Source: Halobacteriota archaeon
Lineage (GTDB): Archaea > Halobacteriota > Syntropharchaeia > DAOWMC01
Length of the DNA: 57,254 nt
Assembly (NCBI GenBank): GCA_034190245.1
Contig: JAXHTJ010000002.1
Span: 1 to 57,254 of the forward strand
Direction of reading: 5' to 3'
Shown here: positions 1 through 57,254 of the stretch, one piece after another
Numbering within the stretch: the stretch's first letter is position 1
How the letters are laid out: every line of letters starts with the position of its first letter
The notes under the pieces: generated by a model
Seen by the model: only the letters and a program-made list of their open reading frames with translations
Databases searched by the model: none
What the model was told of the DNA's origin: nothing
Program-made: the position numbers and the translations under genes

Positions 1-107
1 TTTCCTTCTGGATAAACCTGATCTTTTACTGATTCCAGACACCTCCCTATCACCACCTCCGAATTATATGTCGGTATTACAACACTTACAGATGGAGCAA
101 ACGTCAT
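1..107 (-). CDS. Glycosyltransferase family 2, N-terminal fragment; the gene runs off the left edge
   Basis: Not in the ORF track. A minus-strand ATG at 107 overlaps (ATGA) the stop of the radical SAM gene at 104-106. It reads MTFAPSVSVVIPTYNSEVVIGRCLESVKDQVYPEG, the classic GT2 N-terminus (IIPTYN ... CL.S...Q). Confidence 0.55.
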   Translation of the reverse strand, partial: MTFAPSVSVVIPTYNSEVVIGRCLESVKDQVYPEG

Positions 108-1639
108 TGACCCTCCCCAACCGAAAAATCCTTTATATGACCAAAAACCTTCTTTGTCCCCTTCAAGATAAATTGCATGTCCTCAAAACTCCTTATCCCT
201 GCAAATTTTCTGATAACATAAGATGGGTTGAAGAATAGCCTGTACATCTTTTGAGTGATCTCTTTTACATCTTCTTCATCAAGAGGGGTCTTCATCACCA
301 ACTTTCGCATATCATACTCATCCCAATCTTCGGTTACAAGAAGGCCATTTCTCTTACATTCTTCGAAGAGAGGAGTTCCCGGGTAGGGGATAACCATTGT
401 TGCTTGTAAAGTGTCAGCATATCCCTTCTCAAAAAGATCTTTTGCCAGATCAAAAGTTTTGAATGCATCCTCTCTATCCTCCCACGGATAACCGAGCATT
501 ATTGTCAGATGTGGTTCCAAACCCGCCTGTTTTGCTTCTTTGGAAGAGTCTTTTATCTGGCATATCCTCAAGTTTTTATCTATCTTATCAAGAGTATCCT
601 GACTTGCAGATTCGAGACCGAATAAAACCATCCTGAAACCGGCTCTTTTCATGAGTTCGTAGTCCGCAAAACTGCAAGCTCCAAAGCGCATGTTACAGCC
701 AAAATCGATCTCTCTATCATATCCCCTTTCTATCATCAGTTCACAGAACTTTTTTAACCAGTTTCCCACTGGAAAAGTACCAGCATCATCGAATACGGTT
801 TTAACGCCGTATTTTTCAATTAAAAAACCGATCTCATCGGCGAGGAGCTCCGGACTTCTATTCCTGCAGGTAGGGTAAAGCGTAGTCCAGCTACAGAAAG
901 CGCAGCGGTGCCACCAGCAATCACGACCTGTCATGGTGTAAACACCCGGCACTCTTTTGAAGTTCCCATTCTTTTTTGAATACAACTCCCACCTGGTTAA
1001 ATCACGATCGATGAAAGGCAGGGAATTTAAATCATGATCCAACTGGAATTTTCCCGTTTCCCTTATTTTCCCGTCCTCTCTATACCAAATTCCGCCCCCA
1101 AGCTTTTCTGCTCCTTCCAGCCATTTAACTAGATTCAACAAAAGAAAATCGTAATCCCCACCTGTCAAAACAAAATCAACCCGGGAGTTGTGAAATGATT
1201 CCTCGGGTAGAGCAGTAACATGATCTCCAACCAAGACTACTTTAGTTTCAGAACTAACCCGCTTGATATCTTCGGTTATCCTCCAATGTTTCTTTACAAC
1301 AGGCGTCTTTGTTTCAATCATCACAAGGTCAGGTGATCTTCTCTCGAAGTCTTTAAGCCAGATCTCATAGCTCTTTTCTTCAGCAATTCCATCGTCCCAG
1401 ATTATTTCATGGCCAGCTTGGTCGAGCAGAGTCGCAGCATAAGCAGGAACACAGGGGTAGATGTATGTGGGCTGGTTGAAGAATTGAAATTGCCTGTTCT
1501 GCGAGATTAAAGGAATGCCCTTCTGGCTTTCTATAGGTGGATAAGATATTGCAACCTTTATCTTACCAACTCCTTTTTGGATAGACCGATTAAAAAATAG
1601 ATCCCATAGGTTAAATGTGTTAGTATGGTTCCGATCCAT
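104..1639 (-). CDS. B12-binding domain radical SAM protein (class B-like)
   Basis: 511-aa ORF. The N-terminal part resembles a cobalamin-binding Rossmann-like domain (KVAISYPPIES...VLVGDHVT). The Cys cluster is DCWWHRCAFCSW, followed by a TIM-barrel-like region. It overlaps the upstream GT2 gene by 82 nt. Confidence 0.8.
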   Translation of the reverse strand: MDRNHTNTFNLWDLFFNRSIQKGVGKIKVAISYPPIESQKGIPLISQNRQFQFFNQPTYIYPCVPAYAATLLDQAGHEIIWDDGIAEEKSYEIWLKDFERRSPDLVMIETKTPVVKKHWRITEDIKRVSSETKVVLVGDHVTALPEESFHNSRVDFVLTGGDYDFLLLNLVKWLEGAEKLGGGIWYREDGKIRETGKFQLDHDLNSLPFIDRDLTRWELYSKKNGNFKRVPGVYTMTGRDCWWHRCAFCSWTTLYPTCRNRSPELLADEIGFLIEKYGVKTVFDDAGTFPVGNWLKKFCELMIERGYDREIDFGCNMRFGACSFADYELMKRAGFRMVLFGLESASQDTLDKIDKNLRICQIKDSSKEAKQAGLEPHLTIMLGYPWEDREDAFKTFDLAKDLFEKGYADTLQATMVIPYPGTPLFEECKRNGLLVTEDWDEYDMRKLVMKTPLDEEDVKEITQKMYRLFFNPSYVIRKFAGIRSFEDMQFILKGTKKVFGHIKDFSVGEGQ

Positions 1640-2505
1640 ACCGGCAAGATCATTTTAACATCTCTTGTAAGAATTGCTGTAACAAAGGCTAGGATCAGGT
1701 AGATAGATAGGATACTCAAAAAGGGAATTCTTAGCACCGGAATAAAATAGGAGAATATGGCACCAAAGACAAGGAAAAGAATCAAAAGTGAGGGGGCAAA
1801 ATAAGTTGGTCTGAGTGAAGTCTCAGGATACTTTTTAGCAAAGAATCCTCTGTGCATGCCAAATCGTGAAAGTTGCCTCAAATGGGGTAAAAACAGAGGC
1901 CTACGGTGGTGGTAAATTACGACATCGGGATCTTCGAGCATCTTTTTACCAAGCTTTTTTATCCCAAGGCACATGAGTGTATCTTCCCCTGGCCAATATT
2001 TCTCATCCCACTTGACCTCTTCAACCACGGATCTTCTTGCGATGAAATTGCAGGAATGGATATCATCCGAATTCCTGGCCTTTTTAACATCATATCTGCT
2101 CGAGAGTCCACCAACCATAAAAGAAGACAAGATATAACCTGAGGCCCTCTGCATCATGGAATCCTCTTTTGGAGTAATCCCAGGGCCCCCCATGGCCGCA
2201 ACCTCAGGATCAGAAAAACATTTTATAGCATTATGAAGCCAATCGCTTCTTGGATATGCATCGTCATCGATGAAAGCGCAAAACACCCCTTTAGCCTGTT
2301 CTACTCCAATATTTCTCTTTTTGCCTGGAGTTTCAGGTCCCGTTGGGATAATTCTCACTCCTTCAATCTCTTTTATCGGATTGTCCGGGAGTAAAATGAT
2401 CTCATAGTCTTGATAATCCTGATTTTTACAACCTTCAATGCACCTCCCAACATATCCATTATACTCTTTGAAAGGGATTATTATAGAAACCGAGCCATAT
2501 TTCAT
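1558..2505 (-). CDS. Glycosyltransferase family 2 with C-terminal transmembrane helices
   Basis: VSIIIPFKEYNGYVGRCIEGCKNQDY, the FIDDDAYP (DxD) motif, and a hydrophobic C-terminal third. Confidence 0.8.
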   Translation of the reverse strand: MKYGSVSIIIPFKEYNGYVGRCIEGCKNQDYQDYEIILLPDNPIKEIEGVRIIPTGPETPGKKRNIGVEQAKGVFCAFIDDDAYPRSDWLHNAIKCFSDPEVAAMGGPGITPKEDSMMQRASGYILSSFMVGGLSSRYDVKKARNSDDIHSCNFIARRSVVEEVKWDEKYWPGEDTLMCLGIKKLGKKMLEDPDVVIYHHRRPLFLPHLRQLSRFGMHRGFFAKKYPETSLRPTYFAPSLLILFLVFGAIFSYFIPVLRIPFLSILSIYLILAFVTAILTRDVKMILPVWIGTILTHLTYGIYFLIGLSKKELVR

Positions 2506-2543
2506 CTAATCACTTTTGGTATTTTCTTGCCTTTAAAAAAATA

Positions 2544-3335
2544 TCAAGTTATGGTTCTATCATAATACTTGGCAACTTTCAACCTATAGAAAACACCGCA
2601 AGTGTCTACGAACATGTGGTATATCTCATTCCAATCAACTTTGGAGTCAAAACTATGGTTCAGCTCAATGGGCGCTTCGGTAATGCTATATCCTTTGTGA
2701 TGCGCATTCGCCATCAATTCTATATCATACGCATATTTTTTTACAACCATCTTCGGCATAACGTCTCCCAGAACGTTATATTTGAAGAGTTTCAGACCTA
2801 CCTGGGTATCTCTGATACTAAGACCAAAGAGTATCCTGTTCAGTGTCTGATAACCCCTGCTCAGAACTCTCCTATCAAGCGGATAATCCACCTTGGATAG
2901 GGGATGCCTCTTTGAACCCACAACGACATCTGCACCACTTTTATTCATATATTCTACTAAAGTTTTGATCTGCTTTGGATGAAGATCCATATCGGCATCA
3001 ATAAAGACAACCAGATCACCTGTTGCAAATCTAAACCCATACCTTATTGCGTTTCCCTTGCCCTGGTTCTCTGTGTAGCCAACGATCTTTATATTCTCCG
3101 ATTTAAGTTTGGACACCTCAGTCAAAGTTTCATCTGTCGATCCATCATTGACGACGATGATTTCATGATTAATCTGGAGTTCATCGATCGATTTAACTAT
3201 CTCCACCAGGTTTTCACATATTTTGTGCTCTTCATTGTACGCAGGCACGATAATCGAGAGTTTTTCACTTTTCAAACCATCTCCCCTAAGGCTCCCCTGC
3301 ATCATAACCCTCTCTTCTTTATCTACTCTTAACAT
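2544..3335 (-). CDS. Glycosyltransferase family 2 (dolichyl-phosphate sugar synthase-like)
   Basis: LSIIVPAYNEE, VVNDGSTDET, FIDADMD. The likelier start is the MMQG Met at about 3305, which follows GAGAGGG. Confidence 0.8.
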   Translation of the reverse strand: MLRVDKEERVMMQGSLRGDGLKSEKLSIIVPAYNEEHKICENLVEIVKSIDELQINHEIIVVNDGSTDETLTEVSKLKSENIKIVGYTENQGKGNAIRYGFRFATGDLVVFIDADMDLHPKQIKTLVEYMNKSGADVVVGSKRHPLSKVDYPLDRRVLSRGYQTLNRILFGLSIRDTQVGLKLFKYNVLGDVMPKMVVKKYAYDIELMANAHHKGYSITEAPIELNHSFDSKVDWNEIYHMFVDTCGVFYRLKVAKYYDRTIT

Positions 3336-3599
3336 TATATACTTTAACTATATACACCCCTACATACCAAGTTTTCACCCACTCAAACCCTTATTTTTAG
3401 GGGTTAAACTGAAAAATAATCAACTTAATAATACTTAACAGTTTCCCTCAAAAATCCGTTCTTGAGGAAAAACTTTCAGCACCATTAGCATAAATACTAT
3501 GAGTTATCGCCACTTCTAAATTCTTGCCCCAGCTTTCACTGAGTTGATATTGTCACTGAGAAGATAAAATATAGATAATTTACCCTCACAACTACACAA

Positions 3600-4586
3600 T
3601 TAAAAGACAAGGGGTATCATGAAAACATATTCAAGCAACCTATTTATTAACCCTGAATTTTTAGGGTTAGATTTGGTTACAGGCTTCATAGTCAGTGAGA
3701 GTGGATCAGATTCATGTTCGTTGATCCCATTTTTATATGTAGCCCTAAATGTAGCCTCTTTTTGACCAGTTCCAGATACATTTTTCACTGTAAATTCTGC
3801 CGTACTTGATTCACCAGCTTTTAATGTACCAACGTAAACCTTTCTGACTTCAAATTTCACATCATCCGCATCCGAGATCACAGTGATGCTACTTGCATCA
3901 CCAAGCCCTGTATTCGCAACTTCCATCTTGATCACGCTGCCATCTCCGACTGTGGAAGGTACGCTCAGCGGTATCAACTCCACGGTGCTGCTCACAATTA
4001 GTGGGATCTGATACCTGATCTCTTTACTCGCGGTGCCATCAACACCTTCGATCTCCGCATAAAACTTCACCATGTATATGCCCCCTTTGTCTGGTGCCAC
4101 TATTTTAAAGCTCAGATCCAGCTCTTTTCCCGGTCCGATCACGCCAACTTTGCTATATTCGTTGTATACTTTGATGCTCTTATCACCGACGACATCATTG
4201 CCAGATATGTATGCCTTCTTCACATATGCATCCATTGTTAACGTTTTTGTTATATCGGCATCAACAATCGTCTTTCCTTTTCCCGATTGCCATCCACCCT
4301 CGTACCATTCGCTTCTTAAACCACGTTTCCATCCATCAATCGGATCCTCCTGTGTATTCTCAAGTCTCACCGTAAGGATCGCCTCATCCCCCGGCATCAG
4401 TGCATCGGGCGTTATCGTATAACCGGATACCATGACCTGAGGCTGTGGTACCTTTCCACCCTCAACCCAGGATATCGCATCTTCATAGCTTATCGTGTCT
4501 GCTGCTACCGGTATAACCATCATAAGTAGCATTGATATAGACAGCTGTGCTGTTATTTTTAATGCATTTATAGTCATATTTAACAC
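3600..4586 (-). CDS. Secreted surface protein with beta-rich CARDB/S-layer-like repeats
   Basis: Sec-type signal peptide (ITAQLSISMLLMMVIPVAADT), beta-rich repeats and a hydrophobic C-terminal tail (YVFMIPLVF). TTTATATA lies about 40 nt upstream and AGAGGTG precedes the ATG. Confidence 0.55.
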   Translation of the reverse strand: MLNMTINALKITAQLSISMLLMMVIPVAADTISYEDAISWVEGGKVPQPQVMVSGYTITPDALMPGDEAILTVRLENTQEDPIDGWKRGLRSEWYEGGWQSGKGKTIVDADITKTLTMDAYVKKAYISGNDVVGDKSIKVYNEYSKVGVIGPGKELDLSFKIVAPDKGGIYMVKFYAEIEGVDGTASKEIRYQIPLIVSSTVELIPLSVPSTVGDGSVIKMEVANTGLGDASSITVISDADDVKFEVRKVYVGTLKAGESSTAEFTVKNVSGTGQKEATFRATYKNGINEHESDPLSLTMKPVTKSNPKNSGLINRLLEYVFMIPLVF

Positions 4587-4614
4587 CTCTAATAAGTAGA
4601 ATAACGGATAAGTG

Positions 4615-4622
4615 TATATAAA
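4615..4622 (-). promoter_or_regulatory. TATA box (TTTATATA on the minus strand) upstream of the 3600..4586 gene
   Basis: The minus strand reads CTAAACCTTTATATACACTTATCC...AGAGGTGTTAAATATG. This is a consensus archaeal TATA box plus an SD-like element. Confidence 0.35.
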
Positions 4623-4684
4623 GGTTTAGAAAAAATAGCAACTAATATTGAATTGAGCCAGTGTCTCAATTCTATCTTTTAAAC

Positions 4685-5437
4685 TCACCATCTTTCAAGG
4701 AATCGCTCTAGTAGCGTCCTGCGCCTTATATAAGGTTTAAGTACAAGCGTTTTGCCTGCCAGTTCACAAGCTACTTCCATTGCCTTTGTCCGATCACCCA
4801 GATGATCCACAAGCCCCAACTCCTGGGCTTCTCTTCCTAAAAACGGTTTTCCGGAAGTCAGTTTCTTCAATGTCTCTTCATCTTCTATCTTTCTATTCGC
4901 CTTTATCTCGTTGACAAACTCTTTATTCACCGCCTCAAGATGCTCTTTGATAAATTCCTCACCCTCTTTTGACATCTTTTTAAAGGGGGAGCCGACATCT
5001 TTGAACTTTCCTGTTGAAAGTGATTTTACGTCGATTCCGATCTTCTCCAAAAGTTCTGACAGGTTAAAGTGTGTGGTTATGGTTCCGATAGATCCAACAT
5101 CACTGAGAGGGTCTGCAATAATTTTATCACAGGCTGAAGCAATCCAGTATGCTCCGGATGTTCCATGCGCTTTTATCAAGGCAACCTTGGGCTTGTTTAA
5201 CCTCTTAATAGCATCCCCTATCTGTTTACTTGCATAAGCCTCTCCACCAGGGGAATTTATCTCGAATATCACTGCTCCGGCTTTGCTCTTGTTTAATTCA
5301 TCGATATAGTTGACGATATCATCGGAAAAGGCCACAGGTGTAAAAAAAGAGGAAAAAGGCATCCTTCTTCCAGGAACAATCGCACCTTGGATAGGCACAG
5401 TTACAGCAACTTCTTTTCTTAATTTCGTTTTTATCAC
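4685..5437 (-). CDS. sppA: Signal peptide peptidase SppA-like S49 serine peptidase
   Basis: EINSPGGE and GTSGAYWIASACDKI (Ser nucleophile context), with STGKFKD as the Lys of the dyad. It uses a GTG start. Confidence 0.7.
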   Translation of the reverse strand: MIKTKLRKEVAVTVPIQGAIVPGRRMPFSSFFTPVAFSDDIVNYIDELNKSKAGAVIFEINSPGGEAYASKQIGDAIKRLNKPKVALIKAHGTSGAYWIASACDKIIADPLSDVGSIGTITTHFNLSELLEKIGIDVKSLSTGKFKDVGSPFKKMSKEGEEFIKEHLEAVNKEFVNEIKANRKIEDEETLKKLTSGKPFLGREAQELGLVDHLGDRTKAMEVACELAGKTLVLKPYIRRRTLLERFLERW

Positions 5438-5572
5438 CTTTTTTAAAAGATTTAAATTAAGATATTTATGTCATTTATAACATCTGTGTGGAATGAGATA
5501 AAGCTTATCACTGAAGTTTTGTCTTTCGAGCGAAAATTTCAAAGCGTGGTGAGAAGTCCCCTTTAGGGATGG

Positions 5573-7093
5573 TTATAAAACTTTGTATAAAGAAAGATAC
5601 TGCTCGAAATATTCTGTTTCACTCTCTTCTCCTGTATAAATCTCGGAAGATATGCTCGGAAGCTTCGTTTTGTAATATGATGTATAAACATCAGAATATC
5701 CCTCCTTTTCCAGCTTACCCTCTAGTCCATCTCTTCCGTCAGTAATCAAAAATATTGTTGCTTCATTCGTGCTATCTGAAAGATTCCTTAAATCGGATAT
5801 GTTTGTCAGATAATCTTCCTTCTTCAGACTGAGCACTTCAATATCCGGACCACCTGACCTTAAATACCAGCTCAGTTGTGGATCATATCTATTTGGCGTG
5901 AGGACAACTACATCCTTCAAGGTATCGGTTTTTGAGAGTATATAGGACGAAATATCTCCAGTACATGTATATCCAAAGTCTCCAGTATATGATAAGAACA
6001 CATATGAGACTGGAATTATAAAAAGTATTACCAAAATAGACATCATTACACTCAATCTTCTCCGAGATTTTTTTTCTGATGCAAATGCATCTCTAAAACT
6101 AAAGATGCCTTTTGATGCCAGTATAGCAGATGGAACAGTCAGGGGGAGGATATAATATTCGTGGCTTGGCGGAGTTCCTACAAGTACAAATAAACCATAT
6201 AAACATAGCCAGATAACAAGAATGTTCTTCAAGTCCCTCGACTTATAAATTTCATAAAATGCGAAAAGTAGAACCAATGGTGAAATTCCAACAAGCACAC
6301 CTCCTAAAGTATTTTTCAAGTTTAAAAACGGTATCAATCTTTGCGTACCTACGCCATAAACAAGGTAACTTATTTCTAGTGTGTTTCCGTTTATCATATG
6401 ATACATGACATAAGCTAAAATTGGAAGTAACCCTATCAAAATCGGTAATATACATCTTTTAATAATTCCAAATATCTCAGCTCTTTCAACTGCAAGAACT
6501 GCCCACGCCACAATGATTATTATTACCATAGCTGAAGGCTGTTTGGTAAATACAGCAAGTCCAAAGAAGATACCTGAAGGGATATAACTCTTATTGTGGT
6601 TATACGCGTATATGAAAGACGCTATAGAAGCAGTCATAAGTGCAGTCATTACCATATCTGTCTGAACTCTTCCTGAAAGGTGCACCACCCAGGGAATGAA
6701 CAAAAATATAAGAGAGGCTAGAAGTCCAACATCCCTGTCATACAGCTCTTTTGCCAGAAGATATACGAAAGGAATGGTGAAAGTTGTCGCGAGGATGGAA
6801 GTAAGTCTTGCACTGATGTCTGAGATGCCAAAAATCTTGAAAGATGCAAATACAATCCATGAATAAAAAGGTGGAAGTGCCCAATTAATGATCCCTCCCC
6901 GCTCCTGAATCAGAAGCGAATGCTCAAAATAACCCTTGGCAATGAGCGAATAATGCCCTTCATTCCAACCATGATAGAATGGATAGGATGAGAGAGTGGC
7001 AAGGTAAAACCTCAATATAAAGAAAATAATACTGGTACATAGTAAAGCCAATTCAACCCTATATCTCTTTATTATATTTTCATTCTTCATCAA
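5573..7093 (-). CDS. GT-C fold glycosyltransferase (family 39 / ArnT-PMT-like)
   Basis: 506 aa and polytopic (more than 10 hydrophobic helices). The N-terminal region matches the PMT_2/ArnT pattern, and there is a soluble C-terminal domain. Confidence 0.7.
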   Translation of the reverse strand: MMKNENIIKRYRVELALLCTSIIFFILRFYLATLSSYPFYHGWNEGHYSLIAKGYFEHSLLIQERGGIINWALPPFYSWIVFASFKIFGISDISARLTSILATTFTIPFVYLLAKELYDRDVGLLASLIFLFIPWVVHLSGRVQTDMVMTALMTASIASFIYAYNHNKSYIPSGIFFGLAVFTKQPSAMVIIIIVAWAVLAVERAEIFGIIKRCILPILIGLLPILAYVMYHMINGNTLEISYLVYGVGTQRLIPFLNLKNTLGGVLVGISPLVLLFAFYEIYKSRDLKNILVIWLCLYGLFVLVGTPPSHEYYILPLTVPSAILASKGIFSFRDAFASEKKSRRRLSVMMSILVILFIIPVSYVFLSYTGDFGYTCTGDISSYILSKTDTLKDVVVLTPNRYDPQLSWYLRSGGPDIEVLSLKKEDYLTNISDLRNLSDSTNEATIFLITDGRDGLEGKLEKEGYSDVYTSYYKTKLPSISSEIYTGEESETEYFEQYLSLYKVL

Positions 7094-7095
7094 GT

Positions 7096-7761
7096 TTATT
7101 TTCTCTCCTTTGCAGCGTGAAAGAATGCCTGTTTGCCAAATATTTTTTGAATCGGCGGAAATCTTAGATATAGTTTCAGGAAAAATATCGACTTAGGTAA
7201 TTTACTTTTCGTTGAGTAGGGTAAAAATTTCGGTTTACATTCAACAACTTCAAACCCGTTGATCTCTAAGACCTCGGACAAGCTTCTATCATCTAAGGGC
7301 GTTATATGGTCAAAGAACATCCAGTAATCCTTGAAACAAAACCTGATGTTGGGCTGTAAAATCAAGAATTTACCCCTCTTCCTTAAGACTCTATGAACTT
7401 CAGTAATCGTTTTAATGATATCTTCTCTGCTTAAGTGTTCAAAAAAATTGTTGGCAAATACCACATCGATACTTTCATCTTTTATTTGATTCATATCCAC
7501 AGAACTTGTTGTAATCGCTTCAACATCATCCCCTGCAAATTTTTTAACGTCCGGATTTAGATCTATAGCAACTTTTTTGCTTGCTTGGATGTTATTTATG
7601 AATTCGCAGTATCCAGCACCAATTTCAAGTATGCATGCGTCTTCAGAGATATGTCTCTGAAAAAAACTAGAGCAAAGAACTTCATACATCTTTTGACGGA
7701 ACTCGAAATCTTCACCAAATCTTCTATGGTATGTTTCTTGATACAGATCACTCATTTTCAT
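7096..7761 (-). CDS. Class I SAM-dependent methyltransferase
   Basis: Motif I is ILEIGAGYCEF, followed by VAIDLNPD and DVVFANNFFEHL. It overlaps the upstream gene by 14 nt. Confidence 0.75.
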   Translation of the reverse strand: MKMSDLYQETYHRRFGEDFEFRQKMYEVLCSSFFQRHISEDACILEIGAGYCEFINNIQASKKVAIDLNPDVKKFAGDDVEAITTSSVDMNQIKDESIDVVFANNFFEHLSREDIIKTITEVHRVLRKRGKFLILQPNIRFCFKDYWMFFDHITPLDDRSLSEVLEINGFEVVECKPKFLPYSTKSKLPKSIFFLKLYLRFPPIQKIFGKQAFFHAAKERK

Positions 7762-9481
7762 CTTTATCTACACTCCCATCTCGCCTAAAAAACCATCTCG
7801 ATGCAAACCCTATATGAATCGCTGATATTAACCCAAAGATATAGACTATAAGAGCCCTCGAAAAATGATCGACCAAGGCTATAGACATTCCAATATCCGA
7901 AGATATACCAAATAATGCAAGCATGGATGTAATCGAAGCTTCGTGAACCCCGATTCCTGCAGGTGTAACCGGAAGAGCCTGAACTATGAATGCAGTTACT
8001 CCCGAGACAGTAGCAAACAAGAAAGGTATTTTAAAATCAATTGCTTTTGCTGCAAAGAATATGCTTGATATATCAGACAGCCATATTGGTACTGAGAGAG
8101 CGAAACAAAGAGCTATCGCCGCATTGTTCTCGCGAATACCGTCCAGTCCTTCTTTTAATGAATGTATCGACTCTTCTATCGACGGGATCCGGTTCTTAAA
8201 CACATTAATTATGTAATCATCGAAGAGATATATCATGAATAGGGCAAATACGAGTCCAAATGCAATTACAACAGAAAATATTTCAAGCAATAAAAATTGT
8301 TCTTGATGAAAAAGGATACCGGGTATTAACAAAAGTATTGCAAGCGCCACCATATCAAATGCCCGTTCCAGTACAATTGTTGACAGGCTCATACCGAGAG
8401 GCTTTCCTTCAGTTGTCTTCAGCGCTACACCTCTTGCGACGTCTCCAATTCTTGCCGGGAGCAGGTAATTGATCAACCAGCCAAACATGATGCATTTGAA
8501 GAGCACATCTCTTGGTGCAACATGCCCTGCGCTTCTCAGTATAACACTCCACCTCCAGGTTCTTAATATGAACGTTGAAAGAATTGCAGCACAACTGAAG
8601 AGAAACCAATGCAATGAAACGGTTCTCAAAATAGTGAAAACATCTGAGAATCCGGAAAATGTGAAGACGCCCACTAAGATCAGCAACCCAAGTACTATTG
8701 CAACCATCATACTTATCCAAGAACCCCTGACGACAGCATTTAACAGATCGCGCAACGCAACAAGATTTCCTAAGAAAAATAGCTTGAGCAACCTTTTACC
8801 ATATACAACACCATTTTCTGATAGTTTCAACTTTGCATCTCCTGCTTCCCTGTCCTGCCAGGTTACAGGTACTTCTGCGCTTCCAAATCCTGAAATATGT
8901 GCTTTTATGGGTACTTCTACTGTTAAGTCAAACCCCTCCGCCTCCATGTTTTCAATACCAATCTCATCTAACACTTCCCTTTTGTATGCCTTGAATGCGT
9001 TTGTTACATCTTTATGAGGGAGTCCAAAGAGAAAACGAAATAGATTGTTAAAGATCCGATTGGCAATCATTTTTGCAGTGGGATAGCCAACAAGCGAACC
9101 ACCCTCTATAAATCTTGAGCCGTAGGCAATATCATATCCTTCTTCAATCTTTTCCACAAGTTTTTGAATATCCTTCGGGTCGTCAGACAGATCGCCCATG
9201 AACGGGATTATTATCTCCCCTATAGCATGTTCAAAACCCGCTTTTATTGCATTTCCAAAACCTGGCGAGCTTGTCCTGTGAACAGGTTTAATCCGTGGAT
9301 TCTCGCCTGCGAGGTGATCGATGATTGTAGGTGTGTTATCTGTGCTGTTATCATTCACCAGAACTATCTCATAGTCGCTTGTCTTCTCGTGACCTGATAA
9401 AACGGGAACCAATCCCTCAATTAACTTCTCGATATTCCCTTCTTCGTTATGCGCCGGTACAACGCAGGATATTTTTACCAT
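7748..9481 (-). CDS. GT2 glycosyltransferase fused to a flippase-like (LPG-synthase TM type) membrane domain
   Basis: The N-terminus reads ISCVVPAHNEEGNI, VLVNDNSTDNT and PFMGDLSDDP. The C-terminal roughly 330 aa are polytopic with the PARIGDVARG motif typical of this TM domain. Confidence 0.75.
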   Translation of the reverse strand: MVKISCVVPAHNEEGNIEKLIEGLVPVLSGHEKTSDYEIVLVNDNSTDNTPTIIDHLAGENPRIKPVHRTSSPGFGNAIKAGFEHAIGEIIIPFMGDLSDDPKDIQKLVEKIEEGYDIAYGSRFIEGGSLVGYPTAKMIANRIFNNLFRFLFGLPHKDVTNAFKAYKREVLDEIGIENMEAEGFDLTVEVPIKAHISGFGSAEVPVTWQDREAGDAKLKLSENGVVYGKRLLKLFFLGNLVALRDLLNAVVRGSWISMMVAIVLGLLILVGVFTFSGFSDVFTILRTVSLHWFLFSCAAILSTFILRTWRWSVILRSAGHVAPRDVLFKCIMFGWLINYLLPARIGDVARGVALKTTEGKPLGMSLSTIVLERAFDMVALAILLLIPGILFHQEQFLLLEIFSVVIAFGLVFALFMIYLFDDYIINVFKNRIPSIEESIHSLKEGLDGIRENNAAIALCFALSVPIWLSDISSIFFAAKAIDFKIPFLFATVSGVTAFIVQALPVTPAGIGVHEASITSMLALFGISSDIGMSIALVDHFSRALIVYIFGLISAIHIGFASRWFFRRDGSVDKDENE

Positions 9482-9489
9482 TGTTATGA

Positions 9490-10533
9490 CTATGTTAGTA
9501 AATTTTTGTTCTCTTCAACCCAGCTTACAAGTCTACTTACACCTTCTTTAGCGCTTACCTTTGGATTCCATCTCAATTCTTTCTGCGCTTTTGTTATATC
9601 GGATATGTAAACCTTCTGATCCGAGGGCCTCCAATCTCCATAACTGATCTTGGTTCTTTTACCTGTTAGCTCTTTTAGTATGTCGAGTAGTTCCAGAAGT
9701 GATAGTGTGTTTTCAGATCCACCCCCGGTGTTGAAGACTCCATGTTTTAATGTGCTATCAATAAACAGGTCATAGGCTCTTACCAGATCTTCTACATACA
9801 GGACATCCCTGACCTGCTTTCCATCACCATAAATTGTAACGGGCTTATCCGTAAGAGTAGCAATCGTAAACCAGGCAACCCAACCCTGATCCTCAACTCC
9901 GAATTGTCTTGTCCCATATATACAACTCATCCTGAATACACCGGTCTTTAGGCCATAAACATAGGCGTAATCTTGGGTGTAGATGTCGCATGATAGCTTC
10001 GACGAGCCGTATGGCGTATGCTCACAATTATCCACTGGTAGATCCTCAGGAACCCCTTTTATATAGTCCTCATCGGTAAACTTGTACCTCTTCTCGTCCG
10101 ATGTAACCTGAATTTTATTGACATTGTCTCCGTACACTTTATTTGTGGAGCAATAGACCACACACGGGTTGTTTTTGCTCATTCTTGCTGCTTCGAGTAC
10201 ATTGAATGTCCCAATTGAATTTACCTCGAAGTCCGTTCTTGGGTCTTTTACAGATGTTGTCACCGCCGTCTGAGCCGCTGTATGTATGATCACATTAACG
10301 TCTTCAGCTGCCCCCTTCACCATCTCGGCATCTATAATACTGCCTTTTTTCAGTTCAATGTTCTTATACCCCTTGAGATGATTCCAGTTGAACATTGCAT
10401 TTGACTTATCATAGTCCAGAAGCTCTGCACGTGACAGATTGTCAAGCACAACAACCTCGTCACCATTCTTTGCATAGTACTCTGCCACATGACTTCCAAC
10501 GAAGCCTGCACCACCTGTTACGAGTATCTTCAT
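9490..10533 (-). CDS. Extended SDR sugar epimerase, CDP-paratose 2-epimerase-like
   Basis: GGAGFVGSH, STNKVYGD, YGSSKLSCD (YxxxK), GDGKQVRDVLYVED and SLSLLEL. These are collinear with RfbE-type epimerases as I recall them. Confidence 0.65.
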   Translation of the reverse strand: MKILVTGGAGFVGSHVAEYYAKNGDEVVVLDNLSRAELLDYDKSNAMFNWNHLKGYKNIELKKGSIIDAEMVKGAAEDVNVIIHTAAQTAVTTSVKDPRTDFEVNSIGTFNVLEAARMSKNNPCVVYCSTNKVYGDNVNKIQVTSDEKRYKFTDEDYIKGVPEDLPVDNCEHTPYGSSKLSCDIYTQDYAYVYGLKTGVFRMSCIYGTRQFGVEDQGWVAWFTIATLTDKPVTIYGDGKQVRDVLYVEDLVRAYDLFIDSTLKHGVFNTGGGSENTLSLLELLDILKELTGKRTKISYGDWRPSDQKVYISDITKAQKELRWNPKVSAKEGVSRLVSWVEENKNLLT

Positions 10534-11645
10534 TCTTCCACCAGCCCTTTTCTTAAGAGCTCTTTATGCGCATCATCAAACTTATCCTCTGCTTCCTCCC
10601 CTTTACCCCAATCTACAAGCTCTTTCATACCCTCTTCAAAGTTCACACCCGGCTCAAATCCGAGCTTACTTTTTATCTTGGAGATATCAGCGAAGCAGTG
10701 TCTTATATCTCCGGCCCTGAACTTGTTTGTTATCGTTGGCATAAGCTTCCCCTCTTTTCCATATAATTTTATAAGGGTATCCGAGATGTTTAAAATATTC
10801 ACTGACATTCCGCTTCCGACATTGAAAAACTCATAATTAGCACTCGATTTTTCCATGGCCAGGATATTCGCTTTTACGATATCATGAACACTTAAGAAGT
10901 CTCTTGATTGTATCCCGTCCTCAAATATCAAGGGTGGGTTATTATTCTTTATTCTTGATGAGAAGATCGCACATACACCCGTATACGGATTGTTCAGTGA
11001 TTGCCTTGGACCATAAACATTGAAATATCTTAAAGCGACAGTTGGAATTCCATACGCAATTCCGATACTGAGGCACATCTCTTCTTGGTCCCTTTTCGTT
11101 ATCGCATAGATTGAGGTTGGTCGCAGAGGCTTATCTTCATTTGTTGCTTCTGGCTCCACTACCCTGCCGCAATTCGGGCACTTCATCTCCCATTCTCTTT
11201 CTTTGAGTTGTTTCTCACCCCTCAACTTCGGATAAACAACGCCGCAATCTTCGCAGTTATAGGATCCTTCCCCATAGATGCTCATGGAAGATGCCACAAT
11301 CAGTTTTTTAATGCAGTGCTCCTCATTCACCAGGAAGTCCAGCAGTTTCGCCGTTGCATAGGTATTTGCACCTACGTAGTCTTCTATCTGATACATGCTC
11401 TGACCTACACCCACCGCCGAAGCCTCGTGAAAGACGATTTCCACACCTTCAAGGGCTTTTCTCAGTGAATTTTCATCCCTTACGTCTTTGAATATATATT
11501 TGGCCCCGTAATTCAGATAATCCGGCTTTCTTTTGTGAACCTGCGGTTCTAAATTGTCAAGAACCACGACTTCGTGATCTTTCGTCAGTTCGTCGACAAT
11601 GTGTGACCCTATGAATCCTGCTCCACCTGTTACAAGTATCTTCAT
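10530..11645 (-). CDS. NAD-dependent sugar epimerase/dehydratase with an inserted four-Cys zinc ribbon
   Basis: GGAGFIGSH, SSMSIYGEG and YAITK (YxxxK). A roughly 30-aa insertion, CEDCG...x21...CPNCG (nt about 11166-11255), lies between the Ser and Tyr catalytic motifs. Confidence 0.75.
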   Translation of the reverse strand: MKILVTGGAGFIGSHIVDELTKDHEVVVLDNLEPQVHKRKPDYLNYGAKYIFKDVRDENSLRKALEGVEIVFHEASAVGVGQSMYQIEDYVGANTYATAKLLDFLVNEEHCIKKLIVASSMSIYGEGSYNCEDCGVVYPKLRGEKQLKEREWEMKCPNCGRVVEPEATNEDKPLRPTSIYAITKRDQEEMCLSIGIAYGIPTVALRYFNVYGPRQSLNNPYTGVCAIFSSRIKNNNPPLIFEDGIQSRDFLSVHDIVKANILAMEKSSANYEFFNVGSGMSVNILNISDTLIKLYGKEGKLMPTITNKFRAGDIRHCFADISKIKSKLGFEPGVNFEEGMKELVDWGKGEEAEDKFDDAHKELLRKGLVEE

Positions 11646-12658
11646 CTTCCCACCTCAAAGCTCTTTATCATCCTACTTAGCCCCTCTTCTATACTAATTT
11701 TTGGTCTCCACCCCAGAAGATCATTTGCCTTACCTATGTCAGGACACCTTCTTGGTGGATCGTCTTTGGGCAGATCGCTAAAAACAATCTCCGAATCGGA
11801 GTTTGTCAGATTCTTTATCATCTCTGCAAGCTCCAGGATTGTCATTTCATTGTCGTTTCCAATATTTACAACCTCACCTTTGAGGCCGTCAAAAGAGAGC
11901 AGCCTTATTATACCTTCCACCTCGTCTGCGACATAACAGAAACTTCTGGTCTGAGATCCATCTCCAAATACCGTAATTGGTTCGTTGTTCAGACATTGGT
12001 CGATAAATCGTGGAATCACCCTACCATAGATACCTTCTGCCCTCATTCTCGGTCCGTATGTGTTGAAGATTCTTACCATCCGGGTGTCCAGATCGTGCTG
12101 CAAATTATAGGCGATTACATAAGATTCCCCACACCGTTTCGCTTCATCGTAGCAGCTCCTCGGACCGATAGGATTCACATTTCCATTGTGACTCTCGGGG
12201 GTGGGTATCACCGTTGTTGAACCGTATATCTCCGATGTGGAAGTGTATAAAAATCTCGCACCATGCTTCTTTGCAATACCAAGGGAGACCCATATACCGA
12301 GTGTATTTGCCTTCAGGATCTGGATTGGATACTCCTCAAACTCGAATGGGGATGCCCTGCTTGCGAGGTGTAAAACCACATCTATCGGCTCATCGAAGAA
12401 GATTGGTTGCGAAATATCGTGCTCTATGAACTCGAAATTTTCATCATCTATCAAGTGAGCAATATTTACTTTTGCACCACTAGCGAGATTATCCAGGCAT
12501 TTCACTTTTGCCTTCTGCTGAATTAAGAGATCGCAGATCCACGAGCCAAGAAAACCCGCCCCTCCTGTTACGAGTATCATCTTATCTTCAAAACTGATAC
12601 CCCCAAGGTTTTTTATTATCTCTTCAATCTCTTTCTTCGTCATTTTTAGCCCCCTCAT
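11642..12658 (-). CDS. uxs: UDP-glucuronate decarboxylase (UDP-xylose synthase)
   Basis: GGAGFLGSW, TSTSEIYG, YDEAKR, RIFNTYGPRM and GDGSQTRSFCYV, which are hallmark UXS motifs. Confidence 0.8.
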   Translation of the reverse strand: MRGLKMTKKEIEEIIKNLGGISFEDKMILVTGGAGFLGSWICDLLIQQKAKVKCLDNLASGAKVNIAHLIDDENFEFIEHDISQPIFFDEPIDVVLHLASRASPFEFEEYPIQILKANTLGIWVSLGIAKKHGARFLYTSTSEIYGSTTVIPTPESHNGNVNPIGPRSCYDEAKRCGESYVIAYNLQHDLDTRMVRIFNTYGPRMRAEGIYGRVIPRFIDQCLNNEPITVFGDGSQTRSFCYVADEVEGIIRLLSFDGLKGEVVNIGNDNEMTILELAEMIKNLTNSDSEIVFSDLPKDDPPRRCPDIGKANDLLGWRPKISIEEGLSRMIKSFEVGR

Positions 12659-13476
12659 TTTACCATCGAATTGATGAAATCTCTGACTTCGGCGGCGAAT
12701 CTATCATCCTTTAAGAAGAGTTCTATATTCGATTTTATCCAGTCGAGCTTGTTACCTATGTCGTATCTGCGCCCCCTGTAAATATATGCATACATCCTCT
12801 CTTTCTCGAGGCGCATCGCGTCCGTAATCTGGATCTCACCACCTTTACCTGGGGGTGTTTTTTCTATAGCATCGAATATGGCCGGTGTCAGAATATATCT
12901 ACCGAGGATTCCCAGATTTGATGGTGCATCTTCCGGGGATGGTTTCTCGACCATATCCTCGATGAGATAGACGTCTTCTTCGATATTCTTCCCATCTATT
13001 ATGCCATAGCTACTTATCATATCTTCAGGCACCTCCTCAACAGCGATAATGGATGTCTTGAACTCCTCGTACTTCTCAATCAATTCTTTAGTGCATTCGG
13101 GTATAGTGATAGTGTCTCCTAAAAGCAGCGCAAACGACTCATCTCCCACGAATCTCTTTGCATAATAAACAGCGTCTCCCAGTCCCCGTGGTTCTCGCTG
13201 TCGTATATAAAATATATTCACGCCACTCAACATCTCATCTATCTCATCCAGAAGTTTGTTTTTCACTTCATTCTTATCAAAAAAGTCCTCTATCGCCCTC
13301 TTCCCCTTCCCGGTGATTATCAGAATGTCCTCAATTCCAGAAGCTATCGCTTCTTCTACAACAAACTGGATTACTGGCTTGTCAACAACGGGCAGCATCT
13401 CCTTTGGCATCGACTTTGTAGCGGGAAGAAACCTCGTACCCAGTCCCGCTGCAGGTATTACGGCCTTTTTTATCAT
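12655..13476 (-). CDS. galU: UTP-glucose-1-phosphate uridylyltransferase
   Basis: KAVIPAAGLGTRFLPATKSMPKEMLPVVDKP and EPRGLGDAV. Its start overlaps the stop of the upstream gene (ATGA). Confidence 0.85.
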   Translation of the reverse strand: MIKKAVIPAAGLGTRFLPATKSMPKEMLPVVDKPVIQFVVEEAIASGIEDILIITGKGKRAIEDFFDKNEVKNKLLDEIDEMLSGVNIFYIRQREPRGLGDAVYYAKRFVGDESFALLLGDTITIPECTKELIEKYEEFKTSIIAVEEVPEDMISSYGIIDGKNIEEDVYLIEDMVEKPSPEDAPSNLGILGRYILTPAIFDAIEKTPPGKGGEIQITDAMRLEKERMYAYIYRGRRYDIGNKLDWIKSNIELFLKDDRFAAEVRDFINSMVK

Positions 13477-14390
13477 TCTCGGACACCGTACTTCTCTTTG
13501 ATCTCTTCATTTATATGCTCTACTGCTTTTAAAAGCTCAGGATCTTTATACTTCTCAGAGAATGAGATGAGGGCCCTCAGATCCTTCGGCAGGCACTTTC
13601 CTCCGAATGCCATACCGTGGACCGTTCCATACTTACCGATTCGGGGATCCAGGGCAGCGATATCCGCCACTGTCTCGGAATCTATACCCAGCTCTTTACA
13701 TATCAAAAATATCTCGTTCCAGTAGGATATTTTCGTTGCGAGCATGCAGTTACAAGCGTATTTTATCATCTCTGCTGTCTTTAAATCGGTCCTGAAGATC
13801 GGTTTATTGAGCGGCTTATAGATCTCCTCCAGAAGGTCCCCCGACCTCTTATCAAACTCACCGATGACTATCCGATCTTCGGTGAAGAGGTCTTTTTCGA
13901 AGTCGGAATCGTCACACCAGGTACTTGCGATCTCGGTTAAAAATTCGGGATTCATGCAGACTCCAAATTCACCGGCTTTCTTCCCGGAGTATTCCTCCAA
14001 TACAGGGATTACCACATCCTCTGTTGTTTTCGGAATTACGGTGCTCTTAGTGACAACAAGGTGGTAACCATCTTTTTTTCCTATCTCCACCCCAACGTTT
14101 TTAGACGCTTCTCTGATGAAGCTCAGATCAATTTCACCGTCACTTGGTGTTGGTACACATAAAAAAGTGATATCAGAGTTTTCAATTGCGCGACCCAGGT
14201 CACCTGTAAAATTTGGCAGGTCTTTATCCACGACGTCATAAAAGATAGTCTCGTAACCCATCTTCATAAACCCTCTGCCAACGCCTTCACCCACAAAACC
14301 GCTTCCGATTATGCTTATCTTTTTCAAGTCATATCCCTTCCTTGGATTAATACTCACTTTACAAAACTTATGTATTTCCCCAGACCCCAA
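13473..14390 (-). CDS. UDP-glucose/GDP-mannose dehydrogenase family protein lacking the C-terminal UDP-binding domain
   Basis: NAD-binding motif ISIIGSGFVGEG and catalytic-Cys motif GGKCLPKD. The ORF stops 35 aa after that motif. An alternative TTG start at 14327 lies just before KKISIIGSG. Confidence 0.65.
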   Translation of the reverse strand: MGSGEIHKFCKVSINPRKGYDLKKISIIGSGFVGEGVGRGFMKMGYETIFYDVVDKDLPNFTGDLGRAIENSDITFLCVPTPSDGEIDLSFIREASKNVGVEIGKKDGYHLVVTKSTVIPKTTEDVVIPVLEEYSGKKAGEFGVCMNPEFLTEIASTWCDDSDFEKDLFTEDRIVIGEFDKRSGDLLEEIYKPLNKPIFRTDLKTAEMIKYACNCMLATKISYWNEIFLICKELGIDSETVADIAALDPRIGKYGTVHGMAFGGKCLPKDLRALISFSEKYKDPELLKAVEHINEEIKEKYGVRE

Positions 14391-14436
14391 TACTTAGGAA
14401 TGAAAGTCACCCATCCCTGCATTAACACAGGAGGAG

Positions 14437-16065
14437 ATGATTAATATTAAATGCTTTGATGAAAACTACTCAGATGAATTCATCAAAAAGTTTAAATGTA
14501 ATAAAATGGAGAAATTCTTTGTCCTATTAATTTCAAGGTGGATGGTGATGGATGGGATGACTTCTGATGAGAGAGATAAAAAGAGAATTGTTAGCTTTTT
14601 TATCACATCAGTCATAGTTTTGGCTCTCGTTTTTTCAGGTCCTGCCGGTGCCGTTTTTGTCGGTGTTAACATTGTAAAACCTGCATACAATAGCTCGGTT
14701 GGGTTTATTAATTTTACAGTTTGGGTTGATATTGAAAATGGTGAGCGTTTGCCTATACAGAATTTGACGTTGGATATTTCGGGTCCGGATGATGAGAGTT
14801 GTAAGTTTTACCCAAATGGAAATAACATCTCTGGCTGTGACAATGTGAGTATAGCGCTCATTTCATCACTTGTAAATAGTACCGGTCAAAGATATGGTTA
14901 TGACTGGAATAATGGAACGAATTACACTTTTACCTATGGATCGGGTTTTATTAATTATACATCCGGCAATGCAGAACTACGTTATAACGTCACCTGGAAC
15001 CTTACAGCGGCCAATGTAAGTGATGGTAATTATAACGCGACACTATATGCCCATGCGGGTGATGGTGTGAATTCCCATATATATTCGTCAAATAATGTTA
15101 CGAATTTTACAATTGATAGTGCAGCTCCAAAAATAACAAACGTCAAAGCAAGTGACATAACAACCAGTTCGGCAACGATAACCTGGGCAACAGCAAACGA
15201 TGCATCAGACAGTGTTGTTGAGTATGGCAAAACAACGTCTTACGGATCAACTAAATCAAATACATCTATGGTCACATCTCACTCAATAAAGTTAACTGGA
15301 TTATCTGCAAACACAAAATACCATTACAGGGTAAAATCATCAACCGATGTAGTAAGCAACTCGGCTGTTTCTTCTGATCGAACATTCACAACCAGTAAAG
15401 AAGATGATGGCCAAAACGGTGGTGGCCTAGGTGGTGGAGGCGGCGGTGGCGGTGCTTTCCCAACTTCATCGAATAACGTTCCAACAGACAACACCGGGAG
15501 ATTGACATCTACAACCACTATACCAACCTCTGATGGGGGTGCAAAGCTTACACTTACTGAAGGGACAACGGCATTAGACTCAGATGGATCTCCATTGAAG
15601 TCAATTAGTATTACTCCTATGTCTGTGGGTGGAACGATAGCCTCATTTAATATTGGACCGGAAGGGGCAACTTTCAAACCATCGATAACACTCACTGTTA
15701 ATTATGATCCAGAGGACGTACCAGAGGGAAAAGTTGTAGTCATAAAGATGTACGACGGAACAAAATGGACCTCACTTGAGACCACGGTTGATACCGAGGC
15801 TAGCACTGCAACCGTAAAGATAGGTCATTTCACATACTTCGCATTATTCTTAGAAGAATCATCAATCATACATACAATCTTACCACCTGTAATACCTATC
15901 ACATCAGCTGCAACCCCAACACAATCTCCTATAGCAACCATAATAACGCCAACACCTACACCCTTAAATTGGGGAAGTGTCATTGCTAGAACTATCCTGC
16001 TGGCGATAATCGGTCTTGCTGCATACTACTATGTATCGAACAGGAACGGAAGTAACAGACTATAA
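14437..16065 (+). CDS. Cell-surface glycoprotein candidate: signal peptide, Fn3-like domain, poly-Gly linker and C-terminal membrane anchor
   Basis: Signal peptide KKRIVSFFITSVIVLALVFSGPAGA; the true start is probably an internal Met at 14506-14557. I count 16 N-x-S/T sequons. An Fn3-like segment reads ITNVKASDITTSSATITWAT...YHYRV. GGGLGGGGGGGG forms a linker, followed by a PT-rich stalk and the TM helix ILLAIIGLAAYYYV. Confidence 0.6.
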   Translation: MINIKCFDENYSDEFIKKFKCNKMEKFFVLLISRWMVMDGMTSDERDKKRIVSFFITSVIVLALVFSGPAGAVFVGVNIVKPAYNSSVGFINFTVWVDIENGERLPIQNLTLDISGPDDESCKFYPNGNNISGCDNVSIALISSLVNSTGQRYGYDWNNGTNYTFTYGSGFINYTSGNAELRYNVTWNLTAANVSDGNYNATLYAHAGDGVNSHIYSSNNVTNFTIDSAAPKITNVKASDITTSSATITWATANDASDSVVEYGKTTSYGSTKSNTSMVTSHSIKLTGLSANTKYHYRVKSSTDVVSNSAVSSDRTFTTSKEDDGQNGGGLGGGGGGGGAFPTSSNNVPTDNTGRLTSTTTIPTSDGGAKLTLTEGTTALDSDGSPLKSISITPMSVGGTIASFNIGPEGATFKPSITLTVNYDPEDVPEGKVVVIKMYDGTKWTSLETTVDTEASTATVKIGHFTYFALFLEESSIIHTILPPVIPITSAATPTQSPIATIITPTPTPLNWGSVIARTILLAIIGLAAYYYVSNRNGSNRL

Positions 16066-16141
16066 TGAATGATTTTAGTCTTCCTTTTAATTTCTCATCG
16101 ACTGAAAACCCACCTTTTTACCACAATCCTTTTGTCATAAT

Positions 16142-17002
16142 ATGGATAATAGTAAGTTTGGGGATCAGTTGATGGATAGTATTATCAGACTGTTGCTTTT
16201 ATGGATTTTGGCAACTCTGGGGCTCACGGTAATAGGTTGGTTTGGCGGAAACAGACTTGGCTTCGGGTTTTATGGTCCAGTTATAATGTTAGAGTTTGTC
16301 ACCATTATTACAATGTTCATCTATTTTTCCAGCGATAAGGTATTGTTGCGCTGGTATCGTGCGAAGCAGATGCCTCAGGAGCATAACTCGTACAAGATCG
16401 TTGATGAACTGGCAAGAAAGATAGATATCCCCACTCCAAAGCTTTTTGTGGCCGAGATGTCGATTCCGACAATATTTGCCGTTGGAAGAAATTCAAGACA
16501 TGCATCAATTGTTTTGACAAGTTCACTCATCGATCTGCTGGATGAAGAGGAGCTGGGTGCAGTTGTGGCGCATGAGATGTACCATATCGATCGTGGGGAC
16601 ACTTTTGTAAGTACTGTTGTTGCGGCAGTTGCCGGTATACCTACCATCTTAATAAATTCTACTTCAGTCTTCTTTGGTTTCTTTGTTGCCACATTAGTCG
16701 CCCCGCCCGCAGCCCTTGTCATAAAACTGACAATGCCCCTGTCAAGAGAACATTTTGCAGATTTAAAGAGCGTAGATATTTTTGGAAAAGCGGAGAAATT
16801 GAGCAGTGCTCTGTATAAGATTCAAGAGAGGTTAGATTCTAACAACTACAAGGTCAATCCATCGCATGTTCATCTATTCATATTGAACCCACTTCATTAT
16901 AACAGGCTGAAGTTACTCGGGCTCGAGTTACCGACATATAACAGGTTATTCAACACTCACCCACCGATCAATGAGCGTTTGAATATGCTAAAGTCTTTTT
17001 AG
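16142..17002 (+). CDS. htpX: M48 family zinc metalloprotease, HtpX-like
   Basis: HEMYHI (HExxH), flanking TM helices, and the C-terminal THPPINERL motif. Confidence 0.75.
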
Positions 17003-18108
17003 GCCGCACTTAAAGCCTTCTTTAGAAGCTCTTTTTGCTCTGTTGTGAGTTTTCTTGGCGTCTCGATTATGACCTGAACATGCTGATCGCCGCGTCCTTT
17101 ACCATTCAATCTTGGCATACCTTTATCTTTTAAGCGGAAACGAGTATGGGTCTGAGTCCCCGCCGGTATCTTGATCTTGGCCATCTTACCATCTATCGTC
17201 GGAACGCTTATTTCGCCACCCAGAGTTGCTTGAAGAAAGCTTATCTGTGATTTCATATGCAGGTTGCTGCTTCTCCTATCGAAGATCTCATGTGGTAGAA
17301 CATTGAGGACAACACGCATATCGCCTGCATTTCCACCGCTGTCAGAAGGCATCCCACCTCCGGGAATCTTGATCTCATAACCGGTTTCCACACCTTTCTT
17401 AATCTTGATCTTCGTTTTTGTGTTCTTCTGCGTCGTGCCGCTTCCACCACAGGCAGGGCAGGGGCTTATAAGTCCTGAACCTCCACACGTAGGGCAAACG
17501 CCAGATGTCATAATACGGGCACCTCCTCTGCTCTGAACGACTCTGACACTACCTGATCCTTTACAGTTCGGACATGCCTTGGAAGGGGATCCGGCACCAA
17601 CACCGGTACCGTTACAGGCTGTACATCTCCTTGACATCGGCACTTCAATGATCTTCTCACCGCCTGAAAATGCATCTTCGAGTGTGATATCCACATTTAC
17701 GCGAACGTCAGTCCCCTTTCTTGCTCTTTGTGACTGACTGCTAAAAAGTGTGTCAAATGATGACCCGGAAGCCCTCCTGCCGCCGAATAAGCTCTCGAAT
17801 AGATCACTTCCGAATATATCTTCCACATCGCCATAATGGGTGAAGTTGTTCCAGCTGAACCCCTGCGACCCAAATGCCTCTTCCGCAGCACTTTGTCCAA
17901 ATCTGTCGTACTTTTCCCTCTTCTCTTTATCAATTAAAACTTCGTAAGCCTCTGATATCCCCTTGAACTTCTCCTCAGCCTCTTTTTTATCACCCTTGTA
18001 CGTGTCTGGATGATACTGTTTGGCAAGTTTTCTGAAGGCCTTTTTTATCTCATCTTCAGTTGCGCTTTTACTCACGCCGAGTACATCATAATAGTCCTGC
18101 TCTGCCAT
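16999..18108 (-). CDS. dnaJ: Molecular chaperone DnaJ
   Basis: J domain (DYYDVLGV...YHPD), G/F-rich region, and four CxxCxGxG zinc-finger repeats ([32 protein letters not shown]). Confidence 0.9.
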
Positions 18109-18117
18109 CGCTAAGCC

Positions 18118-19503
18118 CTACTTATATCTTTCAAATGTGCAAACGACCGAAAGTGCCCTGATTGCACGCTCTATGGAGCTGTAAACCGGGAATTTATTCA
18201 TCTCTAACTCCTCTGTGACTCCCTCGACCATATTTTTATTCCCGATTGCAGATATTACCAAAGGTTTATTCTGATTAATTCCGGATAACCTTTTCGTATC
18301 CAGAATCGGAATCCCCGCCATCAGTCCGACAACAAGAACCAGGGCATCTACATTATCATCTTCAATAACGGCTTCTATTGCCACGTTGAGTGCTTCAAGC
18401 CCTGAGACTTCCATAGCGGGCCATAGGTCGATCGGATTCGTTAAAACGTGCCACTCTGGGTTGATCTCACCTAACCTATCCATCGTCTCCATGGAGAGTT
18501 CGGCAAGCTTCAGCCCATTCTCTTGAACACAGTCAGCACCAATAACACAACCCGCACCCGTGATACTGATTATGGCGACCCTATCTCCTCTTGCGATCGG
18601 TAAGAACGAGAAAGCCTTCACAAAGTCCATCATCTCTTCGAATCCGTTCACTCTTAATATACCTGATTGTTTGCAGACCGCATCAAATAAATGATCACTT
18701 CCCGATAAAGAACTAGTATGTGATTTTGCAGCTCTTGCTCCGGCGTCAGTCTTACCCGATTTGAATACGATTATGGGCTTATCTTTTGAGATCTCTTTTG
18801 AGACTTCAAGAAACCTTCTGCCGTCCTTCAGCCCTTCGAGATAGATTCCGATCACATCAGTTTTTGGATCTTCTGCGAGATACTCAAGCGCTAAAGCGTC
18901 ATCTACGTCGCATTTGTTCCCCAGGCCAAAGACCTTACTGATGCCGAAGTACTGTGATGTCACGATGTGATCGAGCATCATTCCGGCAAAGACTCCGGTC
19001 TGTACTATAAAAGAGGCGTTTCCGGGTCTAAGGCGGTTTAATCGTACAAAGGTCGTTGTGAAGTTGTTGTAAGCGTTGACTATGCCAGTGGTGTTCGGAC
19101 CAACGATCCGTATACCTGCATCTCTTGCAATTGCGATTATCTCTTCCTCCAGCTCATCGTTCCCCTCTTCTGAGAAACCGGATGATATCAAGACCACCGA
19201 TTTGACACCGTTTGTGGCGCAACCGGCCATAACTTCCGGCACAGCCTTCGCAGGTACAGCTATAACGGCAAGATCAACTCTTTCTATCTCCTCAATGCTC
19301 GGATACGTCTTAAGCCCCAGGATCTCATCTGCACCAGGATTTATGGGAAATAACTTACCTTCGAAACCGAGACCGAGTAGATTCTTTACTATCGTATTTC
19401 CAGATTTGCCTTCTGATCTTGATGCCCCAATTATCGCAACACTATCCGGCTCTATAAAACTCTTAATCTCTGAAAAGTTGTCCACTGCGTTCATTCCTTT
19501 CAA
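18118..19503 (-). CDS. ADP-forming acyl-CoA synthetase alpha subunit-like CoA-binding protein
   Basis: CoA-binding N-terminus (SVAIIGASRSEGKSGN), a succinyl-CoA-ligase-like fold, and a phosphohistidine loop (AAKSHTSSLSGS). Confidence 0.7.
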   Translation of the reverse strand: MKGMNAVDNFSEIKSFIEPDSVAIIGASRSEGKSGNTIVKNLLGLGFEGKLFPINPGADEILGLKTYPSIEEIERVDLAVIAVPAKAVPEVMAGCATNGVKSVVLISSGFSEEGNDELEEEIIAIARDAGIRIVGPNTTGIVNAYNNFTTTFVRLNRLRPGNASFIVQTGVFAGMMLDHIVTSQYFGISKVFGLGNKCDVDDALALEYLAEDPKTDVIGIYLEGLKDGRRFLEVSKEISKDKPIIVFKSGKTDAGARAAKSHTSSLSGSDHLFDAVCKQSGILRVNGFEEMMDFVKAFSFLPIARGDRVAIISITGAGCVIGADCVQENGLKLAELSMETMDRLGEINPEWHVLTNPIDLWPAMEVSGLEALNVAIEAVIEDDNVDALVLVVGLMAGIPILDTKRLSGINQNKPLVISAIGNKNMVEGVTEELEMNKFPVYSSIERAIRALSVVCTFERYK

Positions 19504-20714
19504 TATAGTTGATATTTACGCTCTATGAATCCCTTCCAGATATCTGGCATCTGAGACATAACTTCTTCGACGATTGATTCTACATCTTTCGTAACCGAAG
19601 AGAAGTTATCCTCTGCATATATCTCCAGGTTTATTCCCTTGGGATCTGTGATCGGCGAGCCGATTTCGCTTACAAGATAGCACGACGCTTGCTCAATTCC
19701 AGGTTCGTTCTTGACCAGTGTATCAACTATCTTCTGTGCGGCCACGTTGTAGGTCTTACCGACGTGGCTCAGAGGATTCTTTCCGGCAGCGGCTTCAAGT
19801 GTCATTGGCCTGTAAGGAGTGATCAGTCCACTCGTTCTGTTTCCTCTTCCAACCTGCCCATCATCACCATGTTCTGCGCTTGTTCCGGTGACAGTCAGGT
19901 AGTATATGTCACTTGCAGAATCATCTGCGTTATTTACATCTACCGAGACCTCTTTGTCGGTTATCCCCTTTCCCACACCAAGCACCATCTCTTCGATCTT
20001 CGCTTTCACATCATTATAATCATCTGCGCTTTGCACTTCGCTTGCAATGATTGCGCATGCAATAATGAACTGTAGATTATCCTTTCGGCGAACTCCCATC
20101 ACTTTAATATCCTCACCTATTGCCGGATATTTATCCTTTGTCTCCTTCGCATTCAGTATCCTCTCAGATTCATATGAGATGCGTTCAGTCTCGGTCATTG
20201 GAGCAAATGCCACACCTATAGATGTGTCGTTCGCCCTTGCGACTTCTATATTCTCGTCAAAATTACCCACCAGATCTGTGCTGCCGGCCCTGATCTTGTA
20301 GTCAACAATAATATCGCTTGCTACATCCAGAAACCGAAGATCCTCATGGAGCCACTCCTTGGTGTGTTTAACAGCAAATTTACCTATTGGGACCTGGTTT
20401 TCGGAAGCCTCATCAATCACTCCAACCGCCCTTCCCACGAGCAACAGGTAGATCGGCTCTACTACTTCGCCTCCTCCAAATCTTGTATTCGACTGCCCTC
20501 CAACAAGAACACACTTGTCAACGTTGTGATGCAATATCCGCCCATATGTCTCCACATAATATTCACTCAGCTTTATACTGAGTTCTTCTGAGGCTTTGTC
20601 ACAGATAGTATCCGGGTGTCCTTTCCCCTTCCTCTCCACGATCTCCATCGGCAGTTTCCTGACAGGGATGCCAGCACCTTTGTTAATCTCAAGATTCATT
20701 TTATCATTCTCCAC
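19500..20714 (-). CDS. mat: Archaeal-type S-adenosylmethionine synthetase
   Basis: VERKGKGHPDTICD, and the length and motif order of the archaeal MAT family. It overlaps the downstream gene by 4 nt. Confidence 0.9.
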   Translation of the reverse strand: MENDKMNLEINKGAGIPVRKLPMEIVERKGKGHPDTICDKASEELSIKLSEYYVETYGRILHHNVDKCVLVGGQSNTRFGGGEVVEPIYLLLVGRAVGVIDEASENQVPIGKFAVKHTKEWLHEDLRFLDVASDIIVDYKIRAGSTDLVGNFDENIEVARANDTSIGVAFAPMTETERISYESERILNAKETKDKYPAIGEDIKVMGVRRKDNLQFIIACAIIASEVQSADDYNDVKAKIEEMVLGVGKGITDKEVSVDVNNADDSASDIYYLTVTGTSAEHGDDGQVGRGNRTSGLITPYRPMTLEAAAGKNPLSHVGKTYNVAAQKIVDTLVKNEPGIEQASCYLVSEIGSPITDPKGINLEIYAEDNFSSVTKDVESIVEEVMSQMPDIWKGFIERKYQLY

Positions 20715-20808
20715 TTATCTCGCATCGATATAACTACTTTTCGATCAAATACAAAATAGGCCAATCAACCTGCTCTCTGAAATCTCCGCCCTATGATTAT
20801 ACAGCAGG

Positions 20809-21252
20809 TCATCTGTCTGAGTAGAGCGTTATCTCATAAAAAGGCTCTTCGATCTCCTCAAGTGATTTTATCGCCGTTATCTTGGTGATATTCTCATCAT
20901 CTTCTATCATGGCAAACGTCTTTGGATGAATATCACAATATTCAGGCTCTTCAAACATAGCGTCAATTTTATGGTTCGGATTTTCAATGCTTTTGTACGA
21001 GCTCAAGCCATCACATATTCCTTTGACGAAGTTGTCGAGATCTCCTGCCGAGTTACAGTCTTTAGGAAGATGTACCTTTACGGACAGTTCTATATTCTCC
21101 GATAGTAGCTCTGAATCACCCAATGCCTCGAAAGCCCTCTTACGAAGCTCTATGAGGTTGAAGGCCTCAGTCGAGTCATTCCACATCGATCCTTTCCTGG
21201 CATTTTTTGGGGGTGTTCCCTTAACAGTGAACACGTACTCTCTTTTTGGCAT
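20809..21252 (-). CDS. RusA-like Holliday-junction resolvase-fold protein (tentative)
   Basis: GDLDNFVKGICDGL has the same D-x-D-x3-K spacing as the E. coli RusA active site (DLDNLQK). A later IEDDENI matches the third acidic site (LDDAQV). Confidence 0.4.
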   Translation of the reverse strand: MPKREYVFTVKGTPPKNARKGSMWNDSTEAFNLIELRKRAFEALGDSELLSENIELSVKVHLPKDCNSAGDLDNFVKGICDGLSSYKSIENPNHKIDAMFEEPEYCDIHPKTFAMIEDDENITKITAIKSLEEIEEPFYEITLYSDR

Positions 21253-21264
21253 ATCCTTAAGTTT

Positions 21265-21771
21265 TCAGTTCTCTTCAAACCCTATCCATTTTACGATTTT
21301 AGCCATGTCGGGATCCTTTCTTTTAAATTTTATTGCATTACCCTTACCATCAGGAATTCCGAGTGGTATCCCGGCGATCAGGTCACTATCCTCCGGGAGT
21401 TCGAATCCTTTGATAATCTTATTTTTATTGAGTATCGGCATCATCATCCAGCAGGCTCCCAAACCTTCGGCATGTGCTGCCAGGAGAAGATTCTGGATTG
21501 CAGCCGAAACGCTCTCGATATTCATCTTTTTAAAAGTTTTGTTGAACTTACAGTAAGCTATTATGACAACAGGAGCATTGCAGATCTTAGATCCCATAAC
21601 TTTGGCGTATTTATCACCTGTTATAACTACAAAGCGCCACATCTGCATATTTTCCCCTGAAGGGGCCCAGTTTGCAGCATCAAGTATCCTCTTTATCACA
21701 TCTTTGGGAATCGGATCCGATTTAAACTTCCTGATGCTTCTTCGATTATAGATTGCTTCGTATAGATCCAC
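21265..21771 (-). CDS. Nitroreductase family protein
   Basis: RRSIRKF near the N-terminus, APSGENMQMWRF, and a length of 168 aa. Confidence 0.75.
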   Translation of the reverse strand: MDLYEAIYNRRSIRKFKSDPIPKDVIKRILDAANWAPSGENMQMWRFVVITGDKYAKVMGSKICNAPVVIIAYCKFNKTFKKMNIESVSAAIQNLLLAAHAEGLGACWMMMPILNKNKIIKGFELPEDSDLIAGIPLGIPDGKGNAIKFKRKDPDMAKIVKWIGFEEN

Positions 21772-21810
21772 TCTTTCACCTCTGGTATTTCCTACTTTAT
21801 ATTATCACAA

Positions 21811-22491
21811 TTAAATGTATCTATTTCTCTTCAGATAATCTATGGCCTCAACGGCTCCCTTACCAAAATGATTCTCGGTCACGTACTCGGAGACATCAGA
21901 GAGGCTCTCTTCCCCGATACCTATGCCAATACCTGCGCACTTCAGCATCTCAAAATCGTTTTCGCCATCACCTATTGCGGCAATATCCTCCAGGGGGCTA
22001 CAGGTGAGCTTCGAGATGAACTCCAGAGCGCTCCCTTTGTTGACGTTCTTATCCATAACATGGATGGCAAATTTTGAATCGACGAGACAGACACCAGATT
22101 CATCATAAAGCTCTCTTCTCAATACATCTATGTCCATATCCCTGAAGATGGCTATCTCAGTCTTGCGAAGGTCCGATCTCTTCACCTTTCTGAGGTTGTA
22201 CTTCGCTGACAATCGATCAAAGAATCTTTCGACCTTCTCAAAATCGCTCAGATTGTAAACCTCGTCGTTCACCTCCACAATTCCGCCATTTTCGGCTATT
22301 AGCGGACCTGAAGTACCTATCATAATAGAAGCTGCGTTCATGAAGCAGAGGATGTTTCCCGATGCTAAAATCACCGGAATACCCTTCTCTTCCAGACCTC
22401 TTAACCTCTGAACTACTTCAAGATCCAACCTGCGACTTTTATCCGTAATAGTTCCATCGATGTCTATTGCAAGAGCCTTGATCTTAAACAC
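21811..22491 (-). CDS. HAD-IIB phosphatase (archaeal phosphoglycolate phosphatase type)
   Basis: AIDIDGTITD (DxDGT), ILASGN, and GDGENDFEML. Confidence 0.7.
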   Translation of the reverse strand: MFKIKALAIDIDGTITDKSRRLDLEVVQRLRGLEEKGIPVILASGNILCFMNAASIMIGTSGPLIAENGGIVEVNDEVYNLSDFEKVERFFDRLSAKYNLRKVKRSDLRKTEIAIFRDMDIDVLRRELYDESGVCLVDSKFAIHVMDKNVNKGSALEFISKLTCSPLEDIAAIGDGENDFEMLKCAGIGIGIGEESLSDVSEYVTENHFGKGAVEAIDYLKRNRYI

Positions 22492-22530
22492 GAGATCTTT
22501 TATGGTACGAGCCGTTATAAATGTTACAAT

Positions 22531-23745
22531 ATGGGTGAGTTTTCTGATAGAACCAGTGTAGATGATGCACTTACTATTATACTTAGCAAGGCAAAAACAG
22601 CTGAAGAGAAGTTATCATTTGAGAAGTGTCTGGGGATGGTTCTTGCAGAGGATGTGGTTTCTGGAGTTGACCTGCCTCCTTTTGACAGGGCTGCGATGGA
22701 CGGGTACGCAATAAGGGGGGAAGACAGTTTTGGGGCTTCTCAGACAAATCCTTTACGCCTCAGGATAATAGGTGAATCCAGAATCGGGGAGTTTTCAGAT
22801 GCAGATGTTGGAGAGTTTGAAGCTGTTAGAATCGCAACCGGCGCACCGATACCTCCCGGTAGTAATGCCGTGATGATGGTCGAATACACAAGAGAGCTGG
22901 ATGGTATTGTCGAGGTCTTTAAACCTGTTACACCGGGAAGGAATGTCTCTTCAAGAGGCGAGGATATCCGCACCGGCGATCTTGTACTCAAGAGGGGCAG
23001 GATGCTCAAACCCCATGATATTGGAGTTCTGGCTGCACTGGGAAAGTCCGAGGTAAAAGTATTTAAGAAACCTGATGTGGCCATAATCTCCACAGGGGAT
23101 GAACTGATTGAGGTCGGAGAGGATATACCGGGAAAGATAGTCGATGTGAACAGCTACACCTTAAAGGCGATGACTTCCTCTTTTGGCGTTCCAACTAGAC
23201 TTAAAATCGTAAAAGACGATCCTGAACTGCTCAAAGAGACTATAAGCAGTTGTCTTACCTATGACTTAATACTGATAAGTGGTGGAACTTCCGTTGGGAA
23301 AAAGGACTTTTTACCGATGATATTAAAAGAGATGGGAGAGATTCTATTTCATGGTGTATCTATGCGACCAGGACAGCCGACAGGATTTGGAATGGTATAT
23401 AAGACACCGATATTCATGCTTCCGGGGTTTCCTGTGGCAGCTATGGTTGCATTTGAGATCCTGGTCAGGCCATTTTTACAGAAGAGCATGGGATTGAGCG
23501 TTAGTAGTCCCTATCCACATATCACAGCCACGTTGAGAAGAAAGATAGCCTCCGAGATAGGGAGAAGAGACTTTGTCCGGGTAGGAATAAAGCGTGAAGG
23601 TGAGAAGACCTCTGTTGAACCAATAACTTCGAGTGGTTCCGGAATATTGTCCAGTATGGTCGAAGCAGATGGTTTTTTGATAGTTCCTGAGAGCAGGGAA
23701 GGTTTTGAAGAAGGAGAGGAAGTCTGTGTCAGTCTCTATTTATGA
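22531..23745 (+). CDS. moeA: Molybdopterin molybdenumtransferase MoeA
   Basis: PPFDRAAMDGYA, ISTGDEL, ISGGTSVGKKDF, and MRPGQPTGFG. Confidence 0.85.
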   Translation: MGEFSDRTSVDDALTIILSKAKTAEEKLSFEKCLGMVLAEDVVSGVDLPPFDRAAMDGYAIRGEDSFGASQTNPLRLRIIGESRIGEFSDADVGEFEAVRIATGAPIPPGSNAVMMVEYTRELDGIVEVFKPVTPGRNVSSRGEDIRTGDLVLKRGRMLKPHDIGVLAALGKSEVKVFKKPDVAIISTGDELIEVGEDIPGKIVDVNSYTLKAMTSSFGVPTRLKIVKDDPELLKETISSCLTYDLILISGGTSVGKKDFLPMILKEMGEILFHGVSMRPGQPTGFGMVYKTPIFMLPGFPVAAMVAFEILVRPFLQKSMGLSVSSPYPHITATLRRKIASEIGRRDFVRVGIKREGEKTSVEPITSSGSGILSSMVEADGFLIVPESREGFEEGEEVCVSLYL

Positions 23746-23768
23746 GAGTGACAACCTCCAAAGACCCT

Positions 23769-23894
23769 CTAACCTGCAAAGAATCCCAATATCCGCTTGT
23801 TCTTGTTTTCTGAGTCCACCGACTCAGCAACCATCTGGTGTAGTTCCATTATCTCATTTAAAAGCCTAATTTTCATCTCGTATTCCTCACTCAT
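23769..23894 (-). CDS. Unannotated small ORF (41 aa), paralog of the sORF at 46948..47088
   Basis: Hand translation gives MSEEYEMKIRLLNEIMELHQMVAESVDSENKNKRILGFFAG. GGAGTGAT lies 7 nt upstream of the ATG, and the shared promoter motif lies about 55-95 nt upstream. It has 13/41 identities in an ungapped alignment with the other sORF. Confidence 0.4.
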   Translation of the reverse strand: MSEEYEMKIRLLNEIMELHQMVAESVDSENKNKRILGFFAG

Positions 23895-23949
23895 ATAAAT
23901 CACTCCATGTTTACATCATCAGTCTATTTTTGTGATGTTACCTCTAGAC

Positions 23950-23988
23950 ATACCTGATTCCATGACCAGATATATAAAATTTTTGGCC
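23950..23988 (-). promoter_or_regulatory. Shared promoter-like motif, copy C (BRE/TATA plus conserved proximal box)
   Basis: The minus strand reads GGCCAAAAATTTTATATATCTGGTCATGGAATCAGGTAT. It aligns with copies at 36044-36081, 47148-47186 and (plus strand) 29854-29886. Confidence 0.35.
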
Positions 23989-24010
23989 ACAATTTCCTGT
24001 CAGTGAAGAG

Positions 24011-26242
24011 TCAGGCCGAGACTTCGAGCTTCGCATAGTCATGGAAGCTGTTTTCGCTAGCAGAGGCATCCAGAATCAAGAATGCAAGCTGATCATTACC
24101 GTTTATATAGCTGTCAATTCCACTTGTAGCACTCCACTCAAGCAGGAAGTCTGCATTTCCTGAGTCAGAATCCTTGTAGCCGGTTTCACCACCATCCCAG
24201 TTATTCGTATCATAATTGAAGACATAAAGCCTTAGAGTGTGTGATCCATCACCGTATCCTTCCCATGTAAACGAGAGCTCATCAATGGATGAAACACTCT
24301 CATCGATCCAGAAGTGGATTATCATTGTGCTCTCATCACCTCCGCTTTCATCGGGATTGATGTATCTGTTGGAGTCAGAATCTCCGCCAGTCGCATCCGA
24401 GTAGCTCAACCTTGTGTAAGCATCAGCCGCTACATCACTCACTTCTGTGTCACATTCCGATGGAAGCGTTGCCAGTGTGCCACCCTCTCCATTTAGGTCG
24501 TTCCAGTTATCCGAGTAGGTGCCGTATGCTCTGAAGTATGATCTTCCGTCAGTTGCATCGTAAGTTCTCGTCGTAGGTGGTTCTGGTGCGGTAGTCGCAG
24601 TGTGACTTACAGGTGTGCCGTTTATATTCCCGGTGGCATCTACGGTACGTGTAGAGATTGTGTGGCTCTCACTTGCGCTAAATCCGGATGCGTTGTAACT
24701 GGGTGAAGATGTGTTGGTCTTCCACACAGAGTCTATATAGACCATAACATGGCTGAAATCACTATCATTTGGATTTGTCCAGACCCAATTGATGTATGTT
24801 TGAGCGTACGTGTTGTTGGAAAGCCCTGTTACACTTGCAGGAGGTGTTGTATCAGGTCCTGGAGTTGGTGTGGGTGTAGGTGTAACTGTGGCCGTTGAAG
24901 ATGTACCTCTTGAGAATGATATCTCCGATCCCTTCACAAGAATGTCTACGGCTAAATTTGAGGTATAGTTGACGGTCACATTGTTACCATCAATTGAGAA
25001 TGTGATGTTTTCTACATGAGAGAGTGAGTTGTTCCATAACTCTGGATATGAGGTATAGATCGTGAGACTGAGATTTGTTGCTTCAACAGAAGTGGACGTG
25101 CCCTCGATATATTTTGCTACCAGCGTCCTGGGATCTGGCGATCCAAATGTACTTTCTGTTGCGTTGGTCCAGATTATATTTACGCCATCTCCACTCACCA
25201 TTGACTGAGGCATTTCTGTATACGAGTAATTGTCCCATGAGTAGTTCTGTATCGAGAGCCCATGCTCATAAACAAGCGTAGGAGAGTTATGGAAGTAAAA
25301 ATAATTTGGGGAGAATGATATGGTGCTGGTGGTGTAATTGAAGCTCACGTTACTCTCTATCACATTCTTAATCGTCAGATCGTCAAAATATATCCGTCCT
25401 GTGGAGGGGGCTGCGTCATTATCCTGAATATAAACGATCCGATCTACCGATTCATAACTCCCCCACTTGCTGTTCCAGTCGGCACCGATAGGAAATTCGT
25501 ATTGATGCCAGTTGCTATCGATTGAGTACATATCCTGATAAGGACTATTTATCCAGTTTGTATCTGTGAGATTCTCCTGGGTTCCCCATAACCTGTAGAG
25601 AAGAGAATGTCTGGAGGAACCAGTTCCATATGCAACTCCGATCGCCTGTATCTCTGCTTCAGTATCTCCCCTGATCCACACTGACATAGTGGTGTTTGCA
25701 GTGAGTGTAAATGGTGTAAATGCTTGCTCTTGCCAATCGTTTCCTGAAATGGTGAGCGCATACGTTCCATTGTACGCCGTCGTGCCAACAGAGACATTAG
25801 TGGGTGATGAATGCTGCGTGCTCCCATTTACGCCATTGTATGAAACGAGCACAACATTACCGGGAGTTTCATAGTCCTCGTCAAACATGGTTGTACTTGT
25901 TTGGGTTGTATAATCTACACGTATCCATCTATCATTTTTAAGAGATAGCTCCCCTGCACTGCTTTGAGTCGGGTTTCTGAATACCACTCTACTCGGATAT
26001 GAAGCTCCCATATGTATGACAGTTGCTTTAGGAAAATCGTTAACAACAGAATCCTCTATATTGGTTTTAAGTTTCAAGAAGTCATCGTATACCTCCACAA
26101 GATGGTCACTTTCAACCTTCCTATTCCACTCCGGCACCTGATACGTCTGAACAAGTCCAAGAAAGATGACGGCTATCGCTAAAAGAAGTATTGCACCGAT
26201 AAGCTCCGATACGGCATCATCATCTTTTAATAGATTTTTCAT
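24011..26242 (-). CDS. Large surface protein with an archaeal type IV pilin-like (class III signal peptide) N-terminus
   Basis: The N-terminus is MKNLLKDDDAVSELIGAILLLAIAVIFLGLV: a charged leader followed by a hydrophobic helix, as in archaeal pilin/DUF1628-type N-termini. It also has a TPTPTPTPGP linker, an Fn3-like segment and many N-x-S/T sequons. It starts 3 nt after the platform gene. Confidence 0.6.
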   Translation of the reverse strand: MKNLLKDDDAVSELIGAILLLAIAVIFLGLVQTYQVPEWNRKVESDHLVEVYDDFLKLKTNIEDSVVNDFPKATVIHMGASYPSRVVFRNPTQSSAGELSLKNDRWIRVDYTTQTSTTMFDEDYETPGNVVLVSYNGVNGSTQHSSPTNVSVGTTAYNGTYALTISGNDWQEQAFTPFTLTANTTMSVWIRGDTEAEIQAIGVAYGTGSSRHSLLYRLWGTQENLTDTNWINSPYQDMYSIDSNWHQYEFPIGADWNSKWGSYESVDRIVYIQDNDAAPSTGRIYFDDLTIKNVIESNVSFNYTTSTISFSPNYFYFHNSPTLVYEHGLSIQNYSWDNYSYTEMPQSMVSGDGVNIIWTNATESTFGSPDPRTLVAKYIEGTSTSVEATNLSLTIYTSYPELWNNSLSHVENITFSIDGNNVTVNYTSNLAVDILVKGSEISFSRGTSSTATVTPTPTPTPGPDTTPPASVTGLSNNTYAQTYINWVWTNPNDSDFSHVMVYIDSVWKTNTSSPSYNASGFSASESHTISTRTVDATGNINGTPVSHTATTAPEPPTTRTYDATDGRSYFRAYGTYSDNWNDLNGEGGTLATLPSECDTEVSDVAADAYTRLSYSDATGGDSDSNRYINPDESGGDESTMIIHFWIDESVSSIDELSFTWEGYGDGSHTLRLYVFNYDTNNWDGGETGYKDSDSGNADFLLEWSATSGIDSYINGNDQLAFLILDASASENSFHDYAKLEVSA

Positions 26243-26245
26243 CTT

Positions 26246-28285
26246 TTAACCTATGACAAAATTGAATACAACATAAGCTATGGCAACCATTATCACCGAG
26301 TGTTTTATTCCTGCATATCCGCTACCCTCTCCCATCTCACCGGCGATGAGTCCGGAGAAGAATCCCTGTATCACGGCTGCATGGAAGAAGAGTCGGTTGT
26401 ATAATTCAACATCAAAGCTCTGCTCCGGGATTTTAAAATTACTCGTCATCTCAGGATCGTCGGGTAAGATGGTTAAAAATGATGACGAGAGGATATATAG
26501 TATAACCAAAAAGACTATAAACGATATATATATCAGTATCATATAAGTGGACATATCAGCCGATCTTGCTCGCTTGAGCCTCTCACCAATTTCGGAATCT
26601 TTAGCAGCGATGCTAAGTACTTCTCTTATATTTCCAGTCGCCTCACTTGCCCTTGTGATAAGAGTTATTGTCCGTGAGATGGCAGTCGTTTTTACACGCC
26701 TCTCAAATTTAACGAGTGATTCGGTAGTTCCTCTCCCCCAAGAAATATCTTTCCAGATTATCTTTATCTCAGAGCTCAGGATACCCAAATTTGAGTCTGC
26801 CAGCATTCCAATGGCCCTTGAAAGGGTTATACCGGCTTCATTGGTACTGGCAAGCCTCTTTAAGAAGTTTGGTATCGCACTCTCTATCTTTCTTATCTTC
26901 ATCCTCCGCATCTCGTAAAATAATGTAAATGGTGCGAGTAGTATGAGAATCGTAATTACGATGGGGCCATCCAGAATATCGATTATTCCAGTACCTGTTG
27001 AAAAAGCAATACCCGAAGCTGGTCTTGAGACTGAATCAAGTGCAAAGGCAGGTGATCGAGTTAGAACCACGAAGACTAAATATAATATTGAGACTGGTGC
27101 GCTGAAGAAGATACTATGTGACGGTTTCTCGTAGAAATGCTTGAATGGGTCTTTCAGCATTTTTTCCATCCTTGCCCTCTTATCCACCATCATCAGCTCT
27201 TTGAACAATGCATCATCATACTCTGATCGCAAACTCGTCTCCAATACATCATCATATTCATCAAGTTCTTTTGACCTGACGTATGTATGAGCAGATCCTT
27301 CCTTGTCGGATATCGAGATGATGCTTAACAGAATAATGAACATAACCGAGCCTACCGGAACCAGTATATATATGATCATCTCGATCGTCCTTGAAGATCC
27401 GGAGCCTGCTATCCCCATCACTATGAGAATAGTTATCATAAACAAAGGACCTGCAACAAATGCGGTGACGTAGCTCTCCGCAACCATCCCAAGCGTATCA
27501 AGATAGCTCTTCTGTTCTTCTAAAGCATCGCTTTGATACTGCTCAGATTTGCTTGCAAAATAGGCTGTGATATCTCCACCGCTATCTATCACTGTGATCA
27601 GGCTGTCGATGAAATCCTTGAATTTTCCCGATGGAGTTCTCTCGCCTGCGTTATAAAGTGCATTCATCACATCCATACCAAAGAAAGTCATATCCCTTAC
27701 GATGAACTCCACCTCTTCTGCCGCATCCATAAATATATGGGTATGCTCACTGAGTGATTTGAAGATATCAATGATGTTCATGCCGCCTTTACTCATTGCA
27801 TGCATATAAGCGACAGAGTAAGGTAGTGATGCATCGATTCCTGTTCTTCTCACTGATGCTTTAAAGGATGGATACCACATAAGTAAGCGGTAAGTGAAGA
27901 AACTGAGTATTATCGGGAGTGACAGCGCCATTATCAACAAAAATATCCCCTTATGTGAAAGTGCAAAGTAGAATAGGCATCCACCAGCAACACCTCCGAC
28001 AACGGCGATAAGAAAGGTATAAAAATAAACATAAGAGACATAAGTCTCGACAGTTTTTGGTATATGCGCCTGTCTAAGACTGGCCTTCAGTCCTGAGTAC
28101 CGTTCTCTTCTCTCTTCAGCCCATCTACCGAATAATTTGATCGCAGGCGCATCAATTCTTTGAAGGACATTCTCATCAGACAAGCCCTTCCTCTTAGCTT
28201 TATCATCAATCTTTTCAGAGAACTTGTCATCATCCAGACCATCTAAAAAGTTGGCTCCCTTACCAGTTATTTTCAGCTCACTCAC
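26246..28285 (-). CDS. FlaJ/TadC-like type IV pilus/archaellum platform membrane protein
   Basis: 679 aa with two T2SS-F-like repeats, each a soluble helical part followed by TM helices. It overlaps the ATPase gene by 8 nt. Confidence 0.75.
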   Translation of the reverse strand: MSELKITGKGANFLDGLDDDKFSEKIDDKAKRKGLSDENVLQRIDAPAIKLFGRWAEERRERYSGLKASLRQAHIPKTVETYVSYVYFYTFLIAVVGGVAGGCLFYFALSHKGIFLLIMALSLPIILSFFTYRLLMWYPSFKASVRRTGIDASLPYSVAYMHAMSKGGMNIIDIFKSLSEHTHIFMDAAEEVEFIVRDMTFFGMDVMNALYNAGERTPSGKFKDFIDSLITVIDSGGDITAYFASKSEQYQSDALEEQKSYLDTLGMVAESYVTAFVAGPLFMITILIVMGIAGSGSSRTIEMIIYILVPVGSVMFIILLSIISISDKEGSAHTYVRSKELDEYDDVLETSLRSEYDDALFKELMMVDKRARMEKMLKDPFKHFYEKPSHSIFFSAPVSILYLVFVVLTRSPAFALDSVSRPASGIAFSTGTGIIDILDGPIVITILILLAPFTLFYEMRRMKIRKIESAIPNFLKRLASTNEAGITLSRAIGMLADSNLGILSSEIKIIWKDISWGRGTTESLVKFERRVKTTAISRTITLITRASEATGNIREVLSIAAKDSEIGERLKRARSADMSTYMILIYISFIVFLVILYILSSSFLTILPDDPEMTSNFKIPEQSFDVELYNRLFFHAAVIQGFFSGLIAGEMGEGSGYAGIKHSVIMVAIAYVVFNFVIG

Positions 28286-29831
28286 TTATACATACCATCC
28301 CTTCAATTTCTTCTAAAACCGCATCTGGGTTAGTGAAGTATGATTGAACGACGCTCGAGAAATCTTTGTAGTTTCTGATCTCTCTCTCAACCATATATTC
28401 CAGAATTTTGTGCCTGTTCAGAAGCTCCATATCCAGTTCATCCCAGCTCCATCCCCTCTGCTCCATGATATCTCTTAGAATGTATGACTCACTAGGTCTT
28501 TCGTAAGTATCCGAGACCGGGTCCCACCGGAATACCTCATTGATTCTAATATCGTCGCTTCCTGGTTCAAATCCGAGAAACTCAACTATTGATTGAGCAC
28601 GCCTGACACGTTTTCCCCCCACATATGTCATTATCTGAATTGACATAAGATTCAACGACTGGAGCATGGCTCTTGGAACGTTGATCGGATCGTTCTCCAG
28701 GCGACTTATCGCCTCCTCAACACTTCCGGCGTGCATCGTTGAATAGGTGGTGTGTCCTGTCGACATAGCCTGAAACAACGTGAGTGCTTCACTGCCTCGC
28801 ACCTCACCAACGATCATGTACTCCGGACGTTGCCTCAATGCCTGACGGAGTAGTTCGTACATACCGATTTCGCCTTCACCACCCTTCGCAAACGATTCTC
28901 TTGTAATGCTTGCGATCCAATTCTCGTGATGTAACGTAAGTTCATGTGTATCCTCTATTGTTACGATCTTTGACATCGGCGGTATGAAGAGTGATACTGC
29001 ATTGAGACTCGACGTTTTACCCGAAGCCGTTCCACCGACAAATATGAGGCTCCTGTTGTTCTCTATTGCAAGCCACAGGTAAGCAATCGCTTCCAGAGGA
29101 AATGTATTGAAATCGATTAGATCGACCGGAGTGAACGGCTCTTCCCTGAATTTTCTGATCGTGAAAGATCCACCGCGAAGTGTAACCTCCCTTCCAAGGG
29201 ATGCCTGTAGCCTGGAGCCATCCGGCATCGTGGCATTCACGAGCGGATTACCAATCGATATGTGCTTGCCACTCTGTTGAGCAATATTTATTATAAAGGA
29301 GTCGAGGTGCTTCTCGCTGAAGACTATATTTGTCTTGATGTTCTGGTATCTTCTGTGGTACAAAAATATGGGTACATCAGTTCCATCACAGGATATATCT
29401 TCTATAAATGGATCCCTTATCAGTGCATCTATCCTCTTAAATCCGATATAATTCCTCTGTATGTAGTACAACAATTTATAGAGTGATTCCGGTGCCAGAC
29501 GTAGTCTGAAGTTACCAACGATCTCAAGCACCTTCTGCGTAAGAAGACTCTTTTTGTTCTCATCTTTTTCCAGTGTCAGAACGTCCAGTAGATCTTCATA
29601 TATCCTCTCAAGCAGCGTCTTCTCAAATGATGTTAGCTTCGGCTCAGCAACATAGTACAGATACTCCTTCTTATTCTCGTTGTACAGGATCACGATGAAT
29701 GCATAGGGTTCGTTGACCCAATACTGTTCTACTTCGGTGTAGCCCTCCAATCCATCAAAAACCGTCAGTTTACCGTCCTCTTCTGGATTATAGGGTGGCA
29801 GATAAAACTCTTTTTCAACTCTTCGGGGCAT
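28278..29831 (-). CDS. FlaI/ArlI-like type II/IV secretion family ATPase
   Basis: Walker A is FVGGTASGKTSSLN, Walker B/Asp box is MIVGEVRG, and the His box is TGHTTYSTMHA. The N-terminal domain is FlaI-like. Confidence 0.85.
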   Translation of the reverse strand: MPRRVEKEFYLPPYNPEEDGKLTVFDGLEGYTEVEQYWVNEPYAFIVILYNENKKEYLYYVAEPKLTSFEKTLLERIYEDLLDVLTLEKDENKKSLLTQKVLEIVGNFRLRLAPESLYKLLYYIQRNYIGFKRIDALIRDPFIEDISCDGTDVPIFLYHRRYQNIKTNIVFSEKHLDSFIINIAQQSGKHISIGNPLVNATMPDGSRLQASLGREVTLRGGSFTIRKFREEPFTPVDLIDFNTFPLEAIAYLWLAIENNRSLIFVGGTASGKTSSLNAVSLFIPPMSKIVTIEDTHELTLHHENWIASITRESFAKGGEGEIGMYELLRQALRQRPEYMIVGEVRGSEALTLFQAMSTGHTTYSTMHAGSVEEAISRLENDPINVPRAMLQSLNLMSIQIMTYVGGKRVRRAQSIVEFLGFEPGSDDIRINEVFRWDPVSDTYERPSESYILRDIMEQRGWSWDELDMELLNRHKILEYMVEREIRNYKDFSSVVQSYFTNPDAVLEEIEGMVCISE

Positions 29832-29853
29832 TAGATGGTAATTTTATTGAACT

Positions 29854-29886
29854 AATATATATACTACATGGCCATAAATCACGTAT
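29854..29886 (+). promoter_or_regulatory. Palindromic TATA (TATATATA, 29856-29863) between divergent operons, plus the AAATCACGTAT box (29876-29886); motif copy D
   Basis: The minus-strand ATG (29831) lies 24 nt from the TATA and the plus-strand ATG (29891) lies 27 nt from it. Neither has an SD, which is consistent with leaderless divergent transcripts. Confidence 0.35.
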
Positions 29887-29890
29887 ATTT

Positions 29891-30787
29891 ATGGGCATAA
29901 GGTTAATTATACTTACCATTCTTAGTACAACTTTGGTGATCGAATTTATATTACATAGGACCCCAACCGGGATTGATTCACTTGATTCTGTCATAGGGGG
30001 TGGGTTCCCATCGGGATCACTTGTGTTGCTTTTAGGAGATGCCGGTGCTGGTAATTTCGAATTTGCATACACATCTGCAATCATGATATCCAATCTAAAA
30101 CGCAAGAACAATGGGCATTCAGAAGACGATGAACTGAAAATTCCCGAAAAAGTCTGCTATATCTCATTCACAAAGTCAGAAGCAGATATAATGGGGGAGC
30201 TCACACGTATCTTCAATCCCCAGGATGTCGATATTCTATTAAAAAATTTGTCTTTTAAGGATTTATCCACCATCTATCACCATCACTCCATCACACCACC
30301 TACATGGATATCGGAGCCGGAGAAGCAGACCCTGACTTCTATTAAAGGTAACAATCTCGGTCTTCTGGAAGAACTTATAACATATTTAAATTCGAATGCC
30401 GCAAACAGCCTTGTGATTCTTGATTCACTAACAAACCTCGTCAGGGCCTCTTACAGCTCGATAGAATGGCAGGACCTGATATCATTTTTTGAGGGTCTTC
30501 AGAGGGTTTCCAAGAGATGGGATGGAGTTATTTATGCAATCCTCGGTGCAAAGATACTCGATGAGAATAAAGAGTCTGAACTCGCTGATTGTGCAGATGG
30601 TGTACTGATCTTTGATTGGATGCAAAAAGGGGAATTTTCAAGGCAACAGATCATGTATGTCAAGAAGTTCAGAGGTCTCCTGCCCCAACTGACGAAGGAC
30701 AACATATCCAAATTTGAGACGAGTGTCACCATACCGAATGGATTTGAGATGAAGAATGTGAGGCTAATAAGGGGGCACAGTAGATGA
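29891..30787 (+). CDS. KaiC/RecA-superfamily protein with a degenerate Walker A and an N-terminal hydrophobic segment
   Basis: PTGIDSLDSVIGGGFPSGSLVLLLGDAGAGNFEF has no GK[ST]. A Walker-B-like strand reads SLVILDSLTNL. The N-terminus is IRLIILTILSTTLVIEFIL. The ORF-track start at 29795 overlaps the divergent ATPase gene, so I use the ATG at 29891. Confidence 0.6.
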   Translation: MGIRLIILTILSTTLVIEFILHRTPTGIDSLDSVIGGGFPSGSLVLLLGDAGAGNFEFAYTSAIMISNLKRKNNGHSEDDELKIPEKVCYISFTKSEADIMGELTRIFNPQDVDILLKNLSFKDLSTIYHHHSITPPTWISEPEKQTLTSIKGNNLGLLEELITYLNSNAANSLVILDSLTNLVRASYSSIEWQDLISFFEGLQRVSKRWDGVIYAILGAKILDENKESELADCADGVLIFDWMQKGEFSRQQIMYVKKFRGLLPQLTKDNISKFETSVTIPNGFEMKNVRLIRGHSR

Positions 30788-31473
30788 AGAGGGTTGGAAC
30801 AGGGATAACAGGGGTAGATAAGATGATAGATGGAGGCATCCCCGAAGGGCACATAGTAGCGCTCGTTGGGCCTTTTGGTGCCGGAAAAACGACCTTTGCA
30901 CTCCAATTCATAAGGGATGGACTCATAAATGATCAAAGCTGCCTTTATATTAGTCTGGAAGAGAGCGATGATAGACTCCTGAAGACTGCACTCAATTACG
31001 GGTGGGACTTAAAACCATATGTTGATAGCGAAAAATTCTCGATATTCAAAGTCGAAGCCGCCGATATAACAAACTCGTTAATACGCCTTGAGAGCACCTT
31101 TCCTACCATGATAAAATCCACAGGGGCAAGTAAGGTAGTAATAGATCCAATTACTCTCTTTGAGATGTTATTCGATGATGAAGCAAAGAGAAGAAAGAAT
31201 GTCTTCGACCTGTTAAAGATAATAAGCGATACAGGAGCAACTACGCTGATCACATCGGAAGTTAATAAGGATCGGACCGGTTCCCGGTACGGATTGATTG
31301 AGTACGTTGTTGACGGTGTCATCATATTACATAAGATCAGGGATGAATTCCGCAGGGTGCACCACGCCATCCAGATAGACAAGATGAGATGGTCAGATCA
31401 CTCAAAGGAGATAAAACCGTATGAGATCACGAAAGAAGGGGTAGAAGTTTATATGAAGTCGAAGGTATATTGA
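30784..31473 (+). CDS. Single-domain KaiC-like ATPase (ArlH/FlaH-size)
   Basis: GITGVDKMIDGGIPEGHIVALVGPFGAGKTTFALQF carries an intact Walker A, and VVIDPITLF is the Walker B. It is 229 aa and its start overlaps the stop of the upstream gene (ATGA). Confidence 0.8.
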   Translation: MKRVGTGITGVDKMIDGGIPEGHIVALVGPFGAGKTTFALQFIRDGLINDQSCLYISLEESDDRLLKTALNYGWDLKPYVDSEKFSIFKVEAADITNSLIRLESTFPTMIKSTGASKVVIDPITLFEMLFDDEAKRRKNVFDLLKIISDTGATTLITSEVNKDRTGSRYGLIEYVVDGVIILHKIRDEFRRVHHAIQIDKMRWSDHSKEIKPYEITKEGVEVYMKSKVY

Positions 31474-31483
31474 GGGGAGAAAG

Positions 31484-32083
31484 ATGAGTCAGATGATGGA
31501 TGATGTACTATACAGTAAGATCGAGATGGCTCTGTTCAGAAGTCATCTGGAAGCGATCGTATCGGTCACAATTGCATCCGCAGATATCTTAAGCGCGGAT
31601 ATGGCACTGCTCAAGTTTTTAGTCAAGGATAAGAAGATGAAGGGATCCATCATCTGCGTGGATCGCGATTATAAACAGATGGAGGAGCTGGCAAAGAGTA
31701 TTGATCTGGGAGGTGATGATCTCTATTACATCGATGCTGTAACTTTATACAATGGCAAAAACCCGGACGCAAGTGCAAGTGACAAAACTGTCTTTATAGA
31801 CTCTCCTTCGGATCTCACATCGATGGATATTGCCATTACTGATATGATAGAGAAACTTGAGAATGGTTTCTTATTGTTCGATTGCCTTTCGTCTTTAAAA
31901 CTGTATAACGATTCAAAAAAGCTCGGAATATTCATGCATGACCTCGCCTCAAAACTGAGACTGTATGGTGTATTCGGCGTAATTTTACTGATAGAAGAAG
32001 ATTCTGATACCTGGCTGCACAGCATAATCAAGGCTTTTTGTGATAAGAATGTCGTTTTAAAGACGGGTAGGGATATAACATGA
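31484..32083 (+). CDS. KaiC/RecA-like pseudo-ATPase, DUF835-like (no P-loop)
   Basis: It is collinear with the C-terminal domains of the 36136 and 39657 proteins. Examples: GSIICVDRDY matches PGLCISRKNS, and IDSPSDLTSMDIAITDMIEKLENGFLLFDCLSSL matches IHPDDLFTKLQSTLINFIKEANDSVILLDGLEYL. The P-loop position reads IASADILS. Confidence 0.45.
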   Translation: MSQMMDDVLYSKIEMALFRSHLEAIVSVTIASADILSADMALLKFLVKDKKMKGSIICVDRDYKQMEELAKSIDLGGDDLYYIDAVTLYNGKNPDASASDKTVFIDSPSDLTSMDIAITDMIEKLENGFLLFDCLSSLKLYNDSKKLGIFMHDLASKLRLYGVFGVILLIEEDSDTWLHSIIKAFCDKNVVLKTGRDIT

Positions 32084-32760
32084 CCGGCACGATAGAAAGA
32101 ATACCATCCGGAATCCGGGGACTCGATGAGATGATCGAGGGGGGATTTCCTTTTCCTTCGACCATACTCGTTGCTGGTGGCACCGGTACTGGTAAGACAA
32201 CACTCTCGATGCAGATTTTGTTTGAAAGCGTCAAAAAGGGAGATAAATGCATCTATTTTTCGACGTTTAGCGAATCGTCTAAATGGACTTTGAAATTCTT
32301 ATCAGGTTTTGATTTTATAAATGAAGAGCTTACAAATGAGATTGAGTTCGTGGAGCTTGGGGTCTATATAAGGGCTGCACGCTCTGTTGAAGAGATACTT
32401 GACGTGGTGGAGAAGAAGATCGAGATGACGAAGCCCAAAAAGATAATCATAGATCCGATATCGATAGTCGGCGATATCCTGAAAAAAGATCATTATAGAA
32501 CTTTCCTGTATGATCTGACCACGCTCACCAAGAATCAGGATGTACTCACGATACTGACCGGAGAGATGCTGCCTGACTCTACATACCCACCAACACTTGC
32601 ATTTATATCGGATGGTGTGATCCTGCTTTACTATGACGTTGAGGGTGAGAAGAGAAGGCACCGCATCGAGATTTTAAAGATGAGGGGCACGAATCATTAT
32701 ACAGGAAGATATCCTTTTGAGATAGATAAGAGTGGCCTAACAATCTACCCGACTAAGTAG
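32080..32760 (+). CDS. Single-domain KaiC-like ATPase
   Basis: IPSGIRGLDEMIEGGFPFPSTILVAGGTGTGKTTLSMQ carries an intact Walker A, and IIIDPISIV is the Walker B. It is 226 aa and its start overlaps the stop of the upstream gene (ATGA). Confidence 0.8.
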   Translation: MTGTIERIPSGIRGLDEMIEGGFPFPSTILVAGGTGTGKTTLSMQILFESVKKGDKCIYFSTFSESSKWTLKFLSGFDFINEELTNEIEFVELGVYIRAARSVEEILDVVEKKIEMTKPKKIIIDPISIVGDILKKDHYRTFLYDLTTLTKNQDVLTILTGEMLPDSTYPPTLAFISDGVILLYYDVEGEKRRHRIEILKMRGTNHYTGRYPFEIDKSGLTIYPTK

Positions 32761-34717
32761 TATCATCATCACTTGTTACAGGTAGTGATACAAAGAATTT
32801 GGATCCAACGCCCTCCTCTGATTCTACCCATATCTTTCCATTGTTCCTACTCAATATCTTCGATATGAGGCTCAGTCCCAGACCTTCGCCTTCAACAGTA
32901 CTTTGGCCGACCCTGTGAAATATTATGAAGACATCTTTCAGATGCCTCTCTGGGATGCCGATTCCATTATCTTCAACACAGTATACGACCTGATCACCCT
33001 CTCTTACCCCTGTGATCTTGATAAATCCCTCTTTTTCAGGATCACGGTATTTCAGTGCATTGTCTACGAGGTTGGAAAATACCTGATTGATCTGTACAGC
33101 GTCACCGACACAGGGGGGCAGTTCACCAATCGATAGATTCATCCCTGCCTCTTTTACCCTGAACTCAAAGCTCTTTTCGATCTCGGATAACATCGAGTTC
33201 ATATCAAGATCCTCAAACTCAAGGGCTGCGCGTCCAAGCCGTGAAAGACGAAGTAGTCCACCAAGAAGTGTATCCATCTTGAGTATGCTCGTCTGGATGA
33301 ACTCCAGTGTTTCAGGAATATCCTCTTCGAAGATGGGTTTTAATTTATTCTGAACCTCTGGCGGAACCTGATCATCATTCAACAAAGAAGACAGTTCCTC
33401 CATAGAATATTTAAGCTCCTTGCTGAAGCCCTGGACATTCAAAAGAGGTGAGCGAAGGTCATGTGATGCGACATAGACGATCTGCTCCAATTCCTTATTC
33501 TTTTCATAAATCTCTTCATTTAGCCTTTCACGTTCCTTTTCTGCACGTTTGCGCTCGGAGACGTCCCTGATAAAGACCAGATCGGCTGGCCTGCCTTCCC
33601 GTTCAATCATGGCCATATTTACATCTGTATATAAGATTTTACCGTCTTTTCTTATAAACTCCAATTCAAGATGGGTGGGTGCATTTTTCCCTTTTTGTCT
33701 GCTTTCATAATTCTCTTTAACCCGATCTTTAAAATCTGGCGATACAAAATTTAGTAACTTCTCTTCCTCGAGATCCTCAATTTCATAACCAAGCATTTTT
33801 GCCATCATGCTATTTGCAAATTTAAAACTCCCATCCTGTATGATCACTATACCGTCGTTTGCCCTCTCAACGAGATTTCTGTACTTCTCTTCCGACTCTC
33901 GAAGTGCCTCTTCCATCCTTTTGATCTCAGTGATATCCATCCCCATACCCACAAGATATAGCCTCTCGGAGATAATGGTCCTCAGACCGGTGAAGAAATG
34001 TGGAATCTCATTTCCGCTCTTTGCTGTAAGCTTTGCCTCTGCAGTGGCTTCGCCCTTCGCAACTACTTCTTGTAGCTCTTCTGCCATGATTTTCTTCTCT
34101 TCTCCGCTGAAAAAATCGAGAATATTCATATTCTTTATCTCTTCGTGAGAATAACCTGAAATTTTTTCGGCATTCTTATTCCACCGTAAAAGTTGCCCTT
34201 TGTTATCAAAGAGATAAAAGACCCCTGGCAAGCTGTTTATCACAGAATCAGAAAATTTCTTCTCCATCAATAGATCCTCTTCAACCCTTTTGCGTTCAAT
34301 GGCATATTTGGTTGTCCGCGAAAGTAGGTCTCCGTCCACATGTCCTTTGACTAGGTAGTCCTGTGCCCCCTCCCGCACCGCCTCTGTGCCGATGGATTCA
34401 TCATTAAGACCTGTTAGAACTATAATCGGCATTTCCGGTGCGTGAGTATGCAACCTTACGAATGTGTCAAGCCCCCAACTGTCAGGGAGTCCAAGATCAG
34501 ACAAGACTACATCAAAATATTCCTCATCGAGGATTTTAAATGCCTCTCTTAAACTTTCAATCTGGATTACATCGAACTTGACAGTGCCAGCCTCTATAAG
34601 CATCTCCCTTATCAACCTTGCATCTCCAGGGTTGTCCTCAATCAAAAGAATTCTAATTGGCTTCTCAATCTTCTCAGTCTCAACTACAGTGCTCTGCATC
34701 CTAACCCCCTTCCCCAA
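32753..34717 (-). CDS. Hybrid sensor histidine kinase (REC-PAS-PAS-HisKA-HATPase)
   Basis: The REC domain reads ILLIEDNPGD...VLSDLGLPD. Two PAS domains are followed by the H-box ASHDLRSPL, the N-box FSNLVDNALKY and the G-box DNGIGIP...GEGLGLS. Confidence 0.85.
   Translation of the reverse strand: MGKGVRMQSTVVETEKIEKPIRILLIEDNPGDARLIREMLIEAGTVKFDVIQIESLREAFKILDEEYFDVVLSDLGLPDSWGLDTFVRLHTHAPEMPIIVLTGLNDESIGTEAVREGAQDYLVKGHVDGDLLSRTTKYAIERKRVEEDLLMEKKFSDSVINSLPGVFYLFDNKGQLLRWNKNAEKISGYSHEEIKNMNILDFFSGEEKKIMAEELQEVVAKGEATAEAKLTAKSGNEIPHFFTGLRTIISERLYLVGMGMDITEIKRMEEALRESEEKYRNLVERANDGIVIIQDGSFKFANSMMAKMLGYEIEDLEEEKLLNFVSPDFKDRVKENYESRQKGKNAPTHLELEFIRKDGKILYTDVNMAMIEREGRPADLVFIRDVSERKRAEKERERLNEEIYEKNKELEQIVYVASHDLRSPLLNVQGFSKELKYSMEELSSLLNDDQVPPEVQNKLKPIFEEDIPETLEFIQTSILKMDTLLGGLLRLSRLGRAALEFEDLDMNSMLSEIEKSFEFRVKEAGMNLSIGELPPCVGDAVQINQVFSNLVDNALKYRDPEKEGFIKITGVREGDQVVYCVEDNGIGIPERHLKDVFIIFHRVGQSTVEGEGLGLSLISKILSRNNGKIWVESEEGVGSKFFVSLPVTSDDDTT
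32778..33556. repeat. Direct repeat copy 1 (779 bp), covering the kinase-core coding region
   Basis: Base-by-base comparison with 34760-35538 (offset 1982) found only two mismatches, at 32809 and 32869. Confidence 0.9.
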
Positions 34718-34719
34718 AA

Positions 34720-35769
34720 TTATTCATAATTCTTACGCCCTTCTTTTTTATCGATAACAACAGGTAGTGATACAAAGAATTTGGATCCCACGCCCTCCTC
34801 TGATTCTACCCATATCTTTCCATTGTTCCTACTCAATATCTTCGATATGAGACTCAGTCCCAGACCTTCGCCTTCAACAGTACTTTGGCCGACCCTGTGA
34901 AATATTATGAAGACATCTTTCAGATGCCTCTCTGGGATGCCGATTCCATTATCTTCAACACAGTATACGACCTGATCACCCTCTCTTACCCCTGTGATCT
35001 TGATAAATCCCTCTTTTTCAGGATCACGGTATTTCAGTGCATTGTCTACGAGGTTGGAAAATACCTGATTGATCTGTACAGCGTCACCGACACAGGGGGG
35101 CAGTTCACCAATCGATAGATTCATCCCTGCCTCTTTTACCCTGAACTCAAAGCTCTTTTCGATCTCGGATAACATCGAGTTCATATCAAGATCCTCAAAC
35201 TCAAGGGCTGCGCGTCCAAGCCGTGAAAGACGAAGTAGTCCACCAAGAAGTGTATCCATCTTGAGTATGCTCGTCTGGATGAACTCCAGTGTTTCAGGAA
35301 TATCCTCTTCGAAGATGGGTTTTAATTTATTCTGAACCTCTGGCGGAACCTGATCATCATTCAACAAAGAAGACAGTTCCTCCATAGAATATTTAAGCTC
35401 CTTGCTGAAGCCCTGGACATTCAAAAGAGGTGAGCGAAGGTCATGTGATGCGACATAGACGATCTGCTCCAATTCCTTATTCTTTTCATAAATCTCTTCA
35501 TTTAGCCTTTCACGTTCCTTTTCTGCACGTTTGCGCTCTGTAATGTCCCTAAACAATAGTAGATTTGATGCTATTCCTTTGTAATTAAAGTCACCTACGG
35601 CATTGAGTGCATCCAACAGCAATCTAATTTGATCTTCATAGTAATCAATCAGCTCGATTGATTCCTTTCTGCTTTCTGGCACATTCTCTTTTTGTAAAGG
35701 AGTATTATCGTCCTGATTTTCAAAAATGGTTGAATGTCCCGTTTTGAACATCTTTTCTAATGTCTCCAT
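34720..35769 (-). CDS. Histidine kinase with a short unique N-terminus and a duplicated kinase core
   Basis: From ERKRAEKERERL to FFVSLPV the C-terminal part is identical in protein sequence to the 32753 gene. The N-terminal roughly 85 aa are unique. Confidence 0.8.
   Translation of the reverse strand: METLEKMFKTGHSTIFENQDDNTPLQKENVPESRKESIELIDYYEDQIRLLLDALNAVGDFNYKGIASNLLLFRDITERKRAEKERERLNEEIYEKNKELEQIVYVASHDLRSPLLNVQGFSKELKYSMEELSSLLNDDQVPPEVQNKLKPIFEEDIPETLEFIQTSILKMDTLLGGLLRLSRLGRAALEFEDLDMNSMLSEIEKSFEFRVKEAGMNLSIGELPPCVGDAVQINQVFSNLVDNALKYRDPEKEGFIKITGVREGDQVVYCVEDNGIGIPERHLKDVFIIFHRVGQSTVEGEGLGLSLISKILSRNNGKIWVESEEGVGSKFFVSLPVVIDKKEGRKNYE
34760..35538. repeat. Direct repeat copy 2 (779 bp)
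   Basis: See copy 1. The identical antisense ORFs in the track (32903-33136 = 34885-35118; 33087-33353 = 35069-35335) are by-products of this repeat. Confidence 0.9.
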
Positions 35770-36043
35770 TTTTTATCCTCCATTGTATGTTTAAGTTTCT
35801 AAAAACATGCCTCTCCAACAATTAAGAGATAAGTATAATTTTACGTCTGACTGTTTACTTTTCATCAGCTTGCACTCGGATTCTGATCTTTTAAGTTCAG
35901 TAACCCCTTTGGGGTATTTTTTATTTCAAACATTTCATTTAAAAGTCGGTTTTTTTACGTCCATCGTTTATCCAATCCCCCATTAACATTGTATTTTCAT
36001 TCATCGCTGGTTCTCTGTTTAAGTGATATTAACCCCCACAATA

Positions 36044-36081
36044 ATACGGGATTTATGAACACATATATATACATTTTGACC
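36044..36081 (-). promoter_or_regulatory. Shared promoter-like motif, copy A
   Basis: The minus strand reads GGTCAAAATGTATATATATGTGTTCATAAATCCCGTAT, followed by a leader homologous to that of copy B (GTATTATT..GGGGTTA...GGGGATTGGAT..ATGGAC). Confidence 0.35.
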
Positions 36082-36135
36082 GTCAATTACCAGATCCAAT
36101 GCAAAATTTCATAATTTGAGATAATTGAGAACGGC

Positions 36136-38169
36136 TCAATCATCCACCCCACAAAATAACTCCATCTCTTTCTTCAAAGCATGAAATCCCCTGGGGTCTA
36201 GCGTCTTTGAATCCAGTGGAATTATCAACCGTGAAGTCGATGCCATCAGATAATCGTTAATTGCCTGAACGAATTTTAGTACAGTGGCAAAATCGTTCTG
36301 GGATACCAGGTATTCCAACCCATCGAGTAGAATAACGCTATCATTTGCTTCTTTTATGAAATTTATAAGCGTAGATTGTAATTTTGTGAAGAGATCATCC
36401 GGGTGTATGCAGGCCACCTCTGACACTTCATTTCTTGTAAGCCATATGACAGGCGTCTTCTCCAGATGGTATCTCTTCTTCACCTTTACCGAGTTCTTCC
36501 GTGAGATGCATAAGCCGGGTTTTCCGTGTTTCACGAGATCTACAAATATCTTATAGCCCAGATCGGAAGCTTCGTCGTCGATAAGATAAGCATCGCCCTG
36601 GTCGAGTTCATACTCCATCTCCGTATCTATTCTCTCCTCTTCAACAGGTTCTATTGAAAGGCCAGTAAGCTCCGATAGATCCTTTAGGGTGACGATGAGT
36701 CCATTCTCCTCTCCAGCTTCTTTTATAACGGCTGTAGAAAGACTCAGAGGTATCCTGGTTCCATCCTTCTTTGTGAAATCTATATTGAAGTCCTCTTTAC
36801 CTTCCATTTTTATCTCCAGTCCCATAATTGAAGATAGGGGCTTATTCTCATACTCTTCGACTCCAAGCAGCTTTTTTGCGCTTTTGTTCATCGTGTTTAC
36901 ATTCTGGGCAAGATCAGTTGAGATTGTTGCGACTGGGGATTCTTCGATCAGATTTTCCAGCCTTTCTTTGTATGTTAGTAGTGCTCTTTCTGCACGTTTG
37001 CGCTCGGTGATGTCACTCATGATTCCTATTGAACCGGTCATTTCACCATTGTGATCTTTGAGTACACTCAATGAGATGACCACGTCGATGACTTCATTTC
37101 CTTTATTGATGACTCTGGTCTCAAACTGATGCTTCACACCCTTACGCCTCACGTGCTGCTTCCTCAGTCTTTCCCATTCATCCGGGGAGTATAGAGAGCT
37201 TACCGGTCTCATGTAAAGATCGTCCCTGCCCATCCCGAGAAGATCCTCAGCGTGCTTGTTCCAGGAGACTATCCTCTCTTTTTCATCAGTGACAGTTATC
37301 GCAACGGCCGAATTCTCAAAGATGGTTCGGTACATCTCTTCGGCTAGCTGGAGCTCTAACTCCACTCGTTTTCGTTCCGTTATATCTGATACGAAGCCTT
37401 CTATGATCTCAAGCTCCCCATCTTCGGTAAATTGTCCCGATCCCTTTTCTAGGACCCATTTCTCCTCACCGTTTACGGTGTGGATCCGGTATGTGAGCTG
37501 AAACGGACGTTTCTCTTCCACTGCCGAGTCGATCTCAGAAAGGACCATCTTCCGATCGTCCTCGTCTATGAACTGCATATAAGCGATCCCTCCCAGATCG
37601 GATAACTGGTAGCCCGTGAGCCCCTTAACACCCTCACTTGCAAATACCATCGTCCTATCTTCGTCGTTTCGACACCGATATGCCATGCCAGGAAGATTCT
37701 TCATCAGATTTGAGATCGATCGCTGGCTTTTACGTAGCCTGGCCTCGGCCTCTCCCAATCGCCTCTCGACTGTGATCTGCTCAACAACCTGTTTTAACAC
37801 CTGTGGTAACAGATCCATGAAGCTGGCATCTTTCACAATATACTCACGAGCGCCGAGCTTCATCATCTCTACTGCTATCTTCTCATCACCCTGACCTGTG
37901 ACAACTATAAATGGAATGTCACTCCCCTTCTCGCGGAGCTTCTCAACAATCTGCTTTCCCGTCATATCGGGCAACCGATAATCGAGCAGGAGCAGGATAT
38001 ACTGTTTTTTATCTATCTTAATAATGGTTTCGTCACCATTTGATGCGAACTCAGTCTGAAAACCGATCCTATCAAAAGTTCTTTTGATGAGGTGATGTAA
38101 CTGCTCATCGTCCTCGGCAACAAGGATGGTACTTTTAACTTCGACACCATTTTCGCTCAATTGCATCAT
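36136..38169 (-). CDS. Response-regulator receiver-PAS(x3)-DUF835-like domain protein
   Basis: The REC domain reads ILVAEDDEQ...LLLDYRLPDM...KD. PAS repeats end in ITERKR junctions. The C-terminus reads KHGKPGLCISR...PVIWLT...VILLDGLEYL...IIPLD. I set the start at MMQLSENG (38169) because the ORF-track extension to 38382 overlaps the upstream gene by about 200 nt. Confidence 0.75.
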   Translation of the reverse strand: MMQLSENGVEVKSTILVAEDDEQLHHLIKRTFDRIGFQTEFASNGDETIIKIDKKQYILLLLDYRLPDMTGKQIVEKLREKGSDIPFIVVTGQGDEKIAVEMMKLGAREYIVKDASFMDLLPQVLKQVVEQITVERRLGEAEARLRKSQRSISNLMKNLPGMAYRCRNDEDRTMVFASEGVKGLTGYQLSDLGGIAYMQFIDEDDRKMVLSEIDSAVEEKRPFQLTYRIHTVNGEEKWVLEKGSGQFTEDGELEIIEGFVSDITERKRVELELQLAEEMYRTIFENSAVAITVTDEKERIVSWNKHAEDLLGMGRDDLYMRPVSSLYSPDEWERLRKQHVRRKGVKHQFETRVINKGNEVIDVVISLSVLKDHNGEMTGSIGIMSDITERKRAERALLTYKERLENLIEESPVATISTDLAQNVNTMNKSAKKLLGVEEYENKPLSSIMGLEIKMEGKEDFNIDFTKKDGTRIPLSLSTAVIKEAGEENGLIVTLKDLSELTGLSIEPVEEERIDTEMEYELDQGDAYLIDDEASDLGYKIFVDLVKHGKPGLCISRKNSVKVKKRYHLEKTPVIWLTRNEVSEVACIHPDDLFTKLQSTLINFIKEANDSVILLDGLEYLVSQNDFATVLKFVQAINDYLMASTSRLIIPLDSKTLDPRGFHALKKEMELFCGVDD

Positions 38170-38185
38170 ACTCCTTTTGAAGATA

Positions 38186-39613
38186 TTACCCCACAGAAAC
38201 GGCCAAACAAGCCATTTTTCTCTTTTTTGGGATCGTGAAATAAAATGTAGAACCTTTGCCTTCCCCGCTACTTTCGGCCCATATCTTACCGCCCTGCTTC
38301 TCGACGATGCGCTTGCAAATTGAGAGGCCAAGACCCGATGAATCGAGATCATGTCTGGATGCATCAGCCTTGTAGAACTCATCGAAGATTTGACTCAACT
38401 CTTCCCCGGCCATACCTACCCCTGTATCCTTCACTGATACTATGACAAAATCATCACAATTTTTTGAATTGATGGTTATTGTACCGCCGCCCTCATAGCT
38501 GTACTTTACGGCATTGGAGATGAGATTGTCAATGATCTCCTTACCATACTTTGTAATAAACTTCGCCTCAACACGACTCGCCTCTCCTCCCGACATCAGG
38601 TTCTTGAATTGCTTCAGGCAGTGTACTATGCTGTCAGGATGTATTATGTCAAACAAGGATAGATCAATAACCTCCTCCTTTGTATAACCGAGTGTCTTCA
38701 ACCATGTTCGGTTAACAAAAAGCAGGTGACCGCTGGGACTGACGCTTTGAATGAGGTCATTTGCATTGTCAAAGAAGTCCTGCAACCGTGCCTGACTCAC
38801 ACGTAAGTTCTCTTCAGCCTTCTTACGTTCGGTGATATCAGATATGAAACCTTCCAATGCCTCTAATTCTCCATCGGGGGAAAACACACCCGATCCCTTC
38901 TCCCAGACCCATTTTACTCCACCATCTAAAGTATTGATCCGATAGAAGAGTTCGAAAGGACGTTTCTCTTCCACGGACGATTGAATCTCTGTAAAGACCA
39001 TCTCTTTATCATCCGGGTGAATGAGTAAGGAATAACTGATCCCTTTCAGATGGGAGTGCTCATGGCCGGTGAGTTCCACACCTCCCTCGCTTGAGAATAT
39101 CATCGTCCTATCCTCGTCATTTTGACACCTGTACGCCATGCCGGGAAGGTTCTTCATCAGGTTAGAGATAGCACGCTCTCTTTCGTGCAATTTGGTCTCA
39201 GTTTCGACCAAATGTCTTTCGGTCTTAAGTTGCTCGCTCACGCGCTCAACAATCTGAGGCAGAAGATCGATCAAACCCGGATCTTTGACAACATAGTCGC
39301 GAGCACCGAGTTTCATCATTGTCACAGCAGTATTTTCATCACCGTTTCCAGTGACCACTATGAAAGGGATATTGTGATGTGTTCTGGCAAGCTCCTCTAT
39401 CACATGCTTTCCGGTCATATCCGGTAAGCTGTAATCCAGCAAGACAAGGGTCCTTGGGCTTTCGTTTATCTTTGCAATGGCTTCGGCGCCGTTTGATGCG
39501 GTATCAGTCTGAAAACCATGCCTATTAAGAGTATTTATAATCAGGCGAGATAACCCTTCATTATATTCTACCACGAGAATTTTCTCTTCAACGCCTGCAC
39601 TTCCCTCATTCAT
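38186..39613 (-). CDS. REC-PAS-(truncated PAS)-HATPase protein lacking a DHp/H-box
   Basis: The REC acidic pocket reads VVEYNEG, where paralogs have EDDE. The acceptor context LLDYSLPDM is kept. The second PAS runs straight into the N-box (KYGKEIIDNLISNAVKYS, nt about 38533). No SHDLR-type H-box is present. Confidence 0.7.
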   Translation of the reverse strand: MNEGSAGVEEKILVVEYNEGLSRLIINTLNRHGFQTDTASNGAEAIAKINESPRTLVLLDYSLPDMTGKHVIEELARTHHNIPFIVVTGNGDENTAVTMMKLGARDYVVKDPGLIDLLPQIVERVSEQLKTERHLVETETKLHERERAISNLMKNLPGMAYRCQNDEDRTMIFSSEGGVELTGHEHSHLKGISYSLLIHPDDKEMVFTEIQSSVEEKRPFELFYRINTLDGGVKWVWEKGSGVFSPDGELEALEGFISDITERKKAEENLRVSQARLQDFFDNANDLIQSVSPSGHLLFVNRTWLKTLGYTKEEVIDLSLFDIIHPDSIVHCLKQFKNLMSGGEASRVEAKFITKYGKEIIDNLISNAVKYSYEGGGTITINSKNCDDFVIVSVKDTGVGMAGEELSQIFDEFYKADASRHDLDSSGLGLSICKRIVEKQGGKIWAESSGEGKGSTFYFTIPKKRKMACLAVSVG

Positions 39614-39656
39614 ACCAGATTAAAACCCCCATCAGTCCATGGCACTTTTTAAACCT

Positions 39657-41357
39657 CTATTTTCCCTTAAATAGCACCATCTCCTTCTTCAGACCATGAA
39701 ATCTCTGTGGATCAAGGGCATTTGAATCAAGAGGGATTATCAATCGAGATTTTGACATCATCAGATCGTCATTTATCGCCTGGACAAATTTTAAAACAGA
39801 AGAAAAATCGTTCTGCGAGATCAGGTACTCAAGACCATCCATGAGTACAACACCATCATTTGCCTCTTTTATGAAATTGACAAGTGTTGATTGTAGCTTG
39901 GTGATGAGATCAGTGGGATGTATACAGGTCACTTCCGTTACTTCATTTCGAGTTAGCCAGATGACGGGTGTCTTCTCTAACTTATACCTCTCCTTGATCC
40001 TGATAGGATTCTGTCTCGAGATGCATAGCCCCGGTTTACCGTGTTTTACTAGATCCACAAATACCTCGAAACCGATATCGGATGAATCACTATCAATGAG
40101 GTAAGCATTCCCATTATCTATCTCAAACTCCATATCAGTCTCAACTCTCTCATCTTCTTCTACTGGTTTTATATCGAGACCAGAAAGCTTTGATATGTCC
40201 TCTAGTGTGATTATAAGTCCTTTCTTCTCTTTTCCTTCCCTTAAGACGACAGTAGAGACATTTAGAGGTATTCTGGGGCCCTTTGCTTTCTTGAACTTGA
40301 GGCTGAAGTCATTCTTAGTCATCATCACCATCTCCACCCCTAGAATTGAAGATAGATGCTTATTTTCATACTTTTCGACTTCAAGTAGCTTTTTTGCGCT
40401 TTTATTCATGGTTATTATAGTTCCGGAGAGGTCGGTTGAAATTGTTGCAATCGGGGATTCCTCAACCAACTTTTCTAACCTTTCTTTATATACAAGAAGC
40501 TCCTCTTCCGCCATTTTTCGATCGGTGATATCCATTATAAAGCCTTCCAGAGCATTGAGGCCCCCATCAGGCGAAAATACCCCTAATCCTTTCTCCAGAA
40601 CCCATCTCTCCTCATCATCGGTAGAATTGATACGATAAGTGATTTCGAAAGGACGTTTCTCTTCCACTGCCGAGTCGATCTCAGAAAGGACCATCTCCAG
40701 ATCGTCCGGGTGTATAAGTTCGGCATAAGAGCTTTCTTTCAGGTCAAGGGGCTCGTAGCCAGAGAGTTTTATGCAGCCCTCGCTAACGAATATCATTGTC
40801 CTCTCTTCGTCGTTTTCGCACCTGTATGCCATGCCGGGAAGGTTACCCATCAGAGTTGTGATGGTTCGCTGGCTTTCGCGCAGCCTGATCTTTGTTTCAG
40901 CAAGTCTACCCTCGGTGCCCAACTGTTTGATAGCCCGACGTACCACCATCGGTAAAAGATCCATGAAACGGGCGTCTTTCACAATATAGTCGCGGGCACC
41001 GAGCTTCATCATATCCACCGCCACCCTCTCATCGCCCTGCCCTGTCATTACTACGAACGGTACCTGGACCTTCTTCTCGATAAGCTTCTCAACGATCTCT
41101 TTTCCGGTCATATCCGGTAAGCCGTAGTCCAGCAATAGTAAAATATTCTGGTTATTACCTATCTTTGCAATAGCTTCAGTACCGTTTGTTGCTAAGTCAC
41201 ACTGAAAACCGGCCCTCTTGAGATGCTTTGCAATCAGGCGGCCTAAACCTTCGTCATCTTCGACTATAAAGAGGGTTCTTTTAACCTCGGCATTTCCTTC
41301 ATCCTTATCGATCATCGACTCTATAGACCTCTGTCGGATTACGACCTCATTACTCAC
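39657..41357 (-). CDS. Response-regulator receiver-PAS-PAS-DUF835-like domain protein
   Basis: It is a paralog of the 36136 gene (LFIVEDDEG, LLLDYGLPDM, KHGKPGLCISRQNP, PVIWLTRNEV, VVLMDGLEYL). It overlaps the upstream gene by 8 nt. Confidence 0.75.
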   Translation of the reverse strand: MSNEVVIRQRSIESMIDKDEGNAEVKRTLFIVEDDEGLGRLIAKHLKRAGFQCDLATNGTEAIAKIGNNQNILLLLDYGLPDMTGKEIVEKLIEKKVQVPFVVMTGQGDERVAVDMMKLGARDYIVKDARFMDLLPMVVRRAIKQLGTEGRLAETKIRLRESQRTITTLMGNLPGMAYRCENDEERTMIFVSEGCIKLSGYEPLDLKESSYAELIHPDDLEMVLSEIDSAVEEKRPFEITYRINSTDDEERWVLEKGLGVFSPDGGLNALEGFIMDITDRKMAEEELLVYKERLEKLVEESPIATISTDLSGTIITMNKSAKKLLEVEKYENKHLSSILGVEMVMMTKNDFSLKFKKAKGPRIPLNVSTVVLREGKEKKGLIITLEDISKLSGLDIKPVEEDERVETDMEFEIDNGNAYLIDSDSSDIGFEVFVDLVKHGKPGLCISRQNPIRIKERYKLEKTPVIWLTRNEVTEVTCIHPTDLITKLQSTLVNFIKEANDGVVLMDGLEYLISQNDFSSVLKFVQAINDDLMMSKSRLIIPLDSNALDPQRFHGLKKEMVLFKGK

Positions 41358-42570
41358 TATTCTCGCCTCTCTTATTTTTATCTCTCACAAATGGCAAAGA
41401 TACAAAGAATTTTGACCCCTCACCTTCAGTGGATTCAACCCGGATCCCCCCGTTGTTGCGGCTCAAAATCTTGGAGACAATGCTCAGTCCCAGACCCTCA
41501 CCTTCAGTGGATTTTGGATCAAGCCTGCGGAATATTATGAAGATATCTTTTTGATTCTTCTCGGGAATGCCGAGTCCATTATCCTCAACACAATAGACGA
41601 CCTCTCCTCCTTTTCTCTCCCCCGTGATCTTTATAATCCCATGCTTCTCAGGATCACGATACTTCAGTGCATTGTCAACCAGATTGGAGAAGACCTGGTT
41701 GATCTGTACAGCGTCCCCTATGCAAGGAGGGAGATCACCTGTTACTACACTCATCCCTGCTTCTTTGACCCTGAACTCGAAGCTCTTTTTAATATCTGAT
41801 AACATCGCGTTCATGTCCAGGTCTTCAAAGTTAAGGGCAGCACGTCCCAGCCGGGAAAGCCGCAAGAGACCCGTAAGTAAAGTATCCATCTTGGAAACAC
41901 TTGCCTGGATGAACTCAAGTGTATCAGGAATGTCCTCTTCAAAGATGGGTGAAAGGTTCTCCCACACATCTTGCGGAATCTCTACATCATTTAAAATTGA
42001 AGCCAATTCTTCCATGGTGTAGCAGAGTTCCTTGCTGAAGCCCTGGACATTCACAAGCGGTGAACGCAGGTCGTGGGATGTTACATGGATGACTGTTTCC
42101 AGTTCTTTGTTCTTTTCTGTGATCTCTTCGTTCAACTTCGCAAGCGCTCTCTCTGCCCTCTTGCTCTCCATTACAAGGTGCGTCAGTTCAGTGACATCCT
42201 GCACTGCAAAGAGCGCATTGAAGTCATCTTCATCTTGTGCAGGCACTGCCGTTATGATGGTGTGCTGAATCATTGGTTCGCCGTTTGGAAGTTTTGAAGA
42301 AAAGAGCTGTTTGTGGAGTTGGGAAGAGAATATTGTCGGAGGACCCCCTTCAAATATGGAGTCTATTCGGATATGATATTTCGGATCTTTTAAGTGTGGG
42401 AAACGCTCTCTCAGATCCGTACCGATGATATCTTCTCTATTTATCCCTGTCCAGTCTTCAAGACAACTGTTCCAGAAGATAACTTTGTAATCTCTGTCGA
42501 TCACACACATCCCCACCGGAGCGGAATCAAGCACATCAAATCCTTGCATCGAGATCTCTTGCTTCATCAT
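41350..42570 (-). CDS. PAS-sensor histidine kinase
   Basis: One PAS domain (VGMCVIDRDYKVIFWN), the H-box TSHDLRSPL, the N-box FSNLVDNALKY, and DNGLGIP...GEGLGLS. Its start overlaps the stop of the CheC-like gene (ATGA). Confidence 0.85.
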   Translation of the reverse strand: MMKQEISMQGFDVLDSAPVGMCVIDRDYKVIFWNSCLEDWTGINREDIIGTDLRERFPHLKDPKYHIRIDSIFEGGPPTIFSSQLHKQLFSSKLPNGEPMIQHTIITAVPAQDEDDFNALFAVQDVTELTHLVMESKRAERALAKLNEEITEKNKELETVIHVTSHDLRSPLVNVQGFSKELCYTMEELASILNDVEIPQDVWENLSPIFEEDIPDTLEFIQASVSKMDTLLTGLLRLSRLGRAALNFEDLDMNAMLSDIKKSFEFRVKEAGMSVVTGDLPPCIGDAVQINQVFSNLVDNALKYRDPEKHGIIKITGERKGGEVVYCVEDNGLGIPEKNQKDIFIIFRRLDPKSTEGEGLGLSIVSKILSRNNGGIRVESTEGEGSKFFVSLPFVRDKNKRGENSE

Positions 42571-43184
42571 ATTGTGTTAACTCCCTCGCAGACGATGATA
42601 GATTCGACTGCTTCGAGGAGCATGTCGAAACTGCTCAGTTCAAAAAATAAGGCAACATCGCCTTCAATTTTTAATTCTTCAATCAAAAACCTTGTCCGTG
42701 CAAGCAGGATAACAGTATCAGATCCAATTTCCGGGGGCAAAAGATTTGTAGAGTCTCCTTCTACATAGCTTGGAACAGAATATTTGAGATTGAACTTGAG
42801 TATGTTGCTTATGGATCCTACAACGGTATTCAGAACTATGTTACCGACTTCATTTAGAGTGCCCGCACGGATTGAATCGAGATTCAGATCATCTCCTTCA
42901 TCACCGGTAAATGCAGTTATTAGCTTCGATGCACTTTCTGCGGGAAATATTAATTCCGCTGTTCCCGAAGTGTCTCCCTTAAAACCCAGTTTAACTGATG
43001 CAAGTCGATTTTCGGTATTTGTTTCCATCTCTCTTTGCAACTCGTCAGGAGATAGCACCTTTATATATGGAACTTGCAGTTGAATGTGCGAATTTAGCAT
43101 TGTGTTCAGCACATCTGCACCATGTCCGACTCCGATGTTTATGAGCTCCCTTAATGCATCTATCTGTTTGTCTGTGGGCTGCAT
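42567..43184 (-). CDS. CheC-family CheY-P phosphatase-like protein
   Basis: DALRELIN...(22 aa)...P is an exact match to the CheC consensus [DS]-x3-E-x2-N-x22-P. A second pseudo-repeat, GTLNEVGN...(22 aa)...P, has Gly at the first position. Confidence 0.7.
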   Translation of the reverse strand: MQPTDKQIDALRELINIGVGHGADVLNTMLNSHIQLQVPYIKVLSPDELQREMETNTENRLASVKLGFKGDTSGTAELIFPAESASKLITAFTGDEGDDLNLDSIRAGTLNEVGNIVLNTVVGSISNILKFNLKYSVPSYVEGDSTNLLPPEIGSDTVILLARTRFLIEELKIEGDVALFFELSSFDMLLEAVESIIVCEGVNTI

Positions 43185-43558
43185 AGCTCCTCGTTTTTAT
43201 TAGAACTGAGGACCTTTTGAAGTGCTCCAAGCATTTCATCTTCTTTCGGTACTTTATTCAGAAAATCGGCGACCCCAAGTTCGAAACATTTCGTCTTCGT
43301 TGTTTCCTGGATGTCTGCTGAAAGGACAATCACAGGAATAGAAAGTCCTTTTTCTTTAAGTTTCTCAAGTACCCCAAAACCGTCCATTTCTGGCATTAGA
43401 ATGTCTAAAAAGATACATTCCGGTTTTTCTGCTACTGCCTTTTCAAGAGCTTCAACTCCGTCTGAAGCTTCAATTACTTCATGGCCTTCGGTTTTTAAGG
43501 CTTTCTTTACAATCTGGCGAATCAACATGGAATCATCTACAACTAAAATTCGGGCCAT
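43160..43558 (-). CDS. CheY-like single-domain response regulator
   Basis: ILVVDDSMLIRQ, FLDILMPEMDG, and VIVLSAD. It overlaps the CheC-like gene by 25 nt. Confidence 0.8.
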   Translation of the reverse strand: MARILVVDDSMLIRQIVKKALKTEGHEVIEASDGVEALEKAVAEKPECIFLDILMPEMDGFGVLEKLKEKGLSIPVIVLSADIQETTKTKCFELGVADFLNKVPKEDEMLGALQKVLSSNKNEELCSPQTNR

Positions 43559-43634
43559 AGAGATCCCCCTCCTTCAAACCAAATGCCATTTAGTTTTTTC
43601 ATGTTTCATTTCCCTCCATTTTTTGTTTATTTCA

Positions 43635-44084
43635 TCAAATCTCTATCCCATCGATCTCTGGCACTTCCACAACGGAAAGGAAGAGTCCGAATTGATGAAT
43701 AGCCTCAACGAACTTCTCATAGTCTACGGGTTTGGCGATGTAGTTGCTGCACCCCAGAGAATGACAACGCTTAATCTCCCTCGGATCGTCTGTTGTGGTA
43801 AGCATCGTCACAGGAAGTTTCTTTAACTCTTCGTCCTTTTTTATCTGCCTCAGGACCTCGATACCATCAACCTTTGGCATTCTGATGTCCAGAAGTAGCA
43901 GATAAGCTGTACCATCCTCGCGGTGTGGTGGTTCACCCCTTTTGAAGAGGAAGTTCAATACCTCTTCCCCATTCTTGAAATGGATGATCTCGTTTGTTAC
44001 ACCCGACCGCTCAAAGTTCCTTTTGATAAGGGAGACATGCCCTACATCGTCATCTGCAATCAAAATTACGATCCTACTATTCAT
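43635..44084 (-). CDS. Single-domain response regulator (Rcp1-like)
   Basis: MNSRIVILIADDDVGH..LLLLDIRMPKVDG..LTTTDDP..KP. I chose the start by alignment to the paralog at 46052-46507. It overlaps the upstream kinase stop by 8 nt. Confidence 0.8.
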   Translation of the reverse strand: MNSRIVILIADDDVGHVSLIKRNFERSGVTNEIIHFKNGEEVLNFLFKRGEPPHREDGTAYLLLLDIRMPKVDGIEVLRQIKKDEELKKLPVTMLTTTDDPREIKRCHSLGCSNYIAKPVDYEKFVEAIHQFGLFLSVVEVPEIDGIEI

Positions 44085-46050
44085 GATTCTCACCTCCATC
44101 ATCTTTATTGATTGCACCAGGTAGCGATACATAGAATTTTGATCCAACACCCTCCTCCGATTCCACCCAGATCTTTCCATTATGGCGGCTCAGTATCTTT
44201 GAGACGAGGCTCAGTCCCAGACCTTCGCCTTCAGTTGCTTTTGGATCGAGACGGTGAAATATCTCGAAGATACTCTTCAGATGCTGTTCTGCGATACCAA
44301 TTCCATTATCTTCAATACAATAGATGACCTCCCCCTCCTTTCTTTCCCCTGTGATATTTATAATCCCCCGCTTCTCAGGATCACGGTACTTCAGTGCATT
44401 GTCAACAAGATTGGAGAAGACCTGGTTTATCTGCACAGCGTCACCTATGCAGGGGGGCAATTTGCTCTTCTTTATACTCACATCTGCCTCTTTGATCCTG
44501 AACTCAATGCTCTTCTCAATATCGTATACTACTTTGTCCATATCCAGATTCTCAAACTTAAGGGCTGCACGCCCCAGACGCGAAAGCCGAAGTAGTCCAC
44601 TAAGAAGTGAATCCATCTTAAGTATGCTCGTCTGAATGAACTCCATGATCTCAGGAATGTCCTCTTCGAAGATGAAGGAGAATCTCTTCTGCGCCTCCTG
44701 AGGAATCTCAACCTCCTGTAAAATACTCTTCAACTCTTCCATTGAGTAACCGAGTTCTTTGCTGAAGCCCTGGACGTTCACAAGGGGTGAGCGAAGATCA
44801 TGGGATGTGGCATAGACGATCTGTTCCAGCTCTCTGTTCTTTTCGGTAATCTCTCTACTTGCCCTTTCCAGCTCCTCCTCCGCTTTCTTGCGCCTTGTAA
44901 TGTCCCTGATAAATATAAAATCGGCAGGCATTCCTTCATATTTAATCGGCCCGACATTTACGTTTATCGTCAGGATCTTACCATCCTTTCTTATAGCCTG
45001 TGTTTCATAATAGTTCACAATGCCCTCTTTGCCCTTTCCATCTTCATAATCTTCCATATCAATCTCTTTAAAATCCGGGGAGATGTATCTCGAAAAGTCT
45101 GTTCCGATCATCTCCTCTTCATCATACCCAAACATCTGTGCCATTCTTCTATTGATAAATTTAAAAACGTTATCCTGAACGATTACAATGCCGTCATTCG
45201 CCCGCTCGATCAGATTCCTGTATTTATCCTCTGACCTCTGTAGCGCTTCCTCTGACCACTTCCGTCTGGAGATATCCGATACGAAGCCTTCCAAAGCCTC
45301 AAGCTCTCCTTCGGAAGAGTAGACTCCGGACCCTTTTTCCCAGACCCATTTCACTTCGCCGCTTGTGGCATTGATACGATATATGATCTCATACGGCCGT
45401 CTCTCTTCCACTGCCGAGTTGATCTCATAAAGGACCATCTCACGATCTTCCTCATGAATAAACTGTAGATAAGAGATCCCTCCCAGATCAGAGAGCTGGT
45501 ATCCTGTTAGCCTTATACTGCCCTCGCTTGCAAATAAAATAGTCCTATCTTCGTCGTTTAGAGACCGGTATGCCATGCCAGGAAGGTGCTTCATCAAGTT
45601 GGAGATGGATCGTTGACTTTCGTGTAATCTGGCCTCGGTTTTGGCCAATTGCATCTCGGTTTTTATCTGTTCAGCCACGCGACCCACAACCCGGGGCAAG
45701 AATTCGACAAAACCTGTATCCTTTATAATGTAGTCACGGGCACCAAGCTTCATCATCTCCACCGCAATCTTTTCCCCACCCTGCCCTGTCATTATAACGA
45801 ATGGAACTGTATGTCCTGTTTCGATAAGTTCCTCAACGACTTCTTTTCCTGTCATATCAGGTAAGCCGTAATCCAGCAGGAGCAGGTTCAAGTGGCTACT
45901 GTTAACCTTTTCAATAGCCTCGGCGCCATCTCGTGCGGTTTCAGTCTGATAACCGATCCTCACAAGGTTCTTTTTGATAAGGTGACTTAACTTTTCATCG
46001 TCTTCTACAATAAGAATGCAATCTCCCGTAATTGTGGTTGTTTCACTCAT
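44077..46050 (-). CDS. Hybrid sensor histidine kinase (REC-PAS-PAS-HisKA-HATPase)
   Basis: ILIVEDDEK, LLLDYGLPDM, two PAS domains, the H-box TSHDLRSPL, the N-box FSNLVDNALKY, and DNGIGIA...GEGLGLS. Confidence 0.85.
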   Translation of the reverse strand: MSETTTITGDCILIVEDDEKLSHLIKKNLVRIGYQTETARDGAEAIEKVNSSHLNLLLLDYGLPDMTGKEVVEELIETGHTVPFVIMTGQGGEKIAVEMMKLGARDYIIKDTGFVEFLPRVVGRVAEQIKTEMQLAKTEARLHESQRSISNLMKHLPGMAYRSLNDEDRTILFASEGSIRLTGYQLSDLGGISYLQFIHEEDREMVLYEINSAVEERRPYEIIYRINATSGEVKWVWEKGSGVYSSEGELEALEGFVSDISRRKWSEEALQRSEDKYRNLIERANDGIVIVQDNVFKFINRRMAQMFGYDEEEMIGTDFSRYISPDFKEIDMEDYEDGKGKEGIVNYYETQAIRKDGKILTINVNVGPIKYEGMPADFIFIRDITRRKKAEEELERASREITEKNRELEQIVYATSHDLRSPLVNVQGFSKELGYSMEELKSILQEVEIPQEAQKRFSFIFEEDIPEIMEFIQTSILKMDSLLSGLLRLSRLGRAALKFENLDMDKVVYDIEKSIEFRIKEADVSIKKSKLPPCIGDAVQINQVFSNLVDNALKYRDPEKRGIINITGERKEGEVIYCIEDNGIGIAEQHLKSIFEIFHRLDPKATEGEGLGLSLVSKILSRHNGKIWVESEEGVGSKFYVSLPGAINKDDGGENHE

Positions 46051-46051
46051 A

Positions 46052-46507
46052 TCAAGCTTCTTCGCCGATTACTGGCACTTTTACAACAGAAAGGAAGAGT
46101 CCAAGTTGTCTGATGGTCTCTACAAACCTATCGTAGTCGATGGGTTTGGTGATGTAGTTGCTGCAGCCAAGTTCATGACAACGTTCGATCTCCCTTGGAT
46201 CATCCGTTGTCGTTAACATCGTCACAGGTATCTTCTTCAGTTCATCATCTGATTTAATCTGCCTCAGGACTTCGGTGCCATCGATTTTGGGCATCCTGAT
46301 GTCCAGAAGCAAGAGGTAAGACACCCCATCTACACGATGAGGCAGATCTCCTCTTTTAAAGAGGAAGTTCAATACTTCCTCTCCATCCTTGAAATGGATG
46401 ATTTGATTGGTTATGCCTGACCGCTTGAGGTTCTTCTTTATCAGTGAGGCATGTCCCATATCGTCCTCTGCTATCAGTATAATGATTTCGTCACTCGTGA
46501 TTCTCAC
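46052..46507 (-). CDS. Single-domain response regulator (Rcp1-like)
   Basis: IIILIAEDDMGH, LLLLDIRMPKIDG, LTTTDDP, and KPIDY. Its stop is 1 nt from the start of the downstream kinase. Confidence 0.85.
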   Translation of the reverse strand: MRITSDEIIILIAEDDMGHASLIKKNLKRSGITNQIIHFKDGEEVLNFLFKRGDLPHRVDGVSYLLLLDIRMPKIDGTEVLRQIKSDDELKKIPVTMLTTTDDPREIERCHELGCSNYITKPIDYDRFVETIRQLGLFLSVVKVPVIGEEA

Positions 46508-46553
46508 CCCCCTCGTTTTATCTTCTATTATTCCAAATCACTGCTTTGACGAC

Positions 46554-46934
46554 TTAATTCGCCTCATTCAGACCTTTTCCTCGTGGAGGATTTTTCCCTA
46601 TTTGAGAGTAATAGCCATACTTTCGTTCAAAAAGAACGGTCCTATTCAGGTAAGCAAGAGTAGCAAGAGCAGCAGTCACAAGACCAACAATCAAATAAGC
46701 AGGTAAAATCGGGATCCCAACTGCAATAACAGCAAGACCCACAAGCAGGCTGTCAATGGCGGTACCCAGTGCCATTAGATCAAGAACGGCATAAGAAGAA
46801 TCAAGAGTGTATCTATCACCCAATCCGGAGGAAGGGGAAACCCATAAACTCCTGATGCCGATAATAAGAAATAATGCGGAAACAAGATGAAAAGCATTAT
46901 CAGAAAGCCAGCTGATAGGAATGATCGAACTCAC
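46554..46934 (-). CDS. Small integral membrane protein, function unknown
   Basis: 126 aa with 3-4 hydrophobic helices. It has a GTG start preceded by GAGAGGAGTGG, 13 nt after the sORF stop. Confidence 0.5.
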   Translation of the reverse strand: MSSIIPISWLSDNAFHLVSALFLIIGIRSLWVSPSSGLGDRYTLDSSYAVLDLMALGTAIDSLLVGLAVIAVGIPILPAYLIVGLVTAALATLAYLNRTVLFERKYGYYSQIGKNPPRGKGLNEAN

Positions 46935-46947
46935 GCCGCCACTCCTC

Positions 46948-47088
46948 TCAAGCAGCCATTCTATTCATTACAAAAAATGCCTCGGGCCACTTGTGCATCG
47001 TTTCTAATCTTTCATATTCAGCCATCAACTGCCGCATCTTCATTAATTCACTTATTAGCTGAACCTTTCTTATAGATTCATTGTCCAT
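46948..47088 (-). CDS. Unannotated small ORF (46 aa), paralog of the sORF at 23769..23894
   Basis: Hand translation gives MDNESIRKVQLISELMKMRQLMAEYERLETMHKWPEAFFVMNRMAA. GAGGGGAT lies 3-4 nt upstream of the ATG, and the shared promoter motif lies about 60-100 nt upstream. Confidence 0.4.
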   Translation of the reverse strand: MDNESIRKVQLISELMKMRQLMAEYERLETMHKWPEAFFVMNRMAA

Positions 47089-47147
47089 CAAATCCCCTCA
47101 GTTCTATATCAGCAGGGTTCACTTTTTTTTAAAATAACCCCTTAATA

Positions 47148-47186
47148 ATACGTGATTTCATGAACATATATATAATATTTTTGCAC
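47148..47186 (-). promoter_or_regulatory. Shared promoter-like motif, copy B
   Basis: The minus strand reads GTGCAAAAATATTATATATATGTTCATGAAATCACGTAT. The AAATCACGTAT 11-mer is identical to the plus-strand copy at 29876-29886. Confidence 0.35.
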
Positions 47187-47360
47187 ATATCCCTGAATAT
47201 TGTGGCTATAGTATCTGTTGTATCTGCCAATTATATCAGAAAATTTAGAAAAAGTGGGGAAGCAGCCTCTTCTGTCAACAATTCAGTGATTAATTTGAGA
47301 GGCAGGAGGACATTCAGCCGGATCTCCTGTTTTATTTTAAAAGAGTCGTTCTACCCATCA

Positions 47361-48086
47361 TCAACTCTGTAATTCTGAACTATGTGCCTCGATTAAGGCT
47401 TTCCTCTGGTGCTCGTATATCTGTTTACACCCTGCGATTGCCATCGACAGCCCCTTCTTGAACTCCTCTAATGTCAAGTGCCCGTCCATCTGCAACATGG
47501 TGATTTGACTGTTCCTCGGCGTTATTGAGATCGGCATGTCTGCCTGTCCATAATTGTCTTCTTCCTTCATCAGGTCCAGCACAAGGGTATCATCCACTTT
47601 TCCAACAGCGCACGATGAAACCAGATCCTTCATAGGTATACCAGCGTCTGCCAAAGCTACTGATGCAGCATTAATTCCCGCTGTTCTTGTTCCTGCATCT
47701 GCTTGCAGTATCTCAACAAAGACATCGATTACAGATTTTGGAAAATACTCCTTCAAGATTACAGGTTCTATCGCTTCCCTGCTTACTTTGGAGACCTCGA
47801 CACTTCTTCTATCAGGTCCGGGCCTCTTTCGGTCCTCCACAGAGAAAGAAGCCATATTATACCTGTATCGAATTACCGCCTGTGTTGCCTGTTGAAGATG
47901 CCGCGGGTGAACTTCCCGTGGGCCATATACAGCAGCCATAACTCTATTACCACCAAGTTCAAGATAACACGACCCATCAGCCCTCTTTAAAACTCCGGCT
48001 TCTATCTTTATCGGTCTTAATTCATCTACTTTTCTTCCATCCAATCTCTTTCCATCAATAATAAGTTTATCTGGTACTTCATTCAT
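47361..48086 (-). CDS. rrp41: Exosome complex exonuclease Rrp41 (RNase PH-like)
   Basis: [45 protein letters not shown] and DAGTRTA. Confidence 0.9.
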
Positions 48087-48089
48087 CTT

Positions 48090-48755
48090 TTACTCTCCTC
48101 TTCCTTCTTTTATAAATTCTGCTATCCTATCTGTTAACCCAGATGTATGTGCTTCTTTCTCAATCTTTGTTATCGTTTTTAGTGCAAGGGCCATCTTATC
48201 CTCGTCACCATTAACCCATATCTTGCCGTTTTGCCCAACGAATATTGAGCATTGGCATTCCTTCTTTACCATATTGATCATCGATCCCGATCTCCCTATA
48301 AGCCTTGGAATCTTTGAATGCACAATCTCGATAACTCTTCCATTTCTTAAAACCCCGAGATTTACACCATCCAGTGTCAATTCTACCTTCATTGCCGGAT
48401 CAACATCTTTAACTCTTGCGATTATCAGATCCCCGATCCGTAAGTATTTACCTAACTCACCAAAGCCTATCCTCTCCGGGTGTTCAGATACGTGCAAGAG
48501 TGCTTCGTACGGCGAATTGATATCAACAATCCAGTTTGAGTATGTGATATCCATAATAACCCCAACAACTATATCATTACGACTGGGAACATATTTACCT
48601 CCAAGTGGGAGTATCTTTAACTTATCACGGACATCCATTACTACACCGTACTTCATTGCATACACTTTTCCATCTTCAACATACGTCCCTTCACCAGATA
48701 CATTAGGGTCGTCTGAGAGTAGATCTCCAGGTACTGCGATCTTTTTTTCTATCAT
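48090..48755 (-). CDS. rrp4: Exosome RNA-binding subunit Rrp4 (S1 + KH)
   Basis: PGD N-terminus, an S1-like core (YVPSRNDIVVGVI...WIVDI), and a KH domain (IPRLIGRSGSMINMV). Confidence 0.9.
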   Translation of the reverse strand: MIEKKIAVPGDLLSDDPNVSGEGTYVEDGKVYAMKYGVVMDVRDKLKILPLGGKYVPSRNDIVVGVIMDITYSNWIVDINSPYEALLHVSEHPERIGFGELGKYLRIGDLIIARVKDVDPAMKVELTLDGVNLGVLRNGRVIEIVHSKIPRLIGRSGSMINMVKKECQCSIFVGQNGKIWVNGDEDKMALALKTITKIEKEAHTSGLTDRIAEFIKEGRGE

Positions 48756-49457
48756 TTAAATCTCCTCTTTCAGCAATCTCGTTTCCGCATCACCCTTCGT
48801 GAGGTGGTTTATCAGATTGTACAGTTCGTCCTGAAGCCCTGCAGGAATCTTGATGACACCTATCCATGATCCATCATTCTGCCATTCTTCTTTTACAACT
48901 TGTCCGAAACCTCGTAAGTCTCCGTAGGACTTGGCAGCATAATCAGCAGGTACTTTAACGGCGATCTTAACTTCCTCGAATCGTATTGGGATGAGGGGGC
49001 GAATCTTCTTCATCACCTCACTAACAACATCCTCCGAGCTTTTGAATATGTCAATATGAACACCGGCTTCATCAATCGCTCTCTCGATTCTTGATGGTGG
49101 GTGTGGTGTGTTGGTCTGTGGATTTATTGCATTTGTTGCGATTATATCAACAACCTTCTTCTTCTTTTGCTCCTGTATCTTTCTCCTCTGCTCTGTCGTT
49201 AGCTGTATCTCTCCAGTCTCAATGATATTCTTTGCGATATCAAGTATGTCTTTGGTGCCAAAAGCTTTGAGGAGATCTTCCTCCGCGACTCTATCGCCCT
49301 TGTGGGCATCCTCAAAAACGTCTTCAACGGCTAAAATATCTTCAATATTGACCTCATCACCCTTCTTTAAAGCCAACGCACCGTCTGGATCAACTAAAAT
49401 CTCGAATCTTCCTCCTCTTTTAAGCCTGGCAATTACTGCGTCGTCAAGAGTGCTCAT
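48756..49457 (-). CDS. SBDS-family ribosome maturation protein
   Basis: The N-terminal FYSH domain reads ARLKRGGRFEILVDPDGAL. The length (233 aa) and the position between psmA and rrp4 match the archaeal exosome superoperon. Confidence 0.9.
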   Translation of the reverse strand: MSTLDDAVIARLKRGGRFEILVDPDGALALKKGDEVNIEDILAVEDVFEDAHKGDRVAEEDLLKAFGTKDILDIAKNIIETGEIQLTTEQRRKIQEQKKKKVVDIIATNAINPQTNTPHPPSRIERAIDEAGVHIDIFKSSEDVVSEVMKKIRPLIPIRFEEVKIAVKVPADYAAKSYGDLRGFGQVVKEEWQNDGSWIGVIKIPAGLQDELYNLINHLTKGDAETRLLKEEI

Positions 49458-49462
49458 AAAAA

Positions 49463-50215
49463 TTATTCTTTTTTCTCTTCAGAGGCGTGGTTTTCTTTAA
49501 TCTTATTTACGTAACCTTCCAGTTCTTCCTGTCCGATCCGTCTGAACTTCTTTGACTCCGACTCCACAACACCGATCTCGATTGTCGAGGCATCAAACTT
49601 TCCCTCTGTAGCTTTGTAAACAGCCTCCAGCCCCAGCAATATTGCACCTTCGAGATCGAGATCATAATCGTACTTCTCCTCAAATACCTCCATCACTGCC
49701 GGTCTGCCTGCTCCGATACCGGTTGCTTTGTACTCAAGTAAAGCCCCACTTGGATCGGTCTCAAAGAGTCGGATCTTTTCGTCATCGACACCGGCAATTA
49801 AAAGAGCAGTACCAAATGGCCTGACTCCACCATACTGAGTATACTGCTGTTTGTGATCACAGATCTTCTTTGCCAGCGTTTCCACGCCGATCGATTCATC
49901 ATAATAAATTCTATTTACCTGTGCATCTACCCTGGCTAGATCGACCAGTGACCTTGCATCGGCTACCAAACCTGACGTTGCAACTCCTATATGATCATCA
50001 ATCTGGAAGATCTTCTCTACTGACGATGCTTCCAATAATCGAGAAGCCACTCTCTTATCCACTGAAAGAACAACACCATCCTTACATTTTATACCAATAG
50101 CCGTCGTTCCTCTCTTAACGGCTTCTCTTGCATATTCTACCTGAAATAGTCTACCATCAGGGCTAAATACAGTAATTGCCCTGTCATACGCCATCTGAGG
50201 CGCCATTTGCTGCAT
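49463..50215 (-). CDS. psmA: Proteasome subunit alpha
   Basis: [34 protein letters not shown]. Confidence 0.92.
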
Positions 50216-50341
50216 AAATCTTTTCCTCCTTCTCCCTTTCCATAGCTTTAAGTATTATGTGGACAATTCACCCTACATAGGTATAAAGTTTGTCATCGTA
50301 CTTATTTATGCTTAATAAAAAGAAGAAGGGAGAGTTATAGA

Positions 50342-50710
50342 ATGGAACAAGTATCACCGCAGGTTCAGAATCAGATAGCGCAGTTGCAGCAGGTTCAACA
50401 ACAGGGACAGGCATTGGCTGCACAAAAATCACAGGTGGAGATGGCACTAAGAGAGGTTGAGCTGGCACTGGAAGAGATTGTAAAATTGGGTGATGAATCG
50501 GCAATATACCGAACTGTAGGCGGTCTTTTCATCAAGTCTGATAAGAATGAAGTGACTGAAGATCTGTCTGACAAGAAGGAAACCTTCGCTCTTAGATTGA
50601 AGACACTTGAAAGGCAAGAGGAACGTATACAAAAACGTTTTCAACAGTTACAGCAGCAGATACAAGCGGCACTTAGTGGCAGCGGCACCGAACAGATGGC
50701 TGCCGAATAG
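50342..50710 (+). CDS. pfdB: Prefoldin beta subunit
   Basis: 122 aa with a coiled coil, hairpin, coiled coil arrangement (QNQIAQLQQVQQQ...AIYRTVGGLFIK...LERQEERIQKRFQQLQ). Confidence 0.85.
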   Translation: MEQVSPQVQNQIAQLQQVQQQGQALAAQKSQVEMALREVELALEEIVKLGDESAIYRTVGGLFIKSDKNEVTEDLSDKKETFALRLKTLERQEERIQKRFQQLQQQIQAALSGSGTEQMAAE

Positions 50711-50753
50711 GAGATACACTTAAATAACTTACCTGGCAAACAGATATTATATT

Positions 50754-51059
50754 ATGCGAGTACCGGTTCCTGTTAAAGTACTCAATTGCTTGAATGTGAG
50801 TAAGAGAAGATTGACTGCAGAGGAGATTGCTGATACGCTCAACGAGGATATCGAGGTTGTGAATAATGCTCTTTCTGAATTTGTTGAACGGGGTCTTTTG
50901 ATAAAAGAAGGGGACCACTATCAGCTTAATCTGGAATTTGAAACTGTAAATGAGAAGATACTGGACATATATAGAATAATGTATTCCGGAACTGAAAAAG
51001 ATCTATACTGGAGACAAACTGGACTACATTCCGGTTCTACGCCTTTATACATAATGTGA
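50754..51059 (+). CDS. Small winged-helix DNA-binding-like protein
   Basis: VLNCLNVSKRRLTAEEIADTLNEDIEVVNNALSEFVERGLLIKEGDHYQL fits a wHTH pattern. I recognise no specific family. Confidence 0.45.
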   Translation: MRVPVPVKVLNCLNVSKRRLTAEEIADTLNEDIEVVNNALSEFVERGLLIKEGDHYQLNLEFETVNEKILDIYRIMYSGTEKDLYWRQTGLHSGSTPLYIM

Positions 51060-51068
51060 AAAGGACAC

Positions 51069-52271
51069 TTAAGCCTTCTGTTTATTTATGTAATCCACGG
51101 CTTTCTTTAGTCCATTCAGTGTCAGATCTTCCATATGGAAGATCTTACCGATTGCACTTATGGTCTCATTACCGTATGCTTCAGCCCAGTAGCTCTTACT
51201 TATTGGGTTGAGCCAGACACTGTATTTGAAGCGACTGCTTATACGCTTCAGCCACACCTCCCCAGGTTCCTCGTCATTGACACCGTATTCTATGGAACCT
51301 TGAGGGTAGAACAGCTCCTCAGGGGCCATCGAAGCATCCCCGATTATAAGAACTCTTGTATCGGGATCCTGTTTCAGTAGCATCTCTGTGGGATATTTTT
51401 CCGTCCTCGTCATATTGGAGAATAGATTACCGTAAATGCAATTTCTATAATAGTATGTGGAGAGATCCTTGAAGCGATCTTTTATCTTTGAGAAGACAAG
51501 GCTGACCAGAGCCGCAAAAGGATCCATTGAGTACCCTCCATTATCTACGAGTAAGATTACTTTAATCTTGTCTCTAAGCTCGGGCTTGAAGATAAACTCG
51601 ATCTCACCTGCGTTCTTTGCGGTTCTATGGACCGTCTCATCAAGGTCCAGATCAGTCTTTGGTCCTGCAGGAACCATGTTCTTAAAGGTCTCTAGGGCCT
51701 GTCTGAGGTTCTCAGCCCTGATCTTAGCAGTGTCAGAGTAGTTTATGTATCTTCTCTCACCGATGGTCTTCAATGCAGACTTTCTTGTGGAAGGACCTAT
51801 CCTGAGGCCACCGCGACTCTTTCCTGAGTGACCGTAAGGTGATCTGCCTTCTGTGCCTATCCACTTATTTCCACCATGATGTGCTTCGTTTTGTTCCGCC
51901 AGTGTCTTCAAAAACTTCTGAAAGAGCTCCTGTGGAGGTATTCTCCATCTGACATCCCCAAAATTAAGTTTCCCTTCTTTAATCTGTCTATCGAGCCACT
52001 CTTTGAACGGTTTGCTCTCAAGTAAAGTGAAAAGATCTGTGTATTCTCCTGCCCTAGGCATCTCGATTCCAAAAAAATATTCCGAGAATGCACACTCAAA
52101 TCCGTCCATGTGCTCCAATCTCTTGACACATATAAGTCTGAGCAGATTGTACAGGTCATTGACATCCTCTGCCAGACCCTTATCCAGAGCCTCCTGCAGC
52201 TCAAGGATATACTGCGTCGTTATCGGAACCCCATATTTCTTGAGTGTGTAAAAGAAATCGACGAATAACAT
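51069..52271 (-). CDS. VWA domain protein, CoxE-like
   Basis: The N-terminus (FVDFFYTLKKYGVPITTQYILELQEAL) is typical of CoxE-like VWA proteins. The C-terminal VWA-like part reads VILLVDNGGYSM and LIIGDASM. Confidence 0.7.
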   Translation of the reverse strand: MLFVDFFYTLKKYGVPITTQYILELQEALDKGLAEDVNDLYNLLRLICVKRLEHMDGFECAFSEYFFGIEMPRAGEYTDLFTLLESKPFKEWLDRQIKEGKLNFGDVRWRIPPQELFQKFLKTLAEQNEAHHGGNKWIGTEGRSPYGHSGKSRGGLRIGPSTRKSALKTIGERRYINYSDTAKIRAENLRQALETFKNMVPAGPKTDLDLDETVHRTAKNAGEIEFIFKPELRDKIKVILLVDNGGYSMDPFAALVSLVFSKIKDRFKDLSTYYYRNCIYGNLFSNMTRTEKYPTEMLLKQDPDTRVLIIGDASMAPEELFYPQGSIEYGVNDEEPGEVWLKRISSRFKYSVWLNPISKSYWAEAYGNETISAIGKIFHMEDLTLNGLKKAVDYINKQKA

Positions 52272-52284
52272 CCTTCTTCACTGG

Positions 52285-53184
52285 CTAATAATCCCTATAT
52301 GTGTAGATATCTTTTCTGTCATGACCACCATGACCATCGACCTTCTTTGTGTAACTCTGAATATCTCCTGCCCGCTTCAGAAGGGTTCCTAGGAATGGAA
52401 GTCTCTCGCCATTGCTCACCATCTTTCTTAAGTCACTGGTGGAGATCCCTTCTGATTGCAATGCCCCAATCCAGTTTAGAAGCTCGCTTGTTGCAGGTGC
52501 TTTCTCAAATCCCTGCCCACGGAGGTCATAAAATATCTCGATTGAAGCACTTACCAATTTTTCAGTTGCCTGCGGGTAATGTAGCGATATAATATGCTTC
52601 ATCTCTTCGTCGGTAGGAAAGTCGATATAATGGCAGTAGCACCTTCTCAAAAAAGGATCTGAGAGCTCTCTTTTGGCGTTGCTTGTAATAACGATGAATG
52701 GCTTGTGATTTGCATGGATTGTTCTGTCGATCTCCCTTATAGTGAACTCGTAAGCCTCCAGAATGTCGAGAAGGTTATCCTGAACATCAGACTCCGTCTT
52801 GTCAATCTCATCGAGCAGAATGACTCCCTTCTCCTCGGCTAAAAATGCTTTTCCGATCGGGCCATAGACGATATAGTCATCGAACTTTGCAGGGTCCCTT
52901 CCTGTCTCCTCTGATCCGAATCTCGATTCATAGAGTCTGGCTACAGTATCATGATCGTAGCACATCTCCTCGCCTTTCATAGTCGATTTGCACCTTGCCA
53001 CGTAGATCTTCATACTGAGGGCACGGGCGACCTCGAATGCTAGCTGCGTCTTTCCTGTACCCGCCTCCCCCATCAAAAGCAGGGGTTTATCCATGGCAAG
53101 TGCGATATTAACCATCGTTCCTAGCTCAGGGGAGAGGAAATATCTATCAGTGCCGCTAAATCTCATTTCTTCATTTGAGTTCAT
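52285..53184 (-). CDS. MoxR/CoxD-like AAA+ ATPase
   Basis: Walker A is LLLMGEAGTGKTQLA and Walker B is VILLDEIDK. Sensor and Arg finger lie in ITSNAKRELSDPFLRRC. Confidence 0.8.
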   Translation of the reverse strand: MNSNEEMRFSGTDRYFLSPELGTMVNIALAMDKPLLLMGEAGTGKTQLAFEVARALSMKIYVARCKSTMKGEEMCYDHDTVARLYESRFGSEETGRDPAKFDDYIVYGPIGKAFLAEEKGVILLDEIDKTESDVQDNLLDILEAYEFTIREIDRTIHANHKPFIVITSNAKRELSDPFLRRCYCHYIDFPTDEEMKHIISLHYPQATEKLVSASIEIFYDLRGQGFEKAPATSELLNWIGALQSEGISTSDLRKMVSNGERLPFLGTLLKRAGDIQSYTKKVDGHGGHDRKDIYTYRDY

Positions 53185-53284
53185 AATCTCAAGTTCCTCT
53201 ATTCTATTTTAGGTTTGTTATACAGCCACAAAAAGCCTTTGCAATAACCTTTCAACATAAGTATTCTTTTAAAAAAATGCCAAC

Positions 53285-53298
53285 CGTAAATTTTAATA
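53285..53298 (+). promoter_or_regulatory. Candidate rRNA operon BRE/TATA (CGTAAATTTTAATA)
   Basis: It matches the archaeal BRE (cRnaAnt) plus TATA (TTTAWATA) consensus and lies about 270 nt upstream of the 16S 5' end. Confidence 0.35.
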
Positions 53299-53504
53299 CC
53301 TCATAAAACTTACCATAACATTAGTAACCCGAGTGCTTTATGGTACTTGGGGTTGTTTAAGAGTTTCTTAAGAATGATATTAAGATCGTGGTCTATATTG
53401 TCGGCGTCGACCCAGATTATGGGAATTCCAATAGATGATGGGTTGCCTTCCAATCACGATACATAGATAGTGGAGACATGGAAGTATCTTCATGTCTGAC
53501 GTTT

Positions 53505-53534
53505 GTCCTAACAATTCGATTATTTCGATTGGTA
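53505..53534 (+). other. 5' strand of the 16S processing stem, with a bulge-helix-bulge motif
   Basis: 53505-53516 pairs with 55076-55087 (12 bp) and 53524-53534 pairs with 55058-55068 (11 bp). In the centre, cgat (53517-20) pairs with gtcg (55069-72). It is flanked by the 3-nt bulges tat (53521-23) and ata (55073-75), giving a 3-4-3 BHB. Confidence 0.75.
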
Positions 53535-53565
53535 GTGTTTCATTATTTTGTGCTTCCAAATCAAC

Positions 53566-55047
<1,482 letters not shown>

Positions 55048-55057
55048 AACAATAAAA

Positions 55058-55087
55058 TACCAATCGAAGTCGATAAATTGTTAGGAC
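55058..55087 (+). other. 3' strand of the 16S processing stem (BHB)
   Basis: It is complementary to 53505-53534, as described for the 5' strand. Confidence 0.75.
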
Positions 55088-55129
55088 AGCAATATCAATT
55101 AATATGTGATTGCGCTGGGGCTTGGTTTT

Positions 55130-55202
55130 GGGCTCGTAGCTCAGCTGGAAGAGCGCCGCCTTTGCGAGGCGGAGGCCCTGGGTTCAAATCCCAGCGAGTC
55201 CA
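55130..55202 (+). tRNA. tRNA-Ala (UGC) in the 16S-23S spacer
   Basis: GGGCTCGTAGCTCAGCTGG...CCGCC-TTTGCGA-GGCGG...GGTTCAAATCC...CGAGTCCA. It folds as a cloverleaf with anticodon TGC and the G3:U70 alanine identity pair. There is no encoded CCA and no intron. Confidence 0.95.
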
Positions 55203-55304
55203 TTTATGCACTTGATGTTCTTAGGACATCAGGGAAGGGCTGATAGCAACTGCTAAATGAAGCCGTGTATATGCTTTGCGACTCAGACGCTAACTGGATT
55301 TAGT

Positions 55305-57254
55305 GAAGTAATTGCTGGTAATTCTGCCATTTGTTGGATGGCTTGGCTCAAACGCCGAAGAAGGACGTACCAAGCTGCGATAAGCCTCGGGGAGACGCAG
55401 GGATTCTACGAACCGAGGATCTCCTAATAGGACCTCCAGATGCACAAGCATCGATCCAGTAATTCTGGATTGGGAACGCCCCGGATTGAAACATCTTAGT
55501 AGGGGCAGGAATAGAAATCAAGAGAGATGCCGTTAGTAATCGCGAGTGAAAACGGCTAAGTTCAAACCGAACCGCATTCTTAAAGGAATGTGGAATGTGG
55601 TGTTATAAGTTGAGCCTACTGGGCCCGACCCGGCGAAGTCGAAGTTCCCTGGAAAGGGACACCAAAGAGTGTGATAGTCACGTAGACGTAAACTGGAGGG
55701 TTCTGGTTCATACTTGAGTACTGTGGGTTGGATATCCCGCAGAAATTTGGGAGGCACCAACTTCCAAGACTAAATACGTTTTGAGACCGATAGCGTAATA
55801 GTACCGTGAGGGAAAGCTGAAAAGTACCCTAAGAAGGGAGGTGCAAAGGGCCTGAAATCAGATGGTGATAGTGCGATATGGCTTCAAAGAAGTGATACAT
55901 CTCGAAGGAAAATTTCGTGAGGAATCTGTACAAGAGATGTTAATCAGGGTCATATCATACGTTTTGAAGAACGGACCAGGGAGTGTATTTTAGTGGCGAG
56001 GTTAACTTCGTAGGAAGATAGCCCAAGGGAAACCAACAAGCACGCAGCTTCGGCAAGGTGCGGCGTATTAAAGTGCGTGGAGTCACTAGGGTACGACCCG
56101 AAGCCAGGCGATCTAGGCGTGGGCAGGTTGAAGCGTGGCGAAAGCTGCGTCGAGGACCGCTAGCGGTATTGATGTGCAAATCATTCGCGTGACCTGTGTC
56201 TAGGGGTGAAAGTCCAATCGAGCCTGGGAATAGCTGGTTCCTTCCGAAACATGTCGCAGCATGACCCGGCTGGAGATAGTCAACGAAGTAGAGCTACTGA
56301 TTGAAGGATCCGGGGGGGAAACCCCTCGCTCTTCTGTCAAACTCCAAAATCGTTGTCGTCGTAGAAGGTCGGAGTCCGGGCTGGGGGGTAAGCTTCCAGT
56401 CCGTAAGGGAGACAACCCGGACCGAGGTTAAGGTCCCCAAGTGTCAGCTAAGTGTCAACACTAAAGGGAGTCTTGGGCCCTAGACAACTGGGAGGTGAGC
56501 TTAGAAGCAGCTACCCTTTAAAGAGTGCGTAACAGCTCACCAGTCGAGGTTTAAGGCCTTGAAAATGGACGGGGCTAAAGCTGACCACCGATACCTCGGG
56601 ACTTCGAAAGAAGATTCAGTAGGAAGGCGTTGTGTTTGGGTGGAAGCATGGTTGTAAAATCATGTGGACCGAATAGAAACGAAAATCCTGGTAATAGTAG
56701 CAGCATAGTTGGGTAAGAATCCCAATCGCCGAAGGGGCTAGGTTTCCTCGGCAATGTTCGTCAGCCGAGGGTTAGTCGATCCTAAGATATGTCCTAACTG
56801 GAGCATGTCAAAAGGGAAGCAGGTTAATATTCCTGTACCATCCAGCCGTATTGCGTAAGCAACCTGACGCTTTAGGGTAGATCAGGCGGTGCCGTCGCGC
56901 CGTTCAAGCACATAAATCTGTGGAGTGCCGTAATGGCGAGAAACGGATGAAAGTGTGATGACGAAAGCCGATTGATCCCAGGAGCCCGTGAAAAGGGGGC
57001 TGGACGATCGTACCGAGAACTGACACAGGTGCCCCTAAGCTGAGAAGGCTAAGGCGTGTCGGATATAATCTAGCTAAGGGAAATCGGCAAATTGGCTCCG
57101 TAACTTTGGGAGAAGGAGTGTCTGCTCTGAAGGGAGCAGATCGCAGTGACAAGGGAGCTCTAACTGTCTAATAACAACATAGGCGATCGCAAGTCTGTAA
57201 AGATTAGTACGATCGCTGAATCCTGCCCAGTGCGGGTACCTGAAAACCCGGTTC
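55305..57254 (+). rRNA. rrl: 23S ribosomal RNA, 5' partial (truncated by the window end; start approximate)
   Basis: GTTGGATGGCTTGGCTCAAACGCCGAAGAAGGACGTACCAAGCTGCGATAAGCC is the domain I 5' signature. Conserved 23S segments continue to 57254. Confidence 0.9.

Follow-up and report, generated by a model that had tools for sequence, protein, structure and literature searches.

A recurrent motif over the predicted transcription starts of four archaeal promoters: a candidate operator for KaiC-like, two-component and small-ORF genes

Four intergenic sites on a single contig of a Halobacteriota archaeon share an 11-nucleotide word shortly downstream of a TATA-like run, and they lie beside pilus-like, KaiC-like and two-component genes. 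Is this word the binding site of a regulator that joins these genes into one regulon, as an earlier note proposed, or is it part of a basal promoter copied around the region? We addressed this question with four sites on one contig, in 57 kb of genome (hereafter the window, the whole stretch of 57,254 nucleotides analysed). On re-reading, all four sequences are as that note described them, the 11-mers of copies B and D are identical, the genes said to follow each copy are the correct ones, and the motif is indeed missing from the promoter-like sequences around 4615 and 53285. Since the window carries an archaeal 16S-tRNA-Ala-23S operon, in which both 16S and 23S rRNA were found, the four sites can be read as archaeal BRE/TATA promoters.

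Promoter B (47138..47183, minus strand) comprises a BRE, CAAAAA (47183-47178), a TATA run (47177-47166), a left element, GTTCATG (47165-47159), the motif AAATCACGTAT (47158-47148) and a G-box, AAGGGG (47143-47138). On the same strand, promoter A (36033..36079) consists of TCAAAA (36079-36074), a TATA run (36073-36063), the motif AAATCCCGTAT (36054-36044) and a G-box (36037-36033), and promoter C (23941..23986) of CCAAAAA (23986-23980), a TATA box (23979-23970), the variant GAATCAGGTAT (23960-23950) and AGAGG (23945-23941), beginning approximately 25 nt past the stop codon of the pilin-like gene. These three were delimited by reading the sequence together with matches to a composite pattern and a weight matrix (below), and in all of them the BRE (CAAAA), TATA box and motif stand in one register. 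Promoter D (29847..29902, plus strand), which precedes an ArlH/KaiC-like operon, was delimited by reading, by an inverted-repeat search and by conservation in relatives: TTGAACTAA (29847-29855) is followed by TATATATA (29856-29863), so that GAACTAA stands before the TATA box where A, B and C have CAAAA(A) before a T/A run, and by an inverted repeat, ATGGCCATAAAT / ATTTATGGGCAT (29868-29879 / 29887-29898, spacer CACGTAT), within which the motif of the earlier note occupies 29876-29886. Measured from the last base of the TATA octamer, a distance of about 22-24 nt places the predicted start on, or 1-3 nt after, the terminal GTAT in all four promoters (approximately 47149-47146 in B, 36042-36045 in A, 23948-23951 in C and 29885-29887 in D), and by the same geometry the motif would occupy about -16 to -2. 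The distance to the ATG of a small ORF is 57 nt for copy B and 55 nt for copy C, that to the candidate starts of the first KaiC-family gene, K1, is 4-50 nt for copy D, and promoter A lies 5' of a broken small ORF and of kinase genes. The identification of all four sites as archaeal promoter elements is thus supported, with start positions predicted from geometry.

The four sites are genuine, non-random and specific within the contig. Exact AAATCMCGTAT occurs three times in the window (29876 plus, 36044 minus and 47148 minus), against a mean of 0.11 in shuffled sequence, in which none of 100 shuffles reached three. With two mismatches allowed the 11-mer by itself shows no enrichment (31 observed, 33 expected), and copy C (GAATCAGGTAT, minus strand), which differs from it at two positions, is consequently backed by its context only. 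The composite pattern TATATAT-N3-10-CAT-N0-1-RAATCNNGTAT matches the four sites alone, and matches nothing in 100 shuffles. A 15-nt weight matrix, trained on the same four sites that it scores, gives them 17.7-21.5 bits; the next best match (15.5 bits) is intragenic and has no TATA box, and a scan of the whole window with this matrix returned no fifth copy. We estimate that the window holds around 17 promoter regions, and among those read directly (rRNA, exosome/prefoldin, 20700-20820, 14380-14445, 4620 and 3341) the motif is absent, which supports its restriction within the contig to signalling genes and small ORFs, housekeeping promoters lacking it. The word TCATAAA in the rRNA promoter was considered as a relative of the motif and set aside, its register to the TATA box being different and the likeness probably coincidental. 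Beyond the contig, the composite pattern proved too permissive, with at least 119 loci in 185,579 species genomes, nearly all of them chance matches in A+T-rich bacteria; the only methanogens among the matches listed, a member of the Methanomicrobiaceae and Methanolobus vulcani (loci L037 and L103), are uninformative. A stricter pattern gave four chance matches in very A+T-rich DNA of the JGI metagenomes, and the window's own sites were not among them. Sequencing run SRR24907505 does contain the window's sequence.

The likeness had been described as promoter-proximal, yet among A, B and C it runs on into the leader and a small ORF. The ORF behind promoter B (46948..47088, minus strand; 46 aa, MDNESIRKVQLISELMKMRQLMAEYERLETMHKWPEAFFVMNRMAA; called as a gene, P0001) has a Shine-Dalgarno sequence, GAGGGGAT, 3 nt ahead of its ATG and is predicted to form a single helix (pLDDT 83). 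The ORF behind promoter C (23769..23894, minus strand; 41 aa, MSEEYEMKIRLLNEIMELHQMVAESVDSENKNKRILGFFAG; P0241 in the protein library) also has a Shine-Dalgarno sequence, GGAGTGAT, and is solitary and convergent with moeA (22531-23745, plus strand), which we identified as encoding MoeA; it aligns without gaps to the B product at 33% identity over 39 aa (E ~8e-4, in six frames of the window). Behind promoter A, alignment reveals a degenerate counterpart (35865..35971, minus strand) in which KNRLLNEMFEI matches the C product: its Shine-Dalgarno sequence GGGGGAT is retained, ATA stands at the position of the start codon, and the frame is broken at a run of seven A residues, where one extra A would yield INDGRKKNRLLNEMFEIKNTPKGLLNLKDQNPSAS. 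Judged by these alignments, copies A, B and C each belong to a module in which promoter, leader and small ORF are paralogous together, the ORF being intact in B and C and broken in A. The small ORFs match no known protein family in our sequence searches: Pfam gave no match, a search of 5.8 billion proteins returned only the query itself, a profile searched against 1.84 billion cluster representatives recovered only the window's two ORFs and one repetitive protein of 1319 aa, and tblastn against the loci of relatives found none.

Promoter B leads, after its small ORF and a further 13 nt, to a gene for an MntP-like membrane protein, followed by a two-component array of nine genes that ends at 36136 (36136..46934, minus strand, for the whole set); in order the products are the MntP-like protein, REC, REC-PAS-HK, REC, REC, CheC/CheX, PAS-HK, REC-PAS-DUF835, REC-PAS-HATPase and REC-PAS-DUF835. 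Behind promoter A lies a pair of histidine-kinase genes (35769-34720 and 34717-32753, minus strand). Promoter D precedes four KaiC-family genes assigned by profile matches (K1-K4, 29936..32760, plus strand): K1 is ArlH-like, K2 and K4 are KaiC and K3 is DUF7504. The best family match of K1 is ArlH at a sub-threshold 43 bits (family cut-off 215 bits), and its called start is a GTG at 29936, with an in-frame ATG at 29891. Divergent from this operon is a pilus operon (24011..29831, minus strand) encoding a PilB3-like ATPase, PilC/T2SSF and a pilin-like protein of 743 aa. As the pilB ATG at 29831 stands 25 nt from the palindromic TATA box of promoter D, the box may serve transcription in both directions, and the pilB mRNA could be leaderless; the spacing between pilB and the TATA box is comparable in L129 and L131, two of the related loci. 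Segmental duplication is frequent in the region.

Conservation in relatives was followed at promoter D. Between the window and L129 the proteins are 72% (K1) and 76-78% (PilB) identical, and four-fold degenerate sites, at 30-46% identity, are saturated, while the D promoter retains 54 of 63 positions and the motif interior 14 of 15 (the next 17 nt retain six). Consequently, the promoter and the interior are under purifying selection. Promoters A and B, for their part, are identical at approximately 34 of 40 positions by hand count; their leaders cannot be aligned, and the paralogous kinases behind them are 43-50% identical at four-fold sites. Conservation does not extend through the group. In L141, whose K1 is 88% identical to that of L129, five of the 15 interior bases have changed, and in the clade of L131, L138 and L127 the interior is unrelated to that of the window and the promoter frame is retained. 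In L127 the D-type and the A-type promoter each have an ortholog, neither of them with the motif, whereas in the window both types carry it, so that its presence at the two types varies in concert. Since related genomes keep the orthologous promoters and not the motif, we regard the motif as lineage-specific. An ortholog of promoter B was sought through relatives of Rrp41 (79-80% identity) and none was found, synteny stopping directly after rrp41. One frame, TG..CAT / interior / T..GGG, is common to the four copies and to the promoters of K1 in relatives.

At copy D the motif forms the left and central part of a 31-bp dyad, whose 12-nt arms are 92% complementary across a 7-nt spacer and which would span about -18 to +13, centred on the predicted start. 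L129 carries the same dyad, and L131 and L138 retain theirs with changed inner bases. By analogy, the dyad resembles the type bound by dimeric archaeal repressors. No dyad was found in A, B or C, whose likeness to D is confined to left element and interior. Across lineages the inner arms read AAAT/ATTT, ATT/AAT and ATA/TAT. Compensatory evolution of these arms is suggestive, yet it involves two or three A/T positions per lineage, is statistically unpersuasive and could be due to chance, and we do not adopt it. Two further candidates were abandoned: a loose dyad expression, YCATA-N11-17-TATGG, run over all related loci, whose matches other than the K1 promoters resemble background, and a leaderless micro-ORF at the conserved ATGGGCATAA of D-type promoters, rejected because its frame is lost in L129 (a one-base alignment gap) and does not stand in a constant relation to that of K1 from locus to locus.

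The reading we prefer, at a probability of roughly one half, is that of a lineage-specific operator over the predicted start, through which one dimeric factor would co-repress four transcription units. The four sites would be copies of one archaeal promoter family with a frame of BRE, TATA, left element nTGnyCAT, interior AAATCnCGTAT(WW)T and G-rich right element, the interior being placed over the melting region and the transcription start, and a sequence-specific dimeric factor straddling the start would block recruitment of RNA polymerase. The units so repressed would be the ArlH/KaiC-like operon (and perhaps, via the shared TATA box, the divergent pilus operon), the large two-component array led by the small ORF of B, the kinase pair behind A and the solitary small ORF of C. 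We infer both the factor and repression by it; there is no gene for a DNA-binding transcription factor inside the four units, and the only winged-helix gene nearby (50754-51059, 101 aa) has a weak, sub-threshold Sta1/Lrs14-like match. Presumably the regulon does not take in large numbers of unrelated genes outside this contig. The proposal of a regulator site rather than a basal promoter draws strength from the promoter elements, the purifying selection and the dyad at D, and loses some from the missing dyads of A, B and C and the lineage-specificity of the motif; that of a regulon gains from restriction within the contig to signalling genes and small ORFs. However, given the paralogy of the A, B and C modules and the single frame of all four copies, descent explains part of the pattern, and four independent acquisitions need not be supposed; together with ordinary promoter constraint, descent could account for much of the likeness.

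A mechanism of this kind is well known, and the scope of the claim is modest. The Thermococcales glycolytic motif (TGM) has the consensus TATCAC-N5-GTGATA and, like copy D, is dyad-symmetric. However, D reads ATGGCCATAAAT-N7-ATTTATGGGCAT, the part common to our sites is AAATCnCGTAT and a dyad is missing from three of the four; the sites, which read CATnAAATCnCGTAT..., share ATCAC alone with the TGM consensus and do not match it, the GTGATA arm being absent. The TGM system is moreover one of Thermococcales and not of a Halobacteriota archaeon, and we saw no TrmB-family gene in the window. The archaeal promoter-proximal element and initiator, weakly defined and A+T-rich, likewise lie at about -12 to +1, in every promoter, whereas the word observed here is specific, 11-15 nt long and G+C at its core, and is missing from the other promoters read on the contig. 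Among the archaeal repressors whose operators lie 3' of the TATA box and across the start are MDR1, Phr and, acting at the TGM, Tgr/TrmBL1, which represses by blocking recruitment of RNA polymerase (PMC4158304). For MDR1 of Archaeoglobus fulgidus and Phr of Pyrococcus furiosus, the operator overlaps the start and the bound repressor prevents polymerase recruitment (cited in PMC4158304), the arrangement that we predict at our sites; in those two systems, however, a single operon or a small regulon is controlled, the repressor is known and the sites were mapped experimentally, and ours are candidate sites from sequence.

A serious rival to the operator, and a real if minority prospect in our estimation, is that these promoters are a family multiplied by duplication and served by no regulator of their own: a strong cassette would have been copied with small-ORF modules and signalling genes, and the interior, possibly homogenised by gene conversion, would meet a core-promoter need, as a promoter-proximal or initiator region or as a fit to TFB and RNA polymerase. 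The paralogy of the A, B and C modules, their want of a dyad, the single frame uniting all four copies with the K1 promoters of relatives, and an interior that varies between related lineages as the frame stays constant are all as expected under this explanation, as are the many segmental duplications, one of which, a stretch of 791 bp at 99.2% identity, points to recent conversion. Archaeal promoters usually need just A+T richness in that stretch, and a core-promoter role accounts poorly for an interior with a G+C core (CACG, CCCG), kept at 14 of 15 positions across saturated silent-site divergence and absent from other promoters of the contig, that of the rRNA included; nor does such a role need the start-centred dyad of D and its orthologs. 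Chance recurrence, beside TATA boxes, of a word rich in A+T would fit the unenriched two-mismatch count and the many unrelated A+T-rich bacterial genomes matching the composite pattern, but it is refuted by the counts of exact 11-mers (3 against 0.11) and of the composite (4 against 0 in shuffles) and by conservation in the ortholog, as well as being at odds with the constant BRE/TATA register, and we give it practically no weight.

It is unlikely, in our view, that the sites are a class of promoters recognised by a TFB, TBP or TFE paralog, akin to a sigma regulon, with the TFB reader or linker contacting the interior. The four promoters are alike in BRE and long TATA run, and TFB2/TFBb at the hsp5 promoter offers a haloarchaeal precedent, in which a subset of promoters has common core features and common regulation (PMC2396416); however, hsp5 specificity resides in BRE plus TATA box, sequence 3' of the latter being immaterial (PMC2396416), and in our case the window contains no TFB or TBP gene and the dyad of D would be left unexplained. 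An element acting in RNA, a 5' leader structure or riboswitch-like signal in a transcript from a promoter farther upstream, seems very improbable. The D sequence could form a 12-bp hairpin whose inner arm bases change between lineages with complementarity maintained; against this, those changes are the same few A/T positions discussed above, and with only 4 nt between TATA box and left arm, the hairpin cannot be part of a transcript initiated at promoter D. Furthermore, A, B and C are hairpin-free, and folding of the leaders is no more stable than that of shuffled sequence (z -0.9 to +1.4). In Rfam, 23000-48000 matched nothing even at E = 1, and at gathering thresholds only rRNA and tRNA came up.

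The start-spanning operator would acquire its wider interest from the genes under its putative control. DNA-binding outputs are mostly absent from archaeal two-component systems. ArlI is the PilB-like motor ATPase of the archaellum and ArlH is KaiC-like, and under promoter D an ArlH-like KaiC-family gene is likewise paired with a PilB-family ATPase gene, KaiC-like genes adjoining PilB3/PilC in all relatives examined; this comparison concerns those genes and not the motif, and the cluster differs in having PilB3/PilC and a giant pilin-like protein, and in lacking archaellins and any further arl genes. An interaction between ArlH and ArlI is known (bioRxiv 10.1101/2021.03.19.436134), KaiC-like ATPases have been proposed as archaeal signalling hubs (PMC5847659), and DUF835 is an inactivated KaiC-like output domain (PMC5847659). 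With the REC-PAS-DUF835 regulators ending in such a domain and the KaiC-like genes adjoining PilB3/PilC, a shared operator makes biological sense. A bolder extension, tentative and rather doubtful, is a regulon of the lineage's own in which the operator couples the ArlH/KaiC-like and type IV pilus module, the two-component arrays and the orphan micro-proteins; an operator co-evolving with its factor would then explain why promoters of sister lineages lack the motif. The array's response regulators end in inactivated KaiC domains, single-helix micro-proteins would be made from the same cassette, and these micro-proteins would be parts of a KaiC/two-component hub, for example modulators of kinases or of KaiC-like ATPases. 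If true, the shared operator itself would provide a testable transcriptional link between the KaiC-like/pilus module, the REC-PAS arrays and the orphan micro-proteins, in a lineage without a cultured member.

We find that the four promoter sites described in the earlier note, each a TATA box followed by the 11-mer AAATCMCGTAT (copies A, B and C on the minus strand, copy D on the plus strand), are present with the sequences given there. Three exact matches to the 11-mer exist in the window (29876 on the plus strand, 36044 and 47148 on the minus strand) against approximately 0.11 expected, a number that no shuffle reached, and copy C (GAATCAGGTAT) carries two mismatches. A window scan with the 11-mer alone at a tolerance of two mismatches revealed no enrichment; the composite TATATAT-N3-10-CAT-N0-1-RAATCNNGTAT matches exactly the four sites and is found in none of 100 shuffles. 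A 15-nt weight matrix, derived from the same four sites that it scores, gives these 17.7-21.5 bits and its next best match, which lies in coding DNA without a TATA box, 15.5 bits; no fifth copy emerged from this window-wide scan. By our estimate the window holds about 17 promoter regions; none of those read directly (rRNA genes, the exosome/prefoldin spacer, 20700-20820, 14380-14445, 4620 and 3341) has the motif. Chance recurrence of the motif is excluded. Among the matches listed from other genomes, TATA...CATGAATCnnGTATTGAGG is present in a Methanomicrobiaceae UBA207 locus (L037, 6711-6739, minus strand), where a start codon follows after 12 nt, and in Methanolobus vulcani (L103, 4475-4501, minus strand), a resemblance that is probably due to chance.

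The window has a G+C content of about 43%, carries archaeal 16S rRNA, tRNA-Ala and 23S rRNA genes at 53564-57254, and is contained with the same sequence in the Logan assembly of run SRR24907505; its TATATATA boxes are archaeal TATA boxes. No contig recorded for its proteins is longer than the window, and the longest has exactly its length, so the window is probably an entire contig. The nearest Rrp41 proteins, at only some 80% identity, belong to MAGs bearing the labels Halobacteriota or Candidatus Syntropharchaeia; the host is thus an uncultured archaeon for which no close relative has been sequenced. The operon encoding proteasome alpha, SBDS, Rrp4 and Rrp41 (47361-50215, minus strand) is not followed by rrp42, which is likewise absent at this position in four relatives (L121, L122, L136 and L137), and in the window a signalling array begins directly after rrp41.

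Copies A, B and C share a BRE-like CAAAA(A), a T/A run and the motif, all in the same register. In all four copies, the transcription start predicted from TATA geometry falls on or 1-3 nt past an invariant GTAT (22-24 nt from the 3' end of the TATA octamer), so the motif would span about -16 to -2, which, for a start so placed, is the initially melted region. A like position is occupied by the operators of archaeal repressors such as MDR1, Phr and Tgr/TrmBL1, which block polymerase recruitment by binding there (PMC4158304). At copy D, an inverted repeat has its midpoint at the predicted start and consists of ATGGCCATAAAT (29868-29879), the spacer CACGTAT and ATTTATGGGCAT (29887-29898), with arms that are 92% complementary; the motif makes up its left and central portion. 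Copies A, B and C contain no dyad of this type; their left element is similar (nTGkTCAT) and their right side is merely G-rich (TAAGGGG, TGTGGGGG and TAGAGG). Near the four units, a single candidate gene for a DNA-binding protein was seen (50754-51059, plus strand); its 101-aa winged-helix product resembles Sta1/Lrs14-type archaeal regulators and Crp-type HTH domains at sub-threshold scores, and it was not seen beside prefoldin in L136 or L137.

Pfam scans support the gene context proposed in the earlier note. Copy B precedes a small ORF, an MntP-like membrane protein and nine signalling genes (in order: REC, REC-PAS-HK, REC, REC, CheC/CheX, PAS-HK, REC-PAS-DUF835, REC-PAS-HATPase and REC-PAS-DUF835), the two REC-PAS-DUF835 response regulators lying at 36136-38382 and 39657-41357 on the minus strand. 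Downstream of copy A are two adjacent histidine-kinase genes that share 99.2% identity in their 3' halves across 791 bp (32778-33568 versus 34760-35550). The other kinase and receiver paralogs here share 67-76% identity, which points to a recent event within the array, either duplication or gene conversion. Copy D heads four KaiC-family genes, the first of which (K1) has ArlH as its best likeness, below the family threshold, while the third (31484-32083, DUF7504) has weak matches to KaiC and DUF835 as well. This operon is divergent from one encoding PilB3, PilC and a pilin-like protein, and 25 nt separate the pilB ATG (29831, minus strand) from a single palindromic TATATATA box (29856-29863), a spacing that is similar in L129 and L131 and may reflect a bidirectional promoter with a leaderless pilB mRNA. 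Copy C lies about 25 nt past the stop of the pilin-like gene and heads a small ORF convergent with moeA. ArlH-like/KaiC-family genes adjoin PilB3 and PilC in every relative examined, divergently in the window (24011-32760), L129 (1398-10177), L131 (2-7174) and L138 (2158-6621), and as one co-directional operon in L134 (8894-15409). By analogy with ArlH-ArlI of the archaellum, the arrangement suggests that a KaiC-like protein partners the pilus machine.

The small ORFs B (47088-46948, minus strand, 46 aa) and C (23894-23769, minus strand, 41 aa) both have good Shine-Dalgarno sequences, are 33% identical over 39 ungapped residues and are mutual best matches in a tblastn search of the whole window (E ~8e-4). 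Behind promoter A lies a broken counterpart (35865-35971, minus strand) with the same layout and its own Shine-Dalgarno sequence, in which the start codon position is ATA and the frame is broken within an A7 run; one additional A would make it read ...NRLLNEMFEIKN..., matching ORF C. The peptide is predicted to form one long helix (pLDDT 83), and no homologs were found outside this organism among 5.8 billion proteins or 1.84 billion cluster representatives. These ORFs thus make up an orphan family of two intact copies and one broken, each preceded by the shared promoter. As A, B and C are paralogous modules, recurrence of the motif among them stems partly from common descent.

Homologs of K1 led to related loci in two clades beyond the window (L129 and L141, 88% identical; L131, L138 and L127, about 80% identical among themselves), and the three clades, counting that of the window, show 71-76% identity in each pairwise comparison. 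All six K1 promoters can be aligned, with TTGAAC.AATA, the TATA region,.CATA and TATGG.CATAA..TTAA invariant. The window and L129 agree in 54 of 63 promoter columns and in 14 of 15 columns of the interior (the stretch holding the motif), and agreement drops to 6 of 17 over the columns that follow; given that four-fold degenerate sites are saturated (30-46% identical), retention of the interior indicates purifying selection rather than mere youth. The L141 interior (AGATCACATAT) matches the window at 11 of 15 positions, and those of L131, L138 and L127 are unrelated, L131 and L138 retaining a dyad with different inner bases. The ortholog of promoter A in L127 (13100-13215, minus strand) is flanked by a DUF835 remnant and by the gene orthologous to REC-PAS-HK. 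It retains its BRE, TATA box and CATGTTC together with a vestige of the small-ORF ribosome-binding site (TAGGGGATTT then ATC), yet neither motif nor small ORF; the small-ORF module therefore apparently predates the clade split and decayed there. No orthologs of site B were found, as synteny ends after rrp41 in all relatives. D-type and A-type promoters both carry the motif in the window and both lack it in L127, the one further genome in which the two types can be seen; across these two genomes, this is the pattern expected of a lineage-specific factor and its sites. Beyond the motif, the blocks just 5' of the TATA box (TTGAAC.AATA, 29847-29855) and just past the predicted start (TATGG.CATAA..TTAA, 29890-29906) are kept in 6/6 K1 promoters, and in L127/L133 two copies of AATTGAAC flank an inverted TTCAATT; these elements may also have a regulatory role.

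The motif is a genuine promoter element that is under selection and locally specific. The main rival to the operator reading, less probable than it but serious, is a promoter cassette spread via duplication, possibly homogenised by conversion, whose interior serves basal promoter function. The promoter frame common to the copies, the many segmental duplications, the missing dyads of A, B and C and the interior turnover among relatives would all fit such a cassette, whereas the absence of the interior from other promoters of the contig, its G+C core, its retention across saturated divergence and the dyad at D do not. It is less likely that the sites form a promoter class recognised by a TFB or TBP paralog, and an RNA-level element is unlikely, given that the hairpin starts 4 nt past the TATA box, that leader folding is no better than in shuffles and that Rfam has no match up to E = 1 in 23000-48000.

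The regulon idea of the earlier note is supported in part: the sites are locally specific and selected and D is a dyad, but recurrence at A, B and C is partly descent, without a dyad, and the interior turns over among relatives. Our preferred explanation, at roughly even odds (about 0.5), is an operator, specific to this lineage, that spans the transcription start in one promoter family and would repress four units in common; the motif is most likely a new lineage-specific case of a known class, operators overlapping the transcription start. The units co-repressed would be the ArlH/KaiC-like operon, the kinase pair, the two-component array whose output domains are inactivated KaiC domains, and the genes for the micro-proteins; the divergent pilus operon may be included, given the proximity of the pilB ATG to the same TATA box. 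According to PMC5847659, the DUF835 output domain of archaeal response regulators is an inactivated KaiC-like domain, and a role as signalling hubs has been proposed for KaiC-like ATPases. ArlH-type KaiC proteins function with PilB-family ATPases (bioRxiv 10.1101/2021.03.19.436134), so that a functional link among these gene sets is plausible.

Follow-up and report, generated by a model that had tools for sequence, protein, structure and literature searches.

The archaellum core (ArlH-ArlI-ArlJ) couples a single-domain KaiC-like protein genetically to a hexameric ATPase of the type IV pilus (T4P) superfamily and to a polytopic platform protein; ArlH is described as binding ArlI in a nucleotide-dependent manner, and ArlH autophosphorylation as inhibiting this binding. 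KaiC-family ATPases were also listed as predicted regulators of archaeal T4P, including Methanomicrobia operons, by Makarova, Koonin and Albers (2016; PMC4858521). In Pyrobaculum calidifontis, Kreutzberger et al. (2023, PMC10334743) described a flagellar-like T4P locus with a KaiC-family gene, which they called unusual and saw as bearing on how the archaellum arose, and inactivated KaiC (iKaiC) domains, DUF835 and MEDS, are known from archaeal signalling (Galperin et al. 2018, PMC5847659; Makarova et al. 2017).

The window analysed here, meaning the whole stretch of 57,254 nt, comes from an uncultured methane-cycle-type archaeon and contains a pilus-like operon lying divergently to four KaiC-like genes (g1-g4). 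On balance, we think it probable that the locus encodes a non-archaellar T4P-like machine, the ATPase of which has a dedicated two-protein partner, g1 and g2, that would form an ArlH-like regulatory ring. An earlier sequence-only reading of the window had not recognised this combination as a described system, which was overstated: since KaiC-like regulators of archaeal pili were already predicted from genomes, the paired KaiC-like partners of the pilus ATPase refine a known idea and are not a new kind of system. In the 2016 survey (PMC4858521), which treats KaiC-family regulators in a single sentence and table rows, the idea is the same and the gene families probably are too, g1 and g2 being candidate members of arCOG01172/arCOG01173; that treatment does not analyse the pseudo-ATPase/ATPase pairing, the near-obligate linkage, the kept finger residues or the DUF7504-KaiC pair. 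The seven genes, their P-loop strings and their junctions are exactly as first described; in all, the observations of that reading were partly confirmed and its interpretation partly supported.

The pilus-like operon

The operon, encoded on the minus strand, begins with a hexameric secretion-superfamily ATPase of the afGspE/PilB3 type (28278..29831, 517 aa, Walker A GGTASGKTS). Its stop overlaps by 8 nt (GTGAGTGA) with the start of a polytopic, TadC/PilC/ArlJ-like membrane platform protein with two T2SSF domains (26246..28285, 679 aa), which is followed after a gap of 3 nt (TAA-AAG-ATG) by the gene for a 743-aa secreted pilin-like protein (24011..26242). In Pfam, the ATPase matched T2SSE (115 bits) and exceeded the cutoff of 27 for both PilB3_N (30.9 bits) and PilB3_C (31.4 bits), in which it resembles the PilB3-PilC3 adhesion-pilus system of Haloferax volcanii; its haloarchaeal relatives (~50% identity) fall in a neighbouring clade, and the sampled haloarchaeal loci differ in having no g1-g2 pair. 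The closest solved homologue was Archaeoglobus fulgidus afGspE (PDB 2oap/2oaq), likewise a hexameric secretion-superfamily ATPase, with chain 2oap on top at 494 bits over residues 30-510 vs. 274 bits for FlaI (4ii7). To our knowledge, the cellular role of afGspE is not established.

The top-scoring NCBIfam model for the ATPase was the FlaI equivalog (393 bits), and homologues are labelled 'flagellar protein FlaI' in some databases; both observations would suit a degenerate or divergent archaellum, or else a known pilus class (Ups, bindosome). Such an origin is hardly credible given that, besides the preference for afGspE over FlaI, all equivalog cutoffs were missed: by the ATPase for FlaI (cutoff 550) and BasE (225 vs. 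1000 bits), by the platform protein (PF00482, 100.9 bits in two stretches) for ArlJ (83.5 vs. 550), UpsF (55.7 vs. 400) and BasF (50.6 vs. 1300), and by all four KaiC-like genes for ArlH (at most 63 bits vs. 215). Moreover, no archaellin, FlaF/G/C/D/E/X (ArlF/G/C/D/E/X), small pilin or prepilin peptidase was found among the window ORFs of at least 100 aa scanned, which bears out the absence of archaellins and FlaF/G/C/D/E/X noted before. For this window, the archaellum and known-class explanation is effectively refuted by the missed cutoffs and the absent genes, and profile searches did not place the block in a characterised archaellum or pilus class.

A convincing class III signal peptide (DDDA/VSELIGAILLLAIAV), the sole such motif among the ORFs of the window, marks the 743-aa protein, which also contains a Thr/Pro linker and numerous N-x-S/T sequons. 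Its Pfam matches, to Pilin_N at 20.9 bits and to DUF7289 at 16.8 bits, were sub-threshold, and TIGR02537 in NCBIfam gave 17.6 bits. Homologues are encoded after the platform gene in two further loci (L001, L004) and in many metagenome loci, and the protein is probably a minor pilin or adhesin. As this one large pilin-like protein stands at a locus with no small major pilin, the ATPase, g1 and g2 might also be the core of a non-pilus machine for secretion, uptake or surface-protein display, with the pilin-like protein as cargo or anchor. Such a machine would agree with the ANME-2-type loci, in which ATPase, g1 and g2 stand together and the platform gene is not adjacent, with the deposition of the nearest solved ATPase homologue as a 'type II secretion system protein', and with the precedent of the Sulfolobus bindosome, treated in the 2016 survey's account as a non-pilus type IV pilus-like assembly system (PMC4858521). 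We nevertheless find it unlikely, because most loci keep the canonical order of ATPase, platform and pilin-like gene, the Methanosarcina operons of a sister clade contain two Pilin_N genes and a DUF7289 gene, archaeal T4P, in the same account, often have their major pilins encoded at other genomic sites (PMC4858521), and the scores for BasE and BasF fall far short of the cutoffs.

The g1-g2 pair and its linkage to the ATPase

On the plus strand, g1 (29936..30787, 283 aa) encodes a single-domain inactivated KaiC-like protein in which the P-loop (GDAGAGNFE) lacks the lysine while the Walker B aspartate and the K-F-R-G finger remain, and g2 (30784..31473) a single-domain KaiC-type ATPase with the complete catalytic set (GPFGAGKTT, LEE, VVID, KMR). 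The match of g1 to Pfam KaiC was limited to the N-terminus (31 bits); the g1 family profile hit structures of RecA, KaiC and RadA at E-values as low as 1e-14, and the AF2 model (pLDDT 84) retrieved KaiC CI (E 2e-13), SSO2452 and PH0186 in Foldseek with TM-scores of 0.73-0.77. Across the g1 family (n = 72), the Walker A lysine was present in 0/72 members, the Walker B aspartate in 70/72 and K-F-R-G in 71-72/72, and by its residues g1 is a true pseudo-ATPase. The g2 protein scored 191 bits with Pfam KaiC, 259.6 bits with TIGR03880 KaiC_arch_3 (NCBIfam cutoff 249.45) and up to 167 bits with KaiC structures, and no FlaH entry appeared at E <= 1e-5 in the structure search; it is nearer to cyanobacterial-type KaiC and PH0186/SSO2452 than to FlaH/ArlH. 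Among its orthologues, GxxGxGK[ST], [ED][ED], the Walker B aspartate and KMR were each found in 50/50.

A backward search from the g1 alignment gave 80 metagenome loci (37-74% identity). The ATPase adjoins g1 in 68 of the 69 that could be scored, and g2 directly follows g1 in 65 of 66. In the forward search, the ATPase orthologues (53-78% identity over all groups listed) in Methanoperedens, ANME-2, Methanocellales, other Halobacteriota, Methanoregulaceae and Methanomicrobiales were all accompanied by a divergent g1-like and g2-like pair. A neighbour-joining tree limits the pair to the window's clade and one adjacent clade, and no KaiC-like neighbour was seen in the sister ATPase clades (Methanosarcina, Methanomethylovorans and most sampled haloarchaeal loci). 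One Hadarchaeota locus (47%) has a g1-like gene and no g2 before the contig end, and one orphan g1 homologue (L093) stands without ATPase and g2. The orphan homologue and the sister clades count against the preferred reading.

In some lineages the divergent units are merged into one co-directional operon: g1, g2, a g3-like gene, ATPase and platform follow each other on a single strand in L095 and L096, as do ATPase, platform, g1 and g2 in L168. The constant partner of g1-g2 is the ATPase, and only the g1-g2 pair is its conserved partner. This near-obligate synteny, seen in both search directions, supports a functional tie of these KaiC-like genes to the pilus-like ATPase; the coupling proposed for all four genes held for g1-g2, and the four-gene operon is confined to a narrow lineage.

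The four genes could instead belong to a neighbouring two-component/KaiC signalling island (32753-46507), their adjacency to the pilus operon being incidental; the island encodes two REC-PAS-DUF835 proteins, and DUF835 is an inactivated KaiC domain (PMC5847659). This is very improbable and was effectively refuted: the ATPase-g1-g2 arrangement is conserved in the 68/69 loci and in several orders, a PEP synthase takes the place of the island in L094, and the neighbours beyond g2 are lineage-specific, varying in every lineage examined.

Divergent control region and proposed regulation

The ATPase and g1 share a control region (29832..29935) with a TATA-like palindromic AATATATATA at 29853-29862, which lies ~27 nt away from the ATG of the ATPase, and with an inverted repeat that has 12-nt arms, ATGGCCATAAAT-N7-ATTTATGGGCAT, at 29868-29898. 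The palindrome occurs once in the window (0.05 expected by chance), and L089 and L094, with flanking proteins ~72-77% identical, show strong conservation of the region; promoter and operator roles for these elements appear plausible. The g1 ORF permits a start at ATG 29891 or GTG 29936, and the hydrophobic N-terminus behind the earlier suggestion of a membrane tether needs the former. Homologues begin ~10 residues ahead of the PTGI motif, the ATG matching 29891 is out of frame in the closest relative (L094) and reads into a stop, and the deposited 283-aa call is consistent with GTG 29936, so the tether is a start-codon artefact. With g1 starting at GTG 29936, the divergent units are therefore separated by ~104 nt and not by 60 bp.

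Divergent transcription is a classic layout also for expression regulators. The KaiC-like proteins may accordingly be an upstream switch or timer of pilus-operon expression that works via other partners and does not dock onto the ATPase, likened to GvpD (gas vesicles) or to KaiC through SasA/RpaA. The shared, highly conserved control region with its 12-nt-arm palindrome would suit this role, as would the closer likeness of g2 to KaiC proper than to FlaH, the fusion of relatives of g3 (DUF7504) to Cache-HAMP, TPR, KaiB and V4R sensor/adaptor domains, the 11-gene two-component island abutting the operon in the window, and the proposal that the KaiC family serves as general archaeal signalling hubs (PMC5847659; PMC10983859). 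We regard it as possible, if rather unlikely: Pfam and NCBIfam revealed no DNA-binding or other output domain in g1-g4, L095/L096 and L168 have the KaiC-like genes within the structural operon, the linkage tracks the ATPase even where no platform gene is adjacent, and in the close relative L094 the island is not kept next to the operon.

For the preferred reading, in which g1 and g2 act on the ATPase, the stop of g1 and start of g2 form an ATGA overlap in the window and overlap in 49/67 loci, and translational coupling would supply both proteins in fixed stoichiometry. This overlap and the residue pattern, a pseudo-ATPase with a putative trans-acting Lys/Arg finger beside an intact ATPase, fit a heteromeric ring of the KaiC/ArlH type, the simplest form of which would be an alternating (g1-g2)3 hexamer. 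ATP would be bound and hydrolysed at the g2 P-loop, g2 autophosphorylation being possible, and the K-F-R-G finger of g1 would be given in trans to g2; with active g2 and inactive g1 alternating, every second interface alone would be catalytically competent. The ring may dock onto the pilus ATPase hexamer from the cytoplasmic side, and its nucleotide or phosphorylation state would permit or block ATPase oligomerisation or activity, as ArlH does on ArlI. Gene content, folds, conserved residues, translational coupling and the near-obligate synteny with the ATPase are what the analysis shows; ring formation, subunit alternation, docking and the direction of regulation, as well as direct gating of the ATPase, are what we infer.

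The analogy to ArlH is functional and not one of orthology, because g2 is nearer to KaiC and all four genes miss the ArlH cutoff. Whereas the archaellum has one KaiC-like partner, ArlH, encoded inside the operon, here there are two, an obligate pseudo-ATPase and an ATPase, usually divergently transcribed. The Pyrobaculum calidifontis locus is likewise a non-archaellar archaeal T4P locus with a KaiC-family ATPase, but is crenarchaeal and has a single KaiC-family gene with no pseudo-ATPase partner reported.

Genes 3 and 4

After a 10-nt spacer containing GGGGAG, g2 is followed on the plus strand by g3 (31484..32083), a truncated inactivated KaiC-like gene of the DUF7504 family without P-loop or Lys/Arg finger and with a Walker B-like aspartate kept, and by g4 (32080..32760), a second single-domain KaiC-type ATPase (GGTGTGKTT, IIID, KMRGT) with translational coupling to g3. 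The intact P-loops of g2 and g4, the degenerate ones of g1 and g3 (IASADILS in g3) and the ATGA overlaps at g1/g2 and g3/g4 are all as the sequence-only reading gave them. For g3, DUF7504 reached 34 bits (cutoff 27), with sub-threshold KaiC (19.8) and DUF835 (17.6) matches in Pfam, and the AF2 model (pLDDT 68) matched KaiC (E 4e-6, TM 0.58) and FlaH 4yds in Foldseek, the latter a point in common with the archaellum core; the RecA fold foreseen for g1 and g3 was thus recovered in both models. Its family comprises 1453 representative clusters; DUF7504 was matched by 41/42 sampled members, and the weak DUF835 match of g3 recurred in 10/42 relatives. The g4 protein scored 142 bits with Pfam KaiC and 63 bits with ArlH (cutoff 215, NCBIfam).

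The two pairs had been taken for a duplicated module, which the comparisons contradict: g2 and g4 are 29% identical, g1 and g3 showed no similarity in profile-profile comparison (probability 2.8%), and g1 and g3 are on this basis assigned to different inactivated-KaiC families. Both resemble the iKaiC domains DUF835 and MEDS in having a KaiC fold with ruined ATPase motifs, and genes for REC-PAS-DUF835 proteins lie a few kb from g1-g4; g1 and g3 differ from these domains in that g1 makes up a separate family linked to a pilus ATPase, and g3 is a stand-alone DUF7504 protein with no REC or PAS fusion.

The alternating four-gene operon was observed in the window, L089 and L094, a narrow lineage, and does not hold as a general partner of the ATPase. 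In this lineage the second, unrelated pair would have joined the same operon, and g3-g4 most likely add a further layer, as input or adaptor, to the g1-g2 ring. Their role at the pilus locus is the weakest link, because the pair also occurs in a locus without pilus genes (L091), where a g3 homologue precedes a g4 orthologue (241 bits). A 2.3-kb fragment (L090) carries g2-g3-g4 only, and a DUF7504-like ORF lies beside the ATPase in only one sampled haloarchaeal locus, that of Haloplanus (L020).

The pilus-like operon and its place among known systems

The genes for the ATPase (28278-29831; 517 aa, Walker A GGTASGKTS), the platform protein (26246-28285; 679 aa) and a 743-aa pilin-like protein with a class III signal peptide (24011-26242) follow one another on the minus strand. 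The ATPase stop and the platform start share an 8-nt overlap (GTGAGTGA), and 3 nt separate the platform gene from the gene for the 743-aa protein. A check of the sequence found these three genes and the four KaiC-like genes (g1 to g4) at the positions given by the sequence-only reading, with the ATGA junctions and P-loops that it described. The ATPase is of the hexameric secretion-superfamily type (T2SSE/VirB11-like; PF00437, 115 bits vs. a cutoff of 24.9), and both PilB3_N and PilB3_C exceeded their cutoffs in Pfam/NCBIfam profile searches. Its closest solved homologue is PDB structure 2oap (494 bits vs. 274 for FlaI), which we take to be Archaeoglobus fulgidus afGspE. The adjoining platform protein is polytopic and TadC/PilC/ArlJ-like, with two T2SSF stretches (PF00482, 100.9 bits).

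In the 743-aa protein the class III (prepilin) signal peptide reads DDDA/VSELIGAILLLAIAV; a motif scan of the window ORFs detected such a peptide in this protein only, and its Pilin_N and TIGR02537 matches were both sub-threshold. Of the criteria for a type IV filament, the window thus contains an ATPase, an adjacent platform and a substrate with a class III signal peptide. No prepilin peptidase (PibD/EppA/FlaK) was present among the Pfam-scanned window ORFs of at least 100 aa, and no small major pilin was detected in the window by Pfam (ORFs of at least 100 aa) or by the signal-peptide scan; both may be encoded elsewhere in the genome. Regions 104-14390 and 14437-16065 encode glycosyltransferases, sugar-nucleotide epimerases/dehydratases, a PMT-type mannosyltransferase and surface proteins with CARDB and fn3 domains, and this cluster might have a bearing on glycosylation of the 743-aa protein, which is rich in sequons.

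The archaellum equivalogs were all missed, both in the pilus-like operon (FlaI, 393 bits vs. 550; ArlJ, 83.5 vs. 550) and in the KaiC-like genes (ArlH, 215 bits required; g1 43, g2 38, g4 63). Archaellins (ArlB), ArlF/G, ArlC/D/E and ArlX were absent from the 57-kb window, in agreement with what had been read from the sequence. The bindosome and Ups equivalogs were missed as well (BasE, 225 vs. 1000; BasF, 50.6 vs. 1300; UpsF, 55.7 vs. 400). Because every equivalog cutoff was missed, the machine is, as judged by these profiles, not an archaellum, bindosome or Ups pilus. Unlike the circadian KaiC oscillator, which has two tandem KaiC domains per chain, g1-g4 are each single-domain proteins (199-283 aa). 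The window's KaiC-like proteins reached 103-107 bits with circ_KaiC TIGR02655 (cutoff 546), and no KaiB domain was found in the scanned window ORFs.

Linkage of the g1-g2 pair to the ATPase

Relatives of the ATPase occur in uncultured Halobacteriota, Methanoperedens, ANME-2, Methanocellales and Syntropharchaeia. Every orthologue examined with enough upstream sequence (loci L002, L004, L006, L007 and L089) has a divergent pair consisting of a weak-KaiC gene of ~275-290 aa and a KaiC gene of ~231 aa. A scan seeded with the ATPase, using one genome per species, gave 80 archaeal loci, which were annotated with phmmer and placed in a rough neighbour-joining tree. On this tree, which is crude, lacks support values and shows only the clustering of g1-g2-positive loci, the pair was limited to the window's ATPase clade and one adjacent clade, made up of one Methanoregulaceae locus, one Methanomicrobiales locus and one MAG labelled only Methanobacteriota; a Hadarchaeota locus was an outlier. 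The pair was absent in the sampled loci of Methanosarcina, Methanomethylovorans, Methanolobus, Thermoplasmata, DPANN, TACK-type groups (Bathyarchaeia, Thermoproteales relatives) and haloarchaea. The orthologous operon of Methanosarcina has the order ATPase-platform-Pilin_N-Pilin_N-DUF7289, with unrelated genes upstream. The expectation that orthologous ATPases are accompanied by the KaiC-like genes was thus, for the g1-g2 pair, correct in the window's clade and the adjacent one, and not in Methanosarcina, haloarchaeal and other sampled loci.

The reverse test, a metagenome scan seeded with a g1 alignment (80 loci at 37-74% identity), is stronger than the ATPase-seeded one. Results showed that the ATPase adjoins g1 in 68 of 69 scorable loci and that g2 directly follows g1 in 65 of 66. 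Fused operons were also observed, with g1, g2, a g3-like gene, ATPase and platform on a single strand in L095 and L096, and ATPase-platform-g1-g2 on a single strand in L168. For g1 and g2, the proposed coupling of KaiC-like genes to the pilus-like operon is borne out by these adjacencies and operon fusions, and it is real. In ANME-2-type loci (L007, L098-L102, L108, L110) the platform gene is not adjacent to that of the ATPase; ATPase, g1 and g2 stay together.

Several of the compared loci contain further genes beside the pair. In the ANME-2-type loci g2 is followed by several same-strand proteins of 430-470 aa, at least one of them weakly similar to the window's pilin-like protein. Downstream of g1-g2 in the Methanocellales locus L006 (3558-5840) lie a Roadblock/LC7 gene, a fusion of KaiC with a Ras/Arf-like small GTPase and another KaiC gene, an arrangement that recalls MglA/MglB-type polarity modules. 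The Halobacteriota MAG locus L002 (4651-9808) has a MinD/ParA-type ATPase gene between the pilus ATPase and g1 and, after g2, a third KaiC-like gene (DUF7125), an AF0774-family gene and a FIST/AF0772_C gene. In L093 (2453-3316) an orphan homologue of g1 (74% identity) has neither ATPase nor g2 beside it; its neighbours are a MATE-like ORF and a histidine kinase in convergent orientation, and it is the sole exception among the 69. Same-strand KaiC-type genes in an ArlH-like position were seen in L073 (11602-12282; Aenigmatarchaeota, DPANN), between a pilus-type ATPase and split platform genes, and in L076 (4575-5264; an unclassified uncultured archaeon), placed in the same way. The searches used detected no archaellum genes at either locus.

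A pseudo-ATPase/ATPase pair and its possible action on the pilus ATPase

On the plus strand, g1 (ORF end 30787) matches KaiC over its N-terminus only (31 bits), and g2 (30784-31473) matches KaiC with 191 bits vs. a cutoff of 26.6 and lies above the cutoff of TIGR03880 KaiC_arch_3 (259.6 vs. 249.45). The two genes are joined by an ATGA overlap in the window, and the g1 stop overlaps the g2 start in 49/67 loci. By sequence, the g1 family profile matches RecA, KaiC and RadA structures, and the confident AF2 model of g1 (pLDDT 84) gave TM-scores of 0.73-0.77 to KaiC CI, SSO2452 and PH0186. The Walker A lysine is present in none of the 72 non-redundant members of the metagenome set, its place being taken by N (36), D (18), S (7), E (6), H (3) or G (2). 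Retained features are the P-loop's glycine scaffold, the Walker B aspartate (70/72) and the Lys/Arg finger K-F-R-G (71-72/72). With the KaiC/RecA fold kept and the Walker A lysine lost family-wide, g1 is an inactivated KaiC (iKaiC), or pseudo-ATPase; the Hadarchaeota homologue retains GKS. The g2 orthologues have GxxGxGK[ST], the acidic pair, the Walker B aspartate and KMR in 50/50 cases each, and g2 is closer to cyanobacterial-type KaiC, PH0186 and SSO2452 than to FlaH. The residue pattern of g1 and g2 matches what would be predicted for a heteromeric RecA-like ring whose active subunits rely on a dead neighbour to complete their catalytic sites.

The suggestion that g1 may be membrane-tethered was rejected. 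The hydrophobic N-terminus requires a start at ATG 29891 and is translated AT-rich intergenic DNA, not conserved among homologues. These start about ten residues ahead of the conserved PTGI motif, and in the closest relative, L094, the counterpart of ATG 29891 is out of frame and runs into a stop. The deposited gene call (283 aa) agrees with GTG at 29936, and g1 is probably free of a tether. With this start, the intergenic region between ATPase and g1 is therefore ~104 nt long. It is very well kept in L089 and L094, in which the flanking proteins are only ~72-77% identical. Two elements stand side by side at 29853-29898. The first is a palindromic TATA-like AATATATATA, ~27 nt away from the start codon of the ATPase, a spacing that may fit a leaderless ATPase transcript. 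The second, an inverted repeat with 12-nt arms, ATGGCCATAAAT-N7-ATTTATGGGCAT (29868-29898), is unique in the window, is kept in L089 and L094, and could act as an operator within the control region that both units share. A scan for sigma-70 promoters and intrinsic terminators showed no enrichment and is uninformative for an archaeon.

To our knowledge, type IV pili of archaea rely on one ATPase and lack any known retraction motor, the switching of their activity is largely unexplained, and ArlH of the archaellum is the only biochemically studied KaiC-like partner of such an ATPase. The best-supported reading of the locus, which we find plausible, is that g1 and g2 would assemble into an ArlH-like heteromeric ring, alternating in its simplest form. 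This ring would act directly on the afGspE/PilB3-type ATPase and gate its oligomerisation or activity by nucleotide/phosphorylation state, and g3-g4 would serve as a lineage-specific input layer. The reading builds on observed synteny, operon fusions, translational coupling, folds and residue patterns; ring formation, docking and regulatory direction are extrapolated from the precedent of ArlH and ArlI, the interaction of which appears in the titles of cited papers.

The conserved palindrome in the control region and the divergent gene layout would also suit the main rival explanation, in which the KaiC-like proteins act as an indirect signalling or expression switch, in line with the general idea of a 'KaiC hub'. 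Yet the KaiC-like proteins have no output domain, the genes occur in fused operons, and the linkage tracks the ATPase. A g1-g2 ring sitting on the ATPase would explain the gating of a one-motor pilus and inform how the archaellum acquired ArlH; if there is no such ring, the locus would be a further case of KaiC-type signalling genes beside their target operon. We consider it unlikely that an alternating g1-g2 heterohexamer docked under the non-archaellar ATPase forms a nucleotide/phosphorylation-driven switch of the filament machine, and with it a second, separately elaborated KaiC-ring/pilus-ATPase core. If so, the switch might, e.g., toggle assembly and retraction or lock the motor of a single-ATPase filament machine. 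Such a core would be widespread in Methanoperedens, ANME-2, Methanocellales and relatives, and would offer a present-day parallel to the step by which the ArlH-ArlI core of the archaellum arose.

The kind of locus is already known by computational prediction, and the view that the combination was undescribed proved overstated. In Makarova, Koonin and Albers 2016 (PMC4858521), KaiC-family ATPases are among the predicted regulators of archaeal type IV pili, and inactivated KaiC-like genes of Archaeoglobus are annotated beside FlaI/TadC. DUF835 and MEDS have been described as inactivated KaiC domains (Galperin et al. 2018, PMC5847659), and a KaiC-family gene in the pilus locus of Pyrobaculum calidifontis has been remarked on as unusual and as bearing on archaellum origin (Kreutzberger et al. 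2023, PMC10334743). Our literature search returned no experimental work on the g1-g2 module and no paper joining Methanoperedens, KaiC and pili. New here are the near-obligate linkage of g1-g2 to one pilus-ATPase clade, the pseudo-ATPase/ATPase residue logic and the composite four-gene form. A one-line genomic remark of 2016 thereby becomes a sharply defined, testable module: the pair is almost never parted from one pilus-ATPase clade, it is present in environmentally important methane-cycling archaea (Methanoperedens, ANME-2, Methanocellales), and its residue signature predicts which interfaces would be catalytic.

The g3-g4 module and the remainder of the window

Separated from g2 by a 10-nt spacer containing GGGGAG, g3 (31484-32083, plus strand) matches DUF7504 with 34 bits vs. 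a cutoff of 27, the KaiC and DUF835 matches being sub-threshold. It is joined by an ATGA overlap to g4 (32080-32760, plus strand; KaiC, 142 bits vs. 26.6), which has SE as its acidic pair vs. EE in g2. Like g2, g4 has an intact Walker A, Walker B and Lys/Arg finger and belongs to the KaiC/RAD55 family of RecA-superfamily ATPases (PF06745). A search of 5.8 billion proteins gave only three close homologues of g3, and the two with contigs read, P0122 (locus L090) and P0124 (L089), are both in a g2-g3-g4 context. The family as a whole is large (1453 representative clusters at E <= 1e-3 in a full HMMER search) and corresponds to Pfam DUF7504, which 41/42 sampled members match; DUF7504 members are occasionally fused to TPR, Cache-HAMP, KaiB or V4R domains. 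The g3 profile had no match in a sequence-only search of the PDB, and fold comparison alone succeeded. The AF2 model of g3, of moderate confidence (pLDDT 68, pTM 0.68, from a 4-sequence alignment), matched KaiC (E 4e-6, TM 0.58) and FlaH (E 9e-5) in Foldseek. The RecA/KaiC fold proposed for g1 and g3 was therefore upheld by AF2/Foldseek matches, for g3 with a model of moderate confidence.

The 3/4 pair had been taken for a duplicate of the 1/2 pair. Tandem duplication of a two-gene module was rejected: g2 and g4 are 29% identical, g1 and g3 have no detectable relationship at profile level, and a pair of the 3/4 type occurs in another locus, L091, in which a g4 orthologue directly follows a g3 homologue with overlapping codons. 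The L091 cluster (227-3875) has the order V4R, KaiC, DUF7504 (the g3 homologue), g4 orthologue, KaiC, V4R. It contains no pilus genes, which marks g3-g4 as an independent unit of one inactive and one active member that was recruited into the g1-g2 operon. The four-gene form is confined to a narrow lineage (the window, L089 and L094), with g2-g3-g4 seen in the fragment L090. DUF7504 genes near g1-g2 were found in a few other lineages too (L095/L096, L168, L171, L172). A DUF7504-like ORF (HMM, 48 bits) lies divergently beside the pilus ATPase in the Haloplanus locus L020 (9147-9881); none was seen beside the ATPase in the other haloarchaeal loci sampled.

The remaining window holds, besides the glycosylation/sugar-nucleotide cluster, housekeeping genes, a large two-component island and an rRNA operon. 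The island, eleven signal-transduction genes on the minus strand (32753-46507), encodes five histidine kinases, of which three are REC-PAS hybrids, one is a PAS-HK and one a plain HK. Its other products are two proteins of REC-PAS-DUF835 architecture, in which DUF835 is an inactivated KaiC output domain, one CheC/CheX-like phosphatase and three receiver proteins that stand alone. The HK and REC-PAS-DUF835 units recur as if they had been duplicated in tandem. Two of the ORFs (36136-38382 and 38186-39613) share ~197 nt, which suggests that one of them has a miscalled start. A functional tie was rejected as a conserved feature: the island is not conserved beside the operon in the close relative L094 and is therefore not tied to the KaiC-like/pilus system. 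Some 20 kb from the pilus locus, at 51069-53184, a MoxR-like AAA ATPase gene (52285-53184) adjoins that of a 400-aa protein without a Pfam match; Makarova 2016 (PMC4858521) counts MoxR/vWA pairs among the predicted regulators associated with pili. The G+C rise at 53564-57254 is due to the archaeal rRNA operon, with 16S at 53564-55047, tRNA-Ala(TGC) at 55130-55202 and a 23S that the window end cuts off after its first 1982 model positions.

Follow-up and report, generated by a model that had tools for sequence, protein, structure and literature searches.

Two related kinds of inactivated KaiC are encoded in the window, the 57,254-nt stretch of archaeal DNA that was analyzed: the DUF835 domains of two response regulators and a stand-alone 199-aa protein. 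We estimate a probability of about 50% that both are non-catalytic, KaiC-fold adaptors linking a phosphorelay to KaiC and pilus ATPases. The three domains share a KaiC/RecA-type fold and lack a Walker A motif. The locus comprises a pilus operon, a divergent KaiC operon (genes A to D), and a two-component array convergent on the latter:

24011..26242, minus strand: prepilin-type secreted protein of 743 aa, a pilin or adhesin of the pilus operon; its N-terminus, MKNLLKDDDAVSELIGAILLLAIAVIF, is read as a class III signal
26246..28285, minus strand: TadC/PilC-like membrane platform protein with two T2SSF domains (Pfam T2SSF, E = 6.4e-29, two stretches)
28278..29831, minus strand: PilB3/FlaI-like type IV pilus assembly ATPase (Pfam T2SSE, E = 3.7e-33, with PilB3_N and PilB3_C)
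29891..30787 (start codon approximate), plus strand: KaiC-like gene A, predicted inactive (degenerate Walker A; hhalign to KaiC)
30784..31473, plus strand: KaiC-like ATPase B, 229 aa, intact P-loop GPFGAGKT (Pfam KaiC, E = 2.5e-56)
31484..32083, plus strand: gene C, stand-alone P-loop-less KaiC-fold protein of 199 aa, DUF7504-like (Pfam DUF7504, E = 5.2e-8)
32080..32760, plus strand: KaiC-like ATPase D, 226 aa, intact P-loop GGTGTGKT (Pfam KaiC, E = 2.2e-41)
32753..34717, minus strand: REC-PAS-PAS histidine kinase, from its translation, the first gene of the two-component array
36136..38169 (listed as 36136-38382), minus strand: response regulator REC-PAS-PAS-PAS-DUF835 (Pfam Response_reg, E = 1e-20; three PAS stretches; DUF835, E = 5.3e-35)
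36163..36564, minus strand: DUF835 domain of the 36136 product, aa 607-740 (Pfam, 120.6 bits versus a cut-off of 33.1)
39657..41357, minus strand: response regulator REC-PAS-PAS-DUF835 (Pfam Response_reg, E = 7.3e-20; PAS; DUF835, E = 1.4e-35)
39678..40079, minus strand: DUF835 domain of the 39657 product, aa 427-560 (Pfam, 122.5 bits versus 33.1)
41350..42570, minus strand: PAS histidine kinase directly upstream of the 39657 regulator, with an 8-nt overlap between the two (from ORF coordinates and translation)

The kinase at 41350..42570 is likely the cognate partner of the 39657 regulator. Codons 1-71 of the 748-aa ORF listed for the 36136 regulator overlap the upstream gene, so its true start is probably Met72 (nt 38169). 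The two DUF835 genes lie 3.4 and 6.9 kb from the KaiC operon as part of an extensive array of two-component paralogues, and their presence there could be due to chance.

Domain assignments of the two regulators are firm relative to the curated gathering cut-offs of Pfam (33.1 bits for DUF835, PF05763; 27 for DUF7504, PF24336; 26.6 for KaiC, PF06745). Matches to DUF835 span nearly the whole 136-position model, the two domains are 73% identical to each other, and neither has a Pfam match to KaiC. In the translations, both proteins retain EDDE, LLLLDY-LPD, (V/M)TGQGD, and Y-I-V-K, which correspond to the acidic pocket, phospho-acceptor aspartate, threonine, and lysine of a REC domain. The earlier note had matched four motifs across the three proteins, and these are indeed collinear, at residues 618-628, 644-649, 659-692, and 719-724 of the 36136 product, 438-448, 464-469, 479-512, and 539-544 of the 39657 product, and 54-61, 80-87, 105-138, and 166-173 of the 199-aa protein. 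A motif scan likewise bore out the absence of a Walker A (G-x4-G-K-[ST]) from both DUF835 domains and the 199-aa protein, in contrast to its presence in neighbors B and D.

The claim that all three domains are DUF835 stands for the regulators only. The 199-aa protein passes DUF7504 (34 bits) and falls below the cut-offs for KaiC (19.8 bits) and DUF835 (17.6 bits, E = 3.4e-3, model positions 57-121 only), and its membership in DUF835 was rejected; it is DUF7504-like, a different P-loop-less family. Among its 106 relatives, 102 match DUF7504, 92 match KaiC, 63 match DUF835, and three match Elong_Iki1 (Pfam). Similarity to DUF835 is not visible by pairwise BLASTP (E = 0.43), yet emerges at the profile level, where an hhalign comparison of the 199-aa family with an alignment of DUF835 (probability 95.4%, E = 1.8e-8, 130 columns) pairs precisely the motifs that had been matched by eye. 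The 199-aa family also aligns to KaiC (E = 2.9e-9); a REC-domain control gave E = 0.067 over 10 columns. Direct comparison of DUF835 to KaiC profiles is at noise level (E = 0.003, equal to that of DUF835 to REC), and the proposed homology between these two rests on the 199-aa family as a bridge, together with predicted structure.

The hhalign alignments also correct the place of the first motif in the fold. GLCISR / GSIICVDR corresponds to the beta-2 strand of KaiC and its catalytic Glu-Glu position rather than to the P-loop, which is eroded and sits ~25 residues upstream. The sequence is TIASADIL or DSDSSDIG at the P-loop position and DR (family consensus NR) or SR at the Glu-Glu position. 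None of 91 members of the 199-aa family has a Walker A, and 2 of 86 DUF835 proteins have one anywhere in the whole protein.

Predicted structures agree with the KaiC-type fold that had been proposed for all three domains. The AlphaFold model of the DUF835 domain of the 39657 product (pLDDT 88.8, pTM 0.84) has FlaH/ArlH as its best PDB match in Foldseek (4yds; E = 1.2e-6, TM 0.65), followed by PH0284 and KaiC, with almost equal scores for FlaH and KaiC. The model of the 199-aa protein (pLDDT 68) best matches KaiC (2gbl; E = 4e-6, TM 0.58) and also matches FlaH/ArlH. Elp456 and RAD51 paralogues are among the matches of the DUF835 model as well. Elp4/5/6 of Elongator and RAD51 paralogues are non-catalytic RecA-fold proteins with degenerate nucleotide sites that join each other or active paralogues in rings or filament caps; they are eukaryotic, act in tRNA modification and recombination, and resemble DUF835 in fold and logic only. 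Judged from profiles and models, DUF835 and the 199-aa protein have the hallmarks of an inactivated KaiC (iKaiC), a predicted RecA/KaiC fold in which Walker A and catalytic glutamates are lost. A companion paper by Makarova (2017, mBio) reportedly describes iKaiC in detail, and some of the DUF835 linkage results below may already have been published there.

The regulators had been viewed as an uncharacterized type of response-regulator output, which holds experimentally but not as a matter of classification. Archaeal response-regulator outputs listed previously include REC-(PAS)-DUF835, termed "inactivated KaiC," and REC-PAS-PAS-DUF835 is catalogued in 36 archaeal regulators of Methanomicrobia and Thermoplasmata (Galperin 2018, PMC5847659). 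That entry has the same architecture and Pfam family as the two regulators in the window. In its sections on these regulators, the paper lists the architecture only, without partner, neighborhood, or experiment, and linkage to KaiC or pilus ATPases is not stated there.

In the KaiC operon, predicted-inactive and active genes alternate, and each inactive gene overlaps the next active one through ATGA (stop of A with start of B; stop of C with start of D). Gene A has GDAGAGNF at Walker A, in which Lys-Thr is replaced, and its catalytic Glu-Glu is changed to Thr-Lys; a Walker A scan of gene A found none. The asparagine, a Lys-to-Asn change in the P-loop, is conserved in the orthologue at locus L081 (GDAGAGNI). 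Gene A aligns to KaiC by hhalign (probability 98.2%, E = 5.4e-14), and passes the Pfam KaiC model through its first 31 residues only (30.5 bits). B and D pass with 191 and 142 bits, and B exceeds the cut-off of NCBIfam TIGR03880 KaiC_arch_3 (259.6 versus 249.45 bits). The operon is transcribed divergently from the PilB3/TadC/pilin operon, and the order, with the pilus ATPase gene divergent from A, B, C, and D, is retained in L081 at ~65% identity.

The divergent operon combines a PilB-type ATPase, a TadC/PilC platform, and a prepilin-like protein, as in archaeal type IV pilus loci. Pilin_N matches aa 9-33 of the 743-aa protein below the Pfam cut-off (E = 6.5e-4), and the platform protein has ArlJ/UpsF-like matches below their NCBIfam cut-offs. 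Because the ATPase scores 393 bits against the NCBIfam FlaI model, under its cut-off of 550, it is a paralogue rather than the archaellum ATPase, and the locus does not encode an archaellum. KaiC genes are known to adjoin VirB11/TadC operons or to be co-transcribed with them, including in Methanomicrobia, and KaiC proteins were proposed to be regulators with an unknown second component (Makarova, Koonin, and Albers 2016, PMC4858521). That work, in its treatment of these operons, concerns active KaiC ATPases and does not mention a recurrent P-loop-less third gene or an alternating inactive/active operon.

Across genomes, the 199-aa family is strongly linked to pairs of KaiC genes and to pilus genes. 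Among 80 metagenome loci, a KaiC gene is present in 35 (within 600 bp in 31), at least two KaiC genes in 19, pilus ATPase/TadC genes in 21, and both kinds of neighbor in 14. The stereotyped order is [KaiC KaiC][P-loop-less KaiC][TadC TadC ATPase], and 50 of 52 neighboring KaiC proteins have a Walker A. The literature searched had no mention of DUF7504, an uncharacterized archaeal family; its KaiC fold, loss of the P-loop, and conserved KaiC-pair/pilus neighborhood come from the present analysis. A functionless, decaying KaiC duplicate could also lack every catalytic motif, as the 199-aa protein does, and have only three close homologues in a word-indexed database. But an exhaustive profile search recovered 1453 cluster representatives (485 at E <= 1e-10), with conserved columns in the alignment of the top matches and a length of ~185 aa in most of the 150 representatives among the matches listed. 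Synteny of the gene is conserved, a ribosome-binding site (GGGGAG) precedes its ATG, and it is translationally coupled to its neighbor, and decay is effectively refuted.

In a substantial minority of loci, DUF835 genes are accompanied by linked KaiC-like or pilus-ATPase genes. Such linkage of REC-DUF835 genes in other genomes had been set beforehand as a test of the idea, and it was found in several arrangements. Across 80 genome loci, KaiC is within 3 kb of DUF835 in nine, versus one true KaiC in the far zone of 3-10 kb, which is larger; a pilus ATPase is also within 3 kb in nine loci versus one far. In L003, a REC-PAS-DUF835 gene is followed directly by KaiC; in L016, a REC-PAS-PAS-DUF835 gene adjoins KaiC; and in L004, of Altiarchaeota, KaiC follows DUF835. 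In six Thermoplasmata loci, a membrane-DUF835 gene is divergent from KaiC. In nine Thermoplasmata loci, REC + DUF835 converges on a pilus ATPase operon and no KaiC gene flanks the pair; L163, whose annotation comes from an independent gene caller, has this pairing too. In the relative L082, the neighbor abutting the KaiC operon, at the position that the 32753..34717 kinase has in the window, is a gene with DUF835 at its end.

Conversely, neither KaiC nor a pilus ATPase is present in the available flanks of approximately three quarters of surveyed DUF835 loci, among them all Methanocella paralogues and the Methanofastidiosum/Thermococci pairs of a kinase and REC-DUF835. Across genomes, pairs of this kind recur. 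Because the linked loci form only a few groups of relatives (63-90% identity within each Thermoplasmata group), independent linkage events are few, about five to seven. DUF835 could be no more than a domain for self-association (as a dimer or hexamer) or scaffolding, as self-assembly is common among RecA-fold domains, with proximity to KaiC and pilus genes a by-product of a two-component array landing nearby. Consistent with this, the array in the window consists of recent paralogues with an exact duplication of 780 nt within it, the closest relative (L001) has two tandem REC-PAS-DUF835 genes with unrelated genes upstream, and in L081 a PEP-utilizing enzyme, and no DUF835 gene, follows the KaiC operon. 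We nevertheless consider self-association alone rather unlikely, given the enrichment of both neighbors in the near zone, the adjacency in at least five gene arrangements across Methanotrichaceae, Altiarchaeota, Thermoplasmata, and the window lineage, and the tight association of the sister P-loop-less family with KaiC pairs.

A different possibility is that the pseudo-KaiC domains mimic ArlH and dock directly on a PilB/FlaI-like hexamer without KaiC partners, which is the docking idea of the earlier note in a narrow form. ArlH (FlaH) is a single-domain KaiC-like protein of the archaellum motor that forms a hexamer on the ArlI ATPase, an interaction modulated by phosphorylation. It provides a precedent in having the same fold as the window domains, in being the top PDB match of DUF835, and in being encoded beside a FlaI-type ATPase gene, and REC + DUF835 occurs with a pilus ATPase and no flanking KaiC in nine loci of Thermoplasmata and in L163. 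However, ArlH binds ATP and autophosphorylates, and DUF835 and the 199-aa protein have no P-loop. Because ArlH requires ATP binding to bind ArlI, a P-loop-less domain cannot dock on an ArlI-type ATPase in the same way. Moreover, FlaH and KaiC are nearly tied as structural matches, the neighbor in other lineages is KaiC rather than a pilus ATPase, and the ArlH locus is that of the archaellum whereas the window has a PilB3-type operon. In NCBIfam, the ArlH cut-off (215 bits) is not reached in the KaiC operon (D 63, A 43, B 38, no match for the 199-aa protein), and ArlH models are absent from the top 25 matches listed for the two regulators. ArlH mimicry is thus quite unlikely.

DUF835 and the 199-aa protein are single domains that retain the core sheet and the aspartate of Walker B; the P-loop and catalytic glutamates are lost, and neither can itself hydrolyze ATP. 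They may instead be non-catalytic partner subunits of, or adaptors for, hexameric ATPases encoded nearby. The alternating operon and its ATGA overlaps suggest that mixed KaiC assemblies are made in fixed proportion, and because this operon is divergent from the PilB3/TadC/pilin operon, the KaiC assembly probably regulates the pilus machine, by analogy with ArlH and ArlI. REC-PAS-DUF835 proteins would then be response regulators with protein binding as output. A PAS histidine kinase would phosphorylate the REC aspartate and thereby could change whether, or how, the C-terminal pseudo-KaiC associates with the KaiC-like ring or pilus ATPase. Docking onto a KaiC/FlaI-like assembly is conjectural. 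The most specific version, in which P-loop-less adaptors insert into or cap active KaiC rings on PilB-type ATPases and DUF835, when it is fused to REC or forms a pair with it, places pilus assembly directly under a His-Asp phosphorelay, is possible and put forward tentatively. If true, a two-component signaling route to a type IV pilus machine other than the archaellum would be defined for the first time in archaea, and the proposed KaiC signaling hub would gain a concrete mechanism. The domain type and the link between KaiC and pili are already published; the gene linkage offers a testable route from two-component signaling to pilus control. New here are the stereotyped neighborhood of the 199-aa family, the arrangements of DUF835 adjacency, and the alternating inactive/active KaiC operon.

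Position within proteins bears on whether these domains transmit or receive signals. The MEDS domain, also an inactivated KaiC, is viewed as a sensor in histidine kinases (PMC5847659), and by extension DUF835 and the 199-aa family could be ligand-sensing input domains, with the conserved Walker B aspartate and conserved polar residues lining a pocket. Like DUF835, MEDS and the iKaiC-REC fusions of Methanosarcinaceae are inactivated KaiC-derived domains on two-component modules as described in that paper (PMC5847659), but they belong to other Pfam families (PF14417 and PF06745) than the window domains. MEDS is N-terminal and regarded as sensory, and the domain order of iKaiC-REC is the reverse of REC-PAS-DUF835. 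An input role is very improbable, as the P-loop and catalytic residues are gone and the domain is always C-terminal, after REC, PAS, GAF, dCache-HAMP, or membrane sensors, which is the position of a transmitter. DUF835 follows PAS/GAF arrays and membrane domains of 5-7 TM segments, and the domain of the 199-aa family follows dCache-HAMP and KaiB-V4R sensor modules.

DUF835 is related to the family of the 199-aa protein, and the domains of both families have the KaiC fold and are catalytically dead. Both occur at the output or transmitter position of signaling proteins or as stand-alone proteins, and in genomes both are linked to active KaiC genes and PilB/TadC operons. In the window, a pilus-type operon and a divergent operon of four KaiC-type genes (A to D) are spaced by ∼60 AT-rich bases:

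24011-29831 (-): compact pilus-type operon of three genes, which encode a PilB3/FlaI-like ATPase (T2SSE, PilB3_N, and PilB3_C), a TadC/PilC-like protein in which T2SSF occurs twice, and a 743-aa protein whose N-terminus resembles that of archaeal prepilins
about 29891-30787 (+): A, KaiC-like protein, predicted inactive (hhalign to KaiC, E 5.4e-14)
30784-31473 (+): B, single-domain KaiC-like ATPase with an intact P-loop (Pfam KaiC, E 2.5e-56)
31484-32083 (+): C, the 199-aa protein, P-loop wholly absent; GGGGAG precedes the start
32080-32760 (+): D, single-domain KaiC-like ATPase with an intact P-loop (Pfam KaiC, E 2.2e-41)

B also passes the NCBIfam model KaiC_arch_3. In the Walker A of A (GDAGAGNF), the P-loop glycines are retained and Lys-Thr is replaced; the Asn is conserved in an orthologue from a relative's locus, L081 (GDAGAGNI), and from its sequence A is predicted to represent a second kind of inactive KaiC. 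Since A is predicted inactive and C is P-loop-less, the order of the operon is inactive-active-inactive-active, with ATGA overlaps at A/B and C/D, that is, at both inactive-to-active junctions.

The earlier note had assigned a DUF835-like domain to C and to the C-termini of two REC-PAS-type regulators (the 36136 and 39657 products), and the motifs it quoted are all where it placed them, in unchanged order. The family name holds for the regulators, which match Pfam DUF835 (cut-off of 33.1 bits) at residues 607-740 (120.6 bits, 36136 product) and 427-560 (122.5 bits, 39657 product) with domains that are 73% identical. It does not hold for the 199-aa protein, which passes DUF7504 (34 bits; cut-off of 27) and scores below the Pfam cut-offs for KaiC (19.8 bits) and DUF835 (17.6 bits). 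No NCBIfam model matches this protein, and pairwise BLASTP against the DUF835 domain found nothing (E 0.43). At the level of sequence, the relation between the two is visible only with profiles. Word-indexed homologue searches returned four matches each and an exhaustive profile search was needed; with the 199-aa protein and three close homologues as the query, it yielded 1453 cluster representatives, the 150 listed being mostly stand-alone proteins ∼185 aa long. Among the best 106 relatives, DUF7504 is matched by 102, KaiC by 92, and DUF835 by 63.

Alignment of profiles with hhalign relates the 199-aa family to DUF835 (probability of 95.4%, E 1.8e-8, 130 columns) and to KaiC (96.1%, E 2.9e-9, 163 columns), compared with 0.8% (E 0.067, 10 columns) for a REC control. 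The alignment to DUF835 reproduces the motif pairing that had been proposed by eye: GSIICVDR with GLCISR, LYYIDAVT with PVIWLT, IDSPSDL with IHPTDL, FLLFDCLSSL with VVLMDGLEYL, and VILLIE with LIIPLD. The first of these pairs falls on the beta-2 strand and catalytic Glu-Glu position of KaiC, and an eroded P-loop lies upstream of it (TIASADIL in C, DSDSSDIG in DUF835). An Arg found where the catalytic site used to be was considered as a shared derived character (synapomorphy) of the two families and rejected because hhalign places the arginines two columns apart. Direct comparison of DUF835 to KaiC is at noise level (E 0.007 and 0.003 with KaiC alignments of 12 and 47 sequences, respectively), and the REC control does no worse (E 0.003). 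Therefore, the relation of DUF835 to KaiC rests on the bridge provided by the 199-aa family and on structure. In profile searches of PDB sequences, the sole match of the DUF835 alignment was FlaH (ArlH, the KaiC-like protein of the archaellum; E 0.44), and the 199-aa family matched KaiC (2.5e-5) and FlaH (2.5e-3).

Predicted structures were compared with the PDB. The model of the DUF835 domain (pLDDT 88.8, pTM 0.84) has FlaH/ArlH as its best match (4yds, E 1.2e-6, TM 0.65), followed by the KaiC-like protein PH0284, KaiC, RecA, Elp456, and RAD51 paralogues. The model of the 199-aa protein (pLDDT 68, pTM 0.68) is most similar to KaiC (E 4e-6, TM 0.58), with FlaH lower among the matches. On these matches both domains have the KaiC/RecA fold and lack a nucleotide-binding loop, and the structural claim of the earlier note is upheld for DUF835 and for the 199-aa protein.

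If the domains are functionally linked to KaiC and pilus genes, as had been proposed, linkage should recur elsewhere, and in a sizeable minority of DUF835 loci it does. Across 80 DUF835 loci of reference genomes, annotated by phmmer/hmmsearch, a true KaiC gene is within 3 kb of DUF835 in nine, versus one at 3-10 kb, the larger zone; two of three more distant KaiC matches were RadA and were removed from the counts. The same numbers, 9 of 80 versus one far, were obtained for pilus ATPases. In L003, a REC-PAS-DUF835 gene is followed after 8 bp by KaiC; the order is kinase-REC, REC-PAS-PAS-DUF835, KaiC in a Methanotrichaceae genome (L016), and in an Altiarchaeota locus (L004) KaiC follows the gene for a DUF835 protein of 283 aa. 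In six Thermoplasmata/Methanomassiliicoccales loci (L023, L026, L048, L051, L056, and L058), a DUF835 protein with 5-7 membrane helices is encoded divergently from an uncharacterized gene and KaiC. The uncharacterized gene, between KaiC and DUF835, encodes a conserved soluble protein of about 435-437 aa with no Pfam match. In the KaiC proteins of these six loci, Walker A is unusual: it reads GAPG(S/T)(M/L)KS, where the residue before Lys is Met or Leu rather than Gly.

Nine Thermoplasmata loci (L046, at 4627-9690, L054, L061, L066, L067, L072, L073, L077, and L079) have stand-alone REC and stand-alone DUF835 genes spaced by 4 bp and always converging on a pilus-ATPase operon, an arrangement confirmed with independent gene calls in L163. 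The opposing operon encodes a 180-aa uncharacterized protein, the pilus ATPase, and an 8-helix protein of 570-650 aa, which is probably a divergent TadC-like protein by its sequence; a 648-aa example has eight predicted membrane helices and no Pfam match. DUF835 domains are 63-90% identical within each Thermoplasmata group, so each group represents roughly one evolutionary event. These REC and DUF835 loci have no KaiC nearby, and DUF835 might conceivably bind the pilus ATPase directly; a simple mimicry of ArlH is argued against by the requirement that ArlH have ATP bound in order to bind its partner ArlI.

About three quarters of the 80 loci have neither a KaiC nor a pilus-ATPase neighbor, including Methanocella proteins in which PAS/GAF arrays end in DUF835 and Methanofastidiosum/Thermococci pairs of a kinase and REC-DUF835. 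These many loci support the main rival explanation, that DUF835 is only a self-association domain and its position in the window is accidental. The regulators' closest relative, L001, lends it support as well: it has two tandem REC-PAS-DUF835 genes with unrelated genes upstream, on a contig that stops right after them. Likewise, in L081, which has a homologue of the 199-aa gene with 65% identity, the order is TadC and ATPase, then divergently an A-like gene (287 aa), KaiC (229), a C-like gene (198), and KaiC (226), and the gene that follows is for a PEP-utilizing enzyme. We nonetheless consider accidental placement rather unlikely. Another relative's locus, L082, keeps KaiC, the C-like gene, and KaiC, and the convergent neighbor directly after the operon ends in DUF835 (Pfam E 2.5e-22).

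The 199-aa family was surveyed in 80 metagenome loci, which sample a sub-family with the motif DSLSTLxxYN and not the window's own clade. A KaiC gene shorter than 305 aa is present in 35 of them, KaiC lies within 600 bp in 31, and two or more KaiC genes are found in 19; pilus ATPase/TadC genes are present in 21 and occur together with KaiC in 14 (one long KaiC match was RadA, and counts were corrected). Of loci at least 4 kb long, 30 of 49 have KaiC or pilus genes. The recurrent order is two KaiC genes on the same strand, the P-loop-less gene, and then TadC, TadC, and ATPase. Walker A is absent from all 91 family members and present in 50 of 52 neighboring KaiC proteins. The domain is also C-terminal in dCache-HAMP receptors, a KaiB-V4R protein, and long TPR/SNAP proteins (P0136, P0052, P0041, and P0098), which by domain order is where a transmitter or output domain would sit. 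In a metagenome locus (L119, 2502-13539), REC, REC, and kinase genes are followed by four tandem genes of the family and then by REC, a kinase, and an N-terminally extended KaiC-like gene; this locus is another, independent mixture of two-component and pseudo-KaiC genes. Two loci (L092, 11008-14058, and L132, 3360-6410) have genes for 1017-aa pilus ATPases whose ATPase halves (28-274 and 797-1016) are ∼520 residues apart; the insert could be an intein or other large insertion.

We suggest that pseudo-KaiC domains may be non-catalytic subunits or adaptors of hexameric ATPases, the role that Elp4/5/6 and RAD51 paralogues play for RecA-fold rings. A/B and C/D of the window would be made as inactive/active pairs, and the KaiC set would regulate the divergent pilus machine as ArlH acts on ArlI. 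Phosphorylation of REC in both regulators would then control engagement of their pseudo-KaiC ends with the KaiC/pilus assembly. This functional idea, which the earlier note had put forward as docking of a pseudo-KaiC output, seems reasonable and has gained real comparative support from the surveys, but its principal elements have been published before.

A P-loop-less KaiC output and a KaiC-pilus link are indeed largely known. Table 2 of Galperin et al. 2018 (PMC5847659) catalogues REC-(PAS)-DUF835 as an "inactivated KaiC" response-regulator output. Makarova et al. 2016 (PMC4858521) describe a strong association of KaiC-family ATPases with type IV pilus loci of archaea; in Methanomicrobia some of the ATPases are co-transcribed with VirB11/TadC, and the paper leaves the second component unidentified. 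Within the literature searched, DUF7504 is mentioned in no paper and DUF835 only in the 2018 census. In that literature, which does not include the iKaiC paper (Makarova 2017 mBio), we found no published report of a DUF7504-like protein as the regular third gene of KaiC-pair/pilus modules, an alternating inactive/active KaiC operon, or the adjacencies of DUF835 to pilus ATPase and to KaiC.

KaiC-like ATPases have been proposed as archaeal signaling hubs, on genomic grounds only. To our knowledge, most archaeal response regulators have no DNA-binding output, and for few of them is it established how a signal is passed on. The locus and surveys provide a compact, testable candidate chain from kinase to REC-PAS-pseudoKaiC, to a mixed active/inactive KaiC set, to a PilB3-type pilus ATPase, and show that the large, uncharacterized DUF7504-like family regularly supplies a third gene to KaiC-pair/pilus modules. 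Should the interactions be confirmed, two DUF families gain a function, and control of pili or adhesion in methanogen-related and other uncultured archaea gains a mechanism; if not, what stands is a correct but already catalogued domain annotation.

The regulators belong to a long array of paralogous two-component genes on the minus strand from 32753 on, in which a PAS histidine kinase gene overlaps the 39657 regulator gene by 8 nt. In the 748-aa ORF of the 36136 gene, the first 71 codons (38170-38382, -) lie before REC and overlap the upstream gene at its 3' end; the true start is likely Met72 (nt 38169), and the resulting 677 aa are close to the lengths of the relatives on L001 (676 and 685 aa). 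Elsewhere in the array, a stretch of ∼780 nt occurs twice with essentially 100% identity (32775-33560 and 34757-35542, spacing of 1982 nt), and the C-terminal kinase half of a REC-PAS-PAS kinase (32753-34717) is copied into 34720-35769, whose 90-aa N-terminus differs. The repeat reflects a very recent duplication or else an artefact of assembly. Between both DUF835 regulators, 38186-39613 (-) encodes a REC-PAS-PAS protein in which the second PAS runs straight into HATPase_c, with no HisKA/DHp domain according to Pfam, and is probably an internally deleted, non-functional or non-canonical kinase. Genes for a CheC/CheX-like phosphatase and a CheY-like single REC (42567-43558, -) are directly upstream of the PAS kinase/REC-PAS-DUF835 pair, with no CheA, CheW, or receptor genes seen near them. 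At the right end of the window, GC content rises because of an rRNA operon (53564-57254, +) with 16S at 53564-55047, a spacer tRNA-Ala(TGC) at 55129-55203, and 23S at 55310-57254, cut by the window end.
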